Shown: piece by piece, positions 1 through 64,000 of the stretch
Position numbering within the stretch: the stretch's first letter is position 1
Layout: each line of letters starts with the position of its first letter
NCBI GenBank assembly: GCA_017885655.1
Contig: JAFNFQ010000004.1
Coordinates: 89,373 to 153,372, forward strand
Length of the DNA stretch: 64,000 nucleotides
Reading direction: 5' to 3'
Source: Methanobacteriota archaeon
GTDB taxonomy: Archaea > Thermoplasmatota > Thermoplasmata > RBG-16-68-12 > JAFNFQ01
Made by a program: the position numbers and the translations under genes
The notes under the pieces: model-generated
The model's input: the letters and a program-made list of their open reading frames with translations, nothing else
Told to the model about the DNA's origin: nothing
The model's database searches: none

Positions 1-3000
1 GCCTGTCAGGTTGATATGGTCGACCGCGACCGCGCGCAGGGTGACCCCGTTGATGGGGACGCCTGGAATCCACAGGTATGAGCCGTCGATCGTGAAGTCG
101 GATCCAATCGTATGCCATGAGCCGTCGAAGTAAGTGAAGTTAACGCGCACGACATCGGAATCCGTCGTGTATGCGATTGTGAGCGTCCCGTCCACCGCTT
201 GGTTGTCCACCACGGTTCCGATCGTGATTGTGGGCGGCGTGTTGTCGACATCAATCGGGGAGACGATGGTCATGTTCGTGGCCGTCACGTTGTTCGTCAC
301 TGTGGCAAGGAGACTGCCGCTCGCGAAGTCCAGTCCAGAGGTATCCCAATAATAAGTGCCATTGAGGGTTGCGGTGCTCCCAATAGGTGTCCAGCCCATC
401 CCATCATTGTAGTCGAACTGGACCGAGACAGAGTCCGTGCTGTTCGTATACACTATTGGCACGACGCCCGTCAGGAGTGCCCCCGATGCAGGGAAGCTGA
501 TCGCTATCCATGGTGGTGTGCCGAGAATCACGTGGATTTGCGCTGTCCCGATGATTATTCCGAAGGAAGCTTGCAGGGTCCCGTTGGCGGCGGGCGGGTT
601 GGATGTGAAAAGAACATCTTGTCCCCATGAGATGTTGAGGCTGCCGACACCACCACCGACAGCCCATGTGAAGTTCACGTCGGGTATGGTGTTGTTGTAT
701 GAATCGTACGCCTGTGCGTTGAAAATCTGAGACGCGAATGCAGGCATTGTGACGTTGTCCGGCGTGACAACTATGCGGTTCACGGGGCCGGGCGAGACGG
801 TGATGTTGTCGCTGAGACCGGTGACGGTGCTGAAGTTGGAGAAGATTCTGATAGTCTCTGCTTTGGTGTACGTCTCTGTTGCCAAGGTGGCGGCACCGCC
901 CGCCGAAATCACGAGCGATGCCGTACCCAAGACACCCCCGCCAGGTGTTATCCCGTCTGGGAGGCGAGCCTCCAGGGCGACAATGCCTGTCCAGGAGGTC
1001 ATCGTCGCGTTCAAGATGTCTTTCGCGGTCACAGTGACCGCGAACGGCGCTCCGGCGACCGCGGACGACGGGGCAGTCACGTAGAAGTGGTCGAGCCGGT
1101 GGGTGTATGTGAACCGGATTTCCTCAAGCACGGGAGTGATTAGGGTGTTGGCCGTGGATAGACTGGCACGGAAACGGATCTTTCCAGTCGCGATGCTTGC
1201 GGTCCGGAGATTCGCGGGTGGCGTGACAGCTATCCATGTACTGCCGGAGTCGAGGGAGTATTGGTACGAAATCGTCTGGCCATTGAGATTCTCCACAACT
1301 GTGAAGTTACCCCAAGCGGAGAGATCCGCCGGCACGAGGTCGTTTGTCTCGATTGTCCCTGCCGGTGGATAACGGAAATAGGATATGTTCACATCCCCTA
1401 TGACTGGCATATGCCCTGGGTTGGTGACCGAGAGAAGGAGGCGGTAATCGACCCACCGCGAACTCCCTGTCATCGGGGAAGTCGATGAACTCGGGTATGG
1501 CGCAGGCCATCCAGACCACGTGGCGTCCACAGGATTCGTGTCTCCGATGCGGGTCTGAACAGTGACCGTTGCGTCATTGGGAAGTGTGAAGCGAACATAA
1601 TCCACATCAACTGGGAGTGCGGTGCCGGAGAACCCATCGGTAACGAAGAACGCAGCCCGGACTCCGAGCGTATACTCGAACGAGGGTGTATATGTGTCCC
1701 GGACGGTCCATGCGGCACCGTTCGTGCTGGTCGAAGCGGTAAATGTGTTTCCCACGCGCCGGATCCGGACCCACGCGGGGACGGGGTTGCCGCTGGCGAC
1801 GTCTACGCGGACCGTAGTGGCGGCATCGTCCGTCGCATAAACCCTCCAGTTCCTCGGCCCGCCCACATTCGTCTTCGATATGCTGTACCAATTATGGTTG
1901 TCAACGAGGATCATGAGGCCAGATTTCTGGCCATTCACAGCGGGGTTCACGCTGTATTTCATAATGGCGGTGAAATCCCCGACGAGTCTCTCCGAGAGGA
2001 CATTGCCTGTGAACGTCCCGTCAGTGAAGTCAGTCCCGGTACTCGAGACGACATGGAGGCTCCCGGGCGTGGTCACGCCGACATTATATGAGGACGGCGG
2101 GTTAGTCCACGCCCATTTCGGGTCCAAGGAAGCGCCATTGAACTCATCCGAGACGAGGTCTCGGACCGACGGGTTCCACGAGATGTTCTTCCATGCGGCT
2201 GTGGTTCCTGGGCCGCCCACCTTGGAGATATACTCGGCAGTGGCCCCGACCACTCTGTACCAGATCTCCAGCTTCGGACGTCGGGTCGAGTCGATTGCGT
2301 AGTCTGAGGAGTAGAAAGTCTTGTCCGAGTCTGTCCCGGGGTTCGGCCCTTCGATCAGCAGGCCGTAGTTGGGCAGCCGCCCACGGTACCATAGGTCGAC
2401 AAGCTGGGTGACGTTCCAGGTCCTCCAGCCAGCTGTGTTGTCGATGAACGTCTGGTCGATCACGCGCACGCTGAAATCGCCGCCCGCGGTCCCCCATTTG
2501 ATTCCGGTGAGCCGATCGCTCCACGTCACCTGGGCCTCGTTCCACTGTGCAACCACATGGTGGAGGCTCGCGGTGAAGGAGTTGCCGAATCCCGCGCTCT
2601 GGTAGAGGCTTAATCTCGCGCCGTCAATCACTGCGCTCGCGGGAATCGCGGAAATGTCGAACCGGAGAATCGGCTGAGCGTCGGGGTTGCGGCCATCGAG
2701 GACGAGTGTGGTGCCGGCCCCGTGGTTGAGGTCCGGGTTCGTCTTCTCTAGCCACGCGTCTTCCCCGGTCGCCCCGGGCTGGAGGGTCAGGAGGGTGCCA
2801 GGCCCCGAAGGAATCGCCATTGCGACATCCCCAGGCCACCGAGCGATGTCTATGTTCGTCGCGCTGTCCGGGCCGGAGAAGTCTGCTTGGGTCGTGCTGT
2901 TCCACCAGAAGGTGGGCTGGCGCTCGAGGGTTGCATTGCTGCCCAGGATTTCCGTGTTCGTGAAGGTGTAGTCCGCAGGGTTCGTGAAGTTCCAGACAGC

Positions 3001-3132
3001 GTCTGATGTGCCGTCGGGATTATTCGTGATCGACGGGTCCGCGGAGACACGGCGTGAGAAGGGAGTTAGCGACGCCGAAGAAGCCAGCAGGACGATGCTG
3101 ATTGCCATGGCGCGCACCAAGCCGGTTCTCAT
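1..3132 (-). CDS. Large secreted/cell-surface protein, 5' part only; the gene continues past window position 1 (C-terminus outside)
   Basis: One minus-strand reading frame (codon phase 1) has no stop anywhere between 3132 and 1, so the track lists no ORF for it. ATG at 3130-3132 preceded by GGGGGAG. N-terminus MRTGLVRAMAISIVLLASSASL looks like a signal peptide. Body is Thr/Ser/Asn/Gly-rich, typical of surface-protein beta-sandwich domains. Confidence 0.6.
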   Translation of the reverse strand, partial: MRTGLVRAMAISIVLLASSASLTPFSRRVSADPSITNNPDGTSDAVWNFTNPADYTFTNTEILGSNATLERQPTFWWNSTTQADFSGPDSATNIDIARWPGDVAMAIPSGPGTLLTLQPGATGEDAWLEKTNPDLNHGAGTTLVLDGRNPDAQPILRFDISAIPASAVIDGARLSLYQSAGFGNSFTASLHHVVAQWNEAQVTWSDRLTGIKWGTAGGDFSVRVIDQTFIDNTAGWRTWNVTQLVDLWYRGRLPNYGLLIEGPNPGTDSDKTFYSSDYAIDSTRRPKLEIWYRVVGATAEYISKVGGPGTTAAWKNISWNPSVRDLVSDEFNGASLDPKWAWTNPPSSYNVGVTTPGSLHVVSSTGTDFTDGTFTGNVLSERLVGDFTAIMKYSVNPAVNGQKSGLMILVDNHNWYSISKTNVGGPRNWRVYATDDAATTVRVDVASGNPVPAWVRIRRVGNTFTASTSTNGAAWTVRDTYTPSFEYTLGVRAAFFVTDGFSGTALPVDVDYVRFTLPNDATVTVQTRIGDTNPVDATWSGWPAPYPSSSTSPMTGSSRWVDYRLLLSVTNPGHMPVIGDVNISYFRYPPAGTIETNDLVPADLSAWGNFTVVENLNGQTISYQYSLDSGSTWIAVTPPANLRTASIATGKIRFRASLSTANTLITPVLEEIRFTYTHRLDHFYVTAPSSAVAGAPFAVTVTAKDILNATMTSWTGIVALEARLPDGITPGGGVLGTASLVISAGGAATLATETYTKAETIRIFSNFSTVTGLSDNITVSPGPVNRIVVTPDNVTMPAFASQIFNAQAYDSYNNTIPDVNFTWAVGGGVGSLNISWGQDVLFTSNPPAANGTLQASFGIIIGTAQIHVILGTPPWIAISFPASGALLTGVVPIVYTNSTDSVSVQFDYNDGMGWTPIGSTATLNGTYYWDTSGLDFASGSLLATVTNNVTATNMTIVSPIDVDNTPPTITIGTVVDNQAVDGTLTIAYTTDSDVVRVNFTYFDGSWHTIGSDFTIDGSYLWIPGVPINGVTLRAVAVDHINLTG

Positions 3133-3387
3133 TGCGACGACTCCCCCTTTCATCCAGCAGTCGGGCTGCTGGGCTGGGAATCGCGATTTTACCAGTCTTC
3201 TTTCTATATAACAGGCATCTGGTGGTTATCTCTTCAGAGAATCACCACATGGAACCTCTCGAATATCGGTAAGCCCCAAATCCGTCGATTCCCGCCATTT
3301 TCAACTGCGAGAACGGCATGATGGCGGGGCGGAAAAATGGATGGATGCAGGTCGTTGGCTACTCCTGCCGTCCTCCGTAGCGCAGGC

Positions 3388-3564
3388 CTATCCCATTTCC
3401 CTTCTCACCGTGATGGGTATGACGCCTTTCTGGAACTCCAGTTCCGCGATCGAGAGCGGGTCGATGATGGTCTTGGGGACATCGACCAAGACGGGTGCAC
3501 CCATGGAGATTTGGAGTGCCCGTGCGCCCAGTATCCTTGCTCTCTCGAAGCGCGTGTATTTCAT
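3388..3564 (-). CDS. rpoK: DNA-directed RNA polymerase subunit K (Rpo6/RpoK), 58 aa
   Basis: Minus-strand translation [58 protein letters not shown] matches the conserved archaeal Rpo6 core (KYTRFE.ARI.GARALQI.MGAPVL...EF..G.IP). AGAGG lies 6 nt upstream of the ATG. Under 60 aa, so absent from the ORF track; the listed plus-strand ORF 3341-3577 is the antisense artefact. Confidence 0.8.
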
Positions 3565-3728
3565 CGACTGCCTCTGATAATGCTCCCTAATCGATGCGTT
3601 GCTCGATACCGAACACTCGGTGCGGCTTTAGGGTTTCGGATTCTCCTCAATGGGCAGGTAGTACATGATTCTTGGCATTTGGGCATGGCTGAATCCCCCG
3701 CTTCTCTCTGGAGGAACAGAACTTGCCG

Positions 3729-4595
3729 ATGGGCAAACCTATAAATGACCGGGTCACCTACTCAACGGAGATTACCTTGGATGCACAAATACCGCCCCCG
3801 GCTGAGAAGCCTGCACGCCGCGTTATCCTGCCGGGCGACGAGGTTGCAGTGAGCGAGGAATACGAGTCGGGAGAGGGGACCTACGAGCGCGACGGGAAGA
3901 TCTATGCGACCGCGCCGGGGATTCTGAATCTCGACGACGCGAGCAAGGTCGCCCGGGTCAGGATGTTCAACCCTCCCGCGCAGCTCAAGGTCGGCGACAT
4001 AGTGTATGCGACGGTGAGCGACATCAGGAGTTCTATGGCGACGGCGCAAGTCGTCGTCCTCCATGGCGTCGACAGGCAGCTCAGCGGCGACACAGAAGCG
4101 GCAATTCACATCTCTAACGTCTCTTCCGATTACACCGAGGAGTTTAGGCAGGTGTTCTGCCTTGGGGACATCATCCGCGCCCAGGTGATCCAGGCTCAGC
4201 CTTCGCTCCAATTGACGACTGCCGGTCCGACATTGGGCGTCGTGAAGGCGCTATGTTCCGAGTGCAGGGGTCCCTTGGTGAGGAGAGGGAATGAGCTTTA
4301 CTGCGAGAGGTGCGAACACAGCGAGCAGAGGAAGATCACGTCCGACTACGGCGACCTCACGCTCGATTCGCCAGCGAAGCAGCTGAGCATCGCATTCTCC
4401 GGCGACCGCAGAGAGCGGAGGGGCGAGGGCAGAGGCGAAGGGCACGGGTACCGCGGAGGGGACAGAGGGGACAGGGGCGACAGCGGAGATCAGAGAGGCG
4501 GGAGAGGCCGAGGTCCCCCGCGGAGAGGTGGTTACGAACACCGTGGCGGCGGCGGGAGAGGCAGGCCGCCGAGGCGCGATGGCCCCAGGCACTGA
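3729..4595 (+). CDS. csl4: Exosome complex RNA-binding subunit Csl4 (S1 domain + Zn-ribbon) with an unusual C-terminal RGG/RGD-rich tail
   Basis: S1-like core followed by CSECRGPLV...CERCEH zinc ribbon. C-terminal roughly 80 aa are GDRGDRGDSGDQRGGRGRGPPRRGG repeats. The track start at 3723 is TTG; the ATG at 3729 is more likely. Confidence 0.8.
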   Translation: MGKPINDRVTYSTEITLDAQIPPPAEKPARRVILPGDEVAVSEEYESGEGTYERDGKIYATAPGILNLDDASKVARVRMFNPPAQLKVGDIVYATVSDIRSSMATAQVVVLHGVDRQLSGDTEAAIHISNVSSDYTEEFRQVFCLGDIIRAQVIQAQPSLQLTTAGPTLGVVKALCSECRGPLVRRGNELYCERCEHSEQRKITSDYGDLTLDSPAKQLSIAFSGDRRERRGEGRGEGHGYRGGDRGDRGDSGDQRGGRGRGPPRRGGYEHRGGGGRGRPPRRDGPRH

Positions 4596-4678
4596 GTGAT
4601 GAGTGCGATAATCAGCATTATCATTCACAGCCAAAAGCATATGAACCCGCGAAGATATGCATAGGGTGTAGGTAGCAG

Positions 4679-4843
4679 ATGCCGCAATCCACTGAGGAAC
4701 TTCTACAGGAGATCCAACGGCTCAGGACGGAGATTCAGCAGCTGCGCGAGATGGTGAACGCGCTGTTCAACGCGGTCTTCGAGGATCTCGAGGAAGACTG
4801 GGACACGCTCCCGCACCGCGAAGACTTTAACGCCTACAACTGA
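4679..4843 (+). CDS. Small hypothetical coiled-coil protein (54 aa)
   Basis: ATG preceded by AGGGTGTAGGTAG. Translation MPQSTEELLQEIQRLRTEIQQLREMVNALFNAVFEDLEEDWDTLPHREDFNAYN. Stop TGA overlaps the ATG at 4843. Under 60 aa, not in track. Confidence 0.3.
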   Translation: MPQSTEELLQEIQRLRTEIQQLREMVNALFNAVFEDLEEDWDTLPHREDFNAYN

Positions 4844-4863
4844 TGCCTTGCCGGCTTGACGGC

Positions 4864-6066
4864 ATGAGCGACATTACTTCTCTAGTCTCTCGTCACGACG
4901 AGTGGCGGCTTCGCGAGTGCATCAACCTGCAGTGTTCCGAGAACGTCACGAGCAAGGCGGTCAGGAAGATACTATCCTCCGACATGGGCCATAGGTACAC
5001 GCTGCCCATCAACCAGGACGTGCACGGGTCATTTGTCGAGAACGCGTACCGTGGGACGCGGTACATGGACGAGATAGAGGCGTTGGGGGAGAAGCTGGCC
5101 GCAGAACTCTTCGGCGGGAAGTTCGCGACGGTCAAGCCGCTCTCGGGCCACATTGCCGCAATGATCATGCTCACTGCGATTTGCAGGAAAGGTAACAGGA
5201 TGCTCGTCGTGGACGCGAGGCATGGCGGGTATGACGGCTATCTTCCAGAGAACATGGCCGGCATGTTCGGCTTCAAGGCGGGTTTCCTTCCTTTCGACAA
5301 GAGGAGGTGGAATGTTGATTCCGGCGCTGCGGCTCGCAAGATCAGGAAGGAGAAACCTAGGCTCGTGGTCCTGGGGGCCAGCTTCATCCTGTTCCCATAC
5401 GATATTCGGCCAATACGAGAAGCTGCTGACGACGTCGGTGCGCGGCTCGGCTACGACGGATCCCACGTCCTCGGGCTGATGGCGGGAGGCGAATTCCAGA
5501 AGCCTTTCGAAGAGGGTGTCGACATCCTTGTGGGGAGCACGCACAAGTCATTGTTCGGGCCGCAGGGAGGGCTAGTGGTCTGCCGGGATGACAGCCTGGC
5601 CGATGACGTCCGGAAGGCGTTCTACTGGAAGGTCATGGACAACGCTCACTGGAACAGGATCGCCGCGTTGACGCAGGCGCTGTCGGAAGTGAAGAGACAT
5701 GGGGCGAAGTATGCGCGGCAGGTCGTGAAGAACTCGAAGGCCCTCGCGTCTTCCCTGCATCGTGGCGGGTTGGAGTTGAGGTTTCCAGAGCTCGACTTCA
5801 CCGAATGCCACCAGATGCACGTCGATGAGCGCGCGCTCAAGGCGGATTGGAATCTCACCCTGGACCAGTATGCCAAGAAACTGGAGAGGAGCAACCTGAT
5901 CGTCGACGCGGTCGGCCGCATCGGGACGAATGAGCTCACGAGGTTGGGCGGGCGGGAGGAGACCACCTCCGAGATCGCAGACATGATTCTTCGTGCCCTG
6001 AAAGATGAGGACGTAGCGCGGGAAGTTGCCGCCCTGCGCTCCAATCTCAGGATGAGTTACTGCTAG
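4864..6066 (+). CDS. glyA: Serine hydroxymethyltransferase (archaeal type)
   Basis: Motifs ECINLQCSEN and GSTHKSLFGPQGG (PLP-lysine region). The N-terminus aligns with archaeal SHMT from the second Met (MSDITSLVSRHDEW); the track ORF starts at 4843. Confidence 0.9.
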   Translation: MSDITSLVSRHDEWRLRECINLQCSENVTSKAVRKILSSDMGHRYTLPINQDVHGSFVENAYRGTRYMDEIEALGEKLAAELFGGKFATVKPLSGHIAAMIMLTAICRKGNRMLVVDARHGGYDGYLPENMAGMFGFKAGFLPFDKRRWNVDSGAAARKIRKEKPRLVVLGASFILFPYDIRPIREAADDVGARLGYDGSHVLGLMAGGEFQKPFEEGVDILVGSTHKSLFGPQGGLVVCRDDSLADDVRKAFYWKVMDNAHWNRIAALTQALSEVKRHGAKYARQVVKNSKALASSLHRGGLELRFPELDFTECHQMHVDERALKADWNLTLDQYAKKLERSNLIVDAVGRIGTNELTRLGGREETTSEIADMILRALKDEDVAREVAALRSNLRMSYC

Positions 6067-6099
6067 CCAAGGGGAAAAAGACAATAAGCCACACCAGTC

Positions 6100-7125
6100 A
6101 TGTCCATCCACCGCATGCCCAATCTGGATAGATACAGCCGCCAGACAGTCCTCGAACAGGTCGGCAAGGAAGGCCAGAAGAGATTGCTCGATGCACATGT
6201 CTCCGTTCTCGGCCTCGGGGCCCTCGGAACCGTGAGTTCGACTCTGCTGGTAAGGGCCGGGGTTGGGCACCTCACCGTCATCGACAGGGACGTCGTCGAA
6301 CTCGTCAACCTCCAGAGGCAGGTACTCTATGGAGAGGATGACATCGGGCTGCCAAAGGCACCTGTAGCCGCCGCAAGACTGAGACAGATGAACTCCTCGA
6401 TCAAGGTCGAGGGCATGGCGAAGGATGTGAGCAGCGCCAATGTGCTCGGACTCCTCAAGGGTTCGGAGCTTATTCTCGACGGCACCGACAACCTCGAAAC
6501 GCGATTCCTACTGAACGAGGCTTGCGTGGAGACCGAGACTCCGTGGGTCTATGCGGGGGTCATAGGGACAGAGGGACGGGTCATGTCGATAGTCCCCGGC
6601 AAGACCGCGTGCTTCCGATGCTTCTCCAGAAGCCTTCCGGCCCCTGGGACTCTGCCAACGTGCGAGACCGCCGGGGTACTCAACTCAGTAGCTGCCGCCA
6701 CCGCGTCTCTGCAAGTAACGGAAGCCATCAAGCTGATGGTCGGGGAGGAACCTGCTGGACATCTCATGGTCCTCGACGGATGGTCCCCCGAACTGCTGCG
6801 AATCAAGATGCCCCGGAGCAGGACCTGTCCGGTCTGCGTCGGCGGCAAGAGGGAGTATCTTGGCGGGAGGAGACCCCAGGTGATAACCGCCCTCTGCGGC
6901 GGGAACACGATATCGTTCGACCCGCTGCACAAAGGCAAGGTCGATTTGGCGGGAATCGCGATGAGACTCGAGAAGATTGGGAAGGTTAAAGTGGCGGGCG
7001 GGGTGGTGGTCTTCGAGACGGGCAGGCACAGAATGACGATATTTGAAGATGGGCGGGCGTTAATCAAAGGCGCGCGCAGCCCGGGAGAGGCGAGGTCCCT
7101 CTATTCGAAGTACGTCGGGCTGTGA
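6100..7125 (+). CDS. E1-like ThiF/MoeB/HesA-family adenylyltransferase with an extra C-terminal roughly 90-aa domain
   Basis: Rossmann GLGALG nucleotide-binding motif, paired CxxC (CFRC...CPVC) zinc motif, then a C-terminal extension homologous to the free-standing ORF 7810-8100. Confidence 0.85.
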   Translation: MSIHRMPNLDRYSRQTVLEQVGKEGQKRLLDAHVSVLGLGALGTVSSTLLVRAGVGHLTVIDRDVVELVNLQRQVLYGEDDIGLPKAPVAAARLRQMNSSIKVEGMAKDVSSANVLGLLKGSELILDGTDNLETRFLLNEACVETETPWVYAGVIGTEGRVMSIVPGKTACFRCFSRSLPAPGTLPTCETAGVLNSVAAATASLQVTEAIKLMVGEEPAGHLMVLDGWSPELLRIKMPRSRTCPVCVGGKREYLGGRRPQVITALCGGNTISFDPLHKGKVDLAGIAMRLEKIGKVKVAGGVVVFETGRHRMTIFEDGRALIKGARSPGEARSLYSKYVGL

Positions 7126-7138
7126 CCTGAGGAAGTGA

Positions 7139-7813
7139 ATGATGACCAACATCGCTGGAAAGGGGTTGTTGCTCTTGAGTGGTGGGTTCGACAGCCCCGT
7201 GGCCGGCCACCTCATGAAGCAGCAGGGCCTTGACATCGACGCGATCCATTTCTCGCTCGAACCCGTCACCGACGACGCAGCCGAGAAGAAGTGCATGGAG
7301 CTCGCGAGGATAGTCGGGCTTCGAAAGGTGTATGTCGCGAAAGTCGGGGACGCATTCACGAAGATTGCGGCGATGTGCTCACACCGATTCTATTTCGTCC
7401 TCAGCAAGAGGCTGATGGTCCGGGTGGCCGAGGCCGTGGCCAGGCGCGACGGCTACAGCTTCCTCGTCACGGGGGAGAACCTCGGACAGGTCTCGAGCCA
7501 GACGCTGCAGAACCTGACTGTCATCGACAATGCCGCCAGGATCCCGGTTTTGCGTCCGCTTCTCGGCTTCGACAAGCAGGAGATAATCTCGGTGGCGAAG
7601 AAGCTGGGAACATACGAGACCTCGAAGGGCCCTGAGATATGCGACGCGCTCGGCCCCGACAAGCCGTCGACAGCCGCCACTCTGCCGGAGATCCTTCAAG
7701 AGGAGACTAATCTGAACGGCGAGGGGCTTGTCGAGAAAGTGGTCGGTGATATGGAAGAGAGAGCGATACCTCGCGACGCCAAAGCCGCCGACAAGAGGGA
7801 GGCCGCTGGATGA
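7139..7813 (+). CDS. PP-loop ATPase, ThiI-like catalytic domain only (no THUMP, no rhodanese domain)
   Basis: SGGFDSP PP-loop signature within residues 13-20. The ORF starts 14 nt after the E1-like gene, so there is no room for an N-terminal THUMP/ferredoxin-like domain. Confidence 0.75.
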   Translation: MMTNIAGKGLLLLSGGFDSPVAGHLMKQQGLDIDAIHFSLEPVTDDAAEKKCMELARIVGLRKVYVAKVGDAFTKIAAMCSHRFYFVLSKRLMVRVAEAVARRDGYSFLVTGENLGQVSSQTLQNLTVIDNAARIPVLRPLLGFDKQEIISVAKKLGTYETSKGPEICDALGPDKPSTAATLPEILQEETNLNGEGLVEKVVGDMEERAIPRDAKAADKREAAG

Positions 7814-8100
7814 CCTATTACTTGCTCAAGCCCTGCAAGACCTCCGCGGGCTTCACGAGCACCTTGAAAAAGAGGACGAAGCTCAATCTCAAGGACGCGA
7901 AGCCGAAGTTGGAGGCGGCGGGATACAAGGTAACCGATGTCGAGGTCATGCTCATCCTCGAGGGCCCGGGGGGCATGACTGTCTACGAGAGCGGCAAGAT
8001 CCTCCTCAAGACGAACGACAAGGATGAGGCGCAGCATCAGATTGATTCAGTCTACGGGATCCTAGGTCTGTCTGAAGAGAAGGCCGAGACCCCCGCCTAA
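7810..8100 (+). CDS. Small protein (96 aa) that is a stand-alone copy of the domain fused to the C-terminus of the E1-like protein
   Basis: ATGA overlap with the PP-loop gene. KLNLKDAKPKLEAAGYKVTDVEVMLILEGPGGMTVYESGKILLKTNDKDEA aligns with KVDLAGIAMRLEKIGKVKVAGGVVVFETGRHRMTIFEDGRALIKGARSPGEA of the 6100-7125 product. Confidence 0.6.
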   Translation: MTYYLLKPCKTSAGFTSTLKKRTKLNLKDAKPKLEAAGYKVTDVEVMLILEGPGGMTVYESGKILLKTNDKDEAQHQIDSVYGILGLSEEKAETPA

Positions 8101-8603
8101 TGCTTATCTATATGCATTCCGAATCCACCGTCGTGAGATTCGTCCTGGACACCTCGGCTCTCATGAGCGGCAAGACGTTCGAGGGCGATCTGTACACGAC
8201 GCCGGAGGTTCTGAGCGAACTCAGGAGGTTCGGCGTTACCCCGCAGCTTGAGGCCTTCATCGAGAACAAGGTCCGAATCGTCACTCCCGGTGACGAGTCA
8301 GTCGATGTGGTGAAGCGCAAGGCCGAAGAGACGGGGGACGTCAATCGGTTGTCGCCGACGGACATCGGCATCCTCGCGTTGGCGGTCGAATTGAGAGCGG
8401 CTCTTGTGACAGACGACTATTCCATCGAGAACACGGCGAAGGCGATGGGCATCCGGTACGATACGGTGATGATGCCAGCGATCAAGGAGGAGGTCCACTG
8501 GCGGTATCGCTGCACCGGCTGTCTCAAGTTCTGGCCCGAATGGCACAGCGCGTGCCCGGTTTGCGGCGCTCGGCTAAAGACATCCAGATCGAAGAAGAAG
8601 TGA
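8100..8603 (+). CDS. nob1: Nob1-like endonuclease (PIN domain + C-terminal zinc ribbon)
   Basis: VLDTSAL PIN motif, later TDD acidic residues, C-terminal CTGC...CPVCG ribbon. Size matches archaeal Nob1. Overlaps the previous stop (TAATG). Confidence 0.8.
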   Translation: MLIYMHSESTVVRFVLDTSALMSGKTFEGDLYTTPEVLSELRRFGVTPQLEAFIENKVRIVTPGDESVDVVKRKAEETGDVNRLSPTDIGILALAVELRAALVTDDYSIENTAKAMGIRYDTVMMPAIKEEVHWRYRCTGCLKFWPEWHSACPVCGARLKTSRSKKK

Positions 8604-9386
8604 CTACTTCCCGAAGCGCCTGTGGCGCATCTGATAGGATCTTATGGCCCGCAAGAAGTCAATTTTCCTGAAGCCCGGCCAGTAGACGTCCACGAAGTAC
8701 AGTTCGGAGTAGGCGAGCTGCCACAGGAAGAAGTTGCTGATCCTCTCCTCCCCGCTGGTCCTCAGGATCAGGTCCGGGTCCGGGATATCGGCCGTCCATA
8801 ATCGCCTCGAGAAGAACTTCTCGTCAACGTCTTCCGGCGCAATCTTCCCGCTGCGCGCGTCTCGCACGAGCCCCCTGATGGCGTCGAGGATCTCCTCTCT
8901 CCCGCCATAAGCGATAGCGAGGTTCAGCCTGTACTTGTCGTATCCCTTGGTTCTGGCCTCGCAGTATTCGATTGCCTCGACGACCTCCCTCGGGAGCATG
9001 TCCCGCCGCCCGAGGACCGTGATCCGTATCTGGTTCTTGTGTACCCTCCCCTCGTCGCCCGCCCTGCGGAAGTTCTCGGCGAAGAGGCGCATGATGTGCC
9101 CGACCTCCTCCGTGTCCCTCGAGAAGTTCTCGGTGGAGAAGGCGTACACGGTAAGGATCTTGACGCCGGCCTCGAGGCACCACTCCAGGACCTCCTCCAG
9201 CTTCTCCCGCCCCTTCTCGTGCCCGGTCAGCGGCCTCAGCCCTATCGATTCAGCGAACCGCCGGTTGCCGTCCATGATTATGGCGACATGCTCGGGGACG
9301 GGTCGCGATTTGACCTGCTGGACTAGGTTCCTCTCGTAGGCCTGGTATGCAGCATCGCTGAGCATCTTGGAGATATCGACAGGCAA
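8604..9386 (-). CDS. uppS: Undecaprenyl-diphosphate synthase-type cis-prenyltransferase
   Basis: HVAIIMDGNRRFA, LTVYAFSTENFSR and the C-terminal RTSGEERISNFFLWQ motifs. Confidence 0.9.
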   Translation of the reverse strand: MPVDISKMLSDAAYQAYERNLVQQVKSRPVPEHVAIIMDGNRRFAESIGLRPLTGHEKGREKLEEVLEWCLEAGVKILTVYAFSTENFSRDTEEVGHIMRLFAENFRRAGDEGRVHKNQIRITVLGRRDMLPREVVEAIEYCEARTKGYDKYRLNLAIAYGGREEILDAIRGLVRDARSGKIAPEDVDEKFFSRRLWTADIPDPDLILRTSGEERISNFFLWQLAYSELYFVDVYWPGFRKIDFLRAIRSYQMRHRRFGK

Positions 9387-9536
9387 CGACCGTTCTCATC
9401 GTCCATCCGCTTATTAACTTTCTCGGCGAGCCGATTCCGCAGGATCCTCTCAGCCAGAATCGCTAGTCCCGAAACTTTAAGTAGAACACCTTTTATCAAT
9501 CAGCCAGATACAAACAGGAATCCTCCAGTGGAGCCG

Positions 9537-10334
9537 ATGAAGCATAGCGAATATATGGAGCTTTATCGAAAGCTCTCCACGCCCGAAGATATCGATTTTC
9601 TGGCGGAGAACTTTGGATACGGCAAAGAACTCCTCCTGGTCATCTACACGCAGCGAGTGACACGAGACGCGACGAAGCGCTACTACCGTGTCAAGGACCA
9701 GGCGAAACGCCTTCTGAGGATGTGGCAGGACGGACAATCATTCGTCCAGATAGCGAGGAGATACGACTTCCCGCCCGTGCTCACCGCCATGATGATAATG
9801 GAGCAGAGGAAGGTCTCGCGGAAACAGTTCTGGAAGCTCGTGTCAGACCCTGGGTTGTCGGGAGACGCCGGTCTCCGGAAGGATTTGCAGCAGGCCCTGA
9901 AGGATGACATCGTTTACTCGCCATCCGGAGTCGAGACGCAATACGCTCGAGGGAGATGGGGCGAAAAGATGCTCACTGACTGGCTCGATGCTCGAGGTCT
10001 CCAGTACAGGACGGAGAAGCAGCTCAAGTCCGAGTACGACAAGACACCTGATGTGCTGCTGCATAAACCGATTGAGTGGAACGGGTCGAAGAACTATTGG
10101 ATAGAGAGCAAGGCAATCGTCGGCGACCCCGTCGAGATAAAGCGCCACATCAGGAAGCAGCTAGGTCCGTATTGGGAGATTTTCGGGGATGGGATAGTGG
10201 TCTACTGGTTCGGCTTTGTGGACGATGTGAAGCTCGAAGTGCCCAAAGGCATTAGCATGGTCGATCAGCGCTTCTTCGAACGGGACGACGTCGTGCCTCT
10301 GCCCCAAACGGTGAAGCGAGTCGGAAGCAGCTGA
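9537..10334 (+). CDS. TPD-domain protein (C15orf41/CDIN1-like; PD-(D/E)xK-like fold)
   Basis: [24 protein letters not shown] motif. The track start 9528 is GTG; ATG at 9537 with TTTTATCA TATA-like box at 9491-9498. Confidence 0.6.
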
Positions 10335-10396
10335 ATTCCATTGCGGTATCCCCGTCCCAAGAAAGCCTTATAGGGTTCAACAACATCGTCGGCTCG

Positions 10397-10702
10397 ATGC
10401 CTGAAAATGAAGCGGGCCGAGTGAGGCTCCCACAGCTGAGAGGCGGAGAGATTTTCGGAATCGCGGACCAGCTCCTCGGCGCATCGCGAATCAAGGTAAT
10501 GTGTGCGGACGGCAAGAGCCGGCTGGGGAGAATCCCTGGCAAGTTGAAGAAACGGATGTGGATAAGGGAGGGGGACTTGCTGGTCGTCAAGCCTTGGGAC
10601 TTCCAGGACGAGAAATGCAACATCATCCACAGATACACCAAGACCGAGGCCAGCTACCTGAGCAGGCGTAGGGCGATACCTAAGACAATCGATATATTCT
10701 AG
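10397..10702 (+). CDS. eif1a: Translation initiation factor aIF-1A
   Basis: OB-fold motif [22 protein letters not shown], typical of archaeal/eukaryotic IF1A. Confidence 0.9.
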
Positions 10703-10736
10703 TCGCTACTTACGGCTTTTGAGGAAAGCTCCTCCA

Positions 10737-11528
10737 ATGTGCCCTCCGTTATCCCGAAACAGACTCAGACTGGACGAGAAGAAGCTTCTCGTTCTCGAGG
10801 AGCGCATCGACGGATGGCGCGCTCGCGTCAAGGACGACAGCCAGGCAAAGACTTATGGCGAGGTCTTCGACCAGAGGACGCTCATGGTCATCTACAAGCT
10901 CATCAACGAGGGAGCCGTTTCGACCGTTGACTATCCTGTCTCGACGGGGAAGGAGGGCAATGTATTCCATGCGACGGCGAACGGCGAGCCTGTCGCGCTC
11001 AAGATATACCGAGTCAGCAATGCGGCCTTCCGCGCGCTTTCAGACTACATCCTGGGCGATCCTCGCTTCAAGGGACTGAAGGGAAGCAAGAGGAAAATCA
11101 TCTGCGCCTGGGCGACAAAGGAGTACAAGAACCTCGAGAGGATGCACCTCTCGGGGACAAGGGTCCCGAGGCCAATCGCCGTGGAGGAAAATATACTAGT
11201 CATGGGCTATTTAGGTGACGAGACAATGCCCGCCCCGATGCTCAAGAGCGTGAAGCTCAAGGATCCGGAGTCGGTAATGGACGACGTGATAGACAACATG
11301 AAATGCATACAAAAAGCGGGGCTGGTACACGGAGACCTGAGCGAGTACAACATCCTCATCTGGGACGGGAAGACATACATCATCGATGTCGGGCAGGCGG
11401 TCACGCTGGATCATGTCAACGCGAATGAATGGTTCAAGAGGGATGTGGAAAACGTCGCGCGGTACTTCCGCCGCCTCGGTTGCGACATCACGCCGGAAGC
11501 GGTCAATCAGCGAGTCAGGGGTGTGTAA
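10737..11528 (+). CDS. rio1: RIO-type serine/threonine kinase Rio1
   Basis: STGKEGNVF ATP-binding motif, LVHGDLSEYNIL catalytic loop, IDVGQAV metal-binding loop. The track start 10719 is TTG; the first ATG is at 10737. Confidence 0.85.
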   Translation: MCPPLSRNRLRLDEKKLLVLEERIDGWRARVKDDSQAKTYGEVFDQRTLMVIYKLINEGAVSTVDYPVSTGKEGNVFHATANGEPVALKIYRVSNAAFRALSDYILGDPRFKGLKGSKRKIICAWATKEYKNLERMHLSGTRVPRPIAVEENILVMGYLGDETMPAPMLKSVKLKDPESVMDDVIDNMKCIQKAGLVHGDLSEYNILIWDGKTYIIDVGQAVTLDHVNANEWFKRDVENVARYFRRLGCDITPEAVNQRVRGV

Positions 11529-12069
11529 GATGTTCTACGTGAGAATACCTGTCGACAGGGTCGGGGTCCTCATAGGCGAGCAGGGACAGACGAAGGGCCG
11601 CCTCGAGGAGCTGACCGGGGTCAAGATCACTGTCGATTCGAACACCGGCGAGGTCACAATCGATGAAACCGGGGCAAAAGATCCAACGTTCTCGCTGAAA
11701 GTGAGGGACGTGGTCACGGCGATAGGGCGGGGTTTCTCTGAGGAGAAAGCATTCCTGCTCATGGACGATGACATGTACATTCAGGCTTTCGACATCAAGG
11801 AGTTCGCGAGCGACAGCAAAGACAGGGTCGCGCAGATCAAGGGGCGCGTCATCGGGGCGGGAGGCAAGACCCGCCGCCTTCTCGAGGAATTGGCGGGAGT
11901 CGACATCTCCGTCTCCGGGCACACGGTTGCCATAATCGGCGACGCGTTCCATCTGGACATCGGTAGGCAGGCGGTCGAGATGCTGCTTGGCGGGAGCGAG
12001 CACAAGACGGTCTACCGTTTCCTGGAGCGGAAGAGGCAGGAGATCAAGGCATACGAGACGGGCCTGTAG
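11529..12069 (+). CDS. KH-domain RNA-binding protein (archaeal Dim2/Pno1-like)
   Basis: Two KH-like GxxG segments (IGEQGQTKGRLEE and IGAGGKTRRLLEE). ATG at 11529 directly follows the Rio1 stop. The longer track ORF from 11386 overlaps Rio1 and is rejected. Confidence 0.8.
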
Positions 12070-12138
12070 CCAGTATTTCTGGGCAGTCGCAAATTCTTAA
12101 GTAATCGGCTCGTGTCCCAACCGATCGGTGAGCTGATG

Positions 12139-14862
12139 TCAAAGTACGTTTACTTCTTCAACGAAGGCAGTGCAAGAATGCGTGACCTCCTCGGGGGAAA
12201 GGGGGCTAACCTGTGCGAGATGACGCGCCTGGGCATGCCCGTGCCTCAAGGTTTCGTGATAACGACCGAAGTCTGCGTCCATTATACGAAAGAGGGCGCG
12301 TACCCGCCAACGCTCGACGAGCAGGTGAATGCCGCTCTCGCCAATGTCGAGAAGGAGATGGGCCTGAAGTTCGGGGACGAGCACGAGCCCCTGCTGCTCT
12401 CCTGCCGGAGCGGGGCGAGGCGCTCGATGCCCGGGATGATGGAGACCGTGCTCAACGTCGGCCTCTGCTCGAAGACGATCCCAGGTTTGATTGAAAAGAC
12501 GCGCAACGAGCGATTCGTCTATGACGCCTACCGCAGGCTCATCATGATGTATTCAGACGTGGTCATGGAGAAAGCGGAGGGCATCGAGACGAAAGAAGGC
12601 GAAGGCATCCGTGACAAGTTGGAATCGCTGATGGCGGGGATGAAGAAGAAAAAGCACTACACTCAGGATACGGAATTGACCGCCGAGGATCTCAAGGAAC
12701 TCTGCACTCAGTTCAAAAAGAAAGTCAGGGAGGTCATGGGCAGGGATTTCCCCGACGATCCGATGGAGCAGCTCTGGGGGTCGGTCGGTGCTGTCTTCAA
12801 GAGCTGGAACGGCAAGCGCGCCGTCTCATATAGGAGAATCGAACACATCCCCGACGATTGGGGGACCGCAACGAACGTGCAAAGCATGGTTTTCGGCAAC
12901 ATGGGCGAGACATCTGCCACAGGCGTGGCTTTCACACGGAATCCCGCCACGGGAGAGAACAAGTTCTATGGGGAGTGGCTGCCGAACGCCCAAGGCGAGG
13001 ACGTCGTCGCCGGCATCCGCACGCCGAACCCCCTTAACGAGGAAACGAAGAATCCCCAGAACAAGCACCTGCCATCTCTCCAGAGCAAATGGCCCGCGCT
13101 CTACCGCGAGCTCGGCAGTATACGGACCACGCTGGAGAAGCACTTCAGGGACATGCAGGACATCGAATTCACGATTCAGGAGGGCAAGCTCTACATGCTC
13201 CAGTGCCGCAACGGCAAGAGGACGGGCACAGCAGCCGTGAACATGGCCATGGACATGATGGAGGAGGGATTAATCGACGAGAAAACAGCCGTAAAACGGG
13301 TTGAGCCGGGGCACATCGAGGAAGTGCTGCACCCCATAGTGGATCCGGAAAAGGAAAAAGAAGTCAGACCGTTCCTGAAGGGGCTGCCGGCTGGCCCTGG
13401 CGGGGCGTGCGGAAAGATAGTATTCACTTCGGCAGATGCGGTGAAATCGGCCAGCCGGGGCGAAAAGGTCATCTTGGTACGTGAGGAGACCAATCCCGAG
13501 GATGTTGAAGGAATGCGCGCGGCAGAGGGCATCCTGACAGCTCGTGGTGGCATGACCAGCCATGCAGCCCTGGTCGCGCGAGGCTGGGGCAAATGTTGCA
13601 TTGTCGGGGCGGGCGATGCGGAGATCAACTTGGGCGCCAAACGGCTCTCAGCTGAAGGGACAAAGCTCAAGGAAGGCGACCTGATCACCCTCAACGGGAC
13701 CAGGGGTTTGGTGTATAAGGGTGCCTTGGCGCTAGTAAATCCGAGCGCGAATAGGCAGTTCTGGCACCGTTTTGAGGACTTTATGAAATTAGCAGACAAG
13801 TACCGGACGATCGGCGTGCGCACGAACGCAGACACGCAGCACGACGCCAAGGTGGCCCGGGACTTCGGCGCCGAGGGCATCGGGCTATTCCGCACTGAGC
13901 ACATGTTCTACGGCAAGGGCTCGGACGAGCCGCTCTTCCTTCTCAGGAAGATGATCCTCAGCAACACGCCGGAGGAGAGACAAGCGGCCGTCGATGAGCT
14001 CTACCCAATCGTGAAGAGGGACATCAAGGCCACCCTGGAAGCCATGGACGGGCTGCCGGTGACGATCAGGCTGCTGGACCCGCCGCTGCACGAATTCGTC
14101 CCTCAGGGCAAGGAGAACCAGGCGCAGCTGGCAAAGGCGCTCGGCATCAAGCCGTCCGACATCAAGAAGCGAGGCGAGGCACTGCGGGAGTCCAACCCGA
14201 TGATGGGGCACCGGGGCGTCCGCCTCGGCATCACGTATCCTGAGATCACGGAGATGCAGGTGCGCGCAATCCTCGAAGCCTCCGCGGAACTCATCAAGGC
14301 GGGCAAGCGCATGAAGCCTGAGATCATGGTCCCGGTGACCTGCGATGTAGGCGAGCTCGACGCCACGAGGGTGATCGTCGACCGCGTCCATGTCGAGGTC
14401 AGGAAGACGACCGGCGTCGACGTGCCTTTCCTCTACGGCACGATGATCGAGATCCCGAGGGCTTGCCTGTTGGCTGACAAGATGGCAAAGTCCGCGCAGT
14501 TCTTCTCGTTCGGCACCAACGACCTGACGCAGATGACATTCGGATTCAGCCGCGACGACATTGGGACTTTCCTCCCCGACTATCTGAAGCAGGGTCTGCT
14601 GCCCGCCGACCCATTCCAGACCATCGACCAGGCTGGAGTCGGCCAGCTGATCCAGATGTCTGTGGACAGGGGCCGGGCCGCTCGACCGGATCTCAAGATC
14701 GGCATCTGCGGCGAACAGGGCGGCGATCCCGCCAGCGTCGAGTTCTGTTTCAAGGCCGGGCTGAACTACGTCAGTTGCTCGCCTTTCAGAGTCCCCGTGG
14801 CCCGTCTCGCGGCCGCCCAGGCCAATCTGAAACACAAGGAGGCGGAGAACAGAGGAGTCTAG
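12139..14862 (+). CDS. ppdK: Pyruvate, phosphate dikinase
   Basis: N-terminal KYVYFFNEG...GGKGANL, central phospho-His region GGMTSHAALVARGWG, C-terminal PEP-utilising domain. The track start 12112 is GTG; ATG at 12139 has GGTGAG upstream. Confidence 0.9.
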   Translation, partial: SKYVYFFNEGSARMRDLLGGKGANLCEMTRLGMPVPQGFVITTEVCVHYTKEGAYPPTLDEQVNAALANVEKEMGLKFGDEHEPLLLSCRSGARRSMPGMMETVLNVGLCSKTIPGLIEKTRNERFVYDAYRRLIMMYSDVVMEKAEGIETKEGEGIRDKLESLMAGMKKKKHYTQDTELTAEDLKELCTQFKKKVREVMGRDFPDDPMEQLWGSVGAVFKSWNGKRAVSYRRIEHIPDDWGTATNVQSMVFGNMGETSATGVAFTRNPATGENKFYGEWLPNAQGEDVVAGIRTPNPLNEETKNPQNKHLPSLQSKWPALYRELGSIRTTLEKHFRDMQDIEFTIQEGKLYMLQCRNGKRTGTAAVNMAMDMMEEGLIDEKTAVKRVEPGHIEEVLHPIVDPEKEKEVRPFLKGLPAGPGGACGKIVFTSADAVKSASRGEKVILVREETNPEDVEGMRAAEGILTARGGMTSHAALVARGWGKCCIVGAGDAEINLGAKRLSAEGTKLKEGDLITLNGTRGLVYKGALALVNPSANRQFWHRFEDFMKLADKYRTIGVRTNADTQHDAKVARDFGAEGIGLFRTEHMFYGKGSDEPLFLLRKMILSNTPEERQAAVDELYPIVKRDIKATLEAMDGLPVTIRLLDPPLHEFVPQGKENQAQLAKALGIKPSDIKKRGEALRESNPMMGHRGVRLGITYPEITEMQVRAILEASAELIKAGKRMKPEIMVPVTCDVGELDATRVIVDRVHVEVRKTTGVDVPFLYGTMIEIPRACLLADKMAKSAQFFSFGTNDLTQMTFGFSRDDIGTFLPDYLKQGLLPADPFQTIDQAGVGQLIQMSVDRGRAARPDLKIGICGEQGGDPASVEFCFKAGLNYVSCSPFRVPVARLAAAQANLKHKEAENRGV

Positions 14863-14865
14863 GAA

Positions 14866-15642
14866 ATGGGTCTGCTGGACTTCCTCAACACGCCCTATGC
14901 GGTAGTCGTAGTCCTGCTGATTTTCGCCTTCCTGCCGCCAATAGCCTTTCTAATCTGGGTCAGGAACACCGAACGGTACGGTCGGGAGCCCTGGTTCGCC
15001 GTCATCAAGGTTTTCGTCTGGGGTGCCGTGTTTGCGGTGATAATCTCCATATTCCTCAGCCTGGGCCTGACATGGCTCTACAACAGATTCGCGCCCGCAT
15101 ATGTCATCTTGGGGAGCGAGCAGACTCTCGAGTCGCTCGTGGTCGTACTCGTCGTCGCTCCATTCGTGGAGGAGGGCGCGAAGGCGATCGGGGTCTACAC
15201 GGCGGCGTATAATATCAACGAGGTGGAGGACGGGATTGTCTACGGCGCCGCCTCCGGTCTCGGCTTCTCAGCCACCGAGAACCTCTTCTACGGGATTGCG
15301 GCCCTGGTGATGCTCGGTCCGGCGGGCTCGATCACGCTCATCGTGGTGAGGAGCATATCTTCGGCGCTGTTGCACGCGAGCGCGACGTCGACGACCGGCC
15401 TGGGCATCGGGAAGAGTCTCGTCTCCGGCGGGAAGAATCGCGTGGCGCCTTATTACCTCATTGCGGTGGCCATGCACGCTTCCTACAACTTCTTCGCGTC
15501 CTTCGGGGAGCTGTACAAATCGAGTTTCGGGGACAACGGGTATCTGTTCGGATTTGCGGCGGCATGGATTTTCGCGATCATAGCATTTAGCGTCCTGAGG
15601 GGCAAGATTTCCAAGGGCGAAAGGGGCGTCACCCCCAAATGA
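14866..15642 (+). CDS. PrsW-family intramembrane metalloprotease
   Basis: Multi-pass membrane protein with FVEEGAKA (EExxK), FSATENL and HASYNF motifs characteristic of PrsW/CAAX-like proteases. Confidence 0.7.
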   Translation: MGLLDFLNTPYAVVVVLLIFAFLPPIAFLIWVRNTERYGREPWFAVIKVFVWGAVFAVIISIFLSLGLTWLYNRFAPAYVILGSEQTLESLVVVLVVAPFVEEGAKAIGVYTAAYNINEVEDGIVYGAASGLGFSATENLFYGIAALVMLGPAGSITLIVVRSISSALLHASATSTTGLGIGKSLVSGGKNRVAPYYLIAVAMHASYNFFASFGELYKSSFGDNGYLFGFAAAWIFAIIAFSVLRGKISKGERGVTPK

Positions 15643-15714
15643 CCGCGCAGGCGCCAATCTTCAAGCGCTCTCTCGCGGCACATTTAATATCCTCCACCCT
15701 CATCGAATCGGTGA

Positions 15715-16191
15715 ATGAGGTATCGCTTCTTCCTTGATGGCCAAGCCTATTCGAAGAACAAGAACTCGTTCAAGAAGCTGCTGAGGAAACATGAGCTATC
15801 TTTCAAGGGTTCCTTCGGTGACTTTGTTTGGGAGAACGACAGGGAGAAGGTGATTGCGGAGTTCGAACGGGATCCGGAGAAGGACCTGACCATCTCCGCG
15901 ACACTGGTCTGGGAGGGCCGCAAGAAGACTGAATTCATGGAGGAGTTGAAAGCTTGGGTCTGGGAGCTTGGCGGGAAGGGGGACAAGGACGAGGCGCCCG
16001 CTCCCAAAGCATCCGAGGTCGAATCGCGAATCGACGAGGAGCTGGGATTCTGGGACGGCATCAACAAGCCTGACGTGGATCACCTAAGGGTGACGGGAAG
16101 GCCCGAGGAGTGGATAATGAGGGATTTGGAGGATTGGAAGAAGCGCAGGCGCGAGAAGAAGAGGGAGCTCGCGGAGAAGTACCGCGCCTAG
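15715..16191 (+). CDS. Hypothetical protein (158 aa, charged, W-rich)
   Basis: ATG ORF with TATA-like CATTTAATAT about 27 nt upstream, consistent with a leaderless archaeal transcript. No recognised domain. Confidence 0.5.
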   Translation: MRYRFFLDGQAYSKNKNSFKKLLRKHELSFKGSFGDFVWENDREKVIAEFERDPEKDLTISATLVWEGRKKTEFMEELKAWVWELGGKGDKDEAPAPKASEVESRIDEELGFWDGINKPDVDHLRVTGRPEEWIMRDLEDWKKRRREKKRELAEKYRA

Positions 16192-16355
16192 GTGGCGGAC
16201 GGAGCCGGCGCCATTAGGCTCTCGATGCAGTCGAAGCAGAATCCCTGCCGCTTGTCGTTCGGCAGGAGCACGAGCCTCATCCCGCAACGCCGACAGTAGC
16301 TGACTTTCTCGTCGTCAAGCTCATACTTCCGAATATCTGGACGAAGCCGCAACAA
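16188..16355 (-). CDS. Possible small zinc-ribbon protein (about 55 aa, TTG start)
   Basis: In-frame TTG codons at 16353-16355 and 16350-16352, preceded by GGAGGAG, with a TATA box (TATAAAAAAG at 16406-16415) upstream on this strand. Product contains CRRCG...CFDC. The 96-aa track ORF is the same frame extended into the promoter. Confidence 0.25.
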   Translation of the reverse strand: MLRLRPDIRKYELDDEKVSYCRRCGMRLVLLPNDKRQGFCFDCIESLMAPAPSAT

Positions 16356-16499
16356 GAACTCTCCTCCTGCATGCAAGACGGGCAAGCAGGGGAGAGGACC
16401 GAGTCTATAAAAAAGTTCCTGACTAAGGAGACGCGCAGCGAGATACAATGATGTCTCTGAGGCCAAGGTTTTTCTCAAGGGCTGCGCATCCCGCGCGAG

Positions 16500-17117
16500 A
16501 TGAGAGGCAGTTTTGTCACGTTTGAGGGCATCGACGGCTCCGGGAAGACGAGCGTCGCCAGAAAGACCGCCGCGAGATTACGGCGGCGGGGGCTGCCGAT
16601 CGTCCTCACCACTGAGCCCACGAAGACTTGGCTCGGCGATGCAGTCAAGCGGAGCTACAGAGAACCCGTGAGCAATTTCACCGAAGCCTTTCTCTTCATG
16701 GCGGACAGGGCGACTCACACCACGAGAATCGAGGAGTTGCTGAGGAAGGGGACGCTGGTGATCAGCGACAGGTACTGCGACTCCACCTATGCTTACCAGG
16801 CGGCTAGGTTGAAGGGAATGGTGAAGGACCCGATGAATTGGCTGAAACGAATCAGCGAACCGTTCGTCATCGAGCCGGACTTGACGATATTGCTGGATAT
16901 CGAACCCCGGAGTGGATTAAGGAGAATCGCAGCGAGGAAGAAGAAGGTGCACTTCGAGAACGAGCCGTTCCTCAGGCAGGTGAGGCGGAATTATCTCGCC
17001 CTTGCGGGGGAAAGGAGGTTCGTCGTGCTTGATGCGTCTCGCTCTCTCGACGAGGTCGTTGAGGATTCAGTTGACGTGATCAGTTCGCGATTGCGAGTAT
17101 CAAAGGGTCTTCGGTGA
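16500..17117 (+). CDS. tmk: Thymidylate kinase
   Basis: FEGIDGSGKTS P-loop and the DRY motif (DRYCDS). Confidence 0.9.
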   Translation: MRGSFVTFEGIDGSGKTSVARKTAARLRRRGLPIVLTTEPTKTWLGDAVKRSYREPVSNFTEAFLFMADRATHTTRIEELLRKGTLVISDRYCDSTYAYQAARLKGMVKDPMNWLKRISEPFVIEPDLTILLDIEPRSGLRRIAARKKKVHFENEPFLRQVRRNYLALAGERRFVVLDASRSLDEVVEDSVDVISSRLRVSKGLR

Positions 17118-17313
17118 TGCGGACGGTCGGGTTCTCCTCCTGAGCGAGGAAGGCCTTGGCGAAAAGGATGGCCCGTTCTACGTTTCCCCTGCTCAGCTCT
17201 GCCAGGAAAGCTCTACCGAAGACGGTCTTTGAGCTGGGCAGAGAGGGGAAGCTGCTCATCCAGCATCTACTTGGCCGCGTGACACCATATAGCTCGGCCT
17301 GTCAGAATCACCG

Positions 17314-18942
17314 GTGATTATCTCGCGAGATTGTGAGAATCAAGCGGTGGAACGTGTCCGTGACGCGACGAGCGGTTCGGCTCTCATCCATGGAACAAAG
17401 TATTTATCGAGGCGCCAGGATTACTCACAACTCGCGGATGCACTCATGGACGCAGGAGTTCAAAACCACTCAGTGGTATCCAGCGATGTCGCCGAAGGGT
17501 TCATCGGCGTGATTTATGGCGATGTCGGAACGACGAGCTTCAGGTGCAGCGCGATCACGCCGATAGACCGCAACGAGTTCGTCCAGGTCAGGCACTGGCA
17601 GTGCGGAATGGTGCTCGGCAGGGTCGAGGAGCTTCAGAGGAAGACCGACCTGTCGTTGGAGAAGGCCCAGCTGGTCTCCGACGGCGAGGACGTGCAGGTC
17701 GACGAGAAGGTCTCGGCGGCGATCCACGTCATCGGGTACAGGGACGAGCGCGGGCTCCTCCAGGTGCCGAGGACGCCGTTCAGGGCTGGGGAGTCGGTGT
17801 ACAAGGCCGAGGACTCCCTCATAAGGCAGGTCATCGGCCTCCTGGACAGCGAGAGGAAGGGCGCCTACATCGGAGTGCTCATTGGGCACGAGATCCAGAT
17901 ATACCTCGACATCAACGCGATGGTGCAGAAGCACGTGAGCGTGCTTGCGAAGACTGGCGGCGGCAAGAGCTACGTCGTCGGCGTGCTCATGGAGGAATTC
18001 ATGAAGCATGGTGTGACGGTGGTGATAATCGACCCGCACGGGGAGTACTCCTCTCTCCGCGACAAGTCGAAGGCCGAGGCGACAGAGAGGAAGTTCGGCG
18101 TCAAGCCGAGGAGCTACTCTGATCAAGTCCTCGAGTTCTCGCCCGATGTGAAGGTGAATCCCTCGGCCCACCCTCTGAGGTTCACGCTCGGCAACCTCGA
18201 AGCGAGGGACATACTAGGCCTCACGAAGCTGTCAAACCAGAGGAGCCACCTGCTGATGCTCAGGAAGGTGCTGGACGCGCTCAGGATGGCGGGCAAGGCC
18301 TACTCGCTCGCGGAGATAATCGCCCTGCTTGATGTGGAGGACGACACCACGGTAGGCTCTCTGATCGACGAGCTGGAATACCTGCGCGAGGTCGAGATAT
18401 TCGCCAAGGAAGGCACGAAGATCGACGACCTCGTCGTCAAGGGCAAGTGCACCATCATCAACCTGAAGGGCAGCCCGCCGGACATCCAGGAGCTCGTCGT
18501 CAGCAGGATAGCGAGCGCGCTGTTCGAGCTGCGCAAGGTCAACAAGGTCCCTCCGATGCTGCTGGTGCTCGAGGAGTCGCACAACTTCTGCCCCCAGATG
18601 GGCGTGGCTGCGTCGTCCAAGATACTCCGCACGATAGCCTCCGAGGGCAGGAAGTTCGGCCTGGGGCTGCTCATCGTGACACAGCGCGCGGCCAAGGTGG
18701 ATAAGAACGTGCTGAGCCAGTGCAACACGCAGATAATCCTCAAGGTCACCAACCCCAACGACCTGAGGGCGATAACCGCCAGCGTCGAAGGGCTCACGGC
18801 CTCGATGGAGGACGAAGTCCAGAGGCTGCCGATCGGGGTGGCCATAATCACCGGAGGCGGGATTCAGATGCCTCTCATGGTGGAGATCAGGCCGAGGGAG
18901 ACCCGCCACGGCGGCGAGAGCGTCAAGGTCCTGCCCGACTAG
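17314..18942 (+). CDS. HerA/FtsK-superfamily P-loop ATPase (DUF87-like)
   Basis: Walker A AKTGGGKSY, Walker B LLVLEESH, N-terminal HAS-barrel-like region. The GTG start at 17314 is uncertain (alternative ATG near 17446). Confidence 0.75.
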   Translation: MIISRDCENQAVERVRDATSGSALIHGTKYLSRRQDYSQLADALMDAGVQNHSVVSSDVAEGFIGVIYGDVGTTSFRCSAITPIDRNEFVQVRHWQCGMVLGRVEELQRKTDLSLEKAQLVSDGEDVQVDEKVSAAIHVIGYRDERGLLQVPRTPFRAGESVYKAEDSLIRQVIGLLDSERKGAYIGVLIGHEIQIYLDINAMVQKHVSVLAKTGGGKSYVVGVLMEEFMKHGVTVVIIDPHGEYSSLRDKSKAEATERKFGVKPRSYSDQVLEFSPDVKVNPSAHPLRFTLGNLEARDILGLTKLSNQRSHLLMLRKVLDALRMAGKAYSLAEIIALLDVEDDTTVGSLIDELEYLREVEIFAKEGTKIDDLVVKGKCTIINLKGSPPDIQELVVSRIASALFELRKVNKVPPMLLVLEESHNFCPQMGVAASSKILRTIASEGRKFGLGLLIVTQRAAKVDKNVLSQCNTQIILKVTNPNDLRAITASVEGLTASMEDEVQRLPIGVAIITGGGIQMPLMVEIRPRETRHGGESVKVLPD

Positions 18943-19037
18943 CCGTCTTCCCTCGGGCAATCCGTCCTAAACCGATAAATACGCGGTAATGGTTTTAGAC
19001 AGTCAACCTCTGACGCGCACGGGAGGAGTGGGCAGAA

Positions 19038-22000
19038 TTGTTAAAGACAAGCCTCTTGGCTCTGCTAGTGCTGGTGCTTCTGGTCGTACCGTCGGTTCCG
19101 TATGTCCAGGGAACTCATGTTGCGGGTGTTGAAGAATCCGGCCGGGCGATCTCGCTGGATTCAACCGCAGATCAAACGCAGGGCTGGACGCAGACGAGCA
19201 TCGAGGATACGCTGGTCGCGGATGCCGGGAAGCAGTTTGTGGACGTCGTCGTTTTCACAAGCGACGCAGGCGAGCTCGGACGTGCGCTGTCGAGCATGCC
19301 TCACCAGGGGGTCGTCGGCACCGCCAGCGGCGGCGGTTTCAGCACGCCCCGCATCCAGGTCCCCGCGTGGGCACTCGAAAGGATCAAATCGCTTCCATCC
19401 ACCATCGGCGTGTACGACTATAAGTCTCCCGAGAGACAGATAATGGACGATGCAGAAATCATGTCTGGCGAGGGTGTCGTCCCGACCAACATAGATTCTG
19501 TGAACAATCACAAGGCACCTGCCGCCTGGGCGCGGGGCTACAGGGGCGAGGGGACGGAGATCGCGATAGTCGACGACGGGATAGATTTCGCACATCCGGA
19601 TCTCCTGGGGACGGCCGCGAGGTACAACGCCAGCGAGGTCCCTCAGGCCACGCTGAACCAGAAGCCCTGGCTGGGCACTTACGACGGCTGGCCGATCGCC
19701 TACGACCCGACATCGATGTCCGGATGGTTCGCCAAGGGAGGGAAGGCGGAGGGCACTTGGTACGCAAACACGACCTCGACCGATGACACCGTATGGCACA
19801 CCATCAAGGTCGACGGCAAGAACGACTTCTGGACCGACGGTAGCGAGAAGATCGGGAGCGACAGCAACAGCGACATAGTCGAGATCAATGGCACCGAGAC
19901 GAGGCAGGACTACAACCTCATAGACCTCTGGGCCACCCAAGACCAGAACAACTGGTACTTCGCCTTCTCTTCAAAGGCGAACCACTCGACGATGAACTTC
20001 GGGCTCTACATCAACACGACATCGTCGCCGCCATGGACCGCGGGTGCGACGTACGATCCTGTGAACGGCAATCTCATCACGGCCGTTTCGAACCATACCC
20101 CCGAGTTCGCGATCTACATGACCCACAACGGCGGACAGCTGCCGGGACACTACGACAAGAACGACACGATCGACAACGCGACGGTGTGGAAGTGGACCGG
20201 CTCTGCATGGGGATCGCCGGTCAACGTCACCGATTCCCCGATAAACGGGCAGTTCGGTTACGGGAAATACGACTTCAAGAAAGGCGTGGGCTTCGTCGAG
20301 ATCATGATACCGAAGTCCTACCTCGGCAACCCGCCGGGGGTGTCGGTGGAGCTCTTCACAACTGGCACGAATGTCTCGCACGCGCAGGACACGTGCTACG
20401 AGGATCCAAACGTAAACTTCGCCAACCCTGACTGGTCCAGCACGCCCACTCAACTGTCAGCCTTCGTGCAAGTGGAGCGCAGCTTCTGGCATCACACGAG
20501 GAACAAGGTCGGCGACAGGGCGACGCTCTCATGGCCGATACACTACATCACCACCGGCACGAGCAAGAGCGGCTCATATTTCTTCGGGGATCACCCGGAC
20601 AAGAACCTGCCCCAGACCAAGGTACTCGTCGTCGATGAGGCGGCGGCGGGGGTCTACGACACGGTCTACGTCGACCTCGATCACAACAAGGACTTCCATA
20701 ACGACAAGGCGCTGAAGAAGCTCGGCAAGTACGATGCGTCGTTGAACTGGCACCCGGTCGATTGGAACGGCCAGGGGACCGTCTACGACGAGACCTCGTA
20801 CATGGACTTCTACGATCCGGGAGGGGCGGTGAGGACGGTTGCGTACTCGTCCGACGGCAAATGGTTCGTGTCCGGCGGGGAAGACCACCAGGTGGTGCTA
20901 TGGGACACGTCGAACTGGGCGATCAAGTGGTCGACGAACCCGCGCGATGGCCGCCCTGTCTCGTCCGCATTCTCGCCTGACAGCAACAGCGTGGCGGTCG
21001 GGTTCGACGACGCCTCGGGCGGCAGGTACTATGTCGTGATCTGGGACGTGGCGACTGGGACCATCACGCACACGCTCGCCGGTCACGCGGGTAGCGTGAA
21101 CGGTCTCGCCTGGTCGCAGGACGGGACCAAGATTGCATCCGCGTCATCCGACGGCACAGGGAGGATATGGGTCGTTGCCACGGGTTCATACATTGAGCTG
21201 GCAGGACACACCAACGCCGTGACTGGTGTAGCGTGGAGGTGGTCGGACAACATAGTCGCGACCAGTTCTCTGGACGGCACGATACGCCTGTGGGACTCGT
21301 CGGGCACGAGCACCGCAAGGCTCGTCTACGGTCCGCCTCTGTCCGCAGTTGACTTCAACCCGACCGGCACGATCCTTGCGGCCGCATCGTTCGATGGCAA
21401 CGTAACGCTCTGGAACACCGTCACTCGGCTGTTTTCGGCCGCAGCGGCTCATGGAGGCAACGGAGTGCTCAGCGTCAAGTTCAACAGCTCCGGCACCGGG
21501 CTCGTCACTACATCGAACGTGACCGGCGACTTCGACGCGACCGTGGTGACCTGGGACGTCGTTGCATGGGACAACTTCTTCCCGAGGGCCTCGGGGGCGA
21601 GCGCCTGCTACGAGAGCGCCCGGGGATACCGGTCGCCTGCGGGCGCGTTCGCGGCGAATGGCACACAGGTCGCATCGGCCTGCGGCAGCAGCTCGATAAA
21701 GCTGTGGGACAACAACCTAAGGCTTCAGGGCACGCTCAGGGGGCACCGCATAGGAGTCACGGACTACACGATATGGGATGCGGGCGACGGTCTACCTGAC
21801 ATCTCCGGCGGGATGATTTACTTCATCGCGCAGAACTACTATTACACCGCCACCACCAGCTGGGGGACGCCGATTCCGTATTCTGACGCCTACAAGAGCC
21901 GAAATGGCCAGGAGAACCTCTTCATCCCCGTCAACGGCACGCTCGTCGCTTTCATGGGCGAGATGGACCTGGGCAACAAGCACGGGACTCTGATGGCTTC

Positions 22001-25000
22001 CAGTATCGTCGGCAAGGGGGCCTCGAAGTACTATGACTCTACCACGACGATACCTTACCCGATGAAGGAACCGACTGCGCCGCAGGTGGTCGGCATCGCG
22101 CCCGCAGCGAAACTGGTCCCGATAGCTAATGTGTACACAAGCAGCGTCTTCGAAGGGTGGTGGTTCGCCGTCCAGGGATATGACGGCGCGCCGAGTAGCG
22201 GCGACGAGCCGCAGATCGCAGCGAACGGCTTGAGTTTCAGCAGCACCTTCGAGGACGGCTGGGACTTCTACTCGCGGTTCGCCGACTGGATCACCATGGT
22301 CTACGCGAGTGGCAGCGTCGCCTTCACGATGTCGGCGGGAAATGACGGTAATGGCTACGGCACCGTGACATCGCCCGGCTCTGGAGCTGGAGTGATCAGC
22401 GTCGGGGCCAGCACTGACTTCTTCTACCGCAAGGCATCTGGGTTGGAAGGGGGCTCGAGCCAGAGCTACGGTGATGTGGTGCCATTCTCCAGCCGAGGCC
22501 CGACAGCACTTGGAGCGCCCGATCCCCACATGCTCGCGAACGGCCGCATGTCCTACGGCTCGACCCCGCTCAACCTCGTGATTCCATACAACGGACAGAT
22601 AGCGAGCGAGCTCTGGTCTGGGACGAGCTTGTCATCGCCACTGGCGGCGGGCATACTCGCGATGACCGAGCAGGCCTACAAGCAGAAGCACGGCCATTGG
22701 CCCGATGCGGCAACCGCCAAGTCCCTCCTGATGAGCTCGTGCGACGACATCAACTACGACGCCTACTCGCAGGGCGCGGGCTTCCTCAACGCGGACCGCG
22801 CCACGAAGCTGGCGGAGGAGAGCGAGGGATTCTACGTCACTCCCTCTCTCTGGACCCCGGGCAACTACTCCGGACAGAAGTATGAGGCCTTCACATCCCT
22901 CCTCGACCCGGGCTCCTCCGACTCCCAGACATTCACGATAGGTAACCTTCATCAGACGGCCGCGCGGACCGCCAACCTGTCCGCCGAGATATTCCACAGG
23001 TTCTCACAAGTCGACCTCGCGGTGAACACGCTGGCGGACTTCACCGGTGCCGCGATTGACAACTACGTCACTCTGTCGGTGCTCAGTCCGGCCGCGCAGA
23101 CCCTCGGCGGTCCAGGCGCGTACCAGCTCATCCCTCCAACGGTGATGAAGAAGCGCGCGTCGATCAACGTGGCAGACTGGATCAGGGCGGACCTGTTGCG
23201 GGTCACGATATCTGCCAATTTCACCTCGCTGGACGGGGATGGTGACGGCGTCCTTGGCGGGTCGAAGGACTTCACTTACAACATCGACCTGTACGACTGG
23301 ACCTGGGACGGGCTGAACCCGATAATGCCGCACACGGGCAACTTCGCGGACCTCAACAGGATGACAATCAACCATCCAACCGCGAACGTGGTCCAAGCGA
23401 CGATCCGCAACCCCGCGATGAGGACGCACGACGGCCTGTTGATAGGCATCAGGAGGTTCCCGTACGGCGCGAAGGACATCTACTTCCGTATCAGTATCGA
23501 ATTCTTCGAGAAGACGACGTGGTCCCCGTTCCTCACGCTCGACAATAATTCGGTGAACGTCCCTTCGAACTCGAATGCGACATTCACCGCCACCGTGAAC
23601 GTCCCGGCGGACATCCCGATCGGCAGCTACGAGGGATCGATATACGTCAAGGGCAACCCGCAGCACGACATCAAGACGTGGGAGGTCGTGAGGACGAACA
23701 CGAAGTACGCCGCGCTGAACCAGTTCAACATAGTCGGCATCGCGGTCTGGCGGGGGGCGGTCAAGCTCAGGCCGGGCATTGACTATGTCGCCTACAATGA
23801 CACCGGCGTCGTCGAGTTCAAGATTGTCTTGGGGCTGGGGAACATCATGAAGGTGGATTACTGGTACGACCAGGTAGTCACGATCCCTGTCTCTGTCACG
23901 GTGCCCGCTCATGGAGTCATATTCAACTGGTCGGCGGGCCAAGTGCCCGGCCAAGACGAGTTCTACTCGAACGTGATTTCCGCGGGCTTCGGGCTGGGCG
24001 GGCAGTCTGGCGACTGGCGCTTCTACCCGACGTTGCTGCCGCAGGGCGGGCTGTACGACCTATCCAAGACGTTGCGATTCATCGCGAAGGTCAGCTGGGA
24101 TTTGAACAGGACGGACATCGACGTCTTCTCGTTCGGCCCAGGCGGCTCCGTCGTCGCGGTGGGCTCCGACCTGTCCACGCAGAGATACGGGCCGTTCCTC
24201 GTCGGCAGGAACAACGGCGGCAGCACGACTACCGCCCTTGTGTTCACCACGAGCGGGGGGAACATGGAGATAGCATCGCCGGCCTTCGCCGGTGGGCTCA
24301 ACATAATCGCCGTGCACGTCGTGCACATGAACGGTCTGCGCTACAGGGAGAACGTCTCCGGGGAGGTCGGTCTCTTCGGCCTCAACCCGAAGGAACTGAC
24401 CGTGGTCACCAACAAGCTGTACGGGAGCAGGGCGTTCCAGATATTCAGCACGATGAGCTGGCCAGGCATCGGAGCGGTATCAGCTGGCCCGGCGCCGCCA
24501 GAGCGTTATATGAACGAACACATAAAGCAGGACTCGACCGAGGGGACGGACTTCGTCTCGATGCTCTCGAAGGGTTCCTACACCCGCCTCGTCCGTGTCA
24601 AGCCGAGTGCACTCATCTTCAGCGCGAACACATCGAGCGATCAAGGCTACACCGACAAGCCCTGTTCCGACCTCGACCTGGGCGTCTTCCTCGACGGCAA
24701 AGGTCCTGGCAACGTCCCTGACGGCATCGCGCAGCCGGAGGAGTTCGTCGTCTACTCCGCCGGTCAAAGCGCGACGGAGGAAGTGAGGCTCATCAGGCCA
24801 ACCGTCGAGGACGACCCGGACACTCCAAATATCAACGAGATGGAGGTCGGCGCGCCCTACCTGATAAAGGTCCTAGGCTACATCGTCCCTTGGGCTCCTT
24901 ACGGCACGTTCAACGTGGACGTCACCCTCGTGCAGGGCGTGGGCTTCAGTGTCGAGGGTGCGACCAAGCTCCGCGTCGACCCTTACAACATATCGAGGGT

Positions 25001-26636
25001 GTACCTGAACTGGAACCTGCAGGGGAGCACGAAACCTGGCAGGATGCTCGGCGCTCTCTACATCGGTCCCTCGAACGCGCCGCTCATGATACTGGTCCCG
25101 ATAACGCTGGTCATCGACTTCACCGCACCTAAGATTACCAAATTCTCCGTCACTGCGACAGGCGAGAGCCGCGTGGACGCCGCAACGGGCAGGACGACGA
25201 ACGACAGGATGCCGAGTCTCGTCCTCGAGGTGAGGGACGACGACAGGGGCGAGCTGGATCCCGCGAGCGTCAGGACATACATGGACGGGGAGAACGTCAC
25301 AGCCTGGACTTCTGTCTCCTTCGCATTCAGCCCCCACCCGACCAGCGCGGTCCTTGGCCGGTGGAGCGGGAGCATCAGGTATGTGCCGATAAGGCCGCTC
25401 AGCCCGGGGCCCCACTTGTTCAAGGTCTCGGTGGCGGATGTTGCGGGGAACTTCGTCGATAGGGACTACGTCATAGTGATCGACCCCGATGCCCCGCTAA
25501 TAGCCATAGAAGGCCCGCCGGTCCGGTACACGAACGTCTCTGATGCGGAGATCCGCGGGACCACGGAGCCGGGCGCGACAGTCGTCATGGGGAACACCTC
25601 AGTAGTGGCCGATCAGGACGGGGCTTTCTCCTTCAATGTGCGCCTCACTCCAGGGATCAACGAGTACTCCGTGAGGGCGACCGACTGGTTCGCAGCAGGC
25701 ACGGGAGGAACGCAGGTCAGCGGCAATTACGCCGATGCCGCTGTCAGGATAATCTACGACACCGTACCGCCGGAGCTGCAGGCGGCGATCTCGCCATCCC
25801 TGGTCACGAGTGGCGAGGCCGTCATGGTCTGGGGACAGGTGAGCGACAGCGCCTCGACGATCGAACTGGACCCGACCACGGTGAGGGTGACCGTGAACGG
25901 AAACGACATCCACGTCAGCGCGGACGGGAAGTTCACGGTGTGGGTCACGCTGTTGCTCGAAGGCGACAACAGGATCACGGTCGCCGCGACGGACCTTGCG
26001 GGCAACACCGCCAGCCAGGAAATCACGGTCGTGAGGGACACCGAGCCACCGTCCCTAATCCTCGACGACATGCCGAGCGTCGTGACCGAGAGCAAGGTCA
26101 CGGTCTCCGGGAGGACTTCGCCAGGAGTGAGGGCGAAGGTGAACGGGTTCGAGGCTCCCGTGAACCCTGACGGGACCTTCTCGAAGCAGGTGCAGCTCAG
26201 CTACGGCATGAACTGCATCGTGGTCAGGGTGACCGACGACGCCGACAACGTCAACGAGATGAAGGTCGGGGTGTACTACGCCTCCAGCTTTGCGCCGGAA
26301 TCGGGGGCGCCAGGCGGCTACCTCAACATGTCCCCGGGGGTGTGGGCGGCGATTGCCGTGGTCATCGGTCTGGTGATTGGCTTGGTTCTCTCCATTCTCT
26401 TCAAGCCGAAGGGTGGAACGAAGGGCGAACCCGAGGAGGGCGAGGCCGGGGAAGCAGAGGCCGAAGAGAAGCCGAAGGAGGAAGAGGCTCCGAAGAAAGA
26501 GGTTCCACCTGAGACCGAGCCCATGAAGCCCGCAGAGGACAAGAGGGAGGCTGCGCTGCGCAAGGCCCTCGAGGACGGGAAGATAAGCAAGGAGATCTAC
26601 GAGAAGAACCTGGCCCGCATCAAGGGGAAGGCGTAG
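19038..26636 (+). CDS. Giant (2532 aa) membrane-anchored surface protein: subtilisin-like (S8) peptidase triad with an inserted WD40 beta-propeller, multiple beta-sandwich domains, C-terminal TM helix and acidic/Lys tail
   Basis: TTG start with GGGAGGAG upstream; signal peptide MLKTSLLALLVLVLLVVPSVPYVQG. Asp motif AIVDDGIDFAHPDL, His motif HGTLMASSIVG about 800 aa later, Ser motif SGTSLSSPLAAG. WD repeats (VVLWDTS, VIWDVATG, RIWVVATG, IRLWDSSG, VTLWNTV, VVTWDV, IKLWDNN) lie between the Asp and His motifs. C-terminus VWAAIAVVIGLVIGLVLSILF followed by an E/K-rich tail. Confidence 0.85.
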   Translation: MLKTSLLALLVLVLLVVPSVPYVQGTHVAGVEESGRAISLDSTADQTQGWTQTSIEDTLVADAGKQFVDVVVFTSDAGELGRALSSMPHQGVVGTASGGGFSTPRIQVPAWALERIKSLPSTIGVYDYKSPERQIMDDAEIMSGEGVVPTNIDSVNNHKAPAAWARGYRGEGTEIAIVDDGIDFAHPDLLGTAARYNASEVPQATLNQKPWLGTYDGWPIAYDPTSMSGWFAKGGKAEGTWYANTTSTDDTVWHTIKVDGKNDFWTDGSEKIGSDSNSDIVEINGTETRQDYNLIDLWATQDQNNWYFAFSSKANHSTMNFGLYINTTSSPPWTAGATYDPVNGNLITAVSNHTPEFAIYMTHNGGQLPGHYDKNDTIDNATVWKWTGSAWGSPVNVTDSPINGQFGYGKYDFKKGVGFVEIMIPKSYLGNPPGVSVELFTTGTNVSHAQDTCYEDPNVNFANPDWSSTPTQLSAFVQVERSFWHHTRNKVGDRATLSWPIHYITTGTSKSGSYFFGDHPDKNLPQTKVLVVDEAAAGVYDTVYVDLDHNKDFHNDKALKKLGKYDASLNWHPVDWNGQGTVYDETSYMDFYDPGGAVRTVAYSSDGKWFVSGGEDHQVVLWDTSNWAIKWSTNPRDGRPVSSAFSPDSNSVAVGFDDASGGRYYVVIWDVATGTITHTLAGHAGSVNGLAWSQDGTKIASASSDGTGRIWVVATGSYIELAGHTNAVTGVAWRWSDNIVATSSLDGTIRLWDSSGTSTARLVYGPPLSAVDFNPTGTILAAASFDGNVTLWNTVTRLFSAAAAHGGNGVLSVKFNSSGTGLVTTSNVTGDFDATVVTWDVVAWDNFFPRASGASACYESARGYRSPAGAFAANGTQVASACGSSSIKLWDNNLRLQGTLRGHRIGVTDYTIWDAGDGLPDISGGMIYFIAQNYYYTATTSWGTPIPYSDAYKSRNGQENLFIPVNGTLVAFMGEMDLGNKHGTLMASSIVGKGASKYYDSTTTIPYPMKEPTAPQVVGIAPAAKLVPIANVYTSSVFEGWWFAVQGYDGAPSSGDEPQIAANGLSFSSTFEDGWDFYSRFADWITMVYASGSVAFTMSAGNDGNGYGTVTSPGSGAGVISVGASTDFFYRKASGLEGGSSQSYGDVVPFSSRGPTALGAPDPHMLANGRMSYGSTPLNLVIPYNGQIASELWSGTSLSSPLAAGILAMTEQAYKQKHGHWPDAATAKSLLMSSCDDINYDAYSQGAGFLNADRATKLAEESEGFYVTPSLWTPGNYSGQKYEAFTSLLDPGSSDSQTFTIGNLHQTAARTANLSAEIFHRFSQVDLAVNTLADFTGAAIDNYVTLSVLSPAAQTLGGPGAYQLIPPTVMKKRASINVADWIRADLLRVTISANFTSLDGDGDGVLGGSKDFTYNIDLYDWTWDGLNPIMPHTGNFADLNRMTINHPTANVVQATIRNPAMRTHDGLLIGIRRFPYGAKDIYFRISIEFFEKTTWSPFLTLDNNSVNVPSNSNATFTATVNVPADIPIGSYEGSIYVKGNPQHDIKTWEVVRTNTKYAALNQFNIVGIAVWRGAVKLRPGIDYVAYNDTGVVEFKIVLGLGNIMKVDYWYDQVVTIPVSVTVPAHGVIFNWSAGQVPGQDEFYSNVISAGFGLGGQSGDWRFYPTLLPQGGLYDLSKTLRFIAKVSWDLNRTDIDVFSFGPGGSVVAVGSDLSTQRYGPFLVGRNNGGSTTTALVFTTSGGNMEIASPAFAGGLNIIAVHVVHMNGLRYRENVSGEVGLFGLNPKELTVVTNKLYGSRAFQIFSTMSWPGIGAVSAGPAPPERYMNEHIKQDSTEGTDFVSMLSKGSYTRLVRVKPSALIFSANTSSDQGYTDKPCSDLDLGVFLDGKGPGNVPDGIAQPEEFVVYSAGQSATEEVRLIRPTVEDDPDTPNINEMEVGAPYLIKVLGYIVPWAPYGTFNVDVTLVQGVGFSVEGATKLRVDPYNISRVYLNWNLQGSTKPGRMLGALYIGPSNAPLMILVPITLVIDFTAPKITKFSVTATGESRVDAATGRTTNDRMPSLVLEVRDDDRGELDPASVRTYMDGENVTAWTSVSFAFSPHPTSAVLGRWSGSIRYVPIRPLSPGPHLFKVSVADVAGNFVDRDYVIVIDPDAPLIAIEGPPVRYTNVSDAEIRGTTEPGATVVMGNTSVVADQDGAFSFNVRLTPGINEYSVRATDWFAAGTGGTQVSGNYADAAVRIIYDTVPPELQAAISPSLVTSGEAVMVWGQVSDSASTIELDPTTVRVTVNGNDIHVSADGKFTVWVTLLLEGDNRITVAATDLAGNTASQEITVVRDTEPPSLILDDMPSVVTESKVTVSGRTSPGVRAKVNGFEAPVNPDGTFSKQVQLSYGMNCIVVRVTDDADNVNEMKVGVYYASSFAPESGAPGGYLNMSPGVWAAIAVVIGLVIGLVLSILFKPKGGTKGEPEEGEAGEAEAEEKPKEEEAPKKEVPPETEPMKPAEDKREAALRKALEDGKISKEIYEKNLARIKGKA

Positions 26637-26678
26637 GGCGCAAAGCTATTCTACCGGTGGCGGTTAGGCACCGCCCAA

Positions 26679-26750
26679 GGGCCGATAGATCAGTGGAAGA
26701 TCGCCGCCTTCGCAAGGCGGAAGCCGTGGGTTCAAATCCCACTCGGTCCA
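26679..26750 (+). tRNA. tRNA-Ala (anticodon CGC), no encoded CCA
   Basis: Cloverleaf folds by hand: acceptor GGGCCGA/TCGGTCC with a G3:U70 pair (Ala identity element), D-stem GATC/GATC, anticodon stem CCGCC/GGCGG with loop TTCGCAA, T-arm GTGGG-TTCAAAT-CCCAC. Confidence 0.85.
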
Positions 26751-26905
26751 CTTTCAATGAGTGCGCATGGAGTTCAGTACGCATCGCAGGGAATCATGCT
26801 GGGCTTTATCCAGAGGGATTATTGTCATAGTCCTCATCGAAAGAATCAATACGCGAATCATGAAGGTTCCTAGATTGACAGAACGGCATCGAACCCTGGC
26901 TATGC

Positions 26906-28363
26906 CTATACTTCTAGCGCGTCGATCCTATTGCCCGCGATTCGAACAACGAATGTGAGCAGTAGCGCCGAGAGATCTGCCATGAGAATCGCAACGAGTA
27001 CTCCCAGAACCCTGTCGTTCATGAAAACGAGCGGCGCTGGTGCGAAGACCACCACGCAGGCTATCAGGCCGAGGATGAAGACAGCATACATCGTGAAAGA
27101 GTCAGGAAGACCGCCAGTGTTCCTGTCGAAGCTTGGCGATCTGGCCCCGAAATAGAGCCCCACAGCGATCATTAGGAAACTCACGACCAGCGCCCCGAAC
27201 GCCAGCATGACGGTAACCGCCCATGGGAGTCCCGCCATCAATGACAGCGGCAAAGTAACAGCCACTACAGCTGGCACGACGATCAGGTAGGCCGACACCT
27301 TGCCGACCGCCACGGCATGTCCATTCACTGGAGCCGTGCGGACGATCCAAATGGAATCGAATTCCCCGCCAATGGAGGAGAGCCCCTTTGAGGTGAGGAC
27401 GAGCGCCGCACCTATGTAGGCTCCCGCCATCGCGAGCGCAGGAAGGGTGAATCTCGCGAGAGGGCCCGCAGGCGGACCGCCAAGGAATAAGTCGACTGAC
27501 GCCAGAGCGACTGTCAGCAGGATGAGTGTGGCGATCGAGATGGTGATCTCCCGGCGCCTCCACGCGGTCTTGATCTCCTTGTCGAAAAGGGCGGCCTCGG
27601 GTTCTGTCATCCATGGGAGCCTGAACGCCCTCGAGCTCCTCAGGCCCGACTTGCCCGGGGATGAGGTTTGGACATTCCAGGCCTCAGCCAACCATTCGGA
27701 TGTCCCGAAAGCCGAAGCCATTGTTGGCGGAACTACAGCCAGGAGGAATGCGAACATATTGCCCAAGGGAGGTTCGTTCTGTACTAGGACGAGCCAAGCG
27801 ATTGCGGGAACTACCGCCAGCGACGCCAAGCCCGTTATCTTCTTTCTCCATGTCGACAGCGAGGCCGCCACTGAGAAGGCGAACCCCGAGGCGAGTCCTC
27901 CGATCGCCGCAAGGACAAGGGACGGGATGAACAGGCCGGTGGCGGGGATTTGCATGTGCAGCCCCGCTATCATGGCGGTCGCGCTGCCAAGTGCGAGGGC
28001 CACGAAAGCCAAGTTGAACGAGAACACCGTGGCCAGTTTGGCTGCCACGATCGAGCGGCGGGAGAGCGGCTGTTGGAGCAAGAAGACCAGAGAAGGGTTG
28101 CGCACCATCCTGTTGTAGCCGTCTATCGCCCCCTTCCCGAGGGCGATCATGAACGCCGCGAAGAGAAGGGAGCCCGGCGTGATCGGCATGGCAATCGGAG
28201 CGTTTGATGTGTTTACCAGCTCGACTATTCTGAGAATCAGCCAGATGCTCCCGAGGAACTGGAGGATCGACAGAGGGAACGAGATCTTGTGCTTGCTGTA
28301 GCGCGCGGTGGAGAAGCGCATCGACTGCACTACATCCGCAGCGTGGATTGAGAACGCGCTCAT
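26906..28363 (-). CDS. ABC-2-type transporter permease (large, probably duplicated/fused, about 12 TM segments)
   Basis: Hydrophobic multi-pass protein translationally coupled (ATGA overlap) to the upstream ABC ATPase. Confidence 0.7.
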   Translation of the reverse strand: MSAFSIHAADVVQSMRFSTARYSKHKISFPLSILQFLGSIWLILRIVELVNTSNAPIAMPITPGSLLFAAFMIALGKGAIDGYNRMVRNPSLVFLLQQPLSRRSIVAAKLATVFSFNLAFVALALGSATAMIAGLHMQIPATGLFIPSLVLAAIGGLASGFAFSVAASLSTWRKKITGLASLAVVPAIAWLVLVQNEPPLGNMFAFLLAVVPPTMASAFGTSEWLAEAWNVQTSSPGKSGLRSSRAFRLPWMTEPEAALFDKEIKTAWRRREITISIATLILLTVALASVDLFLGGPPAGPLARFTLPALAMAGAYIGAALVLTSKGLSSIGGEFDSIWIVRTAPVNGHAVAVGKVSAYLIVVPAVVAVTLPLSLMAGLPWAVTVMLAFGALVVSFLMIAVGLYFGARSPSFDRNTGGLPDSFTMYAVFILGLIACVVVFAPAPLVFMNDRVLGVLVAILMADLSALLLTFVVRIAGNRIDALEV

Positions 28364-29085
28364 GAGTCTCCCACTATCGCGGTGAACGCGTCCTCCAGGG
28401 TAGATGCCCCCGACTTCGCGCAGACCTCCTTGACGGACCCGAGCGCCACGAGGCCTCCGTCGTGTATTATCGCGATTCTATCGCAGATCGCCTCCGCCAC
28501 CTGAGTCACGTGCGTGCTCAGGAGGATGGTGTTTCCTGCCCGGGCATATTCCTTGAGCCATTCCTTGAGCACCTTGGCGAACCTGGGGTCGAGGCCGTTG
28601 GTGGGCTCGTCCAGGATGAGCACCGGTGGCCTGTGGAAAAGAGCGCTCGACACTGCGAGCTTCTGCTTCATCCCCCTGGACAGCCCATCCGACTCGCGTT
28701 CGAGCTCCGCGCCCATGCGGAACAGCTCCCTCATCTCGGATATCCCCCTGTCGGCATCGGCCTGCTTCATGTTTCGCAGCCGGGCGATCATGTTCAGGAA
28801 CTCGCGGCCTGTGAGCTTGTCGTAGAGAGATGGATTCTCGGGAACGAAGCCGATCAACCGTCTTGCCCGGAGCGGATCTCGGACTACGTCGGCATTGCCG
28901 ACGACGGCCACCCCGGAATCCGGGCGGAGGAGAGTGGCGAATATCTTCATCAGGGTGGTCTTGCCCGCCCCGTTCGAGCCCAGCAGGCCGAAGACCTCTC
29001 CTCTGGACAGCTCGAGGCTGACACGGTTGAGGGCAATGATGTCCCCATAGCGCTTGGTCACGTCCCTGGCGGCTAGCATGAGCAT
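28360..29085 (-). CDS. ABC transporter ATP-binding protein
   Basis: Walker A GSNGAGKTT, ABC signature LSRGMKQK, Walker B LILDEPT, H-loop STH. Confidence 0.9.
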   Translation of the reverse strand: MLMLAARDVTKRYGDIIALNRVSLELSRGEVFGLLGSNGAGKTTLMKIFATLLRPDSGVAVVGNADVVRDPLRARRLIGFVPENPSLYDKLTGREFLNMIARLRNMKQADADRGISEMRELFRMGAELERESDGLSRGMKQKLAVSSALFHRPPVLILDEPTNGLDPRFAKVLKEWLKEYARAGNTILLSTHVTQVAEAICDRIAIIHDGGLVALGSVKEVCAKSGASTLEDAFTAIVGDS

Positions 29086-29160
29086 CCAAAGAAGGCGGAA
29101 CGGCTTAAGGATTGACCTATCGCCGGTCAGTGGACGACAGGAAGCGCCGATACATTTCGC

Positions 29161-29739
29161 CTAAATTCGCGTGATCGAAGCGATGTATGCCATAGGAAGA
29201 TGGCCGTTGAAACTCGCCTCGAACCTCGTCTCTCTGATGTAGTTGATCCTCCATCCTCCGCCGAAAGTCTGGCGGATCTCGGCCTGGGTTATCCTCCTCG
29301 GTCCGCCGCCATCAGGCTCTTTGTCGCTGAAACAGAGCATGAAATAGGTCCCGCCGGGCCTCAGCACCCTTGCCAGGCCTCTGGCAAAAACCTCTCGCTC
29401 TTCATCAGAAAGGACGTGGAAAAGACCCGAGTCTATTACCGAATCGAACTTTCGGCCTATGGAGGGGAGATCGAGCGCGCCGTGGACGAGGAACTTGGCA
29501 TTTAGCCGTCGGTCTTTCGCCTTCAGTCTCGCTTTCTCTATGGCAAGTGGGGCCGAGTCGATCCCCCAGACCTCGTGCCCCTCCGCCGCGAGGAACAGGG
29601 AGTTCTCGCCGGTCCCGCAGCCAACGTCCAGAACTGCGCCTCGAATCTCGCCTGACTGCGCCAGTCTTACTATCTCACCTTGAGGGTGGCCTATGTCCCA
29701 GGGCGGCGTGCCCCGGTAGGCCTCGTTGAACCAGCCCAT
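29161..29739 (-). CDS. Class I SAM-dependent methyltransferase (192 aa)
   Basis: VLDVGCGTGE motif I. ATG at 29739 lies 11 nt downstream of the DUF1059 stop. The 238-aa track ORF is a GTG-initiated extension that overlaps the DUF1059 gene in another frame. Confidence 0.8.
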   Translation of the reverse strand: MGWFNEAYRGTPPWDIGHPQGEIVRLAQSGEIRGAVLDVGCGTGENSLFLAAEGHEVWGIDSAPLAIEKARLKAKDRRLNAKFLVHGALDLPSIGRKFDSVIDSGLFHVLSDEEREVFARGLARVLRPGGTYFMLCFSDKEPDGGGPRRITQAEIRQTFGGGWRINYIRETRFEASFNGHLPMAYIASITRI

Positions 29740-29750
29740 GGCTTCTCTTT

Positions 29751-29915
29751 CTAGGCCGGCTCGATCTTGCCCCTCATCTCGACTGGGGTCGACCTCATGT
29801 TGTGGATGTTCGACACGTGGCTCAGCGCGAGATTCACTATCTCGTTCTCGTCGTGGCTTCTCACCATGAATCCGCACTCAGGTTCGCATTCAATCTTCTT
29901 CAGATTTGCTGCCAT
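29751..29915 (-). CDS. DUF1059-like small metal-binding protein (54 aa)
   Basis: Translation MAANLKKIECEPECGFMVRSHDENEIVNLALSHVSNIHNMRSTPVEMRGKIEPA with the C-x-C ... H ... H pattern of DUF1059. TATA box upstream. Under 60 aa, so not in the track; the plus-strand ORF 29767-29949 is the antisense artefact. Confidence 0.65.
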   Translation of the reverse strand: MAANLKKIECEPECGFMVRSHDENEIVNLALSHVSNIHNMRSTPVEMRGKIEPA

Positions 29916-29957
29916 GTTATTTGCCCCGGTTTATCTTGTTCTTGTTTAGGCTGCCCG

Positions 29958-29967
29958 AATATATAAA
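29958..29967 (-). promoter_or_regulatory. TATA box (AATATATAAA) for the DUF1059-methyltransferase operon
   Basis: AT-rich box about 43 nt upstream of the DUF1059 ATG in an otherwise GC-rich intergenic region. Confidence 0.45.
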
Positions 29968-30010
29968 CGGTTGCTAATTCCCCGGGAGGACCCTGCCCTG
30001 GTACAATCCC

Positions 30011-32359
30011 TCAAGGCTCCTTCAGACGCCCGAAGCGGCCCAGTTGGCCTTGTTCTTTCCTGAGTTGTTCCTTGTATATCCAGAAAAGAACCAGAAGGCA
30101 CCCGACCGCCAGGGCGACTGTGATCACCCCGCACGCGCTCACGAGGTATAGGCCCGACTCCTCCACGGTGTCTGCCTGGTTGTTGACGAAGCGATTGTTG
30201 TCGAGGACCATGTGGCTCGCGCTGTCGTACCTTATGGCGTAGTTGCTGTTGTGCTGGAAGTAGTTGGAGCGGATTATGGGGCTTGAGGTCCGCACGACGA
30301 CGCCGTGGAGGTTGTCGATGAAGGAGTTGTCCTCGATGAGTGCGTCCGAGCCTTCCGCGACTATCATCGCATAGTTGCAGTTCTCTATCCTGTTGCCGAC
30401 GATGCGCGCCTTGGCGCCGTGCATCTCGATCCCGTCGTCACCCGCGTCGGAAATGGTCGAGTTGGCGATGGTCGGATTCGAGTTCATGATCAGGATTCCG
30501 TTGAGCCTGGCGTTGGGGAACCTCGTCGCGTTGATGATGACGTCGCTGGAATAGATCTCGAGACCGCCATTATAGTTCTCCTGCTTCGGGTCCGCCCAGA
30601 TTCCGGAGATCAGGCTGTTGTCGATCACCGCGGACCCCATGATTTCAAACGTGTAGGCGAAATCGGGGCTCGAGCTCAGCACCTTGGAGTCGGCGCTGAT
30701 GAAGAGCGTCCCGCCATCGGCCACCCATATGCCGAATTCCTTGTCGGAAGTGAGGTTCATGATCAGCGACGTGTTGACGAGCTGGAGGATCTGGCCCGCG
30801 TCGACGAGAATCCAATCGTTCACGTTGATCGTGGCGTTCACATAGGTGCCCGGCGCGAGGCTGCTTGAGGCCGGCTTCGGCTCGATGTAAATCGCCGACT
30901 GCGGGGCGGCGGGAGCGGAGACGGCCATCTCCAGCCCTATGCTGACGAAGAAGAAGGCGAGCGCCACCGCAATGATGGCCGCGGGGACCTTGATGTTCAG
31001 CTTTCTTGGCACAATCTTCTGCATCTTCGTCATCCTGAACGTCATGTAGGTGACCGCGAGCATGACGAAGATCGGCATGACAAGCCCGAGACCGGATAGC
31101 ACGAGGGAGATCGGCTGACCCGAGAACGTGTACAGGATGAACAGTGCGCTGATGAAGGCTGCAAGAGCGGTGGCGGTCGCGTAGAGCCCGTACTCTATCT
31201 TCCTCGAGGAGACGGCCTCCTCGGGCGACACCTCGCCCTTCACGATGAACTCCTCCCGCCCGAGCTTCGCCCGTATGGTGTCTAGCATCTCCGGGAAACC
31301 TCGCATCCTCTTCCTGATCGCGATGCTCTGCCTCGGATTGGCGGTCCTGAAGATGTAGACCTGGCCGTCTATGAAATTGCTCATCTCCGTGATGTCGCGC
31401 AACTCGCCGAATGAGTAGAAGAAAGTCCGCCCGCCAAACGGCGCGGTCGCCTCGATCCCGTTTTCATAGATTCTGACAGGTTTCAGTCTCCGGCTCATGA
31501 AAATGAGCACGATGCCGACGGCGGCAAGCATCGGGCCGAAAACGAAGAACATCATCAGCAGGAAGAAGAAAAGCGTCGGGAGCACCATGGCGAGGAGCGC
31601 GACCCCTATGCCCGCGATCGCGATGCCGACGCCGATGAGCAAAGCCCCGCCTCTGATGAAAGCCTCCGCCCTCTCGCCGATGTCCTCTTGGCTCTCTTCG
31701 AGGAGCAGCTTGCCCTTACCTTCCACCGCGGGCTTTGGCGGTGGCATCCCGAACGGTCTCATCTCGGCCGATCGCGGGGTTCCCGGACCCCGCATGCTCT
31801 TGTGGATGAGGAGGTCGCCCTCCATGAAGTTGCCCCAGAGAGTCTCGTTCTCGCGGTAGGTCTGGTACCATCGCGGCCCCATCGCCTGCTTGAGGATCGG
31901 GATCAGCTTTTCGAAGTCGTGCGCTCTCGAGCTGACGAGGAGCGCCATGGAGCTCTCCGTCTCTATCTGCAGAGCCTTGAACGATGCGGGGCCGGTCCAG
32001 ATCGAGTCGGTCTTCGTGAAGGGGTTCTCTATCTTCACTGGGTAGATGTCGGATATCTCCGACCAGGGCACGAAGATGTACTTTCCTTTCTTGCCCACGC
32101 TGAACTTGGCGTAGATGCCGTTCTGGTAGATCGCAATGCCTTCATGCGAGACGAGCTTGCGCTTGTACAGAGGAGATCCCTGAGGTCTCGCCTGAGGGTT
32201 CATCGCCCTGTATCTCCTGTTGGCCTCCTTCAGGGCCTTGACCTGCGTCTTGTCGAGTTTGACCCAGCTGTGGACCACCTTGCCGTAGCGCTTGATTCCG
32301 TACCAGAGCGCCAGGGGAATGCCGAAGGCGACTGCAAAGATCGCGATATCCTCTATCAC
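30011..32359 (-). CDS. Membrane protein with extracytoplasmic right-handed parallel beta-helix (NosD/pectate-lyase-like) repeats and a C-terminal TM anchor
   Basis: Several TM helices in the N-terminal half, then repeats (NSNPTIANSTISDAGDDGIEMHG, RIVGNRIENCNYAMIV, IEDNSFIDNLHGVVV, IRSNYFQHNSNYAIRY), then a final TM helix. Confidence 0.75.
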   Translation of the reverse strand: MIEDIAIFAVAFGIPLALWYGIKRYGKVVHSWVKLDKTQVKALKEANRRYRAMNPQARPQGSPLYKRKLVSHEGIAIYQNGIYAKFSVGKKGKYIFVPWSEISDIYPVKIENPFTKTDSIWTGPASFKALQIETESSMALLVSSRAHDFEKLIPILKQAMGPRWYQTYRENETLWGNFMEGDLLIHKSMRGPGTPRSAEMRPFGMPPPKPAVEGKGKLLLEESQEDIGERAEAFIRGGALLIGVGIAIAGIGVALLAMVLPTLFFFLLMMFFVFGPMLAAVGIVLIFMSRRLKPVRIYENGIEATAPFGGRTFFYSFGELRDITEMSNFIDGQVYIFRTANPRQSIAIRKRMRGFPEMLDTIRAKLGREEFIVKGEVSPEEAVSSRKIEYGLYATATALAAFISALFILYTFSGQPISLVLSGLGLVMPIFVMLAVTYMTFRMTKMQKIVPRKLNIKVPAAIIAVALAFFFVSIGLEMAVSAPAAPQSAIYIEPKPASSSLAPGTYVNATINVNDWILVDAGQILQLVNTSLIMNLTSDKEFGIWVADGGTLFISADSKVLSSSPDFAYTFEIMGSAVIDNSLISGIWADPKQENYNGGLEIYSSDVIINATRFPNARLNGILIMNSNPTIANSTISDAGDDGIEMHGAKARIVGNRIENCNYAMIVAEGSDALIEDNSFIDNLHGVVVRTSSPIIRSNYFQHNSNYAIRYDSASHMVLDNNRFVNNQADTVEESGLYLVSACGVITVALAVGCLLVLFWIYKEQLRKEQGQLGRFGRLKEP

Positions 32360-32766
32360 AGTCTCATCTCAGCGCAGCTCTTCTGATGACTCTCCCATAC
32401 CTTCCTGCTATTGAACCTCTTGCCGCAGTGCTTGCATGCGAAGTCTCCCGCAATAACGGCGGGTTCTATGCTCCCCATGCGGTAGACGGTCATGAGCGAG
32501 ATCCCCAATCCGACGAAGAGCAGGACCGTGACGAACACCATGAACATGGTCTGCAGGATCTCCTTGTTGGGGAGAAGGACGAGGAGGCAGAGGAAGACCA
32601 CGCCGAAGACACCGTAGAGAACAGCCATCGCCCAGATCCTGCCGGCGGCCTCTGGCCTCACCGTCGTTGGCGGGGCCGGGATGGGCTTGCCCGCCCTGGG
32701 AGGTGAGAAACCTTGCGTCCTCGGAGTCATCCCCATGAATCCTGCCCCCTGCAGCGGCTGAAGCAT
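32356..32766 (-). CDS. Small membrane protein with a C-terminal C2HC zinc-finger-like motif
   Basis: Two TM helices, then CKHCGKRFNSRKVWESHQKSC. ATGA overlap with the downstream beta-helix gene. Confidence 0.55.
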   Translation of the reverse strand: MLQPLQGAGFMGMTPRTQGFSPPRAGKPIPAPPTTVRPEAAGRIWAMAVLYGVFGVVFLCLLVLLPNKEILQTMFMVFVTVLLFVGLGISLMTVYRMGSIEPAVIAGDFACKHCGKRFNSRKVWESHQKSCAEMRL

Positions 32767-32912
32767 GCTCCATGGTCAAATGCTTTGCGCCAGAGGAGTG
32801 GGTGTATTCATTCATGCGGGACATACGTCGAGCATCCTCTCGATGGCGGTAAGCCCGGTTCGGGCCTGCAAAGCTTGCTGCGCATTTCGCGAATCCGCTT
32901 TCTGCTCTCTCC

Positions 32913-33104
32913 TTAGTAGCCAGGGACGGCCCAGTTGACGTCGCTGCTGACGCGGATCATATAGGCGTAGCCAGTCATCAGGTGCGTCGATGTTCCAGCC
33001 CCCGCATTCGGCACAGTGCCGAGATACGCGAACGGGCTGGTCACGACAAGGCCAATCAGGAGAAGGGCCATGCCTGCTCTTCCGAATCCGATTTCATTTT
33101 TCAT
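32913..33104 (-). CDS. Small hydrophobic protein (63 aa) translationally coupled to the InlB-repeat surface protein
   Basis: ATG overlaps the upstream TGA (ATGA) and is preceded by AGGAGGAAGGAAA. Product MKNEIGFGRAGMALLLIGLVVTSPFAYLGTVPNAG... has one TM segment. Confidence 0.5.
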   Translation of the reverse strand: MKNEIGFGRAGMALLLIGLVVTSPFAYLGTVPNAGAGTSTHLMTGYAYMIRVSSDVNWAVPGY

Positions 33105-35713
33105 TTTCCTTCCTCCTGCGATCCGAGCTCTCTCGATGATCCTTCCCCGCCACGAGGATTGGTCGGAGGCACGATTTTCTTGTCCGCTCTCCCGGCCTTC
33201 CGACCCGACTCCTCTTCCCTTGCTCGCTTGCGGTGCAAATAGAACAGCAGAAGCGCGGTGAGGATCACCGCCAATAGGATTGCCGCGATGACGACCAACG
33301 CTGTCGGGAATGGAGAGGGCTGTTGTGAAGGCGTCTGTTCGACCCAGGTCGCAGTCACGGCTTTTGGCGAGTCCATGAGTACTGCCACGTGGAGATCCCT
33401 GCCGCTCGCGTCCCCGGTCCATCCGTTGAAGTCCCAGACCGTGCCGTAGGAATCCGTGAAGGTGGAGTTGACAGTCAATGAGGCGACCGATTGATTGTTG
33501 TACCAGCCCTCGCCCGCAGGCTCCTCGCATTCAGCGCTCCCGCCGCAGTCCGACGACACCGTCAGCCGGAACTGCACTGCCCAGTTGGCGGTGACCGTCA
33601 GGGGCGTGTCCATTGTCACGGTCACCTGATCGTCCGTGCCGCTCGCGCCGCCCGACCATTCGGTGAATATGCAGCGCGTGCCGCCGTTCACGCTGACAGT
33701 CTCGGAAATGGCGACGGTGGCCTCCGACCCCTCGTCGTACCAGCCCGCTCCGGTCGGCGAGCCGCAGTTGGTGATCGAGGAGCACTCCGATACTATGGTC
33801 AGGAGGAACTGGGGTTCCCACGCCGCTGAAACTTCCTTGGCCGCGTTCATCGTCAGCACCAGAGGGTTCGAGGTGCCGGAGGCGTCCATCCCCCAGCCGA
33901 TGAACTTCTGCCTGGTGTCGGTGCTGATGACGAAAGGATCCTCCAATGTCACAGACGCGGTTGTTCCGTTCAGATACCAGCAATCCGCATTCGAGCACTG
34001 GGGATTCCCATAAAGGGAAAGCACCGTCAAATGGAAGAAGATCGTCCATTCGGCGACCGCCGTCATCGGAGCAATCATCAACAGTTGGGCAGACGTGTCG
34101 GTTCCGCTTGCGTCGCCGGACCACTGCACGAACTCATAGCGGCCGCCGTTACCGTCCAGCCACGGCGAAGTCACCTGCGCCGTCGCGGGCTCGGATAGGT
34201 CGTACCAGCAGTCTGTGCGTTCGACGCAGCGGATGTCTCCGATTATCGGAGGGGATAGTGTGAGTTTCACCTGCATGCGACCGTAGAATGCAATATAGTC
34301 CTCCGGTGCGGCGATGAGGACTCGGCGTTGCGACAAGAAGACTCCATCCGACCATTGAGTGAAGGCGTACCTGACCAGAACGAGTTCGTAATTCAGAACC
34401 GTCAGGTTGAGCCAGTGCATCGACTGGTTCTCCCACCATAAGGACGTCAGGCCGTTACAGTTCACGTCGTCGACGCTGAAGTCGATGTTCGTTGGACTGG
34501 TATCGACCCTCACAAGGAAATCGAGATAGCACACGGCCGTCTCTGTGATACTGCCAAGAATCGTGATCGTCGCGTTCGGGTCGGGGCCCGTGTAGTTCCC
34601 GGGTCCATCGCCAATCCACATCTCGAAGCGGTACCGCGTTCGCGGCGGGAGAACTGTCGGCGGAACCCACATCAATTGCACGTCCGTCCCCATGTCTACC
34701 CAAATGGTGATTGGCGGATCGCCCGTGCATATAAACTGCAAGGTGAGCAGGCATTCGGCGTTGAATATCACGATGTACGTCGCCGGACCCGTCACAGGGC
34801 CGATGGGTCGAATCTGGCTGAGGTAGCCATCCGACCACTGCATGAATGTGAATCTGCAATCGTCGAACCGCTGTGGCGAGTTTATGATTAGACTCGGAGA
34901 GGAGTTCTCATCCGCCCAGCAGTGGACTGGGGTGGTCATCGGCACGTCGCATCCGGGTATGTCGCTCCCTATCAAGAGAGGTTCAGGGACGTTCGACTGG
35001 ATCGTTATCAGATACTGTTTGATGAAGCTGGCCACGAATGTCTGAGACCCGTTGATGGTCACGTTCCAGCCCCATGTAGTGGGTCCCCCGATCCACCGGT
35101 CGAACCGATACCGCGTGTCCACCGGGTTCGACGGCTGTGGCGAAACGGTGTACAGCATGTGCGCCGAGCCGTTCTGGAGGACAAGATTCGTCGGAGCAAT
35201 CTGCAGCGGACTCGAGTCGATGCCGACCATCAACCCGGTCGGGATCGTGTCAATCGTGATTGTGACATCCTGATCAAGTGTCGGGTCGGTCCCCGAATTC
35301 GGACGCTCTTCCTGAATCGCGCTCCTAGAACGGCTTATTGCCGCGTTAGTCGAATCAGTCTGACCTGCACCGACCTGATCGGTCGCTCCGCTCGATTCAG
35401 TCTGCTCCTTCACGTCGCCCTGGGTGCCCGCGTTCAGCTCGAGCTGCGTGTCGTCCGGGACTGGGCCGCCCTTCTCCTGAATCTGCGCTTCCGGCAGAAC
35501 CATTGTGACACCGCCCGGGTCAGCCGCCATGGGGGACCCCATGTCCAGCTGTATTTCAGGCGGTGGAATCGTTGTGAGCCCGGACGAGTCCGGGCGTACT
35601 GCGTCCGCTCCCGTGTCCGGCCTGGCGCCGAGCACCGGAGCAAGACAGGAGAAGAGGGCCACAACGACAAGAAGCAGAGCGCTAGCTCTACAGAGTCTAA
35701 GCTCTTGTAACAT
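33101..35713 (-). CDS. Secreted, C-terminally membrane-anchored protein with about eight InlB-B-repeat-like modules
   Basis: ATG at 35713 with GGAGGAGG 7 nt upstream; signal peptide MLQELRLCRASALLLVVVALFSCLAPVLGA. Repeated F.(Q/E)WSGDASGTD / RYRF..W.GG motifs, C-terminal TM helix and basic tail. The track start 35761 is TTG. Confidence 0.65.
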   Translation of the reverse strand: MLQELRLCRASALLLVVVALFSCLAPVLGARPDTGADAVRPDSSGLTTIPPPEIQLDMGSPMAADPGGVTMVLPEAQIQEKGGPVPDDTQLELNAGTQGDVKEQTESSGATDQVGAGQTDSTNAAISRSRSAIQEERPNSGTDPTLDQDVTITIDTIPTGLMVGIDSSPLQIAPTNLVLQNGSAHMLYTVSPQPSNPVDTRYRFDRWIGGPTTWGWNVTINGSQTFVASFIKQYLITIQSNVPEPLLIGSDIPGCDVPMTTPVHCWADENSSPSLIINSPQRFDDCRFTFMQWSDGYLSQIRPIGPVTGPATYIVIFNAECLLTLQFICTGDPPITIWVDMGTDVQLMWVPPTVLPPRTRYRFEMWIGDGPGNYTGPDPNATITILGSITETAVCYLDFLVRVDTSPTNIDFSVDDVNCNGLTSLWWENQSMHWLNLTVLNYELVLVRYAFTQWSDGVFLSQRRVLIAAPEDYIAFYGRMQVKLTLSPPIIGDIRCVERTDCWYDLSEPATAQVTSPWLDGNGGRYEFVQWSGDASGTDTSAQLLMIAPMTAVAEWTIFFHLTVLSLYGNPQCSNADCWYLNGTTASVTLEDPFVISTDTRQKFIGWGMDASGTSNPLVLTMNAAKEVSAAWEPQFLLTIVSECSSITNCGSPTGAGWYDEGSEATVAISETVSVNGGTRCIFTEWSGGASGTDDQVTVTMDTPLTVTANWAVQFRLTVSSDCGGSAECEEPAGEGWYNNQSVASLTVNSTFTDSYGTVWDFNGWTGDASGRDLHVAVLMDSPKAVTATWVEQTPSQQPSPFPTALVVIAAILLAVILTALLLFYLHRKRAREEESGRKAGRADKKIVPPTNPRGGEGSSRELGSQEEGK

Positions 35714-35928
35714 CGTCGTGCCTCCTCCAATCGAAGCCCTATCAGGGGCATCGAAAGTCAAAGCGATATCCGACTATTTAATAACAAATGTCGAGGAGGT
35801 GCGATTGAACGCGGATGCCGACGACATGGGGAATTCCCGCCATTTTCGGAGCGCTGTCGTCCTATCATGTCGCGATGCTACAGCGACACCGATAGGCCTT
35901 TGAGCCGCCGCGCACTTTCTCCCTGCGC

Positions 35929-38811
35929 TTGAAACGACAGAAGGAAAGGATCGAACGTCAAGTGCGGGAGGGCTTTGCGGCCCTGGCGGAGAACGACGTG
36001 GAGGCAGCGGAGCGCCACTTCAGAATAGCCGGTCACACTCTCGGCATCGCGCTCGCCTGCTATCACGGCCGGTTTTGGGAGCGAGCGACCAGCAAGGCCC
36101 TGGCGGCACTGGCCATGGCGGGACCTGGAACCGAGGACGAGGCGGTCGCCCTCAAGGTCCTCGCGATCGCTTCCAAGCAGCCGGGAGAGAAAGAGGTCAG
36201 AGGCGCCGCGCAGCAGCGGCGGGAGGCGCTCATCAAGCGCGCGGAGGAGCGGCTGGACGGGGTCGAATGGGGGCCAGTGCATGGCCTGATGCGCGAGCTG
36301 GCGAAGAAGCAGCCCGCCATCTACGGGGCTCTCGCCTCCGTCCGCATGGGGCGGAAAATGGTGAAAGCGGGTTTCCGGACAATAGTCGACTTCGTTCTTG
36401 CGGGAGATTACCACCGGGCGGCCTGTCTGGGCGACGACCTCACGCGCATAGAGGCGACGACCTGGGGGCTCGCGGCGGAGTTCTCCCTCTGCCCGGACTG
36501 CCTGGAGGAGTGGTTCGAGCCAGCTCCGGGGGAGCCGCCAAACGTGGCGCTGAACCGCTTGAGCGCGCTGACCGGGACGATACTCTTCGAGTTCACGTGG
36601 AAGAGTCCGGAGCACGCGCTGATCCTCGGGATCTCGGCGCTTCACTTCGCCGAGTTCAGGGCCCGCCACGGGGAGGACGTCGCGAGGCTCGTCGAGCGCG
36701 CGCAGGTCTACTACGATGCGGCCGCGGCACCGCAGTCGCTCGCGCCCGAGGAGGCGGGGCGCTGGACCGCCTGCGTCGAATATCACAGGGGGCGTGTACT
36801 CGAACTGGGGAAGAACGAGGCGGCCGCGCTGGCCCTCGTTGAGAAGGTCGCCTCGGGGTCTGCCGCCCCGTGGAACGAGAGGGCGCAGGAGGTGGCCGAT
36901 AGGATCCGCCGCCGCCAGGCGTCGGAGGCGAAAAGGGCGCGCGTCGCGACCCTGCGCGGGGAATGCGAGGCTGCGAGGAAGAAAAGCGATGGCGAGGTCG
37001 AGCTCGCCGCCCTGAAAGCCCTTTCATCGGAGATTGATCTGGAGCTCGGCCAGCTCGAGAGGCTCTCGCGCCTCCGCGACGAGGATCACGATCCAGGCTG
37101 GACGGACATAGCGATAAAGGCCGCGGCGAAAGGATCGCACGACGAGAACCTGTCAAGGCGTCTCGGGGAGGAGGCTGCCGTGCGGTGGTCGGAGGGGAAA
37201 GGACGCGAAGCATTGAACCTCTTCATTCTGGCCCGCCGCATCGCTCCGCTGTCGCTCGACGTGATGTCGGCGTACGCGGCAGTGCTCGCCTCGTTCGGCC
37301 GCAATGCCGAGGCGGCGAAGGCGTACGCGGCGATCGGCCACAGGGAGCCCATGCACTTCCTCGAGAGCGCGCGCTGCTTCATGGCGGCGGGCGAGGAGAG
37401 GCGCGCGGTCGCGGTGGTGCAGGCGCTGTTCGTCGCGTCGGACGCGGTCCGCCTGTGGGAGGATGGTCTGCGCCTTGTCGAGTCCCATACCACACCGCCG
37501 GCCCTGCGCCTCCTGGCCAGACTGCTGCTGGACCGGCAACCTGAGAACGAATTCGCCCGCACCGCCCTTGCCCGTGCAGAGGCGGAGGCGTACCGCGCGG
37601 CGGTCGAGGAGCGCGAGAGAGTACGTGCAGTTGCGCGCGTGGCCGCGAAGACGGGAGACTGGCGGAAGGTGAGGGATTCCCTGCAGAGCGTGCAGGAGAA
37701 TGTGAGGGACGGCGAACTCTGGAACCTGCTCGCCCGGGCTCATGAGGCCCTCGGTGAGGGGGAGGAAGCCCTGCGGTGCTACGAGGCGATGCCGCAGACG
37801 GCAGCCTCGATGGCGGGCCGCGCGCGCAGCCTCGTCCGCCTGAGGAGGTTCGAGGATGCCCGCGAGACTCTGGAGCATCTCCGTGACCGATTGGAGCCCG
37901 AGGAGGAGCCGGAGCTGGGGAGCGACCCTGATGTCAAGGGGCTGTGGGCCGAAGTGAAGGGCGACCTGCAGCTGGCGGCGCGGCTGTATGTCGATGAGGC
38001 GATGCTCCGCTCTCTGATCATGAAGGCGCGCGAGCGGGAGGATGCGCTGGCGGAGCTGGAGGCGCTCTCGGTCATCGCCGCGCGCGATGAAGCGTGCGTC
38101 GGCGAGCTCATGGACCGCGTGCGGGCCCTTGAGGGGCGCCTGCCTGTCCGCGCGAAGGCGCGCATCGTCCGAGATCGCATGCCCTCGCTCGTCCTGTGCG
38201 ACACGAACGTGCTGCTGTCGAGGGTGCTCGAGGGCGTCCCCCTGCCGGGCGATCTGAAAGCGCTCGGCAATCCGCGGGGTGTTGAGCGTTTCGAGACGCT
38301 CAGGTCGCAGAGGGGGAACGCGGTTCTCGCGGTCACGGATACCGTGGCGGGGGAGCTGAGGTCCCTGCTCAAGTACCAGATGGCGGTCCGGGAGGACGAG
38401 GAGGCGGAGAAGGCGCTCGAGGAGGTCATGCGGCGCGCGGAGCAGCTCGTGTCGGAGATGCGGGTGGAGAAGGTCGCCGGCCTCTCGCCGAGGCCGCCAC
38501 CGGAGTACTCGGAGCGCGTGAGGTCATTCTATAGGTCAATGGGCCCGCGCCTGCGTGCGATTACTCGGCGCAAGGTGAGCAGGCGGCCCGAGCGGTCGTC
38601 GGAGATCCTCGGCCGGCGGGGAGTGAGCAAGGGCAAGCCGGGGCGCGCGCCGATGCCGGAGGCGGTGGACCAACGGCTGCTCGCCGAGGCGGCGTCGCTC
38701 GTTGACGGGCCGCTGCCCGGGTTCGGCGGCGTGGGCATCCTGTCCGACGACGCTGACTTCCGGAGCTTCGCGCGGGAGATCGAGACGACATTCGGCGTGA
38801 GGATTCACTGA
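35929..38811 (+). CDS. Large alpha-helical (TPR-like) protein with a C-terminal PIN-domain nuclease
   Basis: Ala/Arg/Glu-rich helical repeats over roughly 750 aa, then a PIN core LVLCDTNVLL ... AVTDTV ... QRLLAEAA ... GILSDDADF. Many overlapping alternative-frame ORFs are by-products of high GC. Confidence 0.7.
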   Translation: MKRQKERIERQVREGFAALAENDVEAAERHFRIAGHTLGIALACYHGRFWERATSKALAALAMAGPGTEDEAVALKVLAIASKQPGEKEVRGAAQQRREALIKRAEERLDGVEWGPVHGLMRELAKKQPAIYGALASVRMGRKMVKAGFRTIVDFVLAGDYHRAACLGDDLTRIEATTWGLAAEFSLCPDCLEEWFEPAPGEPPNVALNRLSALTGTILFEFTWKSPEHALILGISALHFAEFRARHGEDVARLVERAQVYYDAAAAPQSLAPEEAGRWTACVEYHRGRVLELGKNEAAALALVEKVASGSAAPWNERAQEVADRIRRRQASEAKRARVATLRGECEAARKKSDGEVELAALKALSSEIDLELGQLERLSRLRDEDHDPGWTDIAIKAAAKGSHDENLSRRLGEEAAVRWSEGKGREALNLFILARRIAPLSLDVMSAYAAVLASFGRNAEAAKAYAAIGHREPMHFLESARCFMAAGEERRAVAVVQALFVASDAVRLWEDGLRLVESHTTPPALRLLARLLLDRQPENEFARTALARAEAEAYRAAVEERERVRAVARVAAKTGDWRKVRDSLQSVQENVRDGELWNLLARAHEALGEGEEALRCYEAMPQTAASMAGRARSLVRLRRFEDARETLEHLRDRLEPEEEPELGSDPDVKGLWAEVKGDLQLAARLYVDEAMLRSLIMKAREREDALAELEALSVIAARDEACVGELMDRVRALEGRLPVRAKARIVRDRMPSLVLCDTNVLLSRVLEGVPLPGDLKALGNPRGVERFETLRSQRGNAVLAVTDTVAGELRSLLKYQMAVREDEEAEKALEEVMRRAEQLVSEMRVEKVAGLSPRPPPEYSERVRSFYRSMGPRLRAITRRKVSRRPERSSEILGRRGVSKGKPGRAPMPEAVDQRLLAEAASLVDGPLPGFGGVGILSDDADFRSFAREIETTFGVRIH

Positions 38812-38943
38812 GAGCTGCCGGGGCGGCGCGGTCTGAGCGTCCTTCATTGTCCCTACTTCAAGGAATCAGACAAGGCATCTGCATCAAGATTCCGTCATCG
38901 CCGGAATCGCATGGTTTAACATCCGCGGGGAGTTCCCACGGAC

Positions 38944-40209
38944 ATGGCCGAGGTCTGGGTCAGCCTGCTCGTCGGCGGGACTCTGCTCCTCATCGGATAT
39001 GGCGCCTCCCTGATTTTCGACAAGTTCCGAATCCCCGACTTCATCGTGCTCATCTTCCTGGGTGTCCTCCTGGCGCAGATACCTGTCGAGCCTTTCGGAC
39101 CAGGTCTCGTGCCCTCGCTCACCCCGATACTGCCGGTCTTCACGGCCCTGACCATAGCATTCATCATGTTCGAGGGGGGCCTCTCGCTGAACCTCAAGGG
39201 CTCGGGCAGGGGGATGCCGGGGGTCCTCGCTCACGTCGCGGTCTCGGTGTTCATCACGGTCGTCCTTATCTGGTTGATCGCGACGCGCCTCCTCGGCTTC
39301 GACGGCGTCACCGCGCTTGTTCTGGCGGGGGCGTTCTGCGGTCCGTCGGCCGCCGTCATCCTCAGCTTCGCGACGCGTCTCAAGCTCGGCAAGGCGGCGG
39401 AGAGGGCGGTCGTGCTCGACGCCGTGGTCACGAACGTCATCGCGGTGATCCTGGTATTCTTCGCGATAAGGTCGGCGAGCGCCGAGCCGGCGACTTTCCT
39501 CCATCAGTATGCGCTCGAGATAGCGCTCGCGACGATCGTGGCGATTGCGGCGGGGATTCCGTGGAGGATGGCGATCAAGCGCTCGCCTTCACGCAAGTTC
39601 ATGTACATCGCGACAGTCGCCTGGGCCCTCGTCATCTATGGCATCGCCGATGGGCTCATCAACGGGAACGGCGCCGTCGCCGCATTCGTCTTCGGCCTCG
39701 TCCTCGCATACCGCAAGCCCGAGGACGCTCCGGACCCGGAGGGGAAGGGCAGCCTCCAGGAGTTCCAGTCCGAGATCACCTTCGGCATGAGGACGTTCTT
39801 CTTCATCTACCTCGGTCTCGTGGTGACGGTGGACAGCGTGACCCCGGTGGCGCTCATTGGCGCTCTCCTCCTGACGCTGGTGTTCGTCGTGTCGAGGGTG
39901 CCGAGCTCGATCGCTCTGGGCAGGCTATCCGGGTTCAGCAAGAGGGAGACGAGGGTCCTCATCGCGTCGATGGCGCGCGGGATGACCGATGTGGTGCTCA
40001 TCCTCATCGCGATCGAGAGCGGAGTCGTACCAGCGTCCTCGGTTCCTCTGCTCGTCGGGCTGGTGACCGTGACTATCCTGGTTGCGGTGGCGGTGTGCGC
40101 GGGGCTGGTCGTCTGGGCGGAGAGGAGCCCCATGGAGGAACAGGCACGTGAGAACCCACCTATTCCACCTGACGCGGATGTCCCTCTGCAATTCGACCGT
40201 CCAGCGTAG
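38944..40209 (+). CDS. Monovalent cation:proton antiporter (CPA1/NhaP-like)
   Basis: Ten to twelve predicted TM helices. The overlapping 434-aa ORF 38847-40151 in another frame is RG-rich and rejected. Confidence 0.85.
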   Translation: MAEVWVSLLVGGTLLLIGYGASLIFDKFRIPDFIVLIFLGVLLAQIPVEPFGPGLVPSLTPILPVFTALTIAFIMFEGGLSLNLKGSGRGMPGVLAHVAVSVFITVVLIWLIATRLLGFDGVTALVLAGAFCGPSAAVILSFATRLKLGKAAERAVVLDAVVTNVIAVILVFFAIRSASAEPATFLHQYALEIALATIVAIAAGIPWRMAIKRSPSRKFMYIATVAWALVIYGIADGLINGNGAVAAFVFGLVLAYRKPEDAPDPEGKGSLQEFQSEITFGMRTFFFIYLGLVVTVDSVTPVALIGALLLTLVFVVSRVPSSIALGRLSGFSKRETRVLIASMARGMTDVVLILIAIESGVVPASSVPLLVGLVTVTILVAVAVCAGLVVWAERSPMEEQARENPPIPPDADVPLQFDRPA

Positions 40210-40233
40210 CCGAGCTGCCCGCCATCGGTCGTT

Positions 40234-40704
40234 CTACTTCAGATTTATCCTGTAGAAGCTCCAGTCAGTCTTTTCCGCGTTGTTCTTCTCGTAGAATCTC
40301 TGGGCGGACTTGTTCCAGTCGAGGACGGTGAACTCGATTCTCCCGCAACCCTCTTTCTTGGCTCTTTCCACGCAGAAGTCGAACATGGCCTGACCTATGC
40401 CCTGTCTCCGGTACTCCTCAAGCACGAAGATGTCCTCAAGGTAAAGAGTTGGCAGGGCGCGGAAGCTGGAGTAGGTGAAATAGACGATGACGTAGGCAAC
40501 GTACTTGGAGTCAAGTCTGCCCAGGTATGCCTCGTATCTAGGGTTCTTCGAGAGCGCGTCTCGCCTCAGTCTTCTCTTGGCGGCTTTGTCCGGAGGTGCG
40601 AGGTTTTCGAACTTCGCGAGTCCCTCGATGAGAAGGAGGAGGTGATGGAAGTTGTCCCCCGTGACTCGCTCGATGATCAGTCCACTGTCAGCATGCTTGC
40701 TCAT
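40234..40704 (-). CDS. GNAT-family N-acetyltransferase
   Basis: Acetyl-CoA motif RRQGIGQAMFDFCVERAKKEG. TATA-like ATATTTACG about 30 nt upstream of the ATG (leaderless arrangement). Confidence 0.85.
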   Translation of the reverse strand: MSKHADSGLIIERVTGDNFHHLLLLIEGLAKFENLAPPDKAAKRRLRRDALSKNPRYEAYLGRLDSKYVAYVIVYFTYSSFRALPTLYLEDIFVLEEYRRQGIGQAMFDFCVERAKKEGCGRIEFTVLDWNKSAQRFYEKNNAEKTDWSFYRINLK

Positions 40705-40767
40705 GGCGGCGGTAAGATGAAGCGTCGGCGTAAATATCCTTCCGCGGAACGGTTTCGGAGCGGAATC
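40624..40767. repeat. Direct repeat copy 1 (about 142 bp): promoter plus first 29 codons of the GNAT gene
   Basis: Aligns by eye with 41576-41719 at high identity, including the ATATTTACG TATA-like box and the MSKHADSGL coding start. Confidence 0.7.
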
Positions 40768-40988
40768 GATAATCTGCGCGTTTGTATCCCCGATCAGACT
40801 GGACCCGCCATCACATCATCGGAGGGAGATCCACGAGAGATATCGATATCGGCAGAACTACCAGCAATCCGGTATCTAGCTCTCCGGCGAAGAGACTGGG
40901 CATCCGCTCTTTAAGATTCCTTCATTCCAATATTAGAGCACGCAGGAGTCATGGGTTCTTCACTCCACGATGAATCGCGCGAGCGCGG

Positions 40989-41513
40989 CTATGGCGTATC
41001 CCACGCCGCAATCTGCATTATCGTTGAATCGTCCACGAGCTCAAACCTCCAGTCATGGGAACCCGACATTCCGTAGACAAAGAAAGAATCGCCAGTGCTC
41101 AACCTCCCGTCGCTGTCCTCGTCGTGGACGATTGCCTTGACTGTCAGGCCGAAGCTGAATGGGGTGTTAAATCTCAGACTTTGATAATCCGGGAGTAGGG
41201 GACTGAAATCCGCGTACATGCGCATTCGTATGTGGGAGACTTCCCCAAAGCGTTCCGTCACGCATTTCGCCTTCCAGCTAGCCGTGAGGTTGTCCGAGAG
41301 TCCACCGATGTCGATTTCGGTGAAGTACATCGGAGCCCCATCTACCCACGGACCGCAATATTCGGGGGTATGGGCGGTCAGCGTGTACCAGACAATGACA
41401 GCTGTCACCAAGAGGACGGCAATTACGAAGGAGGCAACCGCGTACAGGAATCTGCGAGATTTCGATTTCCTCTCGTTTCCATTGGCATCCTTTCGCTCGG
41501 GCTGCGCCGTCAT
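40989..41513 (-). CDS. Membrane-anchored extracytoplasmic protein (174 aa), inserted between the two GNAT-promoter repeats
   Basis: N-terminal TM anchor (FLYAVASFVIAVLLVTAVIVWY), GGAG 6 nt upstream. ATGA overlap with the truncated GNAT leader ORF. Confidence 0.55.
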   Translation of the reverse strand: MTAQPERKDANGNERKSKSRRFLYAVASFVIAVLLVTAVIVWYTLTAHTPEYCGPWVDGAPMYFTEIDIGGLSDNLTASWKAKCVTERFGEVSHIRMRMYADFSPLLPDYQSLRFNTPFSFGLTVKAIVHDEDSDGRLSTGDSFFVYGMSGSHDWRFELVDDSTIMQIAAWDTP

Positions 41514-41656
41514 CCGTCGCTCCCTGCACCGAGAGCATGCTTATTACCCTTAAAGGTTCCTGGATTCGGGAGGCTCTCGACAAGAAGGAGGAATTCCTGG
41601 AAGTTGTCTCCTTTGACTCGCTCGATGGTCAGTCCACTGTCAGCATGCTTACTCAT
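41510..41656 (-). pseudogene. Truncated duplicate of the GNAT gene 5' end (29 conserved codons + 19 novel codons), acting as a leader ORF coupled to the 40989-41513 gene
   Basis: MSKHADSGLTIERVKGDNFQEFLLLVESL matches MSKHADSGLIIERVTGDNFHHLLLLIEGL of the full gene, then diverges and stops overlapping the next ATG. Confidence 0.6.
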
Positions 41657-41719
41657 GGCGGCGGCGAGATGAAACGTGGGCGTAAATATTCTTCCGCGGA
41701 AAGCCTTCAACAGGGAATC
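41576..41719. repeat. Direct repeat copy 2 of the GNAT promoter/5' segment
   Basis: See copy 1. Copy 2 ends where the Fic gene (41718-42656) ends. Confidence 0.7.
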
Positions 41720-42656
41720 AGCGGGCTTGCGTCCCCGGCTGGACCGTTTCCGCGTACCGCGCTAGTGCATGCTTGCTTGAATACCATGTGCGGCCGATCT
41801 TGACGGCCTCGAGCACTCCCTGCCGCGCGCGCAACGAGAGGTATTCCTGAGAATACGCGCTGCCCCGGGCAAGCTGTCTCAGGGGGACGAGAGCACGTTC
41901 GGGATCCACCGCGGACAGGAACACCGCCAGCCCCTCGTCAACAGCATGCAGTACGAAGCCCGAGAGCGGTCCGTACCGGCCCCGGTCCGCCTCATCGAGA
42001 CACTTGTAGTACCGCCGCCTGTCCTCCACGCGGAGGACGACAGGCGCGTATCCTGCGCTGATGAGCACCAGGTTGGCGGCCAGCCGCGCGGTCCTCCCGT
42101 TCCCGTCGAGGAACGGATGGATCGATGCGAGGCGGTGATGCAGGCAGATGCTGCGGAGGACCGGCTCGCGGATGGCGGGAAGTCCCTTGAACAGCTGGTC
42201 GAGTCGCCGGACGATCTCGGATGGGGGCGGCGGGAGGTGCGCCGAACCGCCGATCCGGACCTGCTGCCGTCTGTACTCCCCTGGAGACTCCAGCGTCCCC
42301 TTCGTGACCATTTCGTGGAGCTTCTTGAGGGGGGCATGGTCGAACCGCAGGCCAGGACGGCCACTCTCCCATATCCAGTCGAAGGCCTCCGCGTTGTTCG
42401 TGGCCTCGAGGTGTTCGCGGACGCTCTTCCCCCCGATCGTGATCCCCTGCTCGATGATGAGGCGGGTCTCCTTGAGGCTGAGCGTGTTCCCCTCTATGGC
42501 GTTGCTGTTGTAGGTGTGGTAGAGGCGCAGCTGCTGCCGCAATCGTTCCAGGACGTCCCGGGGAAGGGGCCTGCGGGACCGCAGCTCCTTGAGATTCGAC
42601 TGGACCCGCCGCCATGTCACAGGAGGAAGGTCGGAGACGGATATCGGTATCGGCAT
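41718..42656 (-). CDS. Fic/Doc-family protein
   Basis: Canonical Fic motif HPFLDGNGRTARL. Confidence 0.85.
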   Translation of the reverse strand: MPIPISVSDLPPVTWRRVQSNLKELRSRRPLPRDVLERLRQQLRLYHTYNSNAIEGNTLSLKETRLIIEQGITIGGKSVREHLEATNNAEAFDWIWESGRPGLRFDHAPLKKLHEMVTKGTLESPGEYRRQQVRIGGSAHLPPPPSEIVRRLDQLFKGLPAIREPVLRSICLHHRLASIHPFLDGNGRTARLAANLVLISAGYAPVVLRVEDRRRYYKCLDEADRGRYGPLSGFVLHAVDEGLAVFLSAVDPERALVPLRQLARGSAYSQEYLSLRARQGVLEAVKIGRTWYSSKHALARYAETVQPGTQAR

Positions 42657-42800
42657 GTTTCCGTGTTATCCGATAGCCTTGCGGTTATATATCGGTATCG
42701 GCAAGATTGACAGTAATCCGATATCTGTCTCTCCATGAAGGTGATTCGAGACTTGACGCCCCTTGCACAAGCCCGGAAGATTCAGAGCACCCAGATGCCC

Positions 42801-43493
42801 TCATCCGGCGGTGAACACGTCCCATCTCGAGACTTTCGCGCCCGCCGACCTCAACTCCTCGATGAGGGCGGTGGCGTCCTCGTCCGAGAGCATGAGGACT
42901 GATGGGGAGACGACAGTCGCCTCGTACCTGTCCTTGAGCCCCTCGTACCTGTAGATCGTCCGGCGCCCTCCGACCTCCTTCGTCGAGACGGACCCGTGGA
43001 CCTTACGCGACACCTGCACCTTCTTGCCGGGCGGGAGGCCTGTGAGGTCATAGGAGACTAGGACCATCGGCCTCAACGCGAGGTGGTCGGGCGTGAGGAC
43101 GAACTTGCCCTGGAGCACGACTCCCTCCCGGAACACGTTCCTCAGGAAGCTCGGGTCGAGGTCCCTCAGGTTCGTGGGGATCGCGTTGATGTCCCTGTGG
43201 GGCCTGAGCGCTGTCACCATGCGCGCGATCTGCCGGTTGAGCGTCTGGGGAACCCTGCGGTCGACTATCACGAGGAGGTCGATGTCGGACCTGCGGTCGA
43301 ATTCGCCGCGGGCGAGGGAGCCGAATAGCACTACCCCGCCAGCTCGGACGATTCCCTGAAGGCCGTCGAGGAACCTCTCGATGAGCCGCCGGTCGTCGTC
43401 GGGGAGCTCAGTGAAGCTCGGCTTCGATGTCCCCGAGGATCTCCTTCGCTCTCTTGGCCGACTTTCCATCTCCTTTTCCTCCGTAGTGTTCAT
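42801..43493 (-). CDS. Nucleotidyltransferase-domain protein (MNT-like N-terminus + about 110-aa C-terminal domain)
   Basis: LFGSLARGEFDRRSDIDLLV = GS...D.D minimal nucleotidyltransferase signature. Confidence 0.8.
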   Translation of the reverse strand: MNTTEEKEMESRPRERRRSSGTSKPSFTELPDDDRRLIERFLDGLQGIVRAGGVVLFGSLARGEFDRRSDIDLLVIVDRRVPQTLNRQIARMVTALRPHRDINAIPTNLRDLDPSFLRNVFREGVVLQGKFVLTPDHLALRPMVLVSYDLTGLPPGKKVQVSRKVHGSVSTKEVGGRRTIYRYEGLKDRYEATVVSPSVLMLSDEDATALIEELRSAGAKVSRWDVFTAG

Positions 43494-43571
43494 TCTGTAA
43501 CAGGTTAATGAAAGAGGCAGTTCTTGGCACTTTCTGTTAATCCGTCACAGACTGCACCTAGGGCGGAATCG

Positions 43572-43620
43572 TCATCGGAACCTGTATCCCTCCGGGAAGC
43601 ATCTCAGCAGCTTCCCCGGC
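43572..43620. repeat. Copy a of a repeated gene-3' segment (X-type end, shortest copy)
   Basis: Shares TCA.CGGAACCTGTATC..TCCGGGA.GCAT.T.AGCAGCTTCCCC with copy b. The minus-strand reading ends ...GKLLRCFPEGYRFR* versus ...GKLLKCIPDRYRFQ* in copy b. Confidence 0.55.
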
Positions 43621-43741
43621 AGCCTGCCGTCAAGCTCCTCGATGTCGCGGTCCACGGACCCAATCACGCGGATGCCATACCTCTTGAGGATCTCCCGCTT
43701 CGTCTTCAGTCATCTCACGAAGCGTGCACGATCGAGTTCAT

Positions 43742-44125
43742 TCAGATTAACAGAGCGGCTTGCTCGACCGTCCCGCCGCAGAGCTCGACCGATTCGCTGT
43801 CACTCTGCGGGCCCAATACCCCGCCTGTCGAATCCGCGGACACTTGGTGCGTCTGACAGGAGTCGACGAGCCATGTTATATCGAACGTGTACTGGATGGA
43901 CCCCAAGGGCGAGAGAGTCCCGCTGTACTTCAACTGACCGTCCAGAAACACCCGGTATTCCACATCATTCACCAGATGCGTGCTCGACACGGTCACAACG
44001 ATCTTGCCGCTCTTCGAGATCATGAAGAACCCGATTAGTGCGACAACCACCACGATAACGACCACGATGATAACACCAGTGTGCTTCTTGGGCTGTGCTT
44101 GTTGCGTCGGCTGAGGCTGCGCCAT
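43742..44125 (-). CDS. Small membrane-anchored extracytoplasmic protein (127 aa)
   Basis: N-terminal MAQPQPTQQAQPKKHTGVIIVVVIVVVVALIGFFMI TM anchor. Lies between repeat copies a and b. Confidence 0.45.
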   Translation of the reverse strand: MAQPQPTQQAQPKKHTGVIIVVVIVVVVALIGFFMISKSGKIVVTVSSTHLVNDVEYRVFLDGQLKYSGTLSPLGSIQYTFDITWLVDSCQTHQVSADSTGGVLGPQSDSESVELCGGTVEQAALLI

Positions 44126-44259
44126 CTATCTACGCTCCTTGCGCTGAAGATGTCTCGACAAGCTTTAAATGTTTCCAGACACCACACGTCACCGGGTATT
44201 CGGGGTCGCGGATCCTGCGCAATCGATGCAGGCGATCCTTGGACGCCCCTCGCCCGGAT

Positions 44260-44427
44260 TCACTGGAACCTGTATCTATCCGGGATGCATTTGAGCAGCT
44301 TCCCCTCCGAGCCCTCGTGGACGCACGTCTCCTTCAGGTCGCATCCGGGGCAGAACCGTGCGCGGATCTCGCTCTCCTCCAGCCCCAGGAGGCCCGCCTG
44401 GTCGAACAGTTCGTGGAGGAGCTTCAG
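44260..44427. repeat. Copy b of the repeated gene-3' segment (about 165 bp)
   Basis: 129 bp (44299-44427) align with 49156-49284 of gene 49088-49492 at roughly 90% identity by eye. Minus-strand reading LKLLHELFDQAGLLGLEESEIRARFCPGCDLKETCVHEGSEGKLL matches LKLLHDMFDQAGLLGLDESEIRVRFCPECDLRATCVHEGSEGRL. In frame after the 44497-44973 gene stop. Confidence 0.7.
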
Positions 44428-44496
44428 GTTCCATCCCCCGGGATCAGGCGGTCCCCGGCGGGGTCGGTGCTCCTCTCTCGGTCATCGTCCGGCAGC

Positions 44497-44973
44497 TCAC
44501 CCTTCTCCGAGAAACCTCAGGTCCTCGAGGTCCTGCTTCCTCCGTAGCTTCTTGAGGGTCTCCCTGTGGTCATCGAGCGATATCACGGGGATCCTGACGC
44601 CCTTGTATGAGAACGTCTGTCTTCTCTTCCAGAGGTCGTCGAAAGACCCCAGGACGGGACTGGTGATGATGTCCACCTCCCTGTCGTTCGTGAACGTGGT
44701 GTGCCCCATCCCCCGTATGTCCTTCACGACGTCCGTGTCGGGGACGAGCCCCAGGCTCTCCAGCGCCTTCACGGTTGCGGACACGTTCTCCGGCCCCGGG
44801 TGGATCATGATGTCGACGTCGACCGTCGTGCGGGGGACGCCGTGGAGGACGCCGGCGAGGCCTCCCGCCAGGAGGTACCTGACCTTATTCCTATTCAGCG
44901 TCCTCATTATCACCTGAAGCTCTAGCAATCCTCGCCTCCCTTCTGAACCCCTCAACCTCCTCAGCGAGCGCAA
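44497..44973 (-). CDS. Nucleotidyltransferase-fold protein (AbiEii/DUF-type)
   Basis: RYLLAGGLAGVLHGVPRTTVDVDIMI: hG[GS] plus D.D pattern of the Pol-beta-like nucleotidyltransferase fold. Confidence 0.55.
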   Translation of the reverse strand: MRSLRRLRGSEGRRGLLELQVIMRTLNRNKVRYLLAGGLAGVLHGVPRTTVDVDIMIHPGPENVSATVKALESLGLVPDTDVVKDIRGMGHTTFTNDREVDIITSPVLGSFDDLWKRRQTFSYKGVRIPVISLDDHRETLKKLRRKQDLEDLRFLGEG

Positions 44974-45852
44974 GTCGCTCCTGAGGTGTCAGGCTCAGGA
45001 ACCACCTGCCGAGCCTCTCCCGCGCCGGGTCTTTCTCTGGCATCGGGCCTCAATCCCTCTCGTTGGTATATCTCCCTTTCGCGGCGGCCGGTCGATATGT
45101 TCGGCAGATTGCCGTCCGGACGGAAGCCGTCGCTCCGGGTTGAACCCCTGTCAGCCCCGCACTACGAGACTTTGTCTTCCAGGACCATCGCGACGATTCC
45201 GTCCCAGCATCGGCGACCAGCCCCTGGCGGGCCTTCTCCAACCACCCGCCATCGATGAGGCTGATGGACCTGGTTTTGTCCATCAGGAAGCCTCCATTAG
45301 GAGAGAATCAACAGAATCGATCAGCCGTATTGAGGCCTCGGCGACCCAGAGGATCCCGAGGCGTGTAATCGATGTGGTTGTGGGTTCCGCGATTCCGGAA
45401 CCGTGTAATTCGAAATCAAATGGGTTCATGGGTATTTAACGACATTGGACTCGGTGATCAAGGTCGTTCGTTGGTGTAGCTTGCCGATAGGTTGCTCGGC
45501 GGGATTCCGGTGATCACGAGTCGAATCATCGGGGCATGGACGTTGCGGGCGCGACATTCCCCAGCGTCTGAATCTGCTTCTGGGACGCAGCCTCAACGAG
45601 GCAATGTTCCAGGAGATGCCCGCTACGGATGAACACAGGATATTTAAGGTGGGATGAGATGTCTTTTCGAGAATCCGGGCAGAAGGTAAAAGTAGGCGCC
45701 CGGGCCATAGACGACGCATCTGGAACTGCATACGGTTTGGGGGCTAGGGGTAAGAGCGGGAACCGGACGATGGACGCCGTCCAAGAAGGACAGAGAGGCA
45801 AAGGATACGAGCTCTTGGGAGCGAATGGTTTAACGGGACGTGCTGCGGGGGT

Positions 45853-46320
45853 TTGCCTTTGAAGAAAGTAAAGCTGACGATACGAGAGAAGATCCAGGAC
45901 GCTGGTTTCAGGCTCTGCCTCATGAAGGAGGCGCAGAAGCAGTTCATCACGCGCTTCTTCGCCGAGAACCTCCAGGACAAGAAGACCGTCGAGGTCCTGG
46001 TGGGCGGCCGCCGCAAGGACGTCGATCGATACATCCAGACCGTGAAGGGAATGCGCACGGGGAATCCCAAGGGCTTCGATGTGGAAACACAGGACTATGA
46101 CGGGAACATAATGGACATCAGGGATTTCGCCGGCTATCTGACGGCGGAACAGCTGGTGAGAGGCGTGGGGGGAATGACGGGGCTTGTCTCGAGGATCGAC
46201 ACGCTCGACAAGACGCTCGTCGTTCGCCTTTCCGGGCTTGAGACCACATTGAAGGGAATCGGCCCTGACATCGCAAGAGCCATACTGGAGGGGTTCGAGC
46301 GCCTCGAGAAGCGGGGTTAG
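45853..46320 (+). CDS. Hypothetical protein (155 aa; TTG start, first ATG at Met24)
   Basis: Single long ORF in an otherwise ORF-poor stretch. The N-terminal region is loosely acylphosphatase-like (FR...A...G..N..D..VEVLV.G); not confidently assigned. Confidence 0.35.
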   Translation: MPLKKVKLTIREKIQDAGFRLCLMKEAQKQFITRFFAENLQDKKTVEVLVGGRRKDVDRYIQTVKGMRTGNPKGFDVETQDYDGNIMDIRDFAGYLTAEQLVRGVGGMTGLVSRIDTLDKTLVVRLSGLETTLKGIGPDIARAILEGFERLEKRG

Positions 46321-46562
46321 ACCCCGGTCAGAGGGCGGCGCGTCTCAGGATATCATCCAGAGATCGTGGTGGCGCGAGACCAAGCCAGCCGGCCGATTGC
46401 CAGTTTCCCCCATGGTTCTCATGGACCGTCCATGGCAGATTTTCTTCATCCTGAGTTGGAGATTGGGCCGGATTCGCCGTCCCTGCATTCGCTTTGGATT
46501 GGCACTCATCTTCCTAATATCCTTCCTGACTCGAGGGCTCTGACAGATCACTGCGCGATGCC

Positions 46563-46700
46563 CTAGGCACGTGACTTCGCACCGCCTCTGAGAATGACGG
46601 TCGCAACTCCATCCAGGCACAGCGGCGACAGCTTCCCCTCCGAGCCCTCATGGATGCACGTCTCTTTCAGGTCGCATCCGGGGCAGAACTGCACATGGAG
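46563..46700. repeat. Copy c of the repeated gene-3' segment (about 140 bp, Y-type end)
   Basis: Minus-strand reading VQFCPGCDLKETCIHEGSEGKLSPLCLDGVATVILRGGAKSRA* versus RFCPECDLRATCVHEGSEGRLSPLCLDGVATAILRANFESSI* of the full gene. Similarity continues about 25 bp past the stop codon. Confidence 0.7.
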
Positions 46701-46751
46701 CCCGACCGATTTAAATTGACGCGGTGTGCCGATGCTCGGAGACGACCGCGA

Positions 46752-47921
46752 CTAATCGAGGATTATATCGAGATAGGGCCGATAGGCGAAAACTCGATTG
46801 CGCCTGTTCCCCGTCTGTTCATTCAAAAGCGCGAGCCCCTCCAGTTCGACCGCGAGTTCGTTCGCGCTCGGGAACGACAGCCCTGTGACCCTCTGCATAT
46901 CGTTCACCGAGACCATCGGGTGCTGGTACATGAACTCGATGAGAATGAGTGCGCCTCCCGCCCTTCGTCCCATTGCATTCTGGATCAACCGCCTATGCTC
47001 CTCACGCAGCTGGATGATTCTCTTCGCTGTCTCGGTCGCCTGCCTGGACACCTCGTCGACGCCTTTCAGGAAGAACCTCAGCCAGCCCTCCCAGTCCCCC
47101 TCGTCCCTGACCGCCTGCAGCGTGTCGTAGTACGAAGACCTGTTCTGGCGGAAGTAATGTGAAAGGTAGAGCAGGGGCCGCTCGAGATAGCCCTCCGCCG
47201 TCAAGAGGAAGGTGATGAGCAGACGCCCCATCCTCCCGTTGCCGTCCAAGAACGGATGGATCGTCTCGAACTGGCTGTGCGCGAGCCCCACCTTGACCAG
47301 CGGCGGCAAGGATCTCTCTGTCAGGAGAAAGCGCTCCAGATCGTCGAGGGCCTTTCTCATCTCGGGTACAGCAGGCGGGACGAAGGCTGCATCTTCAATC
47401 CCCCTCTCCGAGGGGCCGATCCAGTTCTGCACCGACCTCAGCTCGCCAGGACTATGGCTGCTGCCCCTGCCCCTGCTGAGCAGGCGAGCATGTATCTCCT
47501 GAACGAGCGCGACAGACAGCTCTCTCCCCCTCGCGATCTGACCCAGACCGTGGTTCATCGCGTCGATGTAGTTGGACACATCGACGACATCGCGAGGGTG
47601 ACCGCGCAGGCGCGCGCCCGCCTCGTACTCGAGGAGGTCGATCAGCGATGATTGGGTGCCCTCGATCTGGCTGGACAGTACGGCCTCTTTCCTGATATAC
47701 ATGAAGACGAAGAGGTCCGGGTTCGGCAGGGTCTCCGTCGCCCCGCTGAGCCTCCCAAGGTTCCTGTCCGCTTGCGAGAGGATGCTCAGCATCGAGCTGT
47801 CGAAGTCGATCGGAGGATTGGGCGGGAGCGGTTTGGGGACATATGTGCGATAGCCTTCCGGTTGCATCGCATATTGACCTGCACGCGCGGTCGTTTTTAC
47901 CATATTTAAGCCAGCCTTCAC
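46752..47921 (-). CDS. Fic-family protein with C-terminal winged-helix region
   Basis: Fic motif HPFLDGNGRMGRLL; 389 aa with the C-terminal wHTH typical of long Fic proteins. Confidence 0.85.
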   Translation of the reverse strand: MKAGLNMVKTTARAGQYAMQPEGYRTYVPKPLPPNPPIDFDSSMLSILSQADRNLGRLSGATETLPNPDLFVFMYIRKEAVLSSQIEGTQSSLIDLLEYEAGARLRGHPRDVVDVSNYIDAMNHGLGQIARGRELSVALVQEIHARLLSRGRGSSHSPGELRSVQNWIGPSERGIEDAAFVPPAVPEMRKALDDLERFLLTERSLPPLVKVGLAHSQFETIHPFLDGNGRMGRLLITFLLTAEGYLERPLLYLSHYFRQNRSSYYDTLQAVRDEGDWEGWLRFFLKGVDEVSRQATETAKRIIQLREEHRRLIQNAMGRRAGGALILIEFMYQHPMVSVNDMQRVTGLSFPSANELAVELEGLALLNEQTGNRRNRVFAYRPYLDIILD

Positions 47922-48119
47922 AATTCAGAAGCTTTAACAGTTAATTAATTTTCTATTGACATTATTGAATAACGAGCTGCATCTATAAGTACATTCCTTC
48001 CAAAGCTAGCTGCTGCGAAAATGAAAGACCTTGAACGATTCTTTCGAAATCGGGCAAGGGAATCGCAGGCGCGGGATTCCTCAGCCTGAATCGCGCGGGT
48101 CGTTCCGGATCTTGATGTC

Positions 48120-48199
48120 TCACTCCGACTTCGCTCTCAGGATGACTGTGGCGATCCCGTCCAGGCACAGCGGCGACAGCTGCCCCTCCGAGCCCTCGC
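48120..48199. repeat. Copy d of the repeated gene-3' segment (shortest Y-type copy, about 80 bp)
   Basis: GTCCAGGCACAGCGGCGACAGCTGCCCCTCCGAGCCCTCG is shared with copies c and e. Minus-strand reading ...GSEGQLSPLCLDGIATVILRAKSE*. Confidence 0.6.
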
Positions 48200-48345
48200 G
48201 GAGGCGTAATTCTCCTGCGGCACTCCGGGCGGAACCGCACACGGGATTTACTCTGACGGAATTCTCCTATCCTAGGCCGATTGCGTTATGAAAGTACACA
48301 GAATCATTATGGCCGCGAATGCGTTGCCATTCGCGTGGATGAGAC

Positions 48346-48861
48346 ATGACTGCAGAGCGCACGATGCTGTTCATGGACGGATCGAATCTTTTCCACTCCA
48401 CCAAGGACTTCGACCCTGGATTGAAAATCGATCTCGTGAAACTTCGAGATTTCTTGGCGAAAGACAGGCTCCTGATACGCGCATACTACTATGGCTCGAT
48501 ACCGATTGGGAATCCGGAGAGAATCGCGAAACAGACCGCCTTTCATCACTTGCTCGAGTACAGCGGTTTCAAGACGGTGATTTTGCCGCTGCGCAGGCGA
48601 GGGGCGGAGTACGTGGAGAAAGGTGTCGACGTCTCCCTTGTTACCGACATGTTGGCGCTTGGGTTCGATCGAGCTTACGAGTGCGGCATTCTCGTGGCTG
48701 GCGATGCCGACTATGTCAGGGCGATTCAAGAGGTAGAACGCAAGGGCATCAGGATTCACGTCGCATTCTACGATCTCCCCTTATGTGCGGGCGACCTGAG
48801 ACGGGCTGCACATTCGTTCGTCTCGCTGGATAAGCATCTTGAGGAATTCAGGAAGTCGTGA
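48346..48861 (+). CDS. NYN-domain (LabA-like) protein, paralog 1
   Basis: MLFMDGSNLF ... YYYGS ... EKGVDVSLVTDML ... LVAGDADYVRAIQEV, matching the NYN/LabA core. The likely true start is the ATG at 48364. Confidence 0.8.
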   Translation: MTAERTMLFMDGSNLFHSTKDFDPGLKIDLVKLRDFLAKDRLLIRAYYYGSIPIGNPERIAKQTAFHHLLEYSGFKTVILPLRRRGAEYVEKGVDVSLVTDMLALGFDRAYECGILVAGDADYVRAIQEVERKGIRIHVAFYDLPLCAGDLRRAAHSFVSLDKHLEEFRKS

Positions 48862-48879
48862 AATCAAAAATGCATTGAG

Positions 48880-48975
48880 GAAGCTTTTTTGCCAGACGAC
48901 CGAGCCAAATGATGTGCGCTTGTCGTTATGGTTTTTGGCGGTCGTCTGGAGAGTTATTTTCGCATTCTTAATTCA
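48880..48975. repeat. Conserved hairpin element (copy 1) just downstream of NYN paralog 1
   Basis: TTTTTT-GCCAGACGACCG-(loop with CTTGTCGT)-CGGTCGTCTGG-AGAGTTATTTTC. Resembles 60420-60515 in the arms, the loop motif and the T-rich flanks. Confidence 0.55.
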
Positions 48976-49087
48976 CGTGCTTGCTTAAAACTCTTTCGCT
49001 TGGAGTCAGCCTCTTGATAGCCTGATCTGGCAAGCGTCCGTGTGAGCGATTGATGGATATTTCCAAGAAGGTTCCACGCGCAAAAGC

Positions 49088-49492
49088 CTAGATGGACGAT
49101 TCGAAGTTTGCGCGGAGTATCGCGGTCGCAACACCGTCCAGGCACAGCGGCGACAGCCTCCCCTCCGAGCCCTCGTGGACGCACGTCGCCCTCAGGTCGC
49201 ATTCGGGGCAGAACCGCACGCGGATCTCGCTCTCATCCAGCCCCAGGAGGCCCGCCTGGTCGAACATGTCGTGGAGGAGCTTCAGGTACTTGCCCTCGGC
49301 TATGCGCGGCACGTCGTACTTCGCCGCCTTCAGTCCCCCGCGCGCGGTCCAGTACTCGTAGAGGCGCCGCGCGCCCTTGGAGCTGTTGCACAAGGGGCCG
49401 ACCCGGAAGGCATTCCTCCCGCCACTAGTCAATAAATGGCGATTGCATTCCGTGCAGCTTCGCCACGAATTCTTCAGTCTTCTTAAAGTCAC
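49088..49492 (-). CDS. Hypothetical small Cys-pair protein (134 aa if GTG at 49492); the full-length gene whose 3' end recurs in copies a-d
   Basis: SCTECNRH ... FCPECDLRATCVHEG Cys pairs. 3' region 49088-49284 is the repeat unit. The GTG start overlaps the upstream RNase-III-like gene by 68 nt, so the true start may be an internal TTG/GTG/ATG. Confidence 0.5.
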   Translation of the reverse strand: MTLRRLKNSWRSCTECNRHLLTSGGRNAFRVGPLCNSSKGARRLYEYWTARGGLKAAKYDVPRIAEGKYLKLLHDMFDQAGLLGLDESEIRVRFCPECDLRATCVHEGSEGRLSPLCLDGVATAILRANFESSI

Positions 49493-49937
49493 GATCAGTA
49501 TCTAAGTAAACGGCTCCTATGAGCGCCTCTAGCGTCTCGGCCGGAATTCTCGGTTGCACATCGAGGCTCTTATCTCTCTCCGACCCTCCCAGCCGAATGA
49601 GACCTCCGACTCCTTTTTCCAGTGCGAGTTTTGCTAACGTCGGTTTCTCTTCCATCTTTCTCCTTTCCACGGTAATTTTGTCCCCTGTCTCGAAGCCGGA
49701 GTGATATAGGATATCGGTTAGTGCCGCTTTGAGCAAAGCATCGCCCAAGGTCGCGAGCGCTGTCTGATCCTCACATTTCGGTTGCTGCAACGCCCGATCC
49801 TCGACAAACTTCTGACGGGTCAATGCACGGATGAGAATATCTGTGTTTCCGAATCGATGGCCGAGAATTCCTTCCTCTTCGTTCGCTTTGATGATCTTGT
49901 CCATTGGGTCTTCGAGTTTCAAGCAATCACCTCGCAC
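49425..49937 (-). CDS. RNase III-domain-like protein (170 aa, single catalytic-domain type)
   Basis: LATLGDALLKAALTDILY and ETLEALIGAVYLD resemble the RNase III signature (ERLEFLGDA ... EALIGAIYLD). Confidence 0.55.
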   Translation of the reverse strand: MRGDCLKLEDPMDKIIKANEEEGILGHRFGNTDILIRALTRQKFVEDRALQQPKCEDQTALATLGDALLKAALTDILYHSGFETGDKITVERRKMEEKPTLAKLALEKGVGGLIRLGGSERDKSLDVQPRIPAETLEALIGAVYLDTDRDFKKTEEFVAKLHGMQSPFID

Positions 49938-50150
49938 ATATGTCTGTTCATGCTAATCCTGTCGTGTTCCATTGCTATTCCCCTCGCCGACATGCAAATG
50001 CATGGGGTCCTATTTCAAAGATGGCTTGCGCATGATGGTGACATCCCGCCCACCGCTAGATCGTCCTGCTGAGTTAAGTGTCAATTTGAGAATGTCAATC
50101 GCGACCTTTATCAAACTCTATATACGCGACACTCACATTCGGTTAATCGA

Positions 50151-50633
50151 TTGCGCATGGCAGGAGTTACGTGCCTGACCTTGTCGGGGGACAACTACTG
50201 GGCGGTCGTCAACAGCGTCTGGTCTCTTCTGTATGAGGGGCTTTCAGTCCCTAGCCACCTCATTCTCATAACTAACGGCCGCCACAAAGATGTCGCGAAG
50301 AGGGCTTCCGATTCGTTGCAGACACTGCTTTCCTTCTATGGGATGACCAGCGTCCCCGAAATCATCGTCGTCCCCGAATATGACCTGCGCCAGGTACACG
50401 ACAAGCTGTTTGAAATCATGCAGAAGGCCAAGTCGGAGGGAGAAGTCGCTCTCAATATCACTCCGGCTAGAAAGTCGCTTGCCACAGTCGCCATGGTCGC
50501 CGCATGGGAAACTAAGGTGAATAGAATCCATTACGTTTACCTCAGAAGTCTCAAGGACGCCGATTGTCCCTATCCCCTCATAGCAAGGGATCTCCATGAA
50601 TTGCTCGACTTGAAGGAGCTCCGCCCGAAATGA
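50151..50633 (+). CDS. CARF-like Rossmann-fold sensor domain protein (degenerate ligand-site motif)
   Basis: VTCLTLSGD ... HLILITNG ... VALNITPARKSLATVAMVAAWE ... IHYVYL parallels the Csa3-like protein in this window (VHIATVGE ... LHINITGGTNIMASAALIAG ... VYYI), but with NITPA in place of NITGG. TATA CTATATAC at 50118-50125; likely ATG at 50157. Confidence 0.45.
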   Translation: MRMAGVTCLTLSGDNYWAVVNSVWSLLYEGLSVPSHLILITNGRHKDVAKRASDSLQTLLSFYGMTSVPEIIVVPEYDLRQVHDKLFEIMQKAKSEGEVALNITPARKSLATVAMVAAWETKVNRIHYVYLRSLKDADCPYPLIARDLHELLDLKELRPK

Positions 50634-51718
50634 GCACATGGTGCGCGCCCAGCAGATTCCTGATGGCGCTGGTCAACAGGATTTTTGGATATGGACGCGG
50701 GGTAATCACAATCAGATATCCACTCTATGGCACGGAGCTCTTCTCATTCGATTCATCATTCAAAGTCAAGAGCGCCTCATCCAAGCACAAGTTTTACGAA
50801 GCGCGAAAGGCTGCAACCTCATGGAGCAAGGAGCTGAGTCACGAAGCGCCCGAGTGGAACCAAGTGATGGACTCGTTCGTATCCTCTGGGACATTGAAGC
50901 CTCAGAACCTCGCCGATTTCGCTGTATGGGCCAGGAAGACACTGGAGGATAGGAGACGTCCGGAATTGGCAGCTCGCCCATTCTTCCTGGCAATCGATAC
51001 GAATGTAGCTTACAATCGCCTGTTCACGCGGCATTTTCCAATCGATGGCCCAAGCGGCGTCGTTAGAGCTCCAGATTTCAGATTCCTGTTATGCGATGTT
51101 GTCCGTCGAGAAGTCGACGAACAGATTAAACGAAAATATCGCGGGGAACTGAACCAAATATTCACCCATCCTGAACAGGAATCGATTCTCAAGGAAATCG
51201 GAGGACGCAATGTCCTCGTGGCGCGAAGGGCCAAGCTCGCTCAGAATGAAATCGACTACCTTGACAAAACGCTCAACGCCTTGACTGTTCCTTGCACGGA
51301 GTTCCCCTCAGACAAGGAAGATCGAGATATTCTCATCGCAAAGACCTACGGAGCATTCAGCCGGGACAGAAACGTGGACATAGCGCTGCTGACGATGGAC
51401 CAGAACATGGTGGACCACGCGAAGAATGCTCAGATTATGTCCTTCTCGTTAAGGGTCCCTGGAGCTTCGGAACTGGAGAAGGTCGAACTGCACTACTCCC
51501 TGTGGCATCTGCTCCACGATCTGGCCGTTGCGCTAGGCGTGATTGACATAGAGCCCTTCGGGACGCGGGTGTACGGCGAGTGGGCCGGAAAAACCACGTC
51601 TGACTACGGCGCAGAGAGAGTGAAGATAGTTCTCGACGACAAAGCTCCAATAGCGAATGAAGTGGTCAGGGACTTCCGGATTTGCGCGAAAGTCTTGGGA
51701 GTGTCAATTAGCGGCTGA
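50630..51718 (+). CDS. PIN-domain nuclease with N- and C-terminal extensions
   Basis: ATGA overlap with the CARF-like gene. PIN core PFFLAIDTNVAYN ... DVVRREVDEQ ... LLTMDQNMVDHA. Confidence 0.65.
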   Translation: MSTWCAPSRFLMALVNRIFGYGRGVITIRYPLYGTELFSFDSSFKVKSASSKHKFYEARKAATSWSKELSHEAPEWNQVMDSFVSSGTLKPQNLADFAVWARKTLEDRRRPELAARPFFLAIDTNVAYNRLFTRHFPIDGPSGVVRAPDFRFLLCDVVRREVDEQIKRKYRGELNQIFTHPEQESILKEIGGRNVLVARRAKLAQNEIDYLDKTLNALTVPCTEFPSDKEDRDILIAKTYGAFSRDRNVDIALLTMDQNMVDHAKNAQIMSFSLRVPGASELEKVELHYSLWHLLHDLAVALGVIDIEPFGTRVYGEWAGKTTSDYGAERVKIVLDDKAPIANEVVRDFRICAKVLGVSISG

Positions 51719-53230
51719 CGGTTTGCCATCGTGGGATTCAGCGACTATGTCGGCGCCTAGATCCTTCGCTCTCTGTGTGACACGTTTAGCATCATCAGGT
51801 GACTTGGCCAGGATGTATTTCTTCCCTTTGTGTTGGAATAGATCTACATCTTCTTCTGACTTCAACCTCTGGGCACCCTTTGGAAGAGTCGGAGGGAGCA
51901 CTGTCCAACGGTACACGATCTCGTGGGGCAATGATTGCACCTCCCCCTCATCGGGAATAGGGAATTCCTTGGGCTCGGTCTCCGCCATCGAGTCCAACGA
52001 TTTCGCTTGAATTGTGCCAAGGTCTTTCTCGATTGTCCCTCCTACGATTGCCGGCGACAGTCCCCTGCCGTCCCAGAGGAGGCATTCGCCGGTAACCTGG
52101 CCGCGGGGCAGGTTCTCCGTCAGCCTGAAGTGGAATGTCTTGGGCCATGACTCCATCAGGGTTCGAAGACTCTCGCACTGGGCGGGGGTGAGTTGGACAC
52201 CGGTCTCGAACCCGGTATCTAATCCGCGTGATTCTACATTGGCCGTCATCACGATGCCACGCATCTTGCCGCTCATCTTGCCTAACATGGCTTTCGCGTG
52301 CAGGTACCTGTGAGCATATACATCCGCGCCTCCGCGCATCAGATTCACGGCAGCCTCCATGTTCTTGACGCGGGGTCGCATGAAAATGTGCGTTCTCAGC
52401 CCACCCTTGACCCTCTTCAGCAGGTTTTGTGTGACTTCGTGTTTCATATCGAGATTATAGATTGACATCCAGAAATCATCCTGTGCACTCTCCACGAAGT
52501 CCAACAGAGATTGCCTGAGGGTTTGCATGTTCTGCGTCGTCACGGGCAGGTCAGACGGCAACACGGACTTTATCTCCATCCTACCGGACTTGCTGACCGG
52601 TTCTAGGCGTCCAGCTCGGAACAGCTCGTGTTCGCTCTCCTGCCAGAATCCGATTCTGAACTGTTCGAAAAGCGCTTTCGCAAGATCACCTTTCAAGGGG
52701 ATAACCACCTCAACGTTCCGTGTCAAGGCTTCTGTGGCAAGATTTGCGGTGGAAAGGAAGGCTGCCGTCTTGCCAGGACTCCGCGGATCGACGATCACAA
52801 ATTTCGAATGGAAGTGCCCTGCTGTGCGGACCAATACTCTGCCCGCCAATGCGTCCAATGTCGCCTTATGCTCCTCAACCTGCCTCTTAGCGAATTCCGA
52901 TTCCTGAGAAAGGTCTTTGAGCAGATGTTGCTCCGACATCGTCAGCACGTAACAGCGCACACCTCTTTTCGACGCCTCCAGGAGCGCGTTGCCGATATTC
53001 TGATCGTAGAACAGGAAAGAGCAAAGGCATACCGTTTCCATAGAAGAGCGTATGGCTTCGACGATCATCGAACGGGCGAACCCAGTTTCCTCGGTGGGCC
53101 ATATGGTGGCGTCGCGCCTCGGCGGCACTGCGGGCGATCCCATCTGAGGCGCCAAAGGAATCCATGCAATCCCTAGAGGATTTTCCCTGAAAGGCTTGAT
53201 CATCTTCTTCTCTAGCGCCCAAGTGCTCAT
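51704..53230 (-). CDS. Phospholipase-D-family nuclease (two HKD motifs), MkoB-like
   Basis: HFHSKFVIVD and HAKAMLGK HxK motifs. ATG at 53230 gives an ATGA overlap with the upstream gene; the track ORF from 53278 would overlap it by 52 nt. Confidence 0.8.
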   Translation of the reverse strand: MSTWALEKKMIKPFRENPLGIAWIPLAPQMGSPAVPPRRDATIWPTEETGFARSMIVEAIRSSMETVCLCSFLFYDQNIGNALLEASKRGVRCYVLTMSEQHLLKDLSQESEFAKRQVEEHKATLDALAGRVLVRTAGHFHSKFVIVDPRSPGKTAAFLSTANLATEALTRNVEVVIPLKGDLAKALFEQFRIGFWQESEHELFRAGRLEPVSKSGRMEIKSVLPSDLPVTTQNMQTLRQSLLDFVESAQDDFWMSIYNLDMKHEVTQNLLKRVKGGLRTHIFMRPRVKNMEAAVNLMRGGADVYAHRYLHAKAMLGKMSGKMRGIVMTANVESRGLDTGFETGVQLTPAQCESLRTLMESWPKTFHFRLTENLPRGQVTGECLLWDGRGLSPAIVGGTIEKDLGTIQAKSLDSMAETEPKEFPIPDEGEVQSLPHEIVYRWTVLPPTLPKGAQRLKSEEDVDLFQHKGKKYILAKSPDDAKRVTQRAKDLGADIVAESHDGKPSAAN

Positions 53231-54357
53231 CGAACCGCCTCCTGCTTCCCCAGGTCGGTTGGTGCCCGCAAGTACCAATATGCCGCTGGCAATAAATCAC
53301 CACGAAGGATTGCGCCATGCCGAATCTGATCGGCCATCTTATCATGTTCAGGCAATGTGATATCGAAATCTGGGAATCTGTCGGTGACACCGCGGACTAG
53401 TTTAGGATAGCTGTTTTCATCAAGGTATTCGGTGATTTCATGCTCGAGAACCCACTCCCCCCATTCTTGTGCGTCTTTGACCGTTCGCGGGGCAATTGGC
53501 ACGTCACGGATTTCTGTTTCATCAAACGTGCCGTATTCACTCACGGTCGGCCTATCTAACTTCAGTTGCCTCGACATCGACGTCTTCTCTGCATCCGACA
53601 CCTCATTGAAGCCGCATCGCAAGACCCCTCTTCGAGCATCCCATGCCTGGCGAGTGTCGCCCAACAACTCAAGGAAAATGCTTTCGTGGGAAACCTTGGG
53701 CGACTCCATATCCCACTTTGCGAAACCTTCTGCCATGAGCTCAGATTCTCTATCAGGGTGGATGATCCATTTCAGCGAAAGCCTCTCATTCTGTTCCACC
53801 TGCGAACGTACGCATCGTTCAGCGACTGACATGATGCGGATTCGCTCCCCTAATCGTGGAAGCATGATTGACTGGTCTTTCAATTCGACAAGCCATGGCG
53901 GCACCTGCTCGACCTCCTCAGATTGTTTGCCTTTCGATTCGAGCCTCCTCGCCGCCCTGCGCGCGTTCACGATGTCCTCCACCATGGGCTCGTGCGTGCC
54001 TTCCAAATCCAGGATTCGCTGAGGAACCAACGGGTCGGTCGTGCAAAGAATTCTATAACGTCCATGCTCTGGCAATGGCACAGTTTTTCGCTCAAGCGAT
54101 TCTCTCCCTAAAGGCGTGAGACTTCCATAATCGTCAAGTAGCCCGAGATCTCGGCAGCGCGAAATTACCGTATGGCCAACGGCTATCGGTCGATCAATGA
54201 GGAGGGAATTGCAGATGTCCTCTGCTCTGATTTGTCCTCCGAGTTCTTCCGCTCGCATCAGAACGGAGATGACATCCTTGCGCCTCTCCTCCCTCCCGAC
54301 TTCCATAACAACTTCATACGCGGTCATTGACACATTTCGACTAAGGATGATCTTCAT
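53227..54357 (-). CDS. Hypothetical protein (376 aa) embedded between the helicase and PLD genes
   Basis: 4-nt overlaps on both sides indicate co-translation within the operon. No recognisable motif; the N-terminus is possibly wHTH-like. Confidence 0.6.
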   Translation of the reverse strand: MKIILSRNVSMTAYEVVMEVGREERRKDVISVLMRAEELGGQIRAEDICNSLLIDRPIAVGHTVISRCRDLGLLDDYGSLTPLGRESLERKTVPLPEHGRYRILCTTDPLVPQRILDLEGTHEPMVEDIVNARRAARRLESKGKQSEEVEQVPPWLVELKDQSIMLPRLGERIRIMSVAERCVRSQVEQNERLSLKWIIHPDRESELMAEGFAKWDMESPKVSHESIFLELLGDTRQAWDARRGVLRCGFNEVSDAEKTSMSRQLKLDRPTVSEYGTFDETEIRDVPIAPRTVKDAQEWGEWVLEHEITEYLDENSYPKLVRGVTDRFPDFDITLPEHDKMADQIRHGAILRGDLLPAAYWYLRAPTDLGKQEAVR

Positions 54358-57002
54358 CTTGTGTTCGACCTCCCTTCTTTTGAACTGTATGAGAAGGCTA
54401 TTGGTATCTGGGTCCCGAGCCGCCGCAACAAATCAGATTTCCACTGGCGGGCGAAGCCCCTGCAATTCCCCACTAGGACCAATTGGAATCGCCCTCTCGT
54501 TATCGCGACGTTCAATCTATGAGGACTGTCGAGGAATCCAATGCTTTTTCTTCCGAGTGGATCCCGAACAAAGGATAAAAGCACGAAATCTGCCTCGTGC
54601 CCTTGGAATCGGTCAACAGATCCAAGAGAGACGCGGACCCTGCCATCGCCGGTCTTGAAATGCTGCCTGTTCCAAGACTTGAACAAGCTACGCAATCGTC
54701 GTCTCAGCTCGCTTTCTTGGGCGAGATAGAATGTCAGCACGGCAACATCCCACGGCAATATAGTGCCGTTCTTCTTCTTCGGATTGCTAGTCGCCCACGA
54801 AAGGAAGGTCTGGAGCTCATCCATTATAATGTCGGCCTCGGCAAAATTGCGGTTGGCGTTCGGATCTTCATTCGCTAGAACATGAATCCAAACGGATCGG
54901 GCGCCGTATCTTCCGATATTCAGAGACCGCTGTGAAGCAATGTTTGGTGGGTCTCTGAGGCTTTGGCCTTCGTAGATATTCTCACGCGGGAACCGGGAGA
55001 TATCAGGATGCATTCGATGCTGATACGTCAAGACCGCGTGTCGCTTGCTCAGAACTTCCGTGGGCAGCCCGTGGGTGATTGCCGTTGGCTCATACTTCAT
55101 CTGCTCCCTTTCGAATCCGACTTGAAGCATTTCCAGGATAGAAGGCAGTGCTACGCGCTTGATTGAATTGACTTCATATGAAATACGATTCATTTCTTTT
55201 TCATCGAGCCACTTTGGCAGGAGCGCGTCGACATCTGCGGCGTACCGTTTCGCCTCTTCAGGCCGACGGCGGAGTTCAAACTGACGAATGAGGCGCCATC
55301 CGATTTCCGAAGCCCACGTTTTCTCCTCGCGTTCCATCTGTTCCTCATTGTCGGCCTCCTCGGGATGACGCACTCGCCAGTACGCCATTCTTCGCTCGAG
55401 GCGTGACGTGATAACCGTCTCGGAGAGAACTTGAACATTCAGAGGCAATAAACGACCGATGACGGTCAAATCCTTCGTGTCAGCGACCATCAGGTCGGCC
55501 CAAAGTGGCCCCAGGTCTCCACTATCGATCGTCTGCGGCGACAATTGTACCGTAGGTATGCCCAGCGCTTCCGCTTGTTTTACTGCCCATTCCCTGACCT
55601 TCGGGTCGGGGTCGCAAAGGAGAAAGCTGCGTTTCTCGCCCTTCTTGCGACGCGCCCGCACGAAGGCCTTGAACACTGGTAGTATCGCGCGGCTTTCCCT
55701 CTCGTCCAGGATGCCCGCAAGATTGGCCTCGACCTCGACATTGTTCACGAAGGGTGATAGCTGATTGACATCTCCAACGAGGACCCATTTCTTCGCATAG
55801 AGTGCTGGAACCAAGAACTCCTGGAATGGGGTCTTGCTCGCCTCATCAACAATCAGTGTGTCAAACTCCGGGAACGCCGGCCGCACGAGACCCACCGCTA
55901 TGTCAGGATGTTTGAGAATGCCTATGGTGGTCCCGCATACGAGATTCGCAGAATCCAGGATCAATCGCTGAAGAACCTTTTCGCCATCTTCTTCCAAAGC
56001 TTTCAGCAGGTAGTCCTGTGCGGGGGTCCTCCGCGCAATGCCTTTGAGTTTCTTCTTGAGTTCGTTCCTCTCAGTCTCGAGCCGGTTCTTGAGCAGAAGA
56101 TGAGAGACTTGCTCGGAAACGTCGAAATCCCTCGAGGCAATTCGCACCGCGACGACGGACCTTTCCATCCACCCCAGATCTACAAGCTTCTCCAAGACAT
56201 TGTCAACCGCCACATGCGTGGATGCGCAAAGAAGGACTCGATGTCCCAGCTCGATTTCTTGAAGAATCAACTCGCAGATGGTGACGGTTTTTCCGCTGCC
56301 GGGGGGCCCTTCAAGAATCGCGAAATCCGGGGTGCCAAGGGCTTTCTCCACAAAGTCACGTTGTTCATCGACTCCCGCAAAGTCGTCATCGACCAGTATT
56401 CTCCAGTTAATGGGGGAGACAGCCGCAACTGGTTCCCATCGAACATTGTTGTAGCCTTCGGCCAATGAAATCAAAGGCCTGTGAGCAGGGTGAGGACTCT
56501 GCCGAATATTCTCCAGGGCCATTAGCTCGCGATAGAGGTTCCATGTATTGGGGTGAATGTAGACTTTCTCTGCAGCTGGCAATCGGGACACACAGATCGC
56601 GTCAATTTCGGGCTCCCTGTCAAGCACCTCAATATCGCCGCGTCCTGCCTTTGCTTTATCGGAAATGAAATCCGCATCGAAGAACTCATCGAACACTTCT
56701 TCGGGAGTCTCAGCGTCGATTTCTCTCAGACGAATCCAAAATCCCATCGCACTCGTTTTTCGTTGTGCCGGTTGGTGAATGTTTTGTTCGGAGGGCATCG
56801 ATCCATTGGCGGTTCGATTTCGGATAATCTCTGGGTCAATAGGTCCCTCCCAGGCGAGCATCAATGCCTGCGCTTCAATCCTGTACTTTGCGCTGCTAAG
56901 ATACTTGTAGAACGGTCGGTAGTTGTTGTAGGTTCTTTCCAAGAGAACCTGAATGTCTGTGTTAGGAACTCTTGGCATATTAGCAAAGTGCAGGTTCAGC
57001 AT
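54354..57002 (-). CDS. Superfamily-1 Upf1/DNA2-like helicase (COG1112-type, MkoA-like) with about 230-aa N-terminal domain
   Basis: Walker A GPPGSGKTV, Walker B LIVDEASKT, motif VI VAITRGRFQLVLVG. Confidence 0.85.
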   Translation of the reverse strand: MLNLHFANMPRVPNTDIQVLLERTYNNYRPFYKYLSSAKYRIEAQALMLAWEGPIDPEIIRNRTANGSMPSEQNIHQPAQRKTSAMGFWIRLREIDAETPEEVFDEFFDADFISDKAKAGRGDIEVLDREPEIDAICVSRLPAAEKVYIHPNTWNLYRELMALENIRQSPHPAHRPLISLAEGYNNVRWEPVAAVSPINWRILVDDDFAGVDEQRDFVEKALGTPDFAILEGPPGSGKTVTICELILQEIELGHRVLLCASTHVAVDNVLEKLVDLGWMERSVVAVRIASRDFDVSEQVSHLLLKNRLETERNELKKKLKGIARRTPAQDYLLKALEEDGEKVLQRLILDSANLVCGTTIGILKHPDIAVGLVRPAFPEFDTLIVDEASKTPFQEFLVPALYAKKWVLVGDVNQLSPFVNNVEVEANLAGILDERESRAILPVFKAFVRARRKKGEKRSFLLCDPDPKVREWAVKQAEALGIPTVQLSPQTIDSGDLGPLWADLMVADTKDLTVIGRLLPLNVQVLSETVITSRLERRMAYWRVRHPEEADNEEQMEREEKTWASEIGWRLIRQFELRRRPEEAKRYAADVDALLPKWLDEKEMNRISYEVNSIKRVALPSILEMLQVGFEREQMKYEPTAITHGLPTEVLSKRHAVLTYQHRMHPDISRFPRENIYEGQSLRDPPNIASQRSLNIGRYGARSVWIHVLANEDPNANRNFAEADIIMDELQTFLSWATSNPKKKNGTILPWDVAVLTFYLAQESELRRRLRSLFKSWNRQHFKTGDGRVRVSLGSVDRFQGHEADFVLLSFVRDPLGRKSIGFLDSPHRLNVAITRGRFQLVLVGNCRGFARQWKSDLLRRLGTQIPIAFSYSSKEGRSNTR

Positions 57003-57901
57003 CCAATTTCCCTTCCCCTTTCCCTCAACACTCCGAAGATCTCCTTGTCATCAGCGATGACCTTCCCCCCGGGACGCCATTGGTAATGGCCGCCTCGAAC
57101 AAGAAACTTTCGCCTATCCCATCCCGCTCTCTGAATAGCATCTTGCACTCCGACCTCGAGAATCGACGGTCCGAACCCATAACTGCCACCCGTATTCTGG
57201 AAGAATCGACCGAGTGGGTCCATCATGAGGTATGAGTCTGTCATGGCCCGATTATCCTCTTTGACTGGATTGAGGCATTCATGGCGAGCGACGAAGGCTT
57301 CGAACTGCCCATTCATAGTGGCCAAGTCTGCGAAGCTGTCATCGTTCTCTCCTTTTATTGGGAGCATTTGAAAGACCTTCCACCGCCGAGGTTTCAGTTC
57401 GGCAACGAAGGATCGCATGTCTTCTCCCCAATTCATTGAGGTGACAACAGTGTTGACTTTGAATCGTATGCCGAATTCATGAATCCGCTTTGCCACTTCG
57501 CGAACAAGTGCGACATGATTTCCATCACCCCGCCCGAGAGCTTTTTCCACTTGCTCTGATGCGCTGTCAACGCTCAGAGCGATCCAGTCGACTAGGTCTG
57601 CAATCGTGCTGAGATAGGTCTTATTCAGCCGCGTCCCGTTCGATATGATCATCGTTGTCAGGCCAGCTTCTTTTGAAGCCTGAAGTACCTCTCGGAGGTG
57701 GGAACACAATGTCGGCTCCCCTCCCGCCAAGGTCAACTTTTCCGTCCCCGCTTTGCGGAGAATCTCCGGAATCTTCACCGCCTGATTCATCGAAAGCGGG
57801 GTACAGATTCCCTTGAAATGGGCGAAGCAGAATCTGCAGCGATAGTTGCACCATGGCCATATATGCCAATTCACCGAAACCGGTTCCACGCCCCCATTCA
57901 T
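56996..57901 (-). CDS. Prokaryotic viperin (pVip) radical-SAM enzyme
   Basis: Residue-level correspondence with animal viperin: PVSVNWHIWPWCNYRCRFCF vs [20 protein letters not shown]; AGGEP vs SGGEPF; ISNGTRL vs VSNGSLI; FKVNTVV vs FKINSVI; RWKVFQMLPIKGEN vs RWKVFQCLLIEGEN; MTDSYLMMD vs MKDSYLILD; ILEVGVQDAIQRAGWDRRKFLVRGGHYQW vs [29 protein letters not shown]. Confidence 0.9.
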   Translation of the reverse strand: MNGGVEPVSVNWHIWPWCNYRCRFCFAHFKGICTPLSMNQAVKIPEILRKAGTEKLTLAGGEPTLCSHLREVLQASKEAGLTTMIISNGTRLNKTYLSTIADLVDWIALSVDSASEQVEKALGRGDGNHVALVREVAKRIHEFGIRFKVNTVVTSMNWGEDMRSFVAELKPRRWKVFQMLPIKGENDDSFADLATMNGQFEAFVARHECLNPVKEDNRAMTDSYLMMDPLGRFFQNTGGSYGFGPSILEVGVQDAIQRAGWDRRKFLVRGGHYQWRPGGKVIADDKEIFGVLRERGREIGC

Positions 57902-57946
57902 CTAGATTGTCAGGTATTGCAGACACCTATAGCGGTTCTCTTTTAT

Positions 57947-57967
57947 AGTAAAATGCTGCATTTTACT
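57947..57967. promoter_or_regulatory. Perfect 10-bp inverted repeat (AGTAAAATGC-T-GCATTTTACT) in the pVip/csa3 divergent promoter; candidate Csa3 operator
   Basis: Lies between the TTTTATAG TATA-like box (57941-57948) and the csa3-like ATG (57973), i.e. over the expected leaderless transcription start. Confidence 0.4.
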
Positions 57968-57972
57968 GACGG

Positions 57973-58617
57973 ATGTGCGCAGTCCATATAGCCACGGTCG
58001 GCGAAACGCCCGAGCCAATCATAGAAGGCGTCAGACACCACAGCGTCGATTTGCAGGTGCTCCTGCATAGTCGCGAGACAAAGAGTGTTGCCGTCGAAAT
58101 TCGCAGGAGGATTAAGAGCCTTATTGGCAGAGACATCTGTGAGCTGAAGGAGATCGATCCGTTCGACATGCGCGACATCATGACTGCCATCGTCTCATAT
58201 CGAAAAAGGATGCCCGCGGAGGTGCTCCACATCAACATAACGGGCGGAACCAACATCATGGCATCTGCGGCCCTGATAGCGGGATTCGTGGTCGGGGCAC
58301 GCGTTTACTATATCCGGAAGGATCCAAACCCGAAGATACCGCTCGCTGATCGTATCATCGAGCTTCCGGTTCCCCGCGTTTCTCTTGAGAGCCTCGACGA
58401 GAATCATCGCAGGATTCTGAAATTGATACATAATCGAGGAACGGAGTTCGCTCCGGCCAACAGCGTGATTGCGACCGAATTGGGGATGTCGCGGCAGCTC
58501 GTGAGCTACCACCTCAGGAGGCTCGAGAGGGCGGGCTTATTGCACCTGACACTTGAAGGTCGAAACAAGATCGCGAGTCTGACGCCCGAAGGAGACCTCT
58601 ACGCTGAGATTGTTTGA
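57973..58617 (+). CDS. csa3: Csa3-like transcriptional regulator (CARF domain + winged HTH)
   Basis: CARF motifs VHIATVGETPEP and LHINITGGTNIMASAALIAGFVVGARVYYI; C-terminal wHTH RILKLIHNRG ... IATELGMSRQLVSYHLRRLERAGLL. Confidence 0.8.
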   Translation: MCAVHIATVGETPEPIIEGVRHHSVDLQVLLHSRETKSVAVEIRRRIKSLIGRDICELKEIDPFDMRDIMTAIVSYRKRMPAEVLHINITGGTNIMASAALIAGFVVGARVYYIRKDPNPKIPLADRIIELPVPRVSLESLDENHRRILKLIHNRGTEFAPANSVIATELGMSRQLVSYHLRRLERAGLLHLTLEGRNKIASLTPEGDLYAEIV

Positions 58618-59255
58618 TCCAGAATGCGCCCCATAACCGAAGCCGAATCACAAGGACGCGATGGCAAGATTCTTGTCCACCCATTAACATGGCGCACCAA
58701 CGAGGCCGTCATATGACCAAGAATCCGGCGAAAATGAGGGAGGACTTCAAGCCCGATAGGATACGATTTCTGATGGTCGGAGAATCACCGCCCAGGAAAG
58801 GGTTCTTTTATGATCCTGAAAGCTCATTGAAGTCGTTGTCTCGCGGTACCGCTGAAGTCTTTGAGGAAGTATATGGTGAGGACTATGGCAAAGGAGAAGA
58901 CCAGAAGCTCCTGTTCCTCAATAGCTTCCAATCTAAAGGGTTCTATCTTCACGATTTCTACGCTGTGAGAGGCAAGAAAGTAAGAAGAAGACGTTGGGAC
59001 GATATATACGAAGGAATCGACGAGCTCAGGTCATTGCTGGAAGTCAGTAAGGCCGACATTGGACGTGTCGTGACGGTGTGGCCCGAGATCTCGGACATCG
59101 TGGATGAAGCTTTGTGGAAGGAGGAGATTAAGGCACTGCACAGGATCGTCCCATTCCCCTCCAATGTGAGCATGAAGGTCTACAAGTGGAGGATCTCGGA
59201 GATCGTGAAGGAGTTCGAAGGTCGTCCGCGTTCGCATTCTCGCAACGATCGATGA
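58614..59255 (+). CDS. Hypothetical protein, ATGA-coupled to csa3 (alternative ATG at 58713); possible uracil-DNA-glycosylase-superfamily fold
   Basis: FLMVGESPP and IVPFPSNVS loosely resemble UDG motif A (GE.PG) and motif B (HPSP.N). Weak assignment. Confidence 0.4.
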   Translation: MIQNAPHNRSRITRTRWQDSCPPINMAHQRGRHMTKNPAKMREDFKPDRIRFLMVGESPPRKGFFYDPESSLKSLSRGTAEVFEEVYGEDYGKGEDQKLLFLNSFQSKGFYLHDFYAVRGKKVRRRRWDDIYEGIDELRSLLEVSKADIGRVVTVWPEISDIVDEALWKEEIKALHRIVPFPSNVSMKVYKWRISEIVKEFEGRPRSHSRNDR

Positions 59256-59423
59256 CGGAGTGACTGAGGCAAAATCCGCGATTTCTGCATGATCATCTCC
59301 TTCCCCCTGATGCGGATACGCCCGGATAGGACTTGACTTCATCGCAAGAAATACCGTCGAACTGTCTCCAACCACGTTGATGTTCCTCCATTTCCACACA
59401 TCAATGTAGGAGGTGTGATTCGA

Positions 59424-59585
59424 TTGAAGCCTATCAACGTAGACGACAAGAACGTGTGGTTCGAGCGCGGGGTGAGGTGCCTGGAGAGACACGAGTACGG
59501 TCAGGCGGTGGACCGCTTCAAGAGGGCGCGCGTGCCGCTCCCATGGGAGGTGCTGAGGAGAAGGAGCGGGAAGATGAAGTACTAA
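59424..59585 (+). CDS. Possible small ORF (53 aa, TTG start) upstream of NYN paralog 2
   Basis: GGAGGTG 9 nt upstream of the TTG. Product KPINVDDKNVWFERGVRCLERHEYGQAVDRFKRARVPLPWEVLRRRSGKMKY. Speculative. Confidence 0.2.
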   Translation: MKPINVDDKNVWFERGVRCLERHEYGQAVDRFKRARVPLPWEVLRRRSGKMKY

Positions 59586-59635
59586 GCTGGAGGCTCTGAT
59601 GCGAATGGTGAATATCATCAAGGGATAATCGGCCC

Positions 59636-60199
59636 ATGCAACATTCGATGCCTGAGAGATTGATGATTTTCATCGATGGTTCAAATCTCTTTCACACCGG
59701 TCGACTGTACGGGAAGCATTACCGAATCGAGGACCTATGCAACGAACTGTCCGCGGACAGACAACTCGTCCGGACCTACTACTATGGTTCCATTCCCACT
59801 GGCGGAGACGACGACAAGGTGGAGAAGCAGAAAGGATTCCATATGAGGCTGGAATATGGGGGAATCAATGTCAGCATCATTCCGCTGAAGACACGGGAGG
59901 TCAATTTTAAATGTCCAAAGTGTGGGGCAAAATCGGCTTTCAGCCGCAATGTCGAGAAGGGGGTGGACGTCGCGCTCGTCACTGACATGCTTGCTTTCGG
60001 TTTCCGCGATGGCTACGATGTGGCCTTGCTGGTCGCGGGCGACCTGGATTACATCAGAGCGATTGAGGAAGTGAAGAGGATACCAAAAAGGGTCGAGATA
60101 GCATTCTTCGAGAGCATCCAGGCGATCAGCGGCGCACTGAAGAGGAAAGCGGATCGCTTCATTCCTCTGGAACCGATAATCAACAAGATCGGCACCTAG
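59636..60199 (+). CDS. NYN-domain protein, paralog 2, with an inserted CPKCG zinc-ribbon
   Basis: MIFIDGSNLF ... YYYGS ... KCPKCG ... EKGVDVALVTDML ... LVAGDLDYIRAIEEV. Confidence 0.8.
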   Translation: MQHSMPERLMIFIDGSNLFHTGRLYGKHYRIEDLCNELSADRQLVRTYYYGSIPTGGDDDKVEKQKGFHMRLEYGGINVSIIPLKTREVNFKCPKCGAKSAFSRNVEKGVDVALVTDMLAFGFRDGYDVALLVAGDLDYIRAIEEVKRIPKRVEIAFFESIQAISGALKRKADRFIPLEPIINKIGT

Positions 60200-60419
60200 T
60201 GTTTAGACGTAGTTATTTCACCAGGTCGCCGAGGAGATACCGAAAGCGTCTCCCCGCCAGGGCATGTTGGTTCCGCCGACCTGTTAAGTTGTTTCACCAC
60301 CCTTATGACTCCCGCGTATCTTAAGCTTTTTCCTGGGGCTATCTCGAAGGGGCAGTACATGATTCTCGAATAGGCATCGTTGGCGGCGATGACACGGTCC
60401 GTGATCTGTTGACTTGGTA

Positions 60420-60515
60420 AAGGTTTTTTACCAGACGACCGACAAGCCATCCCCGCGAACACTTGTCGTCAAGGCATTAGCCGTCGTCTGGAGAGCTATT
60501 TTCAGACACCTCATT
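60420..60515. repeat. Conserved hairpin element (copy 2) downstream of NYN paralog 2
   Basis: TTTTTT-ACCAGACGACCG-(loop with CTTGTCGT)-CCGTCGTCTGG-AGAGCTATTTTC. See 48880-48975. Confidence 0.55.
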
Positions 60516-60677
60516 CGTTTCGGACTTTGAAGCCTTTATGCTTCAATTCATCAAGGTGCGCCGCACACGATGTCGCGAACCGAATTGAGTACACGGTCGG
60601 AGGAATCCCTGATGTCTTTCTCCGTGATGTTCAAGCGAGATCGCATCCGCATTTCTTTCCGCGCGAACGGGTTGGAC

Positions 60678-61187
60678 TTAGGGTACCCAGATGCATTCTT
60701 CGACTGTGACGAATTCGAAGGTCGCCGATTCCGGATTGCCGTCCTTGCGTATCCGCGAGAGGAGCGTTTCGAAGTCCTCATCGGAGTCGATTACCTTCCG
60801 ATTCTTCACTGCGATGTAGCGGTCGCCGAACTTCTTGCGCAGGGTCAACATGGACCTATCGATCCATGCCGAGTTCCGCTGCTCTCTTCGAATCGAGCGG
60901 AGTATCTCTGCCTTGTTCACGTTCATTACAGGCTCTTCATGGCCTGCTATGGAGATAAAGCCTTCTCGTCCGATTATGGTCGGTCCGAGTTGCAACGCAC
61001 ATCTACGGCGAATCGGGGTGAGTATTGAGAAGGGGCGTTGGCTTGAGTCTCTTTTCATGAGTGAGAGGGCGAATTTTCGACCCCCTACATGGTTCAAGAT
61101 AGTCTTGCCTATCCTATATTCTCTCATTGATTCAAGAATCAATAGAGCAGGATTGGGGTATGGACCATGTGCCTCGCACCTACTCAA
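60678..61187 (-). CDS. Hypothetical protein; true gene may be only the C-terminal roughly 80 aa
   Basis: The C-terminal part (MNVNKAEILRSI ... DRYIAVKNRKVIDSDEDFETLLSRI ... FEFV) looks like a small self-contained domain. The long N-terminal extension is low-complexity. Confidence 0.4.
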   Translation of the reverse strand: MSRCEAHGPYPNPALLILESMREYRIGKTILNHVGGRKFALSLMKRDSSQRPFSILTPIRRRCALQLGPTIIGREGFISIAGHEEPVMNVNKAEILRSIRREQRNSAWIDRSMLTLRKKFGDRYIAVKNRKVIDSDEDFETLLSRIRKDGNPESATFEFVTVEECIWVP

Positions 61188-61316
61188 TCCCGCCAGAGAG
61201 TGCGAATATCCTTTCGATCATTCCGCCCGAGACTCCCATGGGTTCTGGACAAGTCCAGTGATGTCTCAGACGGATGGGCGATAGCATTTTAGCGAGGCAT
61301 GCCATTCATTATTTAA

Positions 61317-61664
61317 ATGGAAGCGCAGGGGGGCGCGACGCTCCGTCACGCAAAGACGCATCTGAGCCGCGAGGGACTCGCATGCGTTATTGTCGATTAC
61401 TTGGTTCTAAGAAAGGAGAGTACCAAGCCAGGATGCACCGCGTACGACATCGCTAAAAATGCACCTAGGCTGAGGACCACACAGCGTCAGCAGCGAATCG
61501 AGGAGATTCTAAGGGATCTCGAGACACAGGGAATCGTCCACTGCGAGCGCTACGAGAAAGCAAGCTACTTCTCGATTACTGATGATGGGATGAAGTGGTA
61601 CAAGGATATCGTCAAACGTTTCTATGATGTGCTCGGGCCGATTTATCCTGGATTTCAGGACTGA
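61317..61664 (+). CDS. PadR-like winged-helix transcriptional regulator
   Basis: VIVDYLVLRKESTKPGCTAYDIAKNA ... RQQRIEEILRDLETQGIVHCE ... YFSITDDG follows the PadR pattern (hGYel ... G.lYp.L.rLe..G). Confidence 0.5.
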   Translation: MEAQGGATLRHAKTHLSREGLACVIVDYLVLRKESTKPGCTAYDIAKNAPRLRTTQRQQRIEEILRDLETQGIVHCERYEKASYFSITDDGMKWYKDIVKRFYDVLGPIYPGFQD

Positions 61665-61754
61665 CTCGCAACGGATTTCGCTTGAATATTGCCCCGGATA
61701 TTATTCGGTCGGGTTTAGATCAGTCAGCTGTGTTCAGATTCCTTAGAAGGGGCT

Positions 61755-62501
61755 TCATCTGACCCAGATTGAAGTGAATTTGCCGTCACTATGCGTGAGG
61801 AGTGCATTGAAGACATTCTTTGTGGGCAATCCCTCCTCACTCCGAGTCCATTCGACCGCGTCGGCCTCGAAACCGGCTTTGGACACAGCCAATATCACGA
61901 AAGGTCCCCTGCCACGTCTTCTTGCAACGTCCATGACATCCGCTTTGAACTCGACAAGTTCCGCCATGGTCGTCGGACTTTGCCCTTCGAACCTTCTTAT
62001 GGCTGCCAATCGTGCTCCGAATTCAGCATAGATATTGAAACGGTGCGAGCCAGTCTTTCCAAGGACTTCAGCGTCGAAAGTGACTTTAGCTTTTGAGAAC
62101 TCGGGATGAAGCTCCGTGAGCTTGGCCATTATCTGCTTATCCAAATCCTCGCTCGTAGTCGGCAACATCTCGAATTTGACTTTGAACCAAAGAGGGTAGA
62201 AGCATTCAAAGAAGTGCTCTAAAGGTTTATCGAACTTCATGGACGGGGCAATCACAAAGAGTCCGAAAAAGCCCAGGATTATTCCGGCCAACCCGGAAAT
62301 AAGAACAGCCAAATCCGTAAACGGCCCCCACACTTCCGGTTCAAGGACCATTGCCAGAATCCATAGAATCAATGTGATTATCATGACGAGGCTGGATACT
62401 TTCGCCCAGAGTACCAAAGTTCTGAGCTTCTGTCGCTGGCTAAACAGGGTTTCTGACGCTTCCAAGAGAGTAAGTACCGGAGGAGTGCCTGCTTTATTCA
62501 C
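61755..62501 (-). CDS. Membrane protein (two TM helices) with a C-terminal cytoplasmic domain of unknown function (possibly nuclease-like)
   Basis: TM segments LVMIITLILWILAMV and LAVLISGLAGIILGFFGLFVIA; C-terminal D..E.K-like residues (DAEVLGK ... ELVEFKAD). Confidence 0.5.
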   Translation of the reverse strand: MNKAGTPPVLTLLEASETLFSQRQKLRTLVLWAKVSSLVMIITLILWILAMVLEPEVWGPFTDLAVLISGLAGIILGFFGLFVIAPSMKFDKPLEHFFECFYPLWFKVKFEMLPTTSEDLDKQIMAKLTELHPEFSKAKVTFDAEVLGKTGSHRFNIYAEFGARLAAIRRFEGQSPTTMAELVEFKADVMDVARRRGRGPFVILAVSKAGFEADAVEWTRSEEGLPTKNVFNALLTHSDGKFTSIWVR

Positions 62502-62661
62502 GATGCTGAATATGAAATGGCGACATATAGCCGGTACTGGAATTTCGTTCTAGTTCCACGACGCGGAAATCATCATACGTGAACTGATGTTCTCCTGAAT
62601 CGTATTTTCGTTCGTTGCCAACCCTAGTATCTCTTCATGCCTCTATGTCTCGGTGTAAAAA

Positions 62662-63294
62662 ATGCGAGACACGGAAGCAGATTCGGAAATAGGTGTGAGC
62701 GCGGATGTGGGAACGTCAGCCAAGAGAGTGGCCGTCTTCGTTGACGTGCCAAACCTCTGGGTCGTTGCGAAAGACAATGGTTTCGATTTTGACACGAAAC
62801 CAGTGATCGACGCAGCAAAGACCTACGGTCGGGTCGTTCTCGCAAAGGCATATGCCGCCATCCAGTGGGGGCGGCCAGTGAATTCTGGGGTGATAGACCT
62901 CGAGCATGTCGGCTTCGAGGCCGTGCATAGATGCGTGTCGCCGAAAGATGGCAATGGAAAGAAAGACATCGACTCCCTACTCTTGACGGATATGATCGTG
63001 GCCGCGTACGAAAACGTGGCCGACACGTTCCTGCTTGCAAGTGGAGACTCAGACTACGTTCCAGCCATTCGGACGATCAGACGGCTTGGCAAGAAGGTCG
63101 TGGTCATGTCATACCCCGCCCAGATGTCCCCGCGGCTGCTTGCAATCGCAGACGAGGCCATATCGATGATCCCCCCCTGCGAAGTGAAGGATCCCGGGAA
63201 CGAAAGTTGTGCAATGCCCCCCGCCATCCGGGATTCGACGTGGAGTCGGGACTGTGGGGTCCCTGTTGATGGCTCAGCAGGAGTCAAAGGATAG
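62662..63294 (+). CDS. NYN-domain protein, paralog 3
   Basis: VAVFVDVPNLW ... KDIDSLLLTDMIVAAY ... LLASGDSDYVPAIRTIRRLGKKVVV. Confidence 0.75.
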   Translation: MRDTEADSEIGVSADVGTSAKRVAVFVDVPNLWVVAKDNGFDFDTKPVIDAAKTYGRVVLAKAYAAIQWGRPVNSGVIDLEHVGFEAVHRCVSPKDGNGKKDIDSLLLTDMIVAAYENVADTFLLASGDSDYVPAIRTIRRLGKKVVVMSYPAQMSPRLLAIADEAISMIPPCEVKDPGNESCAMPPAIRDSTWSRDCGVPVDGSAGVKG

Positions 63295-63306
63295 GGGGGA
63301 AATATC

Positions 63307-63447
63307 GTGCGAACGAGATATTTAATCGCTGGTGGTGCCGGATTCATAGGAAGCCACTTGGTCCGTTGCCTTCTCGATCGAGATTCTCAGGCGAGAGTCG
63401 TTATTCTCGATGGAATGAATAGACACCAGAAAATTGATATAGGGTAA
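63307..63447 (+). pseudogene. Remnant of the 5' end of an NAD-dependent epimerase/dehydratase gene (46 codons, then premature stop)
   Basis: GTG-RTRYLIAGGAGFIGSHLVRCLLDRDSQARVVILDG matches the N-terminal Rossmann motif (TGGAGFIGSHL) of UDP-glucose 4-epimerase / dTDP-glucose dehydratase-type enzymes. The reading frame ends at TAA 63445-63447. Confidence 0.5.
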
Positions 63448-63453
63448 ACTGAG

Positions 63454-64000
63454 ATGCGTGGCAATTGTACGGGGGACAGGGATCCGGTGCCGAACCTCTT
63501 CTACTGTAACATCGAACATCAGAGGCCTGGAGAGTTGCAGAATTCCGTTTCGCGCGAACTGGGTTATTTCAGAGGATATCTCGAGAAGGCTAGACGCTCG
63601 ATGGATGTCAGGCGATACGGCCTTCAGTGGGAGGCGGACGAGAAAATGGTCTATGACATTTTCCCGTGTCAGCTCTTAGAGATTCCCAAGCCGCAGAATC
63701 GCGTGTTGTTGCGACTTCGCAACGAGAAATTCTCGGCCAAGAAAGCAATCATGAGGGATAATGGTGAAAGAATCCTCTATGACAACCACGAAATCGTGGA
63801 TGGCGGTGTCGTCCTCTTGCTGCAAGAAGTGGAGAGATTGTCGACGGGGGATGTAATTCTTTATGGGATGACTAAGGTGGACTGGGAACCCCTGTCGTCC
63901 GGATTTTCCGGATCAATCGAGAGTTTGTCCGATAGAACAGGAAGGAAATACACGCCGCGTCAAGTGCGTGAAAAGCCAGACCATTACGAAGTGCAGCTCA
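63454..64000 (+). CDS. Hypothetical protein, 5' part only (open to the window end)
   Basis: ATG at 63454, no stop through position 64000 (182 codons). Not in the track because no stop lies in the window. Confidence 0.45.
   Translation, partial: MRGNCTGDRDPVPNLFYCNIEHQRPGELQNSVSRELGYFRGYLEKARRSMDVRRYGLQWEADEKMVYDIFPCQLLEIPKPQNRVLLRLRNEKFSAKKAIMRDNGERILYDNHEIVDGGVVLLLQEVERLSTGDVILYGMTKVDWEPLSSGFSGSIESLSDRTGRKYTPRQVREKPDHYEVQL

What the first reader, a model, noticed from the sequence alone, without database searches (positions are those of the whole stretch)
43565..49492. Array of at least five partial copies of one gene's 3' end interleaved with toxin-like cargo (cassette array / serial integration scars)
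The 3' roughly 200 bp of gene 49088-49492 (minus strand) recurs in truncated form at 48120-48199, 46563-46700, 44260-44427 and 43572-43620. Every copy retains the stop codon and a little 3' flank, and each is cut off at a different upstream point. The copies are mosaic: an X-type end in copies a and b, a Y-type end in c, d and e, switching at a shared CAGCTTCCCC junction. Between successive copies sit different cargo genes: NYN, Fic-wHTH, nucleotidyltransferase plus a 155-aa ORF, and a small TM protein. The pattern resembles tandem site-specific integrations that each regenerate the target gene's 3' end, or an integron/shufflon-like cassette system. No integrase is present in the window.
Basis: seen in the sequence. 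Interest (0 to 1): 0.85.

Follow-up and report, generated by a model that had tools for sequence, protein, structure and literature searches.

The report
Stacked HNH-gene relics between defence genes
In an uncultured Thermoplasmata archaeon, a stretch of anti-virus-type genes is interleaved with six decayed pieces of one conserved HNH nuclease gene that share an almost invariant 39-base core where related strains have recombined, which makes it a recombination hotspot of a broadly known kind rather than a new cassette machine.

Summary
The repeat array is real, far beyond chance, and reproduced at 100% identity in five independent assemblies. The reading needs correction.

- **The "parent" gene is not intact.** The 134-aa ORF (49088-49492) is only codons 89-196 of a ~195-aa archaeal HNH endonuclease. 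Its catalytic N-terminal part is missing.
- **Copy count.** The window holds six HNH-derived relics: a, b, c, d and a newly found f, with d internally deleted. Copy "e" is not HNH. It repeats a foreign tail that is fused to d.
- **Shared core.** All HNH copies share a 39-bp core (about 95% identical between copies, against 55-70% in the flanks).
- **Strain comparison.** Related contigs carry the same cargo genes with different left and right arms joined at this core. One has an intact HNH gene running straight into the SoFic cassette. Every strain variant can be derived from a window-like order by a single core-to-core deletion.
- **Upstream ends.** The 5' ends of the copies are variable and illegitimate.
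- **What was not found.** No integrase appears among the large ORFs Pfam-scanned or in the precomputed annotation, across about 73 kb here and 40 kb of related loci. There is no attC-like fold and there are no inverted copies.

Best reading: a defence-gene hotspot built and eroded by recombination at the HNH 3' end. Host homologous or illegitimate recombination (0.45) is somewhat favoured over an unseen integrase (0.32). Interest is moderate.

The parts
49088..49421 (-). Copy a: HNH endonuclease codons 89-196, with a 'NYN-type' replacement tail and its own stop. The listed ORF runs on to 49492 only as read-through. The 39-bp core is at 49134-49172.
   Evidence: 85% identical to P0001 residues 91-196, with no N-terminal part anywhere in the window; homology to the intact L002 gene starts at gene nt 267; tail type and core.
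49425..49937 (-). RNase III-like gene (170 aa) whose stop abuts the truncation point of copy a. It marks the edge of the lower-GC defence island to the right.
   Evidence: PF14622/PF00636; sequence; GC 0.51-0.55 from 48 kb on.
48346..48861 (+). NYN-domain nuclease gene. It is the cargo of the ~940-bp unit between core a and core b.
   Evidence: PF01936, 4e-26; PADLOC NYN/HEC-09. The same unit is found in L003, L004 and L099.
48052..48266 (-). Copy b. A decayed left arm (codons ~152-172, 2-nt deletion) is followed by the core (48157-48195), the native HNH tail with its stop (48120), and ~70 nt of native 3' flank.
   Evidence: To the right of the core it matches the intact genes of L002, L036 and L094. 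The junction into the Fic unit is the same as in L094.
46752..47921 (-). SoFic-like Fic/DOC gene (389 aa), cargo.
   Evidence: Fic_N + Fic; PADLOC SoFic, 7e-115.
46563..46700 (-). Copy c: HNH codons ~155-196 with a 'c-type' tail and flank. Core at 46609-46647.
   Evidence: The c-type tail recurs in L004, L036 (twice) and L093.
45853..46320 (+). 155-aa ORF with a weak acylphosphatase-like N-terminus. Cargo of unknown role.
   Evidence: Also present in L004 (85%) and L085.
45225..45565 (-). Continuation of the native HNH 3' flank, plus the first ~20 codons of a 206-aa NYN-like gene that is intact in L036. About 34 nt of the flank is duplicated with the copy-b flank, so the Fic-c-155aa segment is bracketed by an imperfect direct repeat.
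45162..45224 (-). Relic f: a degenerate right part of the core plus the 'f-type' HNH tail (DGIVAMVLEDKVS*). It is fused to the NYN-206 gene stub.
   Evidence: The intact core plus f tail is seen in L003, L090 and L092.
44497..44973 (-). 158-aa nucleotidyltransferase-like gene, cargo.
   Evidence: sub-threshold Pfam matches to NTP_transf_5 and Aminoglyc_resit, 17-18 bits against cut-offs of 21-31. Always follows the f tail in the window, L003, L090 and L092.
44260..44474 (-). Copy d: HNH codons ~70-82, an internal deletion, then codons 135-178. It breaks inside the core after GGGGAAGCTG and is fused to a foreign 'Y' tail (LLKCIPDRYRFQ*).
   Evidence: L003 keeps the HNH sequence past the break.
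43742..44125 (-). 127-aa predicted membrane protein, cargo between the two Y tails.
   Evidence: ORF; no Pfam match.
43572..43709 (-). Element e: the 3' remnant of an unidentified gene 'Y'. Its last 46 nt are 85% identical to the tail of d. It is not HNH-derived.

Best explanation
This is the variable side of a defence-gene hotspot anchored on a conserved chromosomal HNH endonuclease gene of an uncultured Thermoplasmata archaeon.

**Structure.** The units run tail - cargo - left arm, or equivalently HNH 3' fragment plus downstream cargo. They are strung together, and each joint is a relic of the HNH 3' end.

**Exchange point.** The relics keep an almost invariant 39-bp core, GGGCTCGGAGGGGAAGCTGTCGCCGCTGTGCCTGGAYGG, which encodes EGSEGKLSPLCLDG. 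Reciprocal exchange across this core joins any left arm to any right arm, so it deletes whole cassettes. In reverse, as a Campbell-type event with an excised circle or a strain variant, it could add them.

**Proposed enzyme (inferred).** I think the enzyme is the host's own homologous-recombination machinery, combined with illegitimate (microhomology) joining at the upstream end. That is homology-facilitated illegitimate recombination between strains that carry different cargo behind HNH. I do not think it is a dedicated integrase.

**State in this window.** The head copy has itself been decapitated at codon 89 by the neighbouring island, so the locus is a stack of dead relics.

**Shown:** the relics, the core, the arm combinations and the strain polymorphism.
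**Inferred:** the enzyme, and the direction of events (gain versus loss).
For: 1. The family is a ~195-aa HNH endonuclease, and all window copies are 5'-truncated.
2. Core pairwise identity is 95%, against 70% for the 66 nt upstream and 55% for the 45 nt downstream (the pairwise set includes loci L090-L099, which were retrieved by an exact 24-nt match inside the core).
3. Arms combine freely around the core: native-L + native-R (L002, L094), native-L + NYN-R (copy a), b-L + native-R (window copy b), b-L + c-R (L004), b-L + f-R (L003), c-L + f-R (L090, L092).
4. L094 has an intact HNH gene running into the same Fic junction as window copy b. Copies a and b are therefore that gene split across the core by the 940-bp NYN unit.
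5. The same head copy has four different 5' ends in four assemblies, each abutting unrelated DNA. Other copies start at codons 61, 70, 112, 118, 148-157.
6. Other sequences show the same partial-copy / cargo / copy pattern:
   - the GNAT 5' end, 41565-41701 versus 40613-40749, 86%;
   - the Y tails of d and e;
   - 34 nt of HNH flank around the Fic-c-155aa segment.
   An HNH-core-specific integrase would not explain these.
7. The d/Y junction lies at a GGGGAAGCTG microhomology that is present natively in Y.
8. No integrase domain was found among the ORFs Pfam-scanned in the window, L004 and L036, or in the precomputed annotation of L001.
9. The phenomenon is lineage-specific. 78 of 83 HNH loci from other archaea have one intact copy, and in 21 Bathyarchaeia loci it lies in a fixed position next to aIF5B.
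Against: - All legitimate exchanges map to one 39-bp block. Its length fits archaeal att sites (29-69 bp in crenarchaea, PMC6563490), so a trans-acting site-specific recombinase fits equally well.
- The rest of the genome was not available to search for one.
- No insertion event could be polarised. Every strain difference can be read as a deletion, so how the array grew is inferred, not seen.
- No circular or 'reverse-arm' junction was found. The one exact-pattern scan for it returned 0 hits.
- High core conservation could partly be inherited from strong protein-level constraint (L178-G185 are nearly invariant in the family).
Confidence: 0.45

Rival explanations
1. Tandem accretion by a site-specific integrase acting in trans. 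Successive integrative elements inserted into an att site (the 39-bp core) in the HNH 3' end. Each supplied a replacement tail and displaced the older 3' end. The elements then decayed to integrase-less 'cis-mobilizable' remnants of 0.6-2.5 kb.
For: - One common identity block is shared by all copies, and all legitimate exchanges occur there.
- Copy a has the layout host 5' part + core + element tail. Copy b has the layout element arm + core + native tail and flank. This is the classical attL/attR picture when compared with the empty site in L094 and L002.
- Precedents exist. Archaeal elements integrate into 3'-distal parts of protein genes, supply a new stop and form tandem arrays (PMC6563490). 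Dehalococcoides has more than a dozen ssrA 3' repeats, with 15 islands lacking integration genes (PMC3146451). The CIME accretion model covers decayed remnants (PMC5704250).
Against: - No integrase was found among the ORFs Pfam-scanned or in the precomputed annotation, across ~73 kb around the array and 2 x 20 kb of related loci.
- The 'P arms' are themselves HNH-derived and of very different lengths (codons 35 to 157). The same unit has different 5' ends in different strains.
- Partial duplications of unrelated sequences (GNAT, Y, HNH flank) show the same architecture.
- No attP-type junction was found in metagenome contigs, and the core does not occur in viral contigs.
Confidence: 0.32
2. 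Passive debris. The lineage carried several paralogous or element-borne HNH genes. The fragments are leftovers of deletions and segmental duplications in a fast-evolving island, and they have no role in moving the cargo.
For: - N-terminal and internal HNH pieces also occur in relatives: L004 codons 38-58, 61-129 and 62-81; L036 codons 1-65.
- A second, divergent HNH stub lies upstream in L093.
- In L036 the gene is simply split by a 2.7-kb insertion carrying a Kelch/FG-GAP protein gene.
- The relics carry frameshifts and stops (copy b; L003 copy 5).
Against: - Six relics lie within 6 kb here and five within 5.5 kb in L003, almost all retaining the same 39-bp block.
- Four different strain arrangements are each explained by an exchange exactly at that block. 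Random decay would not give this.
Confidence: 0.13
3. A dedicated integron- or shufflon-like cassette system.
For: - The array consists of short, mostly single-gene cassettes separated by a recurring sequence.
- Integrons have been reported in archaeal MAGs (PMC9668308).
Against: - No IntI-type integrase was found.
- The repeats are gene fragments without a stable single-strand fold (DNA fold z-scores from -0.7 to +1.9 on both strands).
- There was no Rfam or other structured-element match.
- Cargo lies on both strands.
- All repeats are direct, so there is no inversion switch.
Confidence: 0.03
4. The fragments are functional mini-genes: small four-cysteine zinc-binding peptides that act as partners or regulators of each neighbouring defence gene.
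For: - Copy c is an intact 43-codon ORF that keeps the family's four invariant cysteines (C160, C163, C169, C182).
- Gene callers annotated 74-aa and 90-aa versions in L003.
Against: - Copy b has a frameshift, L003 copy 5 an in-frame stop, and copy d an internal deletion with a foreign tail.
- The start points vary between strains for the same unit.
Confidence: 0.04
5. Assembly artefact: collapsed or chimeric strain variants.
For: Short-read contigs of this region tend to break at the repeats.
Against: - Five independent assemblies are 100% identical across copies a, b and c.
- Related but non-identical arrays occur in four other contigs.
Confidence: 0.01

Closest known systems
Tandem accretion of integrative elements and decayed 'cis-mobilizable elements' at the 3' end of a target gene. 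Examples are the Dehalococcoides ssrA genomic islands and the ICESt1/ICESt3-related elements in the Streptococcus thermophilus fda gene (PMC3146451, PMC5704250).
   Same: - A series of direct repeats of one gene's 3' end, with strain-specific cargo between them.
- Many units lack integration genes.
- Strains differ by whole units.
- Exchange occurs at a short identity block.
   Different: - The repeats here are long, variable-length gene fragments (about 60-330 bp) that include sequence upstream of the exchange block.
- The units are tiny (0.6-2.5 kb, one or two genes).
- No integrase was seen in any of the loci examined.
- The head gene in this window is itself truncated.
Archaeal integrated elements that target the 3'-distal part of protein-coding genes and supply a new stop codon, including tandem integrations (Thaumarchaeota survey, PMC6563490).
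   Same: - An archaeal host and a protein-gene target.
- Replacement tails with their own stop codons: NYN-type, c-type and f-type.
- Reuse of the same site.
   Different: - Those elements are multigene and usually encode an integrase or casposase, with att or target-site duplications of 8-69 bp.
- Here the cargo is single defence genes and no recombinase was found.
Campbell-type (single-crossover) integration and homology-facilitated illegitimate recombination of foreign DNA. This comparison rests on general genetics knowledge, not on a test made here.
   Same: - A partial copy of the anchor gene flanks the inserted DNA.
- One junction is homologous and the other is at microhomology, with variable position.
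- Direct repeats then allow precise loss.
   Different: - These processes are usually described for laboratory constructs or single events.
- They are not usually described as a standing multi-cassette array conserved across strains.
Integron cassette arrays, including sedentary chromosomal integrons and the reported archaeal integrons (PMC9668308).
   Same: An array of short, mostly single-gene cassettes with a recurring boundary sequence and strain-to-strain cassette turnover.
   Different: - No IntI, no attI, and no attC hairpin.
- The boundary is a fragment of a protein-coding gene.
- Cassette orientation is mixed.

Membership tests
HNH endonuclease family (Pfam PF01844 / PF14279, ~195-aa archaeal group), applied to the ORF 49088-49492 | Full-length protein with the N-terminal WQYAKII region and the catalytic C-x2-C...DH...N...C-x2-C (HNH) motif | tested here: not met
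   Only residues 91-196 of the family align. Pfam finds no domain in the 134-aa ORF. No N-terminal part exists in the window or in the 9 kb beyond it.
HNH endonuclease family (Pfam PF01844 / PF14279, ~195-aa archaeal group), applied to the ORF 49088-49492 | Sequence homology of the retained part to family members | tested here: met
   E = 4e-53 and 85% identity to P0001; 423 homologues.
Tandem site-specific integration / CIME accretion array | Direct repeats of the target gene's 3' end bounding each unit | tested here: met
   Copies a, b, c, f and d are all direct repeats on the minus strand.
Tandem site-specific integration / CIME accretion array | A common identity segment (att core) at which occupied and empty sites differ | tested here: met
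   A 39-bp core is shared by all copies. L094 and L002 (empty site) versus window copies a + b (occupied site) switch exactly at its two edges.
Tandem site-specific integration / CIME accretion array | A cognate site-specific recombinase in at least one unit or elsewhere in the genome | tested here: inconclusive
   None was found among the larger ORFs of the window, L001, L004 and L036. Not every ORF was scanned, and several have no Pfam match. The complete genome is not available.
Tandem site-specific integration / CIME accretion array | Element-side arm (P) of fixed extent, unrelated to the target gene upstream of the crossover | tested here: not met
   The left arms are HNH-derived and start anywhere from codon 35 to codon 157. 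They differ between strains for the same unit.
Tandem site-specific integration / CIME accretion array | Intact target gene at the head of the array | tested here: not met
   The head copy a is truncated at codon 89 in this window. The feature is met in relatives L093 and L094.
Integron | IntI integrase with attI next to the array | tested here: not met
   No integrase domain was found among the ORFs scanned in the window or the related loci.
Integron | attC sites: imperfect inverted repeats that fold as single-stranded hairpins | tested here: not met
   DNA folds of copies a, b and c on both strands give z-scores from -0.7 to +1.9.
Integron | Cassettes mostly co-oriented | tested here: not met
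   The NYN gene and the 155-aa ORF lie on the opposite strand from the other cargo.
Shufflon / invertible cassette switch | Inverted repeats flanking invertible segments, plus a recombinase | tested here: not met
   All HNH copies are in direct orientation. Only chance-level inverted repeats were found.
Polymorphic-toxin orphan arrays (Rhs / CDI type) | Orphan modules consisting of a conserved pre-toxin segment, a variable C-terminal toxin domain and an immunity gene | tested here: not met
   The variable tails after the core are only 13-24 codons long. The nuclease motif lies upstream and is absent from the fragments.

The most novel reading that the evidence does not exclude
An integrase-independent, integron-like capture system in archaea. 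In this reading, a 39-bp segment inside a conserved HNH nuclease gene is maintained as a dedicated recombination site. It would be used to acquire, stack and shuffle single-gene anti-virus cassettes. The reaction would be catalysed by an unrecognised recombinase or triggered by the HNH nuclease itself cutting at or near its own 3' end.
Probability: 0.1. Interest if true: 0.85.

Novelty: new variant of a known kind. Interest (0 to 1): 0.45.

Why it matters
How defence islands are assembled and turned over is much less documented in archaea than in bacteria. This locus, together with four to ten related contigs, gives a natural series of strain variants. In them, single defence genes (SoFic-like, NYN, nucleotidyltransferase-like and others) are lost, and possibly gained, at a defined 39-bp sequence inside a conserved gene, with no recognisable integrase nearby.

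If host recombination alone does this, it is a simple, general route to cassette-like defence arrays. If an unseen recombinase does it, the core is a ready-made att site to test. Either outcome can be checked with PCR for circles or with long-read population data.

It also carries an annotation warning. The "134-aa CxxC protein", and the 74-aa and 90-aa ORFs that gene callers annotated on the related contig L003, are gene relics.

Tried and rejected
- **attP / circle junction.** I scanned metagenome contigs for b-left arm - core - NYN-type tail and found 0 hits. This is an exact-match search, so the negative is weak.
- **Core in viral contigs.** 0 hits. The HNH family has one distant hit in viral contigs and only remote matches in the plasmid and phage collections. 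There is therefore no sign that the gene travels on known elements.
- **Origin of the Y tail.** tblastn against all fetched loci and one search of the 5.8-billion-protein collection found only a 31-aa self hit. The source gene is unknown.
- **Integrase search.** Pfam scans of 60 ORFs in all, most of them the larger ORFs of the window, L004 and L036, plus the precomputed annotation of L001, found none. Several ORFs have no Pfam match at all.
- **Structured elements.** attC-like or other structured-element ideas were rejected.
- **Extending the sequence.** Reaching beyond the window to find the intact head gene gave only 9 kb more (L001), with no HNH in it.
- **Same site in other archaea.** I tested whether Bathyarchaeia use the same site, looking in the gaps between HNH and aIF5B. 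No significant duplications were found.
- **Flanking repeats of the upstream island.** I looked for direct repeats flanking the lower-GC island at 49-73 kb and found none.
- **Exact-sequence look-up of the Fic protein.** It failed, probably because of a different start codon call.

Full report
**1. The observation**

A repeat search of 42-51 kb and a BLASTN of the 49050-49520 segment against the whole window confirm direct-repeat copies on the minus strand:

| Copy | Coordinates | Identity | E-value |
|---|---|---|---|
| d | 44296-44429 | 93% | 7e-54 |
| c | 46590-46694 | 88% | 1e-32 |
| b | 48157-48244 | 80% | 5e-17 |
| e versus d tail | 43572-43617 versus 44260-44305 | 85-88% | - |

Nothing comparable occurs elsewhere in the 64 kb.

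The array is not an assembly artefact. Contigs from five independent assemblies are 100% identical to window 45510-49166, 47932-52500, 47940-49334, 48122-49166 and 47940-48977. Together they span copies c, b and a with their cargo.

**2. What the repeated gene is**

The 134-aa ORF has no Pfam domain. It does have 423 homologues, and almost all of the 120 best hits listed are ~195-aa archaeal HNH endonucleases (PF01844 + PF14279). They align only to its residues ~29-134.

Comparison with full-length members shows three things:
- The window ORF lacks the first ~90 residues, including the catalytic region.
- Its first ~28 codons are read-through that overlaps the stop of an RNase III-like gene.

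No N-terminal HNH sequence exists in the window or in 9 kb beyond its right end. So the supposed parent gene is itself a relic (codons 89-196).

The family is chromosomal and conserved. Of 83 loci examined (80 of them from a scan of one genome per archaeal species), 78 have a single intact copy. In 21 Bathyarchaeia loci it lies tail-to-tail with translation factor aIF5B, with no duplicated ends. It is essentially absent from viral, plasmid and phage collections.

**3. Full inventory in the window**

Reading the minus strand from 49.9 kb downwards:

| Element | Coordinates | Description |
|---|---|---|
| RNase III-like gene | 49425-49937 | Abuts copy a |
| Copy a | 49088-49421 | Codons 89-196, "NYN-type" tail |
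| NYN nuclease gene | 48346-48861 | Cargo, opposite strand |
| Copy b | 48052-48266 | Frameshifted left arm, then native tail and 70 nt of native flank |
| SoFic-like Fic gene | 46752-47921 | Cargo; PADLOC SoFic E = 7e-115 |
| Copy c | 46563-46700 | Codons ~155-196, "c-type" tail |
| 155-aa ORF | 45853-46320 | Cargo, opposite strand |
| Native flank + NYN-206 stub | 45225-45565 | Rest of the native HNH flank plus the first ~20 codons of a 206-aa NYN-like gene that is intact in L036 |
| Nucleotidyltransferase-like gene | 44497-44973 | Cargo, 158 aa |
| Copy d | 44260-44474 | Codons ~70-82, internal deletion, codons 135-178, then a foreign Y tail |
| Membrane-protein gene | 43742-44125 | Cargo, 127 aa |
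| Element e | 43572-43709 | 3' remnant of unknown gene Y |

Element e shares only GGGGAAGCTG(CT) with HNH. It is a second copy of the Y tail, and its source gene could not be identified.

**4. The 39-bp core and the combinatorial arms**

I aligned all copies from the window and from the related contigs L002, L003, L004 and L036 (all from the same Thermoplasmata lineage, 82-98% identical in shared parts). This shows a block, GGGCTCGGAGGGGAAGCTGTCGCCGCTGTGCCTGGAYGG, with 0-4 mismatches in every copy.

| Segment | Mean pairwise identity |
|---|---|
| 39-bp core | 95% |
| 66 nt upstream | 70% |
| 45 nt downstream | 55% |

(the pairwise set also includes loci L090-L099, which were retrieved by an exact 24-nt match inside the core, so the core figure is partly favoured by selection.)

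To the right of the core there are four tail-plus-flank types: native, NYN-type, c-type and f-type. To the left there are several left arms: native-like, b-type, c-type and others. They occur in many combinations:

| Left arm | Right arm | Where seen |
|---|---|---|
| native | native | L002, L094, L036 |
| native | NYN-type | Window copy a, L003, L004, L099 |
| b | native | Window copy b |
| b | c-type | L004 |
| b | f-type | L003 |
| c | c-type | Window copy c |
| c | f-type | L090, L092 |

The clearest case is L094. There an intact HNH gene, with native tail and flank, runs into the Fic unit through exactly the junction seen after window copy b. Window copies a and b are therefore that gene split by a 940-bp NYN unit. 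The switches fall precisely at the left edge (…CCGCGA|GGGCTCGG) and the right edge (CTGGAYGG|TGTT) of the core.

L093 shows an intact HNH gene, then a two-gene cargo, then a fragment covering codons 153-193.

All four variant orders (L094, L004, L003, L090/L092) can be derived from a window-like order by one deletion between two cores. No "reverse" arm combination that would prove insertion or a circle was seen, and a pattern scan for one returned nothing.

**5. The other ends are not site-specific**

The NYN-linked head copy begins at a different codon in each of four assemblies, each time against unrelated DNA:

| Assembly | First codon of the head copy |
|---|---|
| L004 | 35 |
| Window | 89 |
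| L003 | 125 |
| L099 | 130 |

Other copies begin at codons 61, 70, 112, 118 and 148-157. Relatives also contain N-terminal and internal pieces. In L036 the gene is simply split by a 2.7-kb insertion encoding a Kelch/FG-GAP protein.

The d/Y fusion lies at a 10-12-nt microhomology that Y has natively.

The same partial-copy / cargo / copy architecture is seen for unrelated sequences nearby:
- the 5' end and upstream flank of a GNAT gene (41565-41701 versus 40613-40749, 86%, around a 174-aa membrane-protein gene);
- a Fic 5' stub (42598-42655 versus 40797-40854);
- the two Y tails;
- 34 nt of native HNH flank bracketing the Fic-c-155aa segment.

**6. Search for a recombinase or a structured site**

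- Pfam scans of 60 ORFs found no integrase or transposase domain. They covered the left 19 kb of the window (core genes: Rrp4, SHMT, ThiF, ThiI, UppS, RIO, PPDK, HerA), the 27-57 kb stretch, and L004 and L036. The precomputed annotation of L001 also shows none.
- Single-strand DNA folds of the copies are no more stable than shuffled sequence.
- Rfam finds nothing in 40-53 kb.
- All copies are direct.

**7. Interpretation**

*Shown:*
- a stack of relics of one conserved gene's 3' end between defence-type genes;
- a near-invariant core at which strains have recombined;
- variable, illegitimate upstream junctions;
- whole-cassette polymorphism between strains.

*Inferred:*
- How the array grew. 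I favour homology-guided events: a single crossover, or one homologous plus one illegitimate end. They would occur between strains that carry different cargo behind HNH and would be carried out by host recombination functions.
- Reasons for this preference: the arms are gene-derived and of variable length, unrelated sequences show the same pattern, and no integrase is present (confidence 0.45).
- A trans-acting site-specific integrase with later decay of the elements (CIME-type accretion) remains a strong rival (0.32). All legitimate exchanges fall in one 39-bp block of typical att length, and the a/b versus L094 comparison looks like attL/attR versus attB. There are close precedents (PMC6563490, PMC3146451, PMC5704250).
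- Lower-ranked alternatives are passive debris (0.13), functional mini-genes (0.04), an integron or shufflon (0.03) and an assembly artefact (0.01).

**8. Comparison with known systems and novelty**

It works like tandem accretion arrays at the 3' end of a target gene. It meets their repeat and core criteria.

It fails or leaves open three others. The element arm is not fixed. The head gene is not intact in this window. The recombinase could not be found, though it could lie elsewhere in the genome.

It is not an integron, a shufflon or a polymorphic-toxin orphan array, because defining features were tested and not met.

I rate it a new variant of a known kind. The differences are an archaeal target (a conserved HNH gene), micro-cassettes of single defence genes, long variable gene-fragment repeats, and no integrase in sight.

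Interest is moderate (0.45). A specialist would find it a neat, testable example of defence-island turnover in uncultured archaea rather than a surprise. The most novel reading still open is a dedicated, integrase-independent capture site. I give it a probability of about 0.1.

Noticed in passing
window 40613-40749 and 41565-41701 (minus strand): The first ~92 nt of a GNAT acetyltransferase gene (40234-40704), plus 45 nt upstream of it, are duplicated at 86% identity on the far side of a 174-aa membrane-protein gene (40989-41513). This is the same partial-copy / cargo / copy pattern as the HNH array, but with a gene's 5' end.
   Followed up: partly
window 40797-40854 and 42598-42655: A 58-nt relic (76% identical) of the 5' end of the 312-aa Fic gene (41718-42656) lies just upstream of the GNAT gene.
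   Followed up: no
window 42641-42675 and 42689-42723: Two tandem 35-nt repeats (80% identical) with palindromic ends (ATATCGGTATCGG...CCGATA) sit immediately upstream of the 312-aa Fic gene. They may be an operator.
   Followed up: no
window 48000-64000 and L001 (to ~73.3 kb in window coordinates): A lower-GC stretch (0.51-0.55 versus 0.58-0.62) is packed with defence-type genes. These include a CARF-PIN-like 362-aa protein, a DrmC-like PLD nuclease, a Mokosh MkoA-like helicase (882 aa) with a second 1117-aa paralogue, two radical-SAM proteins, two more NYN genes, a second RNase III-like gene and an AAA ATPase. No flanking repeats were found.
   Followed up: partly
window 48881-48961 and 60420-60503: The 3' flanks of two different NYN genes share an ~85-nt segment at 72% identity.
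   Followed up: no
window 35929-38811: There is a very GC-rich block (0.68) with a 960-aa ORF that has no Pfam match. It lies next to large beta-helix and surface-repeat proteins, and a 2532-aa ORF lies at 19038-26636.
   Followed up: no
L036 7255-10000: In the related MAG, the otherwise native HNH gene is split between codons 65 and 71 by a 2746-bp insertion. The insertion carries only a 780-aa secreted Kelch/FG-GAP repeat protein gene and no transposase.
   Followed up: partly
L093 2962-3246 and L004 8000-8062, 16200-16375, 18363-18421: Relatives contain extra N-terminal and internal HNH pieces, including a divergent one (54% identity). The gene is therefore fragmented along its whole length in this lineage, not only at the 3' end.
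   Followed up: partly
L024, L032, L039 (Bathyarchaeia), between HNH and aIF5B: In most Bathyarchaeia loci the HNH and aIF5B genes are 10-20 nt apart. A few have 1.0-1.8 kb of extra DNA there, without detectable duplicated HNH ends.
   Followed up: partly

Follow-up and report, generated by a model that had tools for sequence, protein, structure and literature searches.

Among the closest described relatives of the proteins analysed here, cyanobacterial LabA has been characterised by genetics alone, as a regulator of circadian output (PMC5499597). The NYN protein associated with a type III-B CRISPR system of Bacteroides fragilis is a Mn2+-dependent, sequence-nonspecific ssRNA endonuclease; its gene lies beside cas6 in the type III locus, it has been proposed to trim crRNA, and it is dispensable for immunity in E. 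coli (Chi and White, 10.1101/2024.04.08.588522). HEC-09, a PADLOC candidate, is a NYN protein embedded in Hma systems which gave zero protection against any tested phage (10.1101/2024.01.29.577857) and is therefore not a validated defence system.

In the window, the whole 64-kb stretch of archaeal DNA analysed here, we found three plus-strand NYN genes (NYN1 to NYN3; Table 1) where the first-pass annotation had located them. Each matches PF01936 over the full domain and far above the cutoff of 24.2 bits (E-values of 4e-26, 2e-24 and 1e-25, respectively). The catalytic Asp/Asn residues are intact in all three proteins, with invariant D/N/D/D.D columns in the alignment (D28, D104, D129 and D131 are the invariant residues of NYN3), and 2QIP was the sole match of a PDB sequence search. 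We infer that each paralog is a stand-alone, single-domain NYN protein (PIN-like, LabA/COG1432-type) acting as a metal-dependent endoribonuclease. Pairwise identities of 44% for NYN1/NYN2 (E = 8e-47), 28% for NYN1/NYN3 and 24% for NYN2/NYN3 mark the three as diverged, as had been proposed, and rule out near-identical recent duplicates; they represent distinct lineages in two subfamilies. The closest relatives of NYN1 and NYN2 are not one another, and NYN3 belongs to a rare separate lineage independent of both, for which a search of 1.84 billion representatives gave just 4 clusters at E ≤ 1e-30 and 56 at the looser threshold of E ≤ 1e-10.

Table 1. Coordinates of the NYN genes, their RNA motif copies and associated features in the window.
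Feature	Position	Strand	Description
Conserved NYN1 module	48134..49421		HNH-fragment repeat, NYN1, RNA motif, truncated HNH gene
NYN1	48346..48861	+	171-aa single-domain NYN, LabA/COG1432-type, without CxxC insert; PF01936 92.6 bits
NYN-3' motif, NYN1 copy	48885..48961	+	begins 23 nt past stop codon; helix CCAGACGACCG/CGGTCGTCTGG, tail AGAGTTATTTTC
HNH endonuclease gene, free-standing, 5'-truncated	49088..49421	-	intact 164-aa version in L180 at 10725-11219
Conserved NYN2 module	59341..60926		upstream region, NYN2, two motif copies, 3' part of convergent DUF5678 gene
NYN2	59636..60199	+	187-aa NYN, beta-hairpin insert with CPKC at tip; PF01936 87.4 bits
NYN-3' motif, NYN2 copy A	60214..60296	+	begins 14 nt past stop codon; tail TTAAGTTGTTTCA
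NYN-3' motif, NYN2 copy B	60424..60503	+	224 nt past stop codon; closing helix CCAGACGAC/GTCGTCTGG
TM248	61755..62501	-	membrane protein of 248 aa, gene in divergent orientation to NYN3
NYN3	62662..63294	+	210-aa NYN, disordered-looking C-terminal tail, without 3' motif; PF01936 91.0 bits

The AF2 model of NYN2 (pLDDT 93.3) has 2QIP as its top Foldseek match (target TM 0.81). The inserted CPKCG ribbon described for this paralog is real as an insert (FKCPKCGAKSAFSR, residues 91-104, found as a CxxC hairpin insert in 39 of the 120 best-scoring homologs) and fails as a four-ligand ribbon, since it holds a single CxxC pair and forms in the model the tip of a long beta-hairpin with strands 85-92 and 99-106. 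Both NYN1 and NYN2 are under purifying selection, with a pN/pS of 0.18-0.20 against strain orthologs for the former and of 0.10 between strains for the latter. Translation of NYN1 may start at Met7 instead of codon 1, because codon 1 is TTG in orthologs. An ORF of 53 aa had also been flagged as possible before NYN2, and an open frame does exist there (59415-59585, 56 aa from GTG). We consider it very unlikely to be a gene, judging from its 9 non-synonymous and 1 synonymous changes between strains (pN/pS about 2.5), the lack of a gene call on three independent contigs and the lack of a counterpart in related loci.

The setting of these genes in an accessory region or defence island was borne out by the GC content, which beyond roughly 47 kb is about 0.52 instead of the preceding 0.60 or so, and by neighbouring SoFic, viperin, Mokosh-like and CARF/PIN genes; no CRISPR array, cas gene or cyclase was detected within the 64-kb window. 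The neighbourhoods of archaeal relatives contain type I R-M, MmeI-like, MNT/HepT, ParE, AbiE and HEPN_AbiV genes. Across about 165 loci in which the neighbours of the paralogs were compared, there was no conserved protein-coding neighbour, and de novo neighbour clustering recovered only lineage-level synteny. Neither the helicase operon that follows NYN3 nor the Csa3-like and 213-aa genes that precede NYN2 occurred beside relatives. When every protein of the island was compared by tblastn with 80 genome and 81 metagenome loci, nothing was returned near NYN relatives besides one match to TM248. Among the protein neighbours, this membrane protein alone has some support from other loci, and it is not obligate: a homolog in divergent orientation lies upstream of the NYN3-like gene in L096, a second homolog in L175 has no adjacent NYN gene, and an NYN3-like gene in L094 has no TM248.

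Inheritance of the NYN genes is modular. Strain orthologs of NYN1 and NYN2 share 96-98% amino acid identity, yet they sit among different genes; neither this nor the lack of a conserved protein neighbour supports the proposal that the paralogs are parts of unrecognised two-gene systems. The companion proposal of cargo nucleases agrees with modules that are 94-96% conserved between strains while flanking genes change, the nuclease role itself being predicted. The NYN1 module matches L180 with 96.2% identity across 1288 nt and L182 with 96.6% across 1164 nt; the genes that flank it differ in both, and the module moves as one unit from one strain context to another. The NYN2 module is 94.2% identical to L183 over 1588 nt, and to its left lies an SDH-protease in L183 versus Csa3-like, viperin and Mokosh-like genes in the window. 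Shorter pieces of the HNH gene listed in Table 1 (44296-44429, 46590-46688 and 48157-48244) mark cassette borders. The NYN genes are self-contained one-gene modules in a hypervariable, cassette-structured archaeal defence island.

The conserved partner of NYN1 and NYN2, which was not visible to the first-pass annotation, is a downstream structured RNA, here called the NYN-3' motif, and not a protein. Its layout comprises an A/U-rich leader, a GC-rich closing helix of 7-11 bp that encloses either one or two hairpins, and a tail of the form 'AG[UC]U.UU'. Copy A of NYN2, the seed of our models R2 and R3, is a three-way junction of helix 1 (CAGGTCG/CGACCTG) and two inner hairpins; it differs from L084 by compensatory changes, and its conservation among strains is 96%, against about 93% for synonymous sites. 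Copy B (28.6 bits with R3) is about 74% identical to the NYN1 copy, and in L183 its stems are invariant while its loops have changed; the frame of a putative small ORF in copy B carries an in-frame stop there. The NYN1 copy (20.9 bits with R3, filters off; folding z-score of -4.1) has an 11-bp stem that can be read independently of the model and is kept alongside the gene in L180 and L182; the HNH gene beyond it has a z-score of about 0 and no secondary structure. T-runs lie just before the NYN1 copy and copy B and could terminate archaeal transcription ahead of them.

Using a search model built from NYN2 and two relatives, we located copies immediately behind the stop codon of NYN genes in L176/L178, L020, L009 and L032. 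With filters off, the motif was also the top match in L004, L005, L006 and L184, weak matches (E = 0.02-0.14) that become convincing only through their position. The motif follows NYN genes in at least nine archaeal lineages, its start lying between -3 and +23 nt relative to the stop codon; one predicted viral/MGE contig carries the NYN gene with the motif, and an orphan copy (3772-3840 in L014/L085) does not adjoin a NYN gene. The motif search found no credible match after NYN3 and none in 67 mostly bacterial loci, and a search of Rfam 15 returned no match. Across 8 copies, 100% of the cells of helix 1 are paired, 5 of its 7 pairs show compensatory changes, and overall pairing is 92% versus 31-51% with partners slid, figures to be read in the knowledge that CM-fitted alignments favour the modelled structure and that the inner helices are poorly constrained. 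Read without the model, helix 1 occurs in seven different, fully Watson-Crick versions, and the same helix was recovered independently by MAFFT and RNAalifold. The G-U pairs on the plus strand fit an RNA in gene orientation, and the unpaired UYCCCGC junction and AG[UC]U tail are conserved across lineages with saturated coding DNA.

We favour, with a probability of roughly 0.6, the reading that all three proteins are stand-alone RNases without an obligate partner, NYN1 and NYN2 each forming a unit of RNase gene and cis RNA and NYN3 having no RNA. Most likely, the mRNA of the nuclease would end in the motif, which would control the nuclease in cis. It might define and protect the mRNA 3' end, or the nuclease might bind or cleave it, which would provide negative feedback on an otherwise non-specific RNase. 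Its function may lie in self-regulation, in an antitoxin-like activity or in 3' end formation, and any role of these genes in antiviral defence is likewise presumptive.

It is less probable, though still conceivable, that these are housekeeping LabA-type RNA-metabolism proteins that happen to lie in a variable region, or that anchor it. Members of the family in Dehalococcoidia and Aquificota lie in core-gene synteny, beside genes for GatCA, class II RNR, Ham1, radical-SAM and baeRF proteins, and the family may therefore have a housekeeping role in RNA metabolism; orthologs of NYN1 and NYN2 are retained by purifying selection amid neighbour turnover, and HEC-09 and the B. fragilis protein show no defence phenotype. 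The motif could then be an ordinary terminator or mRNA-stability structure, and it does end in a U-rich tail as expected of archaeal 3' ends. However, the conserved junction and tail exceed the needs of a generic terminator, a low-GC island holds three diverged copies inside 15 kb, R-M, toxin-antitoxin, Abi and transposase genes adjoin the closest relatives from archaea in differing arrangements, and a module occurs on a predicted viral/MGE contig.

Known type III antitoxin RNAs are tandem repeats upstream of ToxN/AbiQ, CptN or TenpN toxins. That the NYN RNase is a comparable toxin bound and inhibited by the adjacent RNA in cis, forming an abortive-infection or addiction unit, is unlikely. The tight RNase-RNA linkage over at least nine lineages, the duplicate motif of NYN2, the location of modules amid TA and Abi genes, the orphan copy and the possible non-specific ssRNase activity of NYN enzymes would all suit such a unit, but the motif here is downstream and mostly single, and bacterial orthologs without the RNA still persist in core genomes.

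We consider it improbable that the element acts as DNA, being a recombination, attC-like or homing-endonuclease target that mobilises the NYN cassette. It does form the 3' end of a one-gene cassette within an array rich in HNH gene fragments, its inverted repeats would also fold as single-stranded DNA, and an orphan copy exists. Against this, the strain-conserved blocks end in HNH-derived repeats or past the motif, not at it; integron-type core sites are absent, as is any integrase among the annotated ORFs; the motif is missing from the other cassettes in the array; the G-U pairs are strand-specific; and the position relative to the stop codon is fixed in distant lineages without a cassette array. 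Slimmer still are the chances of two-gene protein systems with local neighbours (NYN3 as nuclease of the MkoA-like helicase operon in a Mokosh variant, NYN2 as an effector under the control of the Csa3-like CARF-wHTH and 213-aa proteins, or NYN1 paired with an RNase III-domain protein or SoFic), for although NYN3 lies 160 nt upstream of the 1117-aa MkoA-like helicase, which lacks a PLD partner, CARF proteins lie near NYN genes and the weak TM248/NYN3 pairing recurs in L096, such systems are largely refuted already by comparative context, in which none of these neighbours adjoins relatives, nearly identical strain orthologs have other neighbours, a UDP-glucose dehydrogenase gene follows the closest NYN3 relative, a truncated epimerase gene fragment separates NYN3 from the helicase, intergenic gaps are 160-425 nt, and neither CRISPR array nor cyclase was detected.

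Compared with described systems, NYN1-3 share family, fold, acidic residues and approximate size with LabA-like NYN proteins such as 2QIP (VPA0982 of Vibrio parahaemolyticus), whereas the beta-hairpin/CxxC variant, the island context and the linked 3' RNA are features of the archaeal clade here that are not described for LabA. HEC-09, likewise a single-gene NYN inside defence loci, is, among PADLOC models, the one that all three paralogs match best (36-58 bits), but it is Hma-embedded and has an N-terminal HTH-like region, and the window has no Hma system. The B. fragilis protein, a small prokaryotic NYN with the same Asp triad as 2QIP, lies in a CRISPR locus, unlike the genes of the window, and the PADLOC CRISPR-NYN model matches via its C-terminal half only (29-36 bits); by analogy, this enzyme gives the best experimental guide to the activity that NYN1-3 would have. 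In ToxIN, CptIN and TenpIN, which often occur in defence settings, an endoribonuclease gene is likewise tightly coupled with a structured non-coding RNA, but the toxins have other folds and the RNA lies upstream instead of in one or two copies downstream. Some RNases control their own mRNA by a stem-loop, among them bacterial RNase III and RNase E through leaders and eukaryotic Regnase-1 (Zc3h12a), itself a PIN-like/NYN-type RNase, through an element in its 3' UTR. Although their architecture is unrelated to a multi-branch junction starting at the NYN stop codon, here too a nuclease gene is coupled in cis with a conserved RNA structure, which for NYN1 and NYN2 would likewise belong to the gene's own transcript.

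NYN domains are metal-dependent RNases. The three plus-strand reading frames annotated as NYN genes in the first pass (NYN1, NYN2 and NYN3) are there as described, and each matches the Pfam NYN domain PF01936 end to end, with scores of 92.6, 87.4 and 91.0 bits (cutoff 24.2) over profile positions 1-145, 1-145 and 1-143 of 145, respectively. The catalytic positions D14, N17, D111, D136 and D138 (NYN2 numbering) are invariant in a 30-sequence alignment that includes NYN1, and the NYN3 subfamily keeps the equivalent acidic residues D28, D104, D129 and D131, again invariant. This is the PF01936/COG1432 active-site pattern, with an Asp after strand 1 (D-x-x-N), an Asp in the (E)KGVD/KDID block and G-D-x-D. 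An AF2 model of NYN2 (pLDDT 93.3, pTM 0.87) has a PIN-like alpha/beta fold whose best Foldseek match is 2QIP (VPA0982; E = 7e-11, target TM 0.81), and 2QIP was the sole match in a PDB sequence search with NYN2's family and with NYN3. These data show that each of the three has a single NYN domain with its active site intact, and their genes are new members of an already known family. By analogy with the biochemistry of a B. fragilis NYN and of MARF1, they would be expected to be metal-dependent ribonucleases. The B. fragilis protein, the sole small bacterial NYN assayed, is a Mn2+-dependent non-specific ssRNA endonuclease (bioRxiv 10.1101/2024.04.08.588522); prokaryotic PF01936 NYN proteins are abundant, and the main classification paper gives their function as unknown.

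The three proteins are well diverged, with 44% identity between NYN1 and NYN2 and 24-28% between NYN3 and either. NYN1 and NYN2 share 53% codon-aligned nucleotide identity and 30% at third positions, and the other paralog is outscored by 22 foreign proteins for NYN1 and by 36 for NYN2; judged from these comparisons, NYN1 and NYN2 are non-sister genes. The NYN3 lineage is rare: a search of 1.84 billion representatives gave 4 clusters at E<=1e-30 and 56 at E<=1e-10. In an NCBIfam search NYN3 alone matched the archaeal NYN family TIGR00288, its 26.2 bits being well under the cutoff of 178.45, and neither NYN1 nor NYN2 gave a match. The insert previously described in NYN2 as a CPKCG ribbon is real, but it is a single CxxC, placed in the AF2 model at the tip where a beta-hairpin turns between strands 85-92 and 99-106, and not a ribbon. 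The hairpin occurs in 39 of the 120 top homologs and is missing from NYN1-like members. Since it has two Cys, one hairpin alone would not bind zinc; an inter-subunit Zn site built from the CxxC hairpins of NYN2 is possible.

A repeat search revealed an 87-nt block lying 3' of both NYN1 and NYN2 that is ~74% identical between them, even though the synonymous sites of the two genes are saturated. Both copies fold stably (z-scores -3.5 to -4.6). Directly 3' of NYN2, ~150 nt are also conserved in L084, where the homolog is 67% identical; mismatches there do not follow codon periodicity, and two compensatory changes fall in a stem of 7 bp. Between related strains this stretch is 96% identical, compared with ~93% at synonymous sites. 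We searched ~1.5 Mb of fetched loci with covariance models. A model of the NYN2 3' stretch (R2) found same-strand copies directly after the NYN stop codon in L176/L178 and L020, and the rebuilt model (R3) found further copies after the NYN stop in L009 (Archaeoglobaceae) and L032. R3 also matches both window hairpins, so these are variants of one motif. With filters off, the top three R3 matches across 88 kb from other archaeal loci, those in L004, L005 and L006, all fell at a NYN stop codon, as did the best match on predicted viral contigs (L184). Across copies, the motif starts -3 to +23 nt from the stop codon. None was found in 67 further family loci, nearly all bacterial, or at NYN3 and its relatives. 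L184 is a 4.6-kb IMG/VR contig labelled viral that encodes a DnaT_2-like protein and on which we recognised no viral hallmark gene; its motif overlaps the NYN stop. L014/L085 holds one orphan copy, downstream of a DUF2726 gene in an AT-rich gap of 520 nt between genes. The NYN gene of that locus is 4.2 kb away and has no detectable motif of its own, and no NYN remnant was found near the orphan.

The closing helix of the motif is paired in 100% of alignment cells, with compensatory changes at 5 of its 7 pairs. It was recovered independently by MAFFT and RNAalifold, and a model-free reading finds it in seven different, fully Watson-Crick versions. Two coding readings of the same DNA were rejected: a small hydrophobic peptide in the downstream block of NYN1, with its NYN2 counterpart, has an in-frame stop in the related strain L183 and substitutions that are not of coding type, and a minus-strand 88-aa frame has mismatches of 18/17/13 (no codon periodicity) and stops in L084. 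NYN1 and NYN2 are shown to carry a gene-linked structured element. No Rfam 15 match at E<=1 overlaps the motif copies in the window, L004, L009, L020, L032 or L176, no NYN/DUF88-linked RNA motif was found described in the literature searched, and scanning viral contigs for the exact hairpin pattern gave no match. By these searches, the 3' RNA motif linked to the two genes is undescribed.

Comparison with related strains (L180, L182 and L183) shows how the genes are inherited. The orthologs are 96.5% (NYN1) and 98.4% (NYN2) identical in protein, within conserved blocks of 1.16-1.29 kb (NYN1) and 1.59 kb (NYN2) whose DNA is 94-96% identical, while the genes around the blocks differ (AbiE, OST-HTH, HNH, EcoRII-like R-M, HEPN_AbiV, SDH-protease). 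Both genes are under purifying selection (pN/pS 0.10 for NYN2 and 0.18-0.20 for NYN1). These data show that the NYN genes are inherited as compact modules and, together with the 24-44% identity of the proteins, support the earlier view of them as diverged cargo nucleases. On its left side the island consists of a cassette array bordered by pieces of a free-standing HNH endonuclease gene, and the order of its NTase, AcyP-like, SoFic and NYN1 cassettes varies among the related strains. The four-copy repeat was considered as an attC-like or att site and rejected, its copies being HNH gene fragments without secondary structure (z ~0). Nor do the cassettes look like those of integrons, which carry a structured attC site with inverted core sites at their 3' ends and come with an integron integrase: no integrase is among the annotated ORFs, and the NYN motif is not found in the other cassettes. 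The strain comparison shows the way in which an archaeal defence island is rebuilt from one-gene cassettes, with remnants of a free-standing HNH gene between them. Small DUF5678 genes recur near the NYN1 and NYN2 orthologs, convergent with NYN2, and one of those in L183 is paired with a retropepsin-like aspartic protease.

Features of the window and of comparison loci (L numbers)
Feature	Locus	Coordinates	Strand	Remark
NYN1	window	48346-48861	+	
NYN2	window	59636-60199	+	
NYN3	window	62662-63294	+	
TM248	window	61755-62501	-	248-aa membrane protein
HNH-gene fragments	window	44296-44429, 46590-46688, 48157-48244		cassette borders
Truncated HNH gene	window	49088-49421		
Intact HNH gene	L180	10725-11219		164 aa
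Cassettes of variable order	L182	5289-10048		
DUF5678 gene	window	60678-61187	-	
DUF5678 gene	L182	7942-8190		
DUF5678 genes	L183	7051-7257, 10891-11265		
Prokaryotic viperin	window	56996-57901	-	directly upstream of, and overlapping, MkoA-type helicase
MkoA-type helicase	window	54354-57002	-	then 376-aa wHTH-like protein and PLD/DrmC-like nuclease (region 51704-57901)
Mokosh-like pair	window	54354-57002 + 51704-53278		
RNase III catalytic-domain protein	window	region 49425-51718		stand-alone, 170 aa, no dsRBD match
CARF_m1 (160 aa) + PIN-like (362 aa)	window	region 49425-51718		adjoin RNase III-domain protein
Second MkoA-like SF1 helicase (1117 aa) operon	L001	13819-20564		just beyond window end, 160 nt after NYN3
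46-aa ORF	window	63307-63447		
Fic-domain genes	window	41718-42656, 46752-47921		
Nucleotidyltransferase genes	window	42801-43493, 44497-44973		
GC spike	window	35929-40151		
Orphan motif copy	L014/L085	3772-3840		
Hydrophobic peptide ORF	window	48839-48988		rejected
88-aa ORF	window	60196-60462	-	rejected

The surroundings are, as first annotated, an accessory region; its GC is low (~0.52 compared with ~0.60 upstream) and it is dense in defence genes. These include SoFic (382 bits) and a prokaryotic viperin (285 bits, with a cutoff of 180), a Csa3-like CARF-wHTH protein and a split CARF/PIN pair, as well as an MkoA-type helicase, a PLD/DrmC-like protein and a stand-alone RNase III domain. The CARF_m1 and PIN-like proteins correspond to the split halves of the fused PADLOC CARF_PIN model, and the region 51704-57901 resembles a Mokosh type-I-like operon with a viperin attached. 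The second helicase operon, in L001, lacks a PLD nuclease and also encodes proteins of 360 aa, 554 aa and 69 aa (DUF2997). Between it and NYN3, a 46-aa ORF (MRTRYLIAGGAGFIGSHL...) is an N-terminal fragment of an NAD-dependent sugar epimerase/dehydratase, and a UDP-glucose dehydrogenase adjoins relatives of NYN3 and of the membrane protein TM248 (L094, L175); the NYN3 region suggests an older sugar-nucleotide context broken by the helicase operon. Elsewhere in the window, a stretch of 6 kb holds two genes with Fic domains, the second being the strong SoFic match, with two nucleotidyltransferase genes near them, and a GC spike of 0.66-0.685 (flanks 0.60) spans 960-aa and 434-aa ORFs without a Pfam match. 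An exosome ECR1_N gene beside SHMT identifies the host as an archaeon.

The proposal that the NYN genes belong to two-gene systems is not supported for protein partners. When 20-25 proteins of the island were searched by tblastn against 80 loci from genomes and 81 from metagenomes, the latter including NYN3-like loci gathered with a 5-sequence NYN3 alignment, island genes did not recur beside NYN1/2-family genes in the 80 genome loci, and beside NYN3-like genes in the 81 metagenome loci the only one found was a single TM248 homolog (L096). The pairing of TM248 with NYN3 does not recur in L094 or L175, so it is not obligate. De novo clustering of neighbours gave nothing family-wide, only synteny at the level of lineages, and the possible 53/56-aa ORF upstream of NYN2 has a pN/pS of ~2.5 and is very probably not a gene. 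The strain comparison is also a caution against taking nearby defence genes for NYN partners.

A housekeeping role is a serious rival. The NYN neighbours in Dehalococcoidia and Aquificota are GatCA, class II ribonucleotide reductase, Ham1, a radical-SAM enzyme and baeRF, a core-genome context. The closest archaeal relatives lie in variable regions of no fixed arrangement, beside type I R-M, MmeI-like R-M, MNT/HepT, ParE, Fic and DDE transposases. Only genomic context suggests a defence role for the NYN genes. HEC-09, the nearest named candidate, gave no protection (bioRxiv 10.1101/2024.01.29.577857). In six Aquificota loci (L011, L013, L015, L016, L018 and L022) a baeRF_family12 (release-factor-like) gene lies immediately 5' of NYN on the same strand, an adjacency by which the family may be connected with ribosome rescue or translation in Aquificota.

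We infer that the nuclease mRNA would end 3' in the NYN-3' motif, which would control a potentially harmful RNase in cis, possibly by forming or protecting the 3' end, by feedback through cleavage or binding, or by inhibition of an RNA-antitoxin-like kind. The boldest interpretation, to which we give a probability of about one in five, is that the motif represents an undescribed archaeal cis-RNA class forming a two-component unit with a LabA-like NYN RNase, as RNA antitoxin or inhibitor or as a self-cleavage feedback target, and that the archaeal NYN1/2 clade is a new RNase-RNA defence or addiction module spreading through defence islands as a ~1-kb cassette. A covarying RNA tied to the stop codon in one archaeal clade offers a testable handle on NYN function; from it one would expect the nucleases of this clade to have an RNA ligand, substrate or regulatory site. 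To our knowledge few cis-regulatory RNAs are known in methanogens and Archaeoglobi, and the motif adds a candidate structured RNA class there.

The HEC-09 model (PDLC04163, no curated cutoff) scores 36.1, 57.7 and 36.7 bits against NYN1, NYN2 and NYN3, matching through the shared NYN domain; the HEC-09 gene sits inside the Hma (helicase-methylase-ATPase) system, whereas the NYN neighbours here include no annotated Hma components. The NYN associated with type III CRISPR adjoins cas6, whereas no Cas10 or Cas6 is among the annotated ORFs here, no tandem or CRISPR array was found within the 64-kb window, and its CARF proteins are stand-alone only. Mokosh type I consists of the MkoA helicase and the PLD nuclease MkoB, and a NYN domain is not PLD; the window has a real Mokosh-like pair of its own, and NYN3 with the second MkoA-like helicase was rejected as a Mokosh variant because the NYN3 relatives have no helicase beside them. 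In type III toxin-antitoxin systems a tandem-repeat antitoxin RNA lies upstream of a toxin of the ToxN/CptN/TenpN family, whereas here the RNA has no tandem repeats, is mostly single copy and lies downstream, and the protein is a NYN.

Follow-up and report, generated by a model that had tools for sequence, protein, structure and literature searches.

A three-branched element 3' of archaeal LabA-type NYN genes, a candidate structured end of the nuclease mRNA

What is the inverted repeat that follows NYN nuclease genes in a Thermoplasmata archaeon, and does it belong to those genes? LabA-type NYN proteins (COG1432) are widespread predicted ribonucleases, none of which has a known substrate (PMC5499597); the only solved structure is 2QIP, itself of unknown function. 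The 64-kb stretch of DNA analysed here (the window) encodes two of them on the forward strand: NYN-A (48346..48861, 171 aa), with a LabA-type NYN nuclease domain (Pfam PF01936, E 4.4e-26), and NYN-B (59636..60199, 187 aa), whose NYN domain (PF01936, E 1.8e-24) carries a CxxC insertion common to proteins P0008, P0010, P0012, P0022 and P0024. They are 44% identical to each other, and the acidic residues D11, D95, D101, D120 and D122 of NYN-A are invariant in a 14-sequence alignment. A preliminary description of this DNA had pointed to a conserved, terminator-like hairpin after both genes, and had proposed that it marks a mobile-cassette boundary or attachment site, or else is a structured RNA travelling with NYN genes.

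The element and its copies in the window

The element is a three-branched hairpin of ~85 bases, placed just 3' of the stop codons of LabA-type NYN genes in the source Thermoplasmata archaeon and in many other archaea. It runs from a U/A-rich box through a stem of 9-11 bp (CCAGACGAC/GUCGUCUGG) and two small inner hairpins to a conserved AGAG(Y)UAUUUUC tail, forming a junction of a closing stem (P1) and inner hairpins P2 and P3 with a similar U/A-rich box on each side. The consensus of these flanking boxes is approximately AAAGUUNUUAU; that of our covariance model R3 has aAAGuuuUUAUa as the 5' box and aAaguUaUUAuC as the 3' box. CAG...CUG is conserved at the outer ends of the inverted-repeat arms, and P1 encloses a branched interior of 27-48 nt across members, with junction lengths of 0 nt, 4-8 nt and 0 nt; the loops, like the junctions, are free to vary.

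Copy A, the 3' element of NYN-A, lies at 48880..48963 on the forward strand (R2 89.4 bits; R3 36.8 bits). Its 5' box GAAGCTTTTTTG (48880-48891), with a T6 run at 48885-48890, leads into P1 arms CCAGACGACCG and CGGTCGTCTGG (48892-48902 and 48939-48949), and its tail AGAGTTATTTTC occupies 48950-48961; from the end of the NYN-A stop codon, at 48861, it is 23 nt to the start of the T-run and 30 nt to that of the stem. Copy B (60419..60505, forward strand; R2 95.9 bits; R3 60.8 bits), which is of A'-type, starts ~220 nt after the NYN-B stop codon, which ends at 60199, and consists of a 5' box AAAGGTTTTTTA with a T6 run at 60424-60429, P1 arms CCAGACGAC and GTCGTCTGG (60431-60439 and 60483-60491), P2 strands CGACAAG and CTTGTCG (60440-60446 and 60462-60468), a linker TCAA, P3 strands GGC and GCC (60473-60475 and 60480-60482) and the tail AGAGCTATTTTC (60492-60503). 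The arms of copy A form 11 perfect pairs; those of copy B form 9 pairs, then a C.C mismatch and then a G-C pair. The supposed loop sequence CTTGTCGT does occur in both copies (60462-60469 in copy B, and 48919-48926 in copy A, as a vestigial 3' strand of P2), but the region inside P1 is more than a loop: copy B folds it into two hairpins, with CTTGTCG as the 3' strand of P2, paired to CGACAAG. In copy A a 4-nt deletion has removed CAAG, and the interior refolds into a single long hairpin. Copies A and B both fold better than their shuffles, with z-scores of -4.1 and -4.3.

The two related elements are where they had been placed. R3 was trained on copy B and 14 foreign elements, with copy A left out; run unfiltered on both strands of the whole window it recovered copy A at E = 1.9e-8. 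The two are copies of one element, and their likeness is no matter of chance. The only other matches of R3 in the window were copy B itself (60419-60505) and a stretch at 60209-60298, and it found no such element at any other gene of the 64 kb; the third NYN gene (62662-63294) has none. The stretch at 60209..60298 (forward strand; 19.4 bits, E 0.008) is probably a diverged third copy, NYN-B's own 3' element, which the earlier count of two had missed. It stands 21 nt after the NYN-B stop codon, has a stem CAGGTCG/CGACCTG (60222-60228/60277-60283) and a tail TTAAGTTGTTTCACC, and is conserved in a related contig, L088; its folding z-score alone is not significant.

Comparison with L088 also bears on how copy B came to its place. 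In L088 an NYN-A-like gene, ~73% identical in nucleotides to NYN-A, lies exactly between the NYN-B remnant and the element, which directly follows that gene. The indel that distinguishes L088 from the window is ~620 nt long and carries the NYN gene; it stops within a few bases of the 5' box, and its junction shows TTT microhomology only, as for an ordinary deletion. Between copy B and L088 the P1 and P2 stems are kept, and substitutions fall mostly in the P2/P3 loops and the linker; between copy A and L088 the element has diverged about as much as the adjoining genes (73% nt). Copy B is an orphan, left 220 nt 3' of NYN-B after an NYN-A-like gene was lost from the window lineage. As copy B once followed such a gene, copies A and B have diverged together with two NYN-A-type genes, and the conservation between two distant loci, rightly noticed before, has this simple cause.

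A conserved family linked to LabA-type NYN genes of archaea

With covariance models built here (R1, R2, R3), ~20 more copies came to light in contigs from metagenomes and MAGs. Each adjoins an NYN gene, and the proteins of these genes share 41-96% identity with NYN-A (L088, L092, L093/94, L096/97, L098/99, L009, L010, L011, L014, L015, L022, L024, L027, L089, L102/103 and L112, of which L098/99 is an Archaeoglobaceae MAG). In 300 kb of NYN-centred loci the sense matches at E < 0.01 all touch an NYN gene. An exact-pattern scan of 185,579 species genomes gave one real match, the NYN-adjacent element of a Thermoplasmata MAG (L092); its match in an Armatimonadetes genome (L091) was rejected as a chance hairpin. 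Bare stem patterns matched viral contigs 42 times, with the full element in L112 only, the sole NYN-adjacent one: the stem pattern of the window had 0 matches there and the other stem patterns 0, 3 and 39, about the number estimated from chance. Relatives of NYN-A or NYN-B were not found in plasmid and phage collections. At the margin of the family stands L089, with two bulges in its stem, a weak R2 match (E 0.001-0.015) and no R3 match at E <= 1, which we keep as a probable member on the strength of its tail, GGAGAGTTGATTTC; after more distant NYN genes, plain hairpins occur at the same position (L012, L013, L019, L021, L065).

In a model-made alignment of 19 real sequences 95.1% of helix cells are paired and both sides have changed at 14 of the 16 pairs (69 cells), covariation that 0 of 500 shuffles matched, slid controls pairing at 30-48%; this alignment is fitted to the structure, and its counts cannot tell RNA from DNA. 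A hand-extracted helix alignment gave similar pairing and covariation numbers, and independent MFE folds of 10 members with unrelated P2/P3 sequences gave the same P1+P2+P3 junction. An outer helix between the 5' box and the tail, drawn by RNAfold with several G-U pairs, was rejected (68% as against 65% in shuffles, 48/500; no covariation). The flanking boxes share one consensus across all loci, and those of the same element are slightly more alike than boxes between elements (7.29 vs 6.58 matches), a weak co-variation (permutation p 0.017). Element subtypes follow NYN subfamilies, CxxC-insert NYNs having CAGGCGGC stems and UGAGCU.UUAAC tails, and even at 41-52% protein identity the three-way junction, the CAG/CUG stem base and the tail are still present, compensatory changes having replaced the stem sequences. 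Compensatory substitutions in helices, with variable loops across diverged homologues, are the generic mark of a structured motif. These comparisons show that the element forms a conserved family linked to the LabA-type NYN genes of archaea and that its helices are under selection for pairing; the search for further copies, the folding and the covariance analysis that the preliminary description had called for thus bear out its structured element travelling with NYN genes.

The element matches no catalogued RNA family (Rfam 15): a gathering search of the window returned tRNA-Ala only, a permissive search of copies A and B only chance C/D snoRNA matches (E 0.46 and 1.2), and seven other member loci tRNAs only. 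A C/D box sRNA, recognised by C (RUGAUGA) and D (CUGA) boxes at its ends and a k-turn, was rejected, as AUGAUGU occurs in copy A only, copy B has none, and the Rfam matches are at chance level.

The NYN genes themselves lie in defence or toxin-antitoxin-like islands, alone and without a protein partner. No conserved partner gene 3' of the element was found among the loci examined, and no shared motif was seen upstream of NYN starts. Neighbours past the element are DUF5678, a MazE-like gene, unknowns, an aldehyde dehydrogenase and a PLD-helicase.

The 3' end of the NYN mRNA and the alternatives

We give an even chance to the element being a gene-specific structured 3'-UTR RNA of NYN mRNAs. P1 begins 1-12 nt past the stop codon in 12 of 17 same-strand loci; RNA polymerase should therefore enter the element, and as this spacing leaves no space for a terminator ahead of it, the element is expected to be transcribed together with NYN in most loci. 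Starting a few bases past the NYN stop codon, it would form the 3' untranslated end of the transcript, and may act there in cis, as RNA, to define or protect that end. Transcription could end at either U-rich box, as alternative archaeal terminators, so that a short isoform would lack the junction and a long one would include it. Term-seq studies in Methanosarcina and Sulfolobus reportedly describe archaeal oligo-U termination and alternative 3' UTR isoforms, and the coding-strand U-rich tracts before and after the structure could likewise give short and long 3' ends. However, termination in archaea does not depend on a hairpin and is not specific to a gene family, whereas across this family it is the structure that is conserved and the U-runs that are not, being absent in many members. 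Two loci (L090 and L100/101), in which the element is inverted and 37-77 nt upstream of the NYN start, count against a pure 3'-UTR role because such a role does not predict them.

The 3'-UTR element would probably also be a docking or cleavage site at which the NYN ribonuclease senses its own mRNA, under feedback control; that NYN regulates itself in this way is pure conjecture on our part. Regnase-1 (ZC3H12A) is a eukaryotic NYN/PIN-like ribonuclease for which a stem-loop in its own 3' UTR serves as a negative-feedback handle, and the likeness lies in an NYN/PIN-like ribonuclease whose own mRNA bears a conserved structure just 3' of the coding region. The Regnase-1 structure, in contrast, is a simple stem-loop with a sequence-specific loop, and cofactors are needed, whereas the archaeal element has a three-way junction, variable loops, a conserved stem base and flanking boxes. 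A bolder prediction, which we hold to be improbable, is that NYN and the junction RNA make up a two-part ribonuclease-RNA module: the nuclease would cut its own transcript at both flanking AAAGUUNUUAU boxes, and the released three-way-junction RNA would stay as an inhibitor or specificity subunit.

It is possible, if unlikely, that the element yields a small RNA of its own that partners the nuclease, in loose analogy to a type III toxin-antitoxin system, with cuts in both boxes, perhaps by NYN, freeing a junction RNA that binds or restrains NYN. The similar boxes either side of the junction, with their slightly higher likeness within an element, and the solitary position of NYN in its islands are consistent with this, and such a role works in a downstream or a divergent upstream arrangement (L090, L100). 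ToxI and CptI, too, are structured RNAs encoded next to the gene of an endoribonuclease and possibly processed at flanking motifs that are repeated, but they are tandem repeats upstream of a toxin that is not NYN-fold, with a terminator between; the element is a single unit downstream of its nuclease, and there is no tandem array near either NYN gene, on which grounds a type III RNA proper was rejected. Moreover, the inverted loci show no evident promoter from which an independent RNA could start, toxicity is not known for LabA-type NYN proteins, and the co-variation of the boxes is weak. That the functional RNA comes from the opposite strand, where it would mostly be antisense to the NYN 3' end and, in L090 and L100, lie on the NYN sense strand as part of the 5' leader, we hold to be very unlikely. 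The few helix non-pairs are all A.C or C.A on the coding strand, and so G.U on the other (also in L093 P2 and L112 P3); the extracted helices hold no G-U pairs in the hand-made alignment and two in the model-made one; and 12 of 20 members have a core that folds more stably as the opposite strand, the gain being 5-10 kcal/mol in winB, L093, L112, L065 and L013. This greater stability is a mild argument for the opposite strand, or for structure at the level of DNA, yet strand assignment by G-U versus A.C counts and plus-versus-minus MFE, though it leans to the opposite strand, is not significant, nor do total G-U counts differ significantly (14 vs 23). On that strand no U-run follows the structure, and no conserved promoter box with a regular spacing could be read by eye in winB/L088, L009 and L022. 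The conserved single-stranded boxes are specific to one strand, and the models favour the coding strand strongly (54 vs 21 bits, L009).

It is doubtful that the element works at the DNA level to mark where NYN cassettes enter or leave, whether as a site of recombination or insertion or as a very small palindromic mobile element with the flanking boxes as its target-site duplications. Such a role would suit the occurrence of both orientations relative to NYN, the direct-repeat-like boxes flanking inverted arms with CAG...CUG outer ends, the near lack of G-U pairs with strands folding about equally well, the nearby integrase or transposase genes of L096, L098 and L100, and the NYN-bearing indel of L088, for which TTT microhomology would nevertheless be expected of ordinary deletion. 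But no copies lie away from NYN in the window, the 300 kb of loci or the viral pattern matches, the scan of species genomes found one exact copy per genome, no empty site was found, and subtypes that follow NYN subfamilies imply long co-inheritance. Integrase was found only in L096/97, where no site array lies by it, and in L098, as a fragment; the ORFs of the window that were scanned include none. Integron attC sites, which are reported from archaeal integrons too, resemble the element as imperfect palindromes just 3' of a cassette-like ORF, with a variable, sometimes branched terminal structure and a non-coding strand that folds at least as well. The element differs in lacking their R''/R' cores (RYYYAAC...GTTRRRY), arrays and extrahelical-base pattern, and in being tied to one gene family; its ends AAGCTTTTTTG and AGAGTTATTTTC resemble direct repeats rather than inverted, mutually complementary cores, GTTATTT misfits the R' motif GTTRRRY (copy B has GCTATTT), and there is a single site per locus, so that attC was rejected by cores and by arrays alike. 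REP or MITE palindromes share the short inverted arms, conserved terminal trinucleotide and repeat-like flanks, but are dispersed in many copies at unrelated sites, whereas the element is found only beside NYN genes, co-diverging with them; with three copies in 64 kb, all NYN-adjacent, a dispersed MITE was rejected as well. The mobile-cassette boundary or attachment site first proposed is not supported, since attC-type complementary core boxes, dispersed copies and a site array are lacking, but the NYN gene indel that ends exactly at the 5' edge of the element and the two inverted loci leave it some probability.

It is equally improbable to us, if not slightly more so, that the element is just an ordinary hairpin or terminator at the 3' end, without any special role, and that copies A and B are alike through descent from recently diverged NYN-A-type gene copies. 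The divergence of the element in step with its adjoining genes, the plain hairpins after distant NYNs, and a coding-strand T6 run and TATTTTC tail that suit archaeal oligo-T termination would all be in keeping with this. Against it stand the junction, stem base and tail, kept to 41-52% protein identity despite compensatory stem replacement, the lack of such an element at other genes of the window, and the T-runs missing in many members. The earlier word 'terminator-like' thus holds loosely, for a G+C-rich stem followed by a T-containing tail at a gene end, as in Rho-independent terminators. However, the host is archaeal, the stem encloses two inner hairpins rather than a short loop, and the T-run lies 4-6 nt past the stem or is absent. 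A consensus scan of 48200-49200 for a short-loop G+C-rich hairpin followed by at least 5 T in 8 bases found 0 sites, and a bacterial intrinsic terminator was rejected; the window copies have a loop region of 36-43 nt and AGAG between stem and T-run, and where copies A and B have T6 before the stem and T4 after, relatives have CTCTTATT, TAATTAAC or TTATGTTATA.

Returning to a structured RNA at the 3' end of NYN mRNAs, the element is the first concrete candidate for what a LabA-type NYN nuclease recognises, and at 60-90 nt it is small enough for direct binding and cleavage assays. It adds an uncatalogued candidate to the structured RNAs of archaea, a class with few known examples of gene-specific 3' elements, and it shows how an orphan copy can be a record of gene loss from a variable, defence-type island. 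The two-part module, if true, would give the uncharacterised LabA/NYN family a new arrangement, RNA-antitoxin-like or RNA-guided, located in archaeal defence islands.

Hairpin copies in the window and their descent

The genes at 48346-48861 and 59636-60199, both NYN/PF01936 (NYN-A and NYN-B, 44% identical), are each followed by a stretch in which the preliminary description had noted a T-run, inverted arms, the motif CTTGTCGT and a tail; all of these are present. Copy A (48880-48963), 23 nt from the end of the NYN-A stop codon, has a T6 run (48885-48890), a stem of 11 perfect pairs (CCAGACGACCG, 48892-48902, with CGGTCGTCTGG, 48939-48949), the motif at 48919-48926 and the tail AGAGTTATTTTC (48950-48961). 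Copy B (60419-60505), ~220 nt from the NYN-B stop codon, has a T6 run (60424-60429), a stem of 9 pairs (CCAGACGAC, 60431-60439, with GTCGTCTGG, 60483-60491), the motif at 60462-60469 and the tail AGAGCTATTTTC (60492-60503). In copy B, CTTGTCGT forms the 3' strand of an inner hairpin, P2, with CGACAAG as its partner; in copy A the CAAG has been lost and the element has refolded into a single long hairpin.

A covariance model of the element (R3), run unfiltered over both strands of the full window, matches only 60419-60505, 48880-48963 and 60209-60298. The last of these (E 0.008) has the stem CAGGUCG/CGACCUG, starting 21 nt past the NYN-B stop, and is probably NYN-B's own diverged element. A third, distant NYN gene (62662-63294; 24-28% identity to NYN-A and NYN-B) is without a junction element, in the unfiltered R3 scan of the window included; 3' of its stop codon there is only an A/U-rich hairpin, AAAUAUC...GAUAUUU.

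The conservation between two distant loci is real, and its source is seen at L088, a locus on another contig, whose NYN-A-like gene is 81% identical to NYN-A in amino acids and 73% in nucleotides. Downstream of this gene come a copy-B-type element and then the DUF5678-gene region that in the window lies 3' of copy B (87% identity). On its upstream side are the final 34 nt of an NYN-B-like gene and then the 220-nt stretch found in the window between NYN-B and copy B. The ancestral order was thus NYN-B, 220-nt stretch, NYN-A-like gene and element; the window lineage has since lost ~620 nt with the NYN-A-like gene, at a junction with TTT microhomology only, and copy B has stayed behind as an orphan. 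Conservation of the 220-nt stretch is explained by NYN-B's own diverged element, which lies inside it. Copies A and B thus resemble each other because two units, each of an NYN-A-type gene plus its element, share an ancestor, and the deep conservation of the element comes from constraint acting family-wide.

A family of elements adjoining NYN genes

Covariance models were built in steps, from 4 (R1), 8 (R2) and 15 (R3) sequences, and distant NYN homologue loci were obtained by protein look-up and one metagenome scan. Scanning one genome per species with an exact pattern brought up L092, from a Thermoplasmata archaeon MAG (96% identical to window 48134-49421), and, by chance, an Armatimonadetes hairpin (L091). 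R1-R3 found the element directly 3' of NYN at L088 and, by falling identity of the protein to NYN-A, at L093/L094 (77-80%; the L093 gene is a pseudogene), L089 (64%; the stem has two bulges and the tail is unchanged), L096/97 (52%), L098/99 (49%; an Archaeoglobaceae MAG), L009 (48%), L027 (45%), L010 (43%) and L014 and L015 (36-38%), and also at L011, L022, L024, L102/103 and L112, whose NYNs carry a CxxC insert and are NYN-B-like. The still more distant L013, L065 and L020/26 have plain hairpins in the equivalent position. The search for further copies has thereby given a third in the window and about 20 elsewhere, with identical elements on contigs that encode identical NYN proteins.

Across 300 kb of NYN loci, all coding-sense matches with E < 0.01 adjoin an NYN gene. 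Bare stem patterns pick up 42 viral contigs, about the number estimated from chance; the sole carrier of the full element among them, L112, is also the sole one with an adjacent NYN gene. These results, with the R3 scan of the window, argue that the element is specific to NYN genes.

Ten members, each folded independently to minimum energy, share one architecture, although P2 and a further hairpin, P3, have no common sequence. A closing stem, P1 (8-11 bp), is followed 0-1 nt past its 5' strand by P2, then by an A/U-rich linker of 4-8 nt and by P3, often GGGG...CCCC, which abuts the P1 3' strand without a spacer. The P1 base is kept as CAG...CUG and the remaining pairs are replaced among members (CCAGACGAC/GUCGUCUGG, GCAGGUGGC/GCCACCUGC, GCGGGUGGC/GCCACCCGC, CAGGCGGC/GCCGCCUG, GCAAGUGGU/ACCACUUGC). 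In the model-made alignment A12 (19 real sequences) 95.1% of cells are paired, with both-side changes in 14/16 pairs (69 cells; shuffles 0/500; slid controls 30-48% paired), and in A9, of hand-extracted helices, 96.2%, with both-side changes in 15/16 pairs (shuffles 0/500; slid controls 30-56% paired); both were fitted to structure, which inflates the P2 and P3 numbers. P1 was anchored via sequence alignment, and 8/9 of its pairs show both-side changes. The proposed fold check is borne out both by these changes and by copies A and B themselves, both strands of which fold better than their shuffled versions (z -3.6 to -4.3). Around the junction the R3 consensus has two mutually similar U/A-rich boxes, aAAGuuuUUAUa (5') and aAaguUaUUAuC (3'), slightly more alike within one element than between elements (permutation p 0.017); an outer helix pairing the two was tested and found no support.

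Searches against Rfam 15 gave no family match for the members examined, and in the literature on NYN, LabA, COG1432 or DUF88 no report of such an element was found. We rejected a bacterial-type terminator (no match), a dispersed MITE or REP element, a C/D box sRNA and a ToxI-like repeat array. An integron attC was likewise rejected: attC cores are complementary whereas the boxes are direct repeats, the core consensus is absent and there are no arrays. The suggestion of a cassette boundary is not supported by the evidence and is an unlikely, though possible, reading. We class the element as a new family of gene-associated structured elements, itself a known kind.

Genomic setting

Window G+C falls from 0.60 to 0.52 past ~48 kb, and ~44000-64000 has the look of a variable island of defence or toxin-antitoxin type, with Fic, RNase III-like, DrmC-like phospholipase D, SF1 helicase, radical SAM and three NYN genes, and two CARF-like (HFX_2341_N) genes, one with an HTH domain. 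HerA and SAMP-activating E1 genes in the window fit an archaeon. An unannotated gene family (motif FCPxCDL..TCVHEGSEGxLSPLCLDGVAT) has one full copy (49091-49492, -) and three C-terminal fragments (48123-48255, 46572-46700 and 44296-44451, all -), interspersed with unrelated cargo (MNT-like, acylphosphatase-like, Fic, NYN-A); its 3' end looks like a site of repeated recombination or cassette replacement. A Fic/DOC gene adjoins NYN both in the window (46752-47921) and on the unrelated contig L102 (1228-2331), where defence genes (MmeI-like, PLD-helicase) are close by; a Fic-NYN neighbourhood may be recurrent.

Elsewhere in the window are direct repeats (40613-40767/41565-41719, 155 nt at 83% identity; 40792-40874/42593-42723, 63 nt at 75%), three occurrences of a short palindromic motif, ATATCGGTATCGGCA...TAATCCGATA, and an ORF of 2532 aa (19038-26636, +) ending just before tRNA-Ala(CGC) (26679-26751, +). 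At other loci, an intron-containing tRNA gene (Rfam 36.8 bits; missed by ARAGORN) lies ~25 nt past the NYN stop in L100 (~3040-3135; also L101, 952-1044), and tRNA genes are near NYN in L027 and L098. In L096 (1090-2049, -) and L098 (888-1346, +), NYN has a tyrosine-recombinase (phage-integrase family) gene 0.4-1.2 kb upstream of it; the L098 gene is a fragment adjoined by tRNA-Lys. This suggests that integrated elements carry these NYN units.

A candidate 3' end for NYN mRNA

P1 starts 1-12 nt past the NYN stop codon in 12 of 17 same-strand loci, so that a polymerase transcribing NYN must run into the element, and a ribosome terminating there would come up to the base of P1. Orientation relative to NYN is the same in 17/19 loci, the single-stranded boxes are strand-specific and the models favour the coding strand strongly (at L009, 54 vs 21 bits). 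On these grounds we read the element as, most likely, a structured 3' end to the NYN mRNA. Two independent cases do not fit: at L090 and L100/101 the element is found 37-77 nt upstream of the NYN start in inverted orientation, its 5' box toward the gene. In L100 an IS240-family transposase is located upstream of it, so a rearrangement is possible there; even so, the two cases leave three alternatives possible, namely a role at the DNA level, an RNA gene of its own and an RNA from the opposite strand. As to strand, the extracted A9 helices are free of G-U pairs and those of A12 have only two, such non-pairs as occur are A.C or C.A (they would be G.U on the opposite strand), and the opposite strand has the more stable core fold in 12/20 cases; total G-U counts (14 vs 23 between strands) are not decisive.

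Of the interpretations in the preliminary description, the evidence supports that of a structured RNA that travels with NYN genes, its strand and function being predictions. None of the LabA-type NYNs has a known substrate (PMC5499597), and the only solved structure among the relatives, 2QIP, is of unknown function. If the element is the 3' end of NYN mRNA, its two U/A-rich boxes may be alternative archaeal termination points, and the junction may protect the end of the message. Regnase-1, an RNase of NYN/PIN type, reportedly cuts a stem-loop located in its own 3' UTR; by analogy, the junction may be what lets the NYN ribonuclease recognise the message that encodes it.
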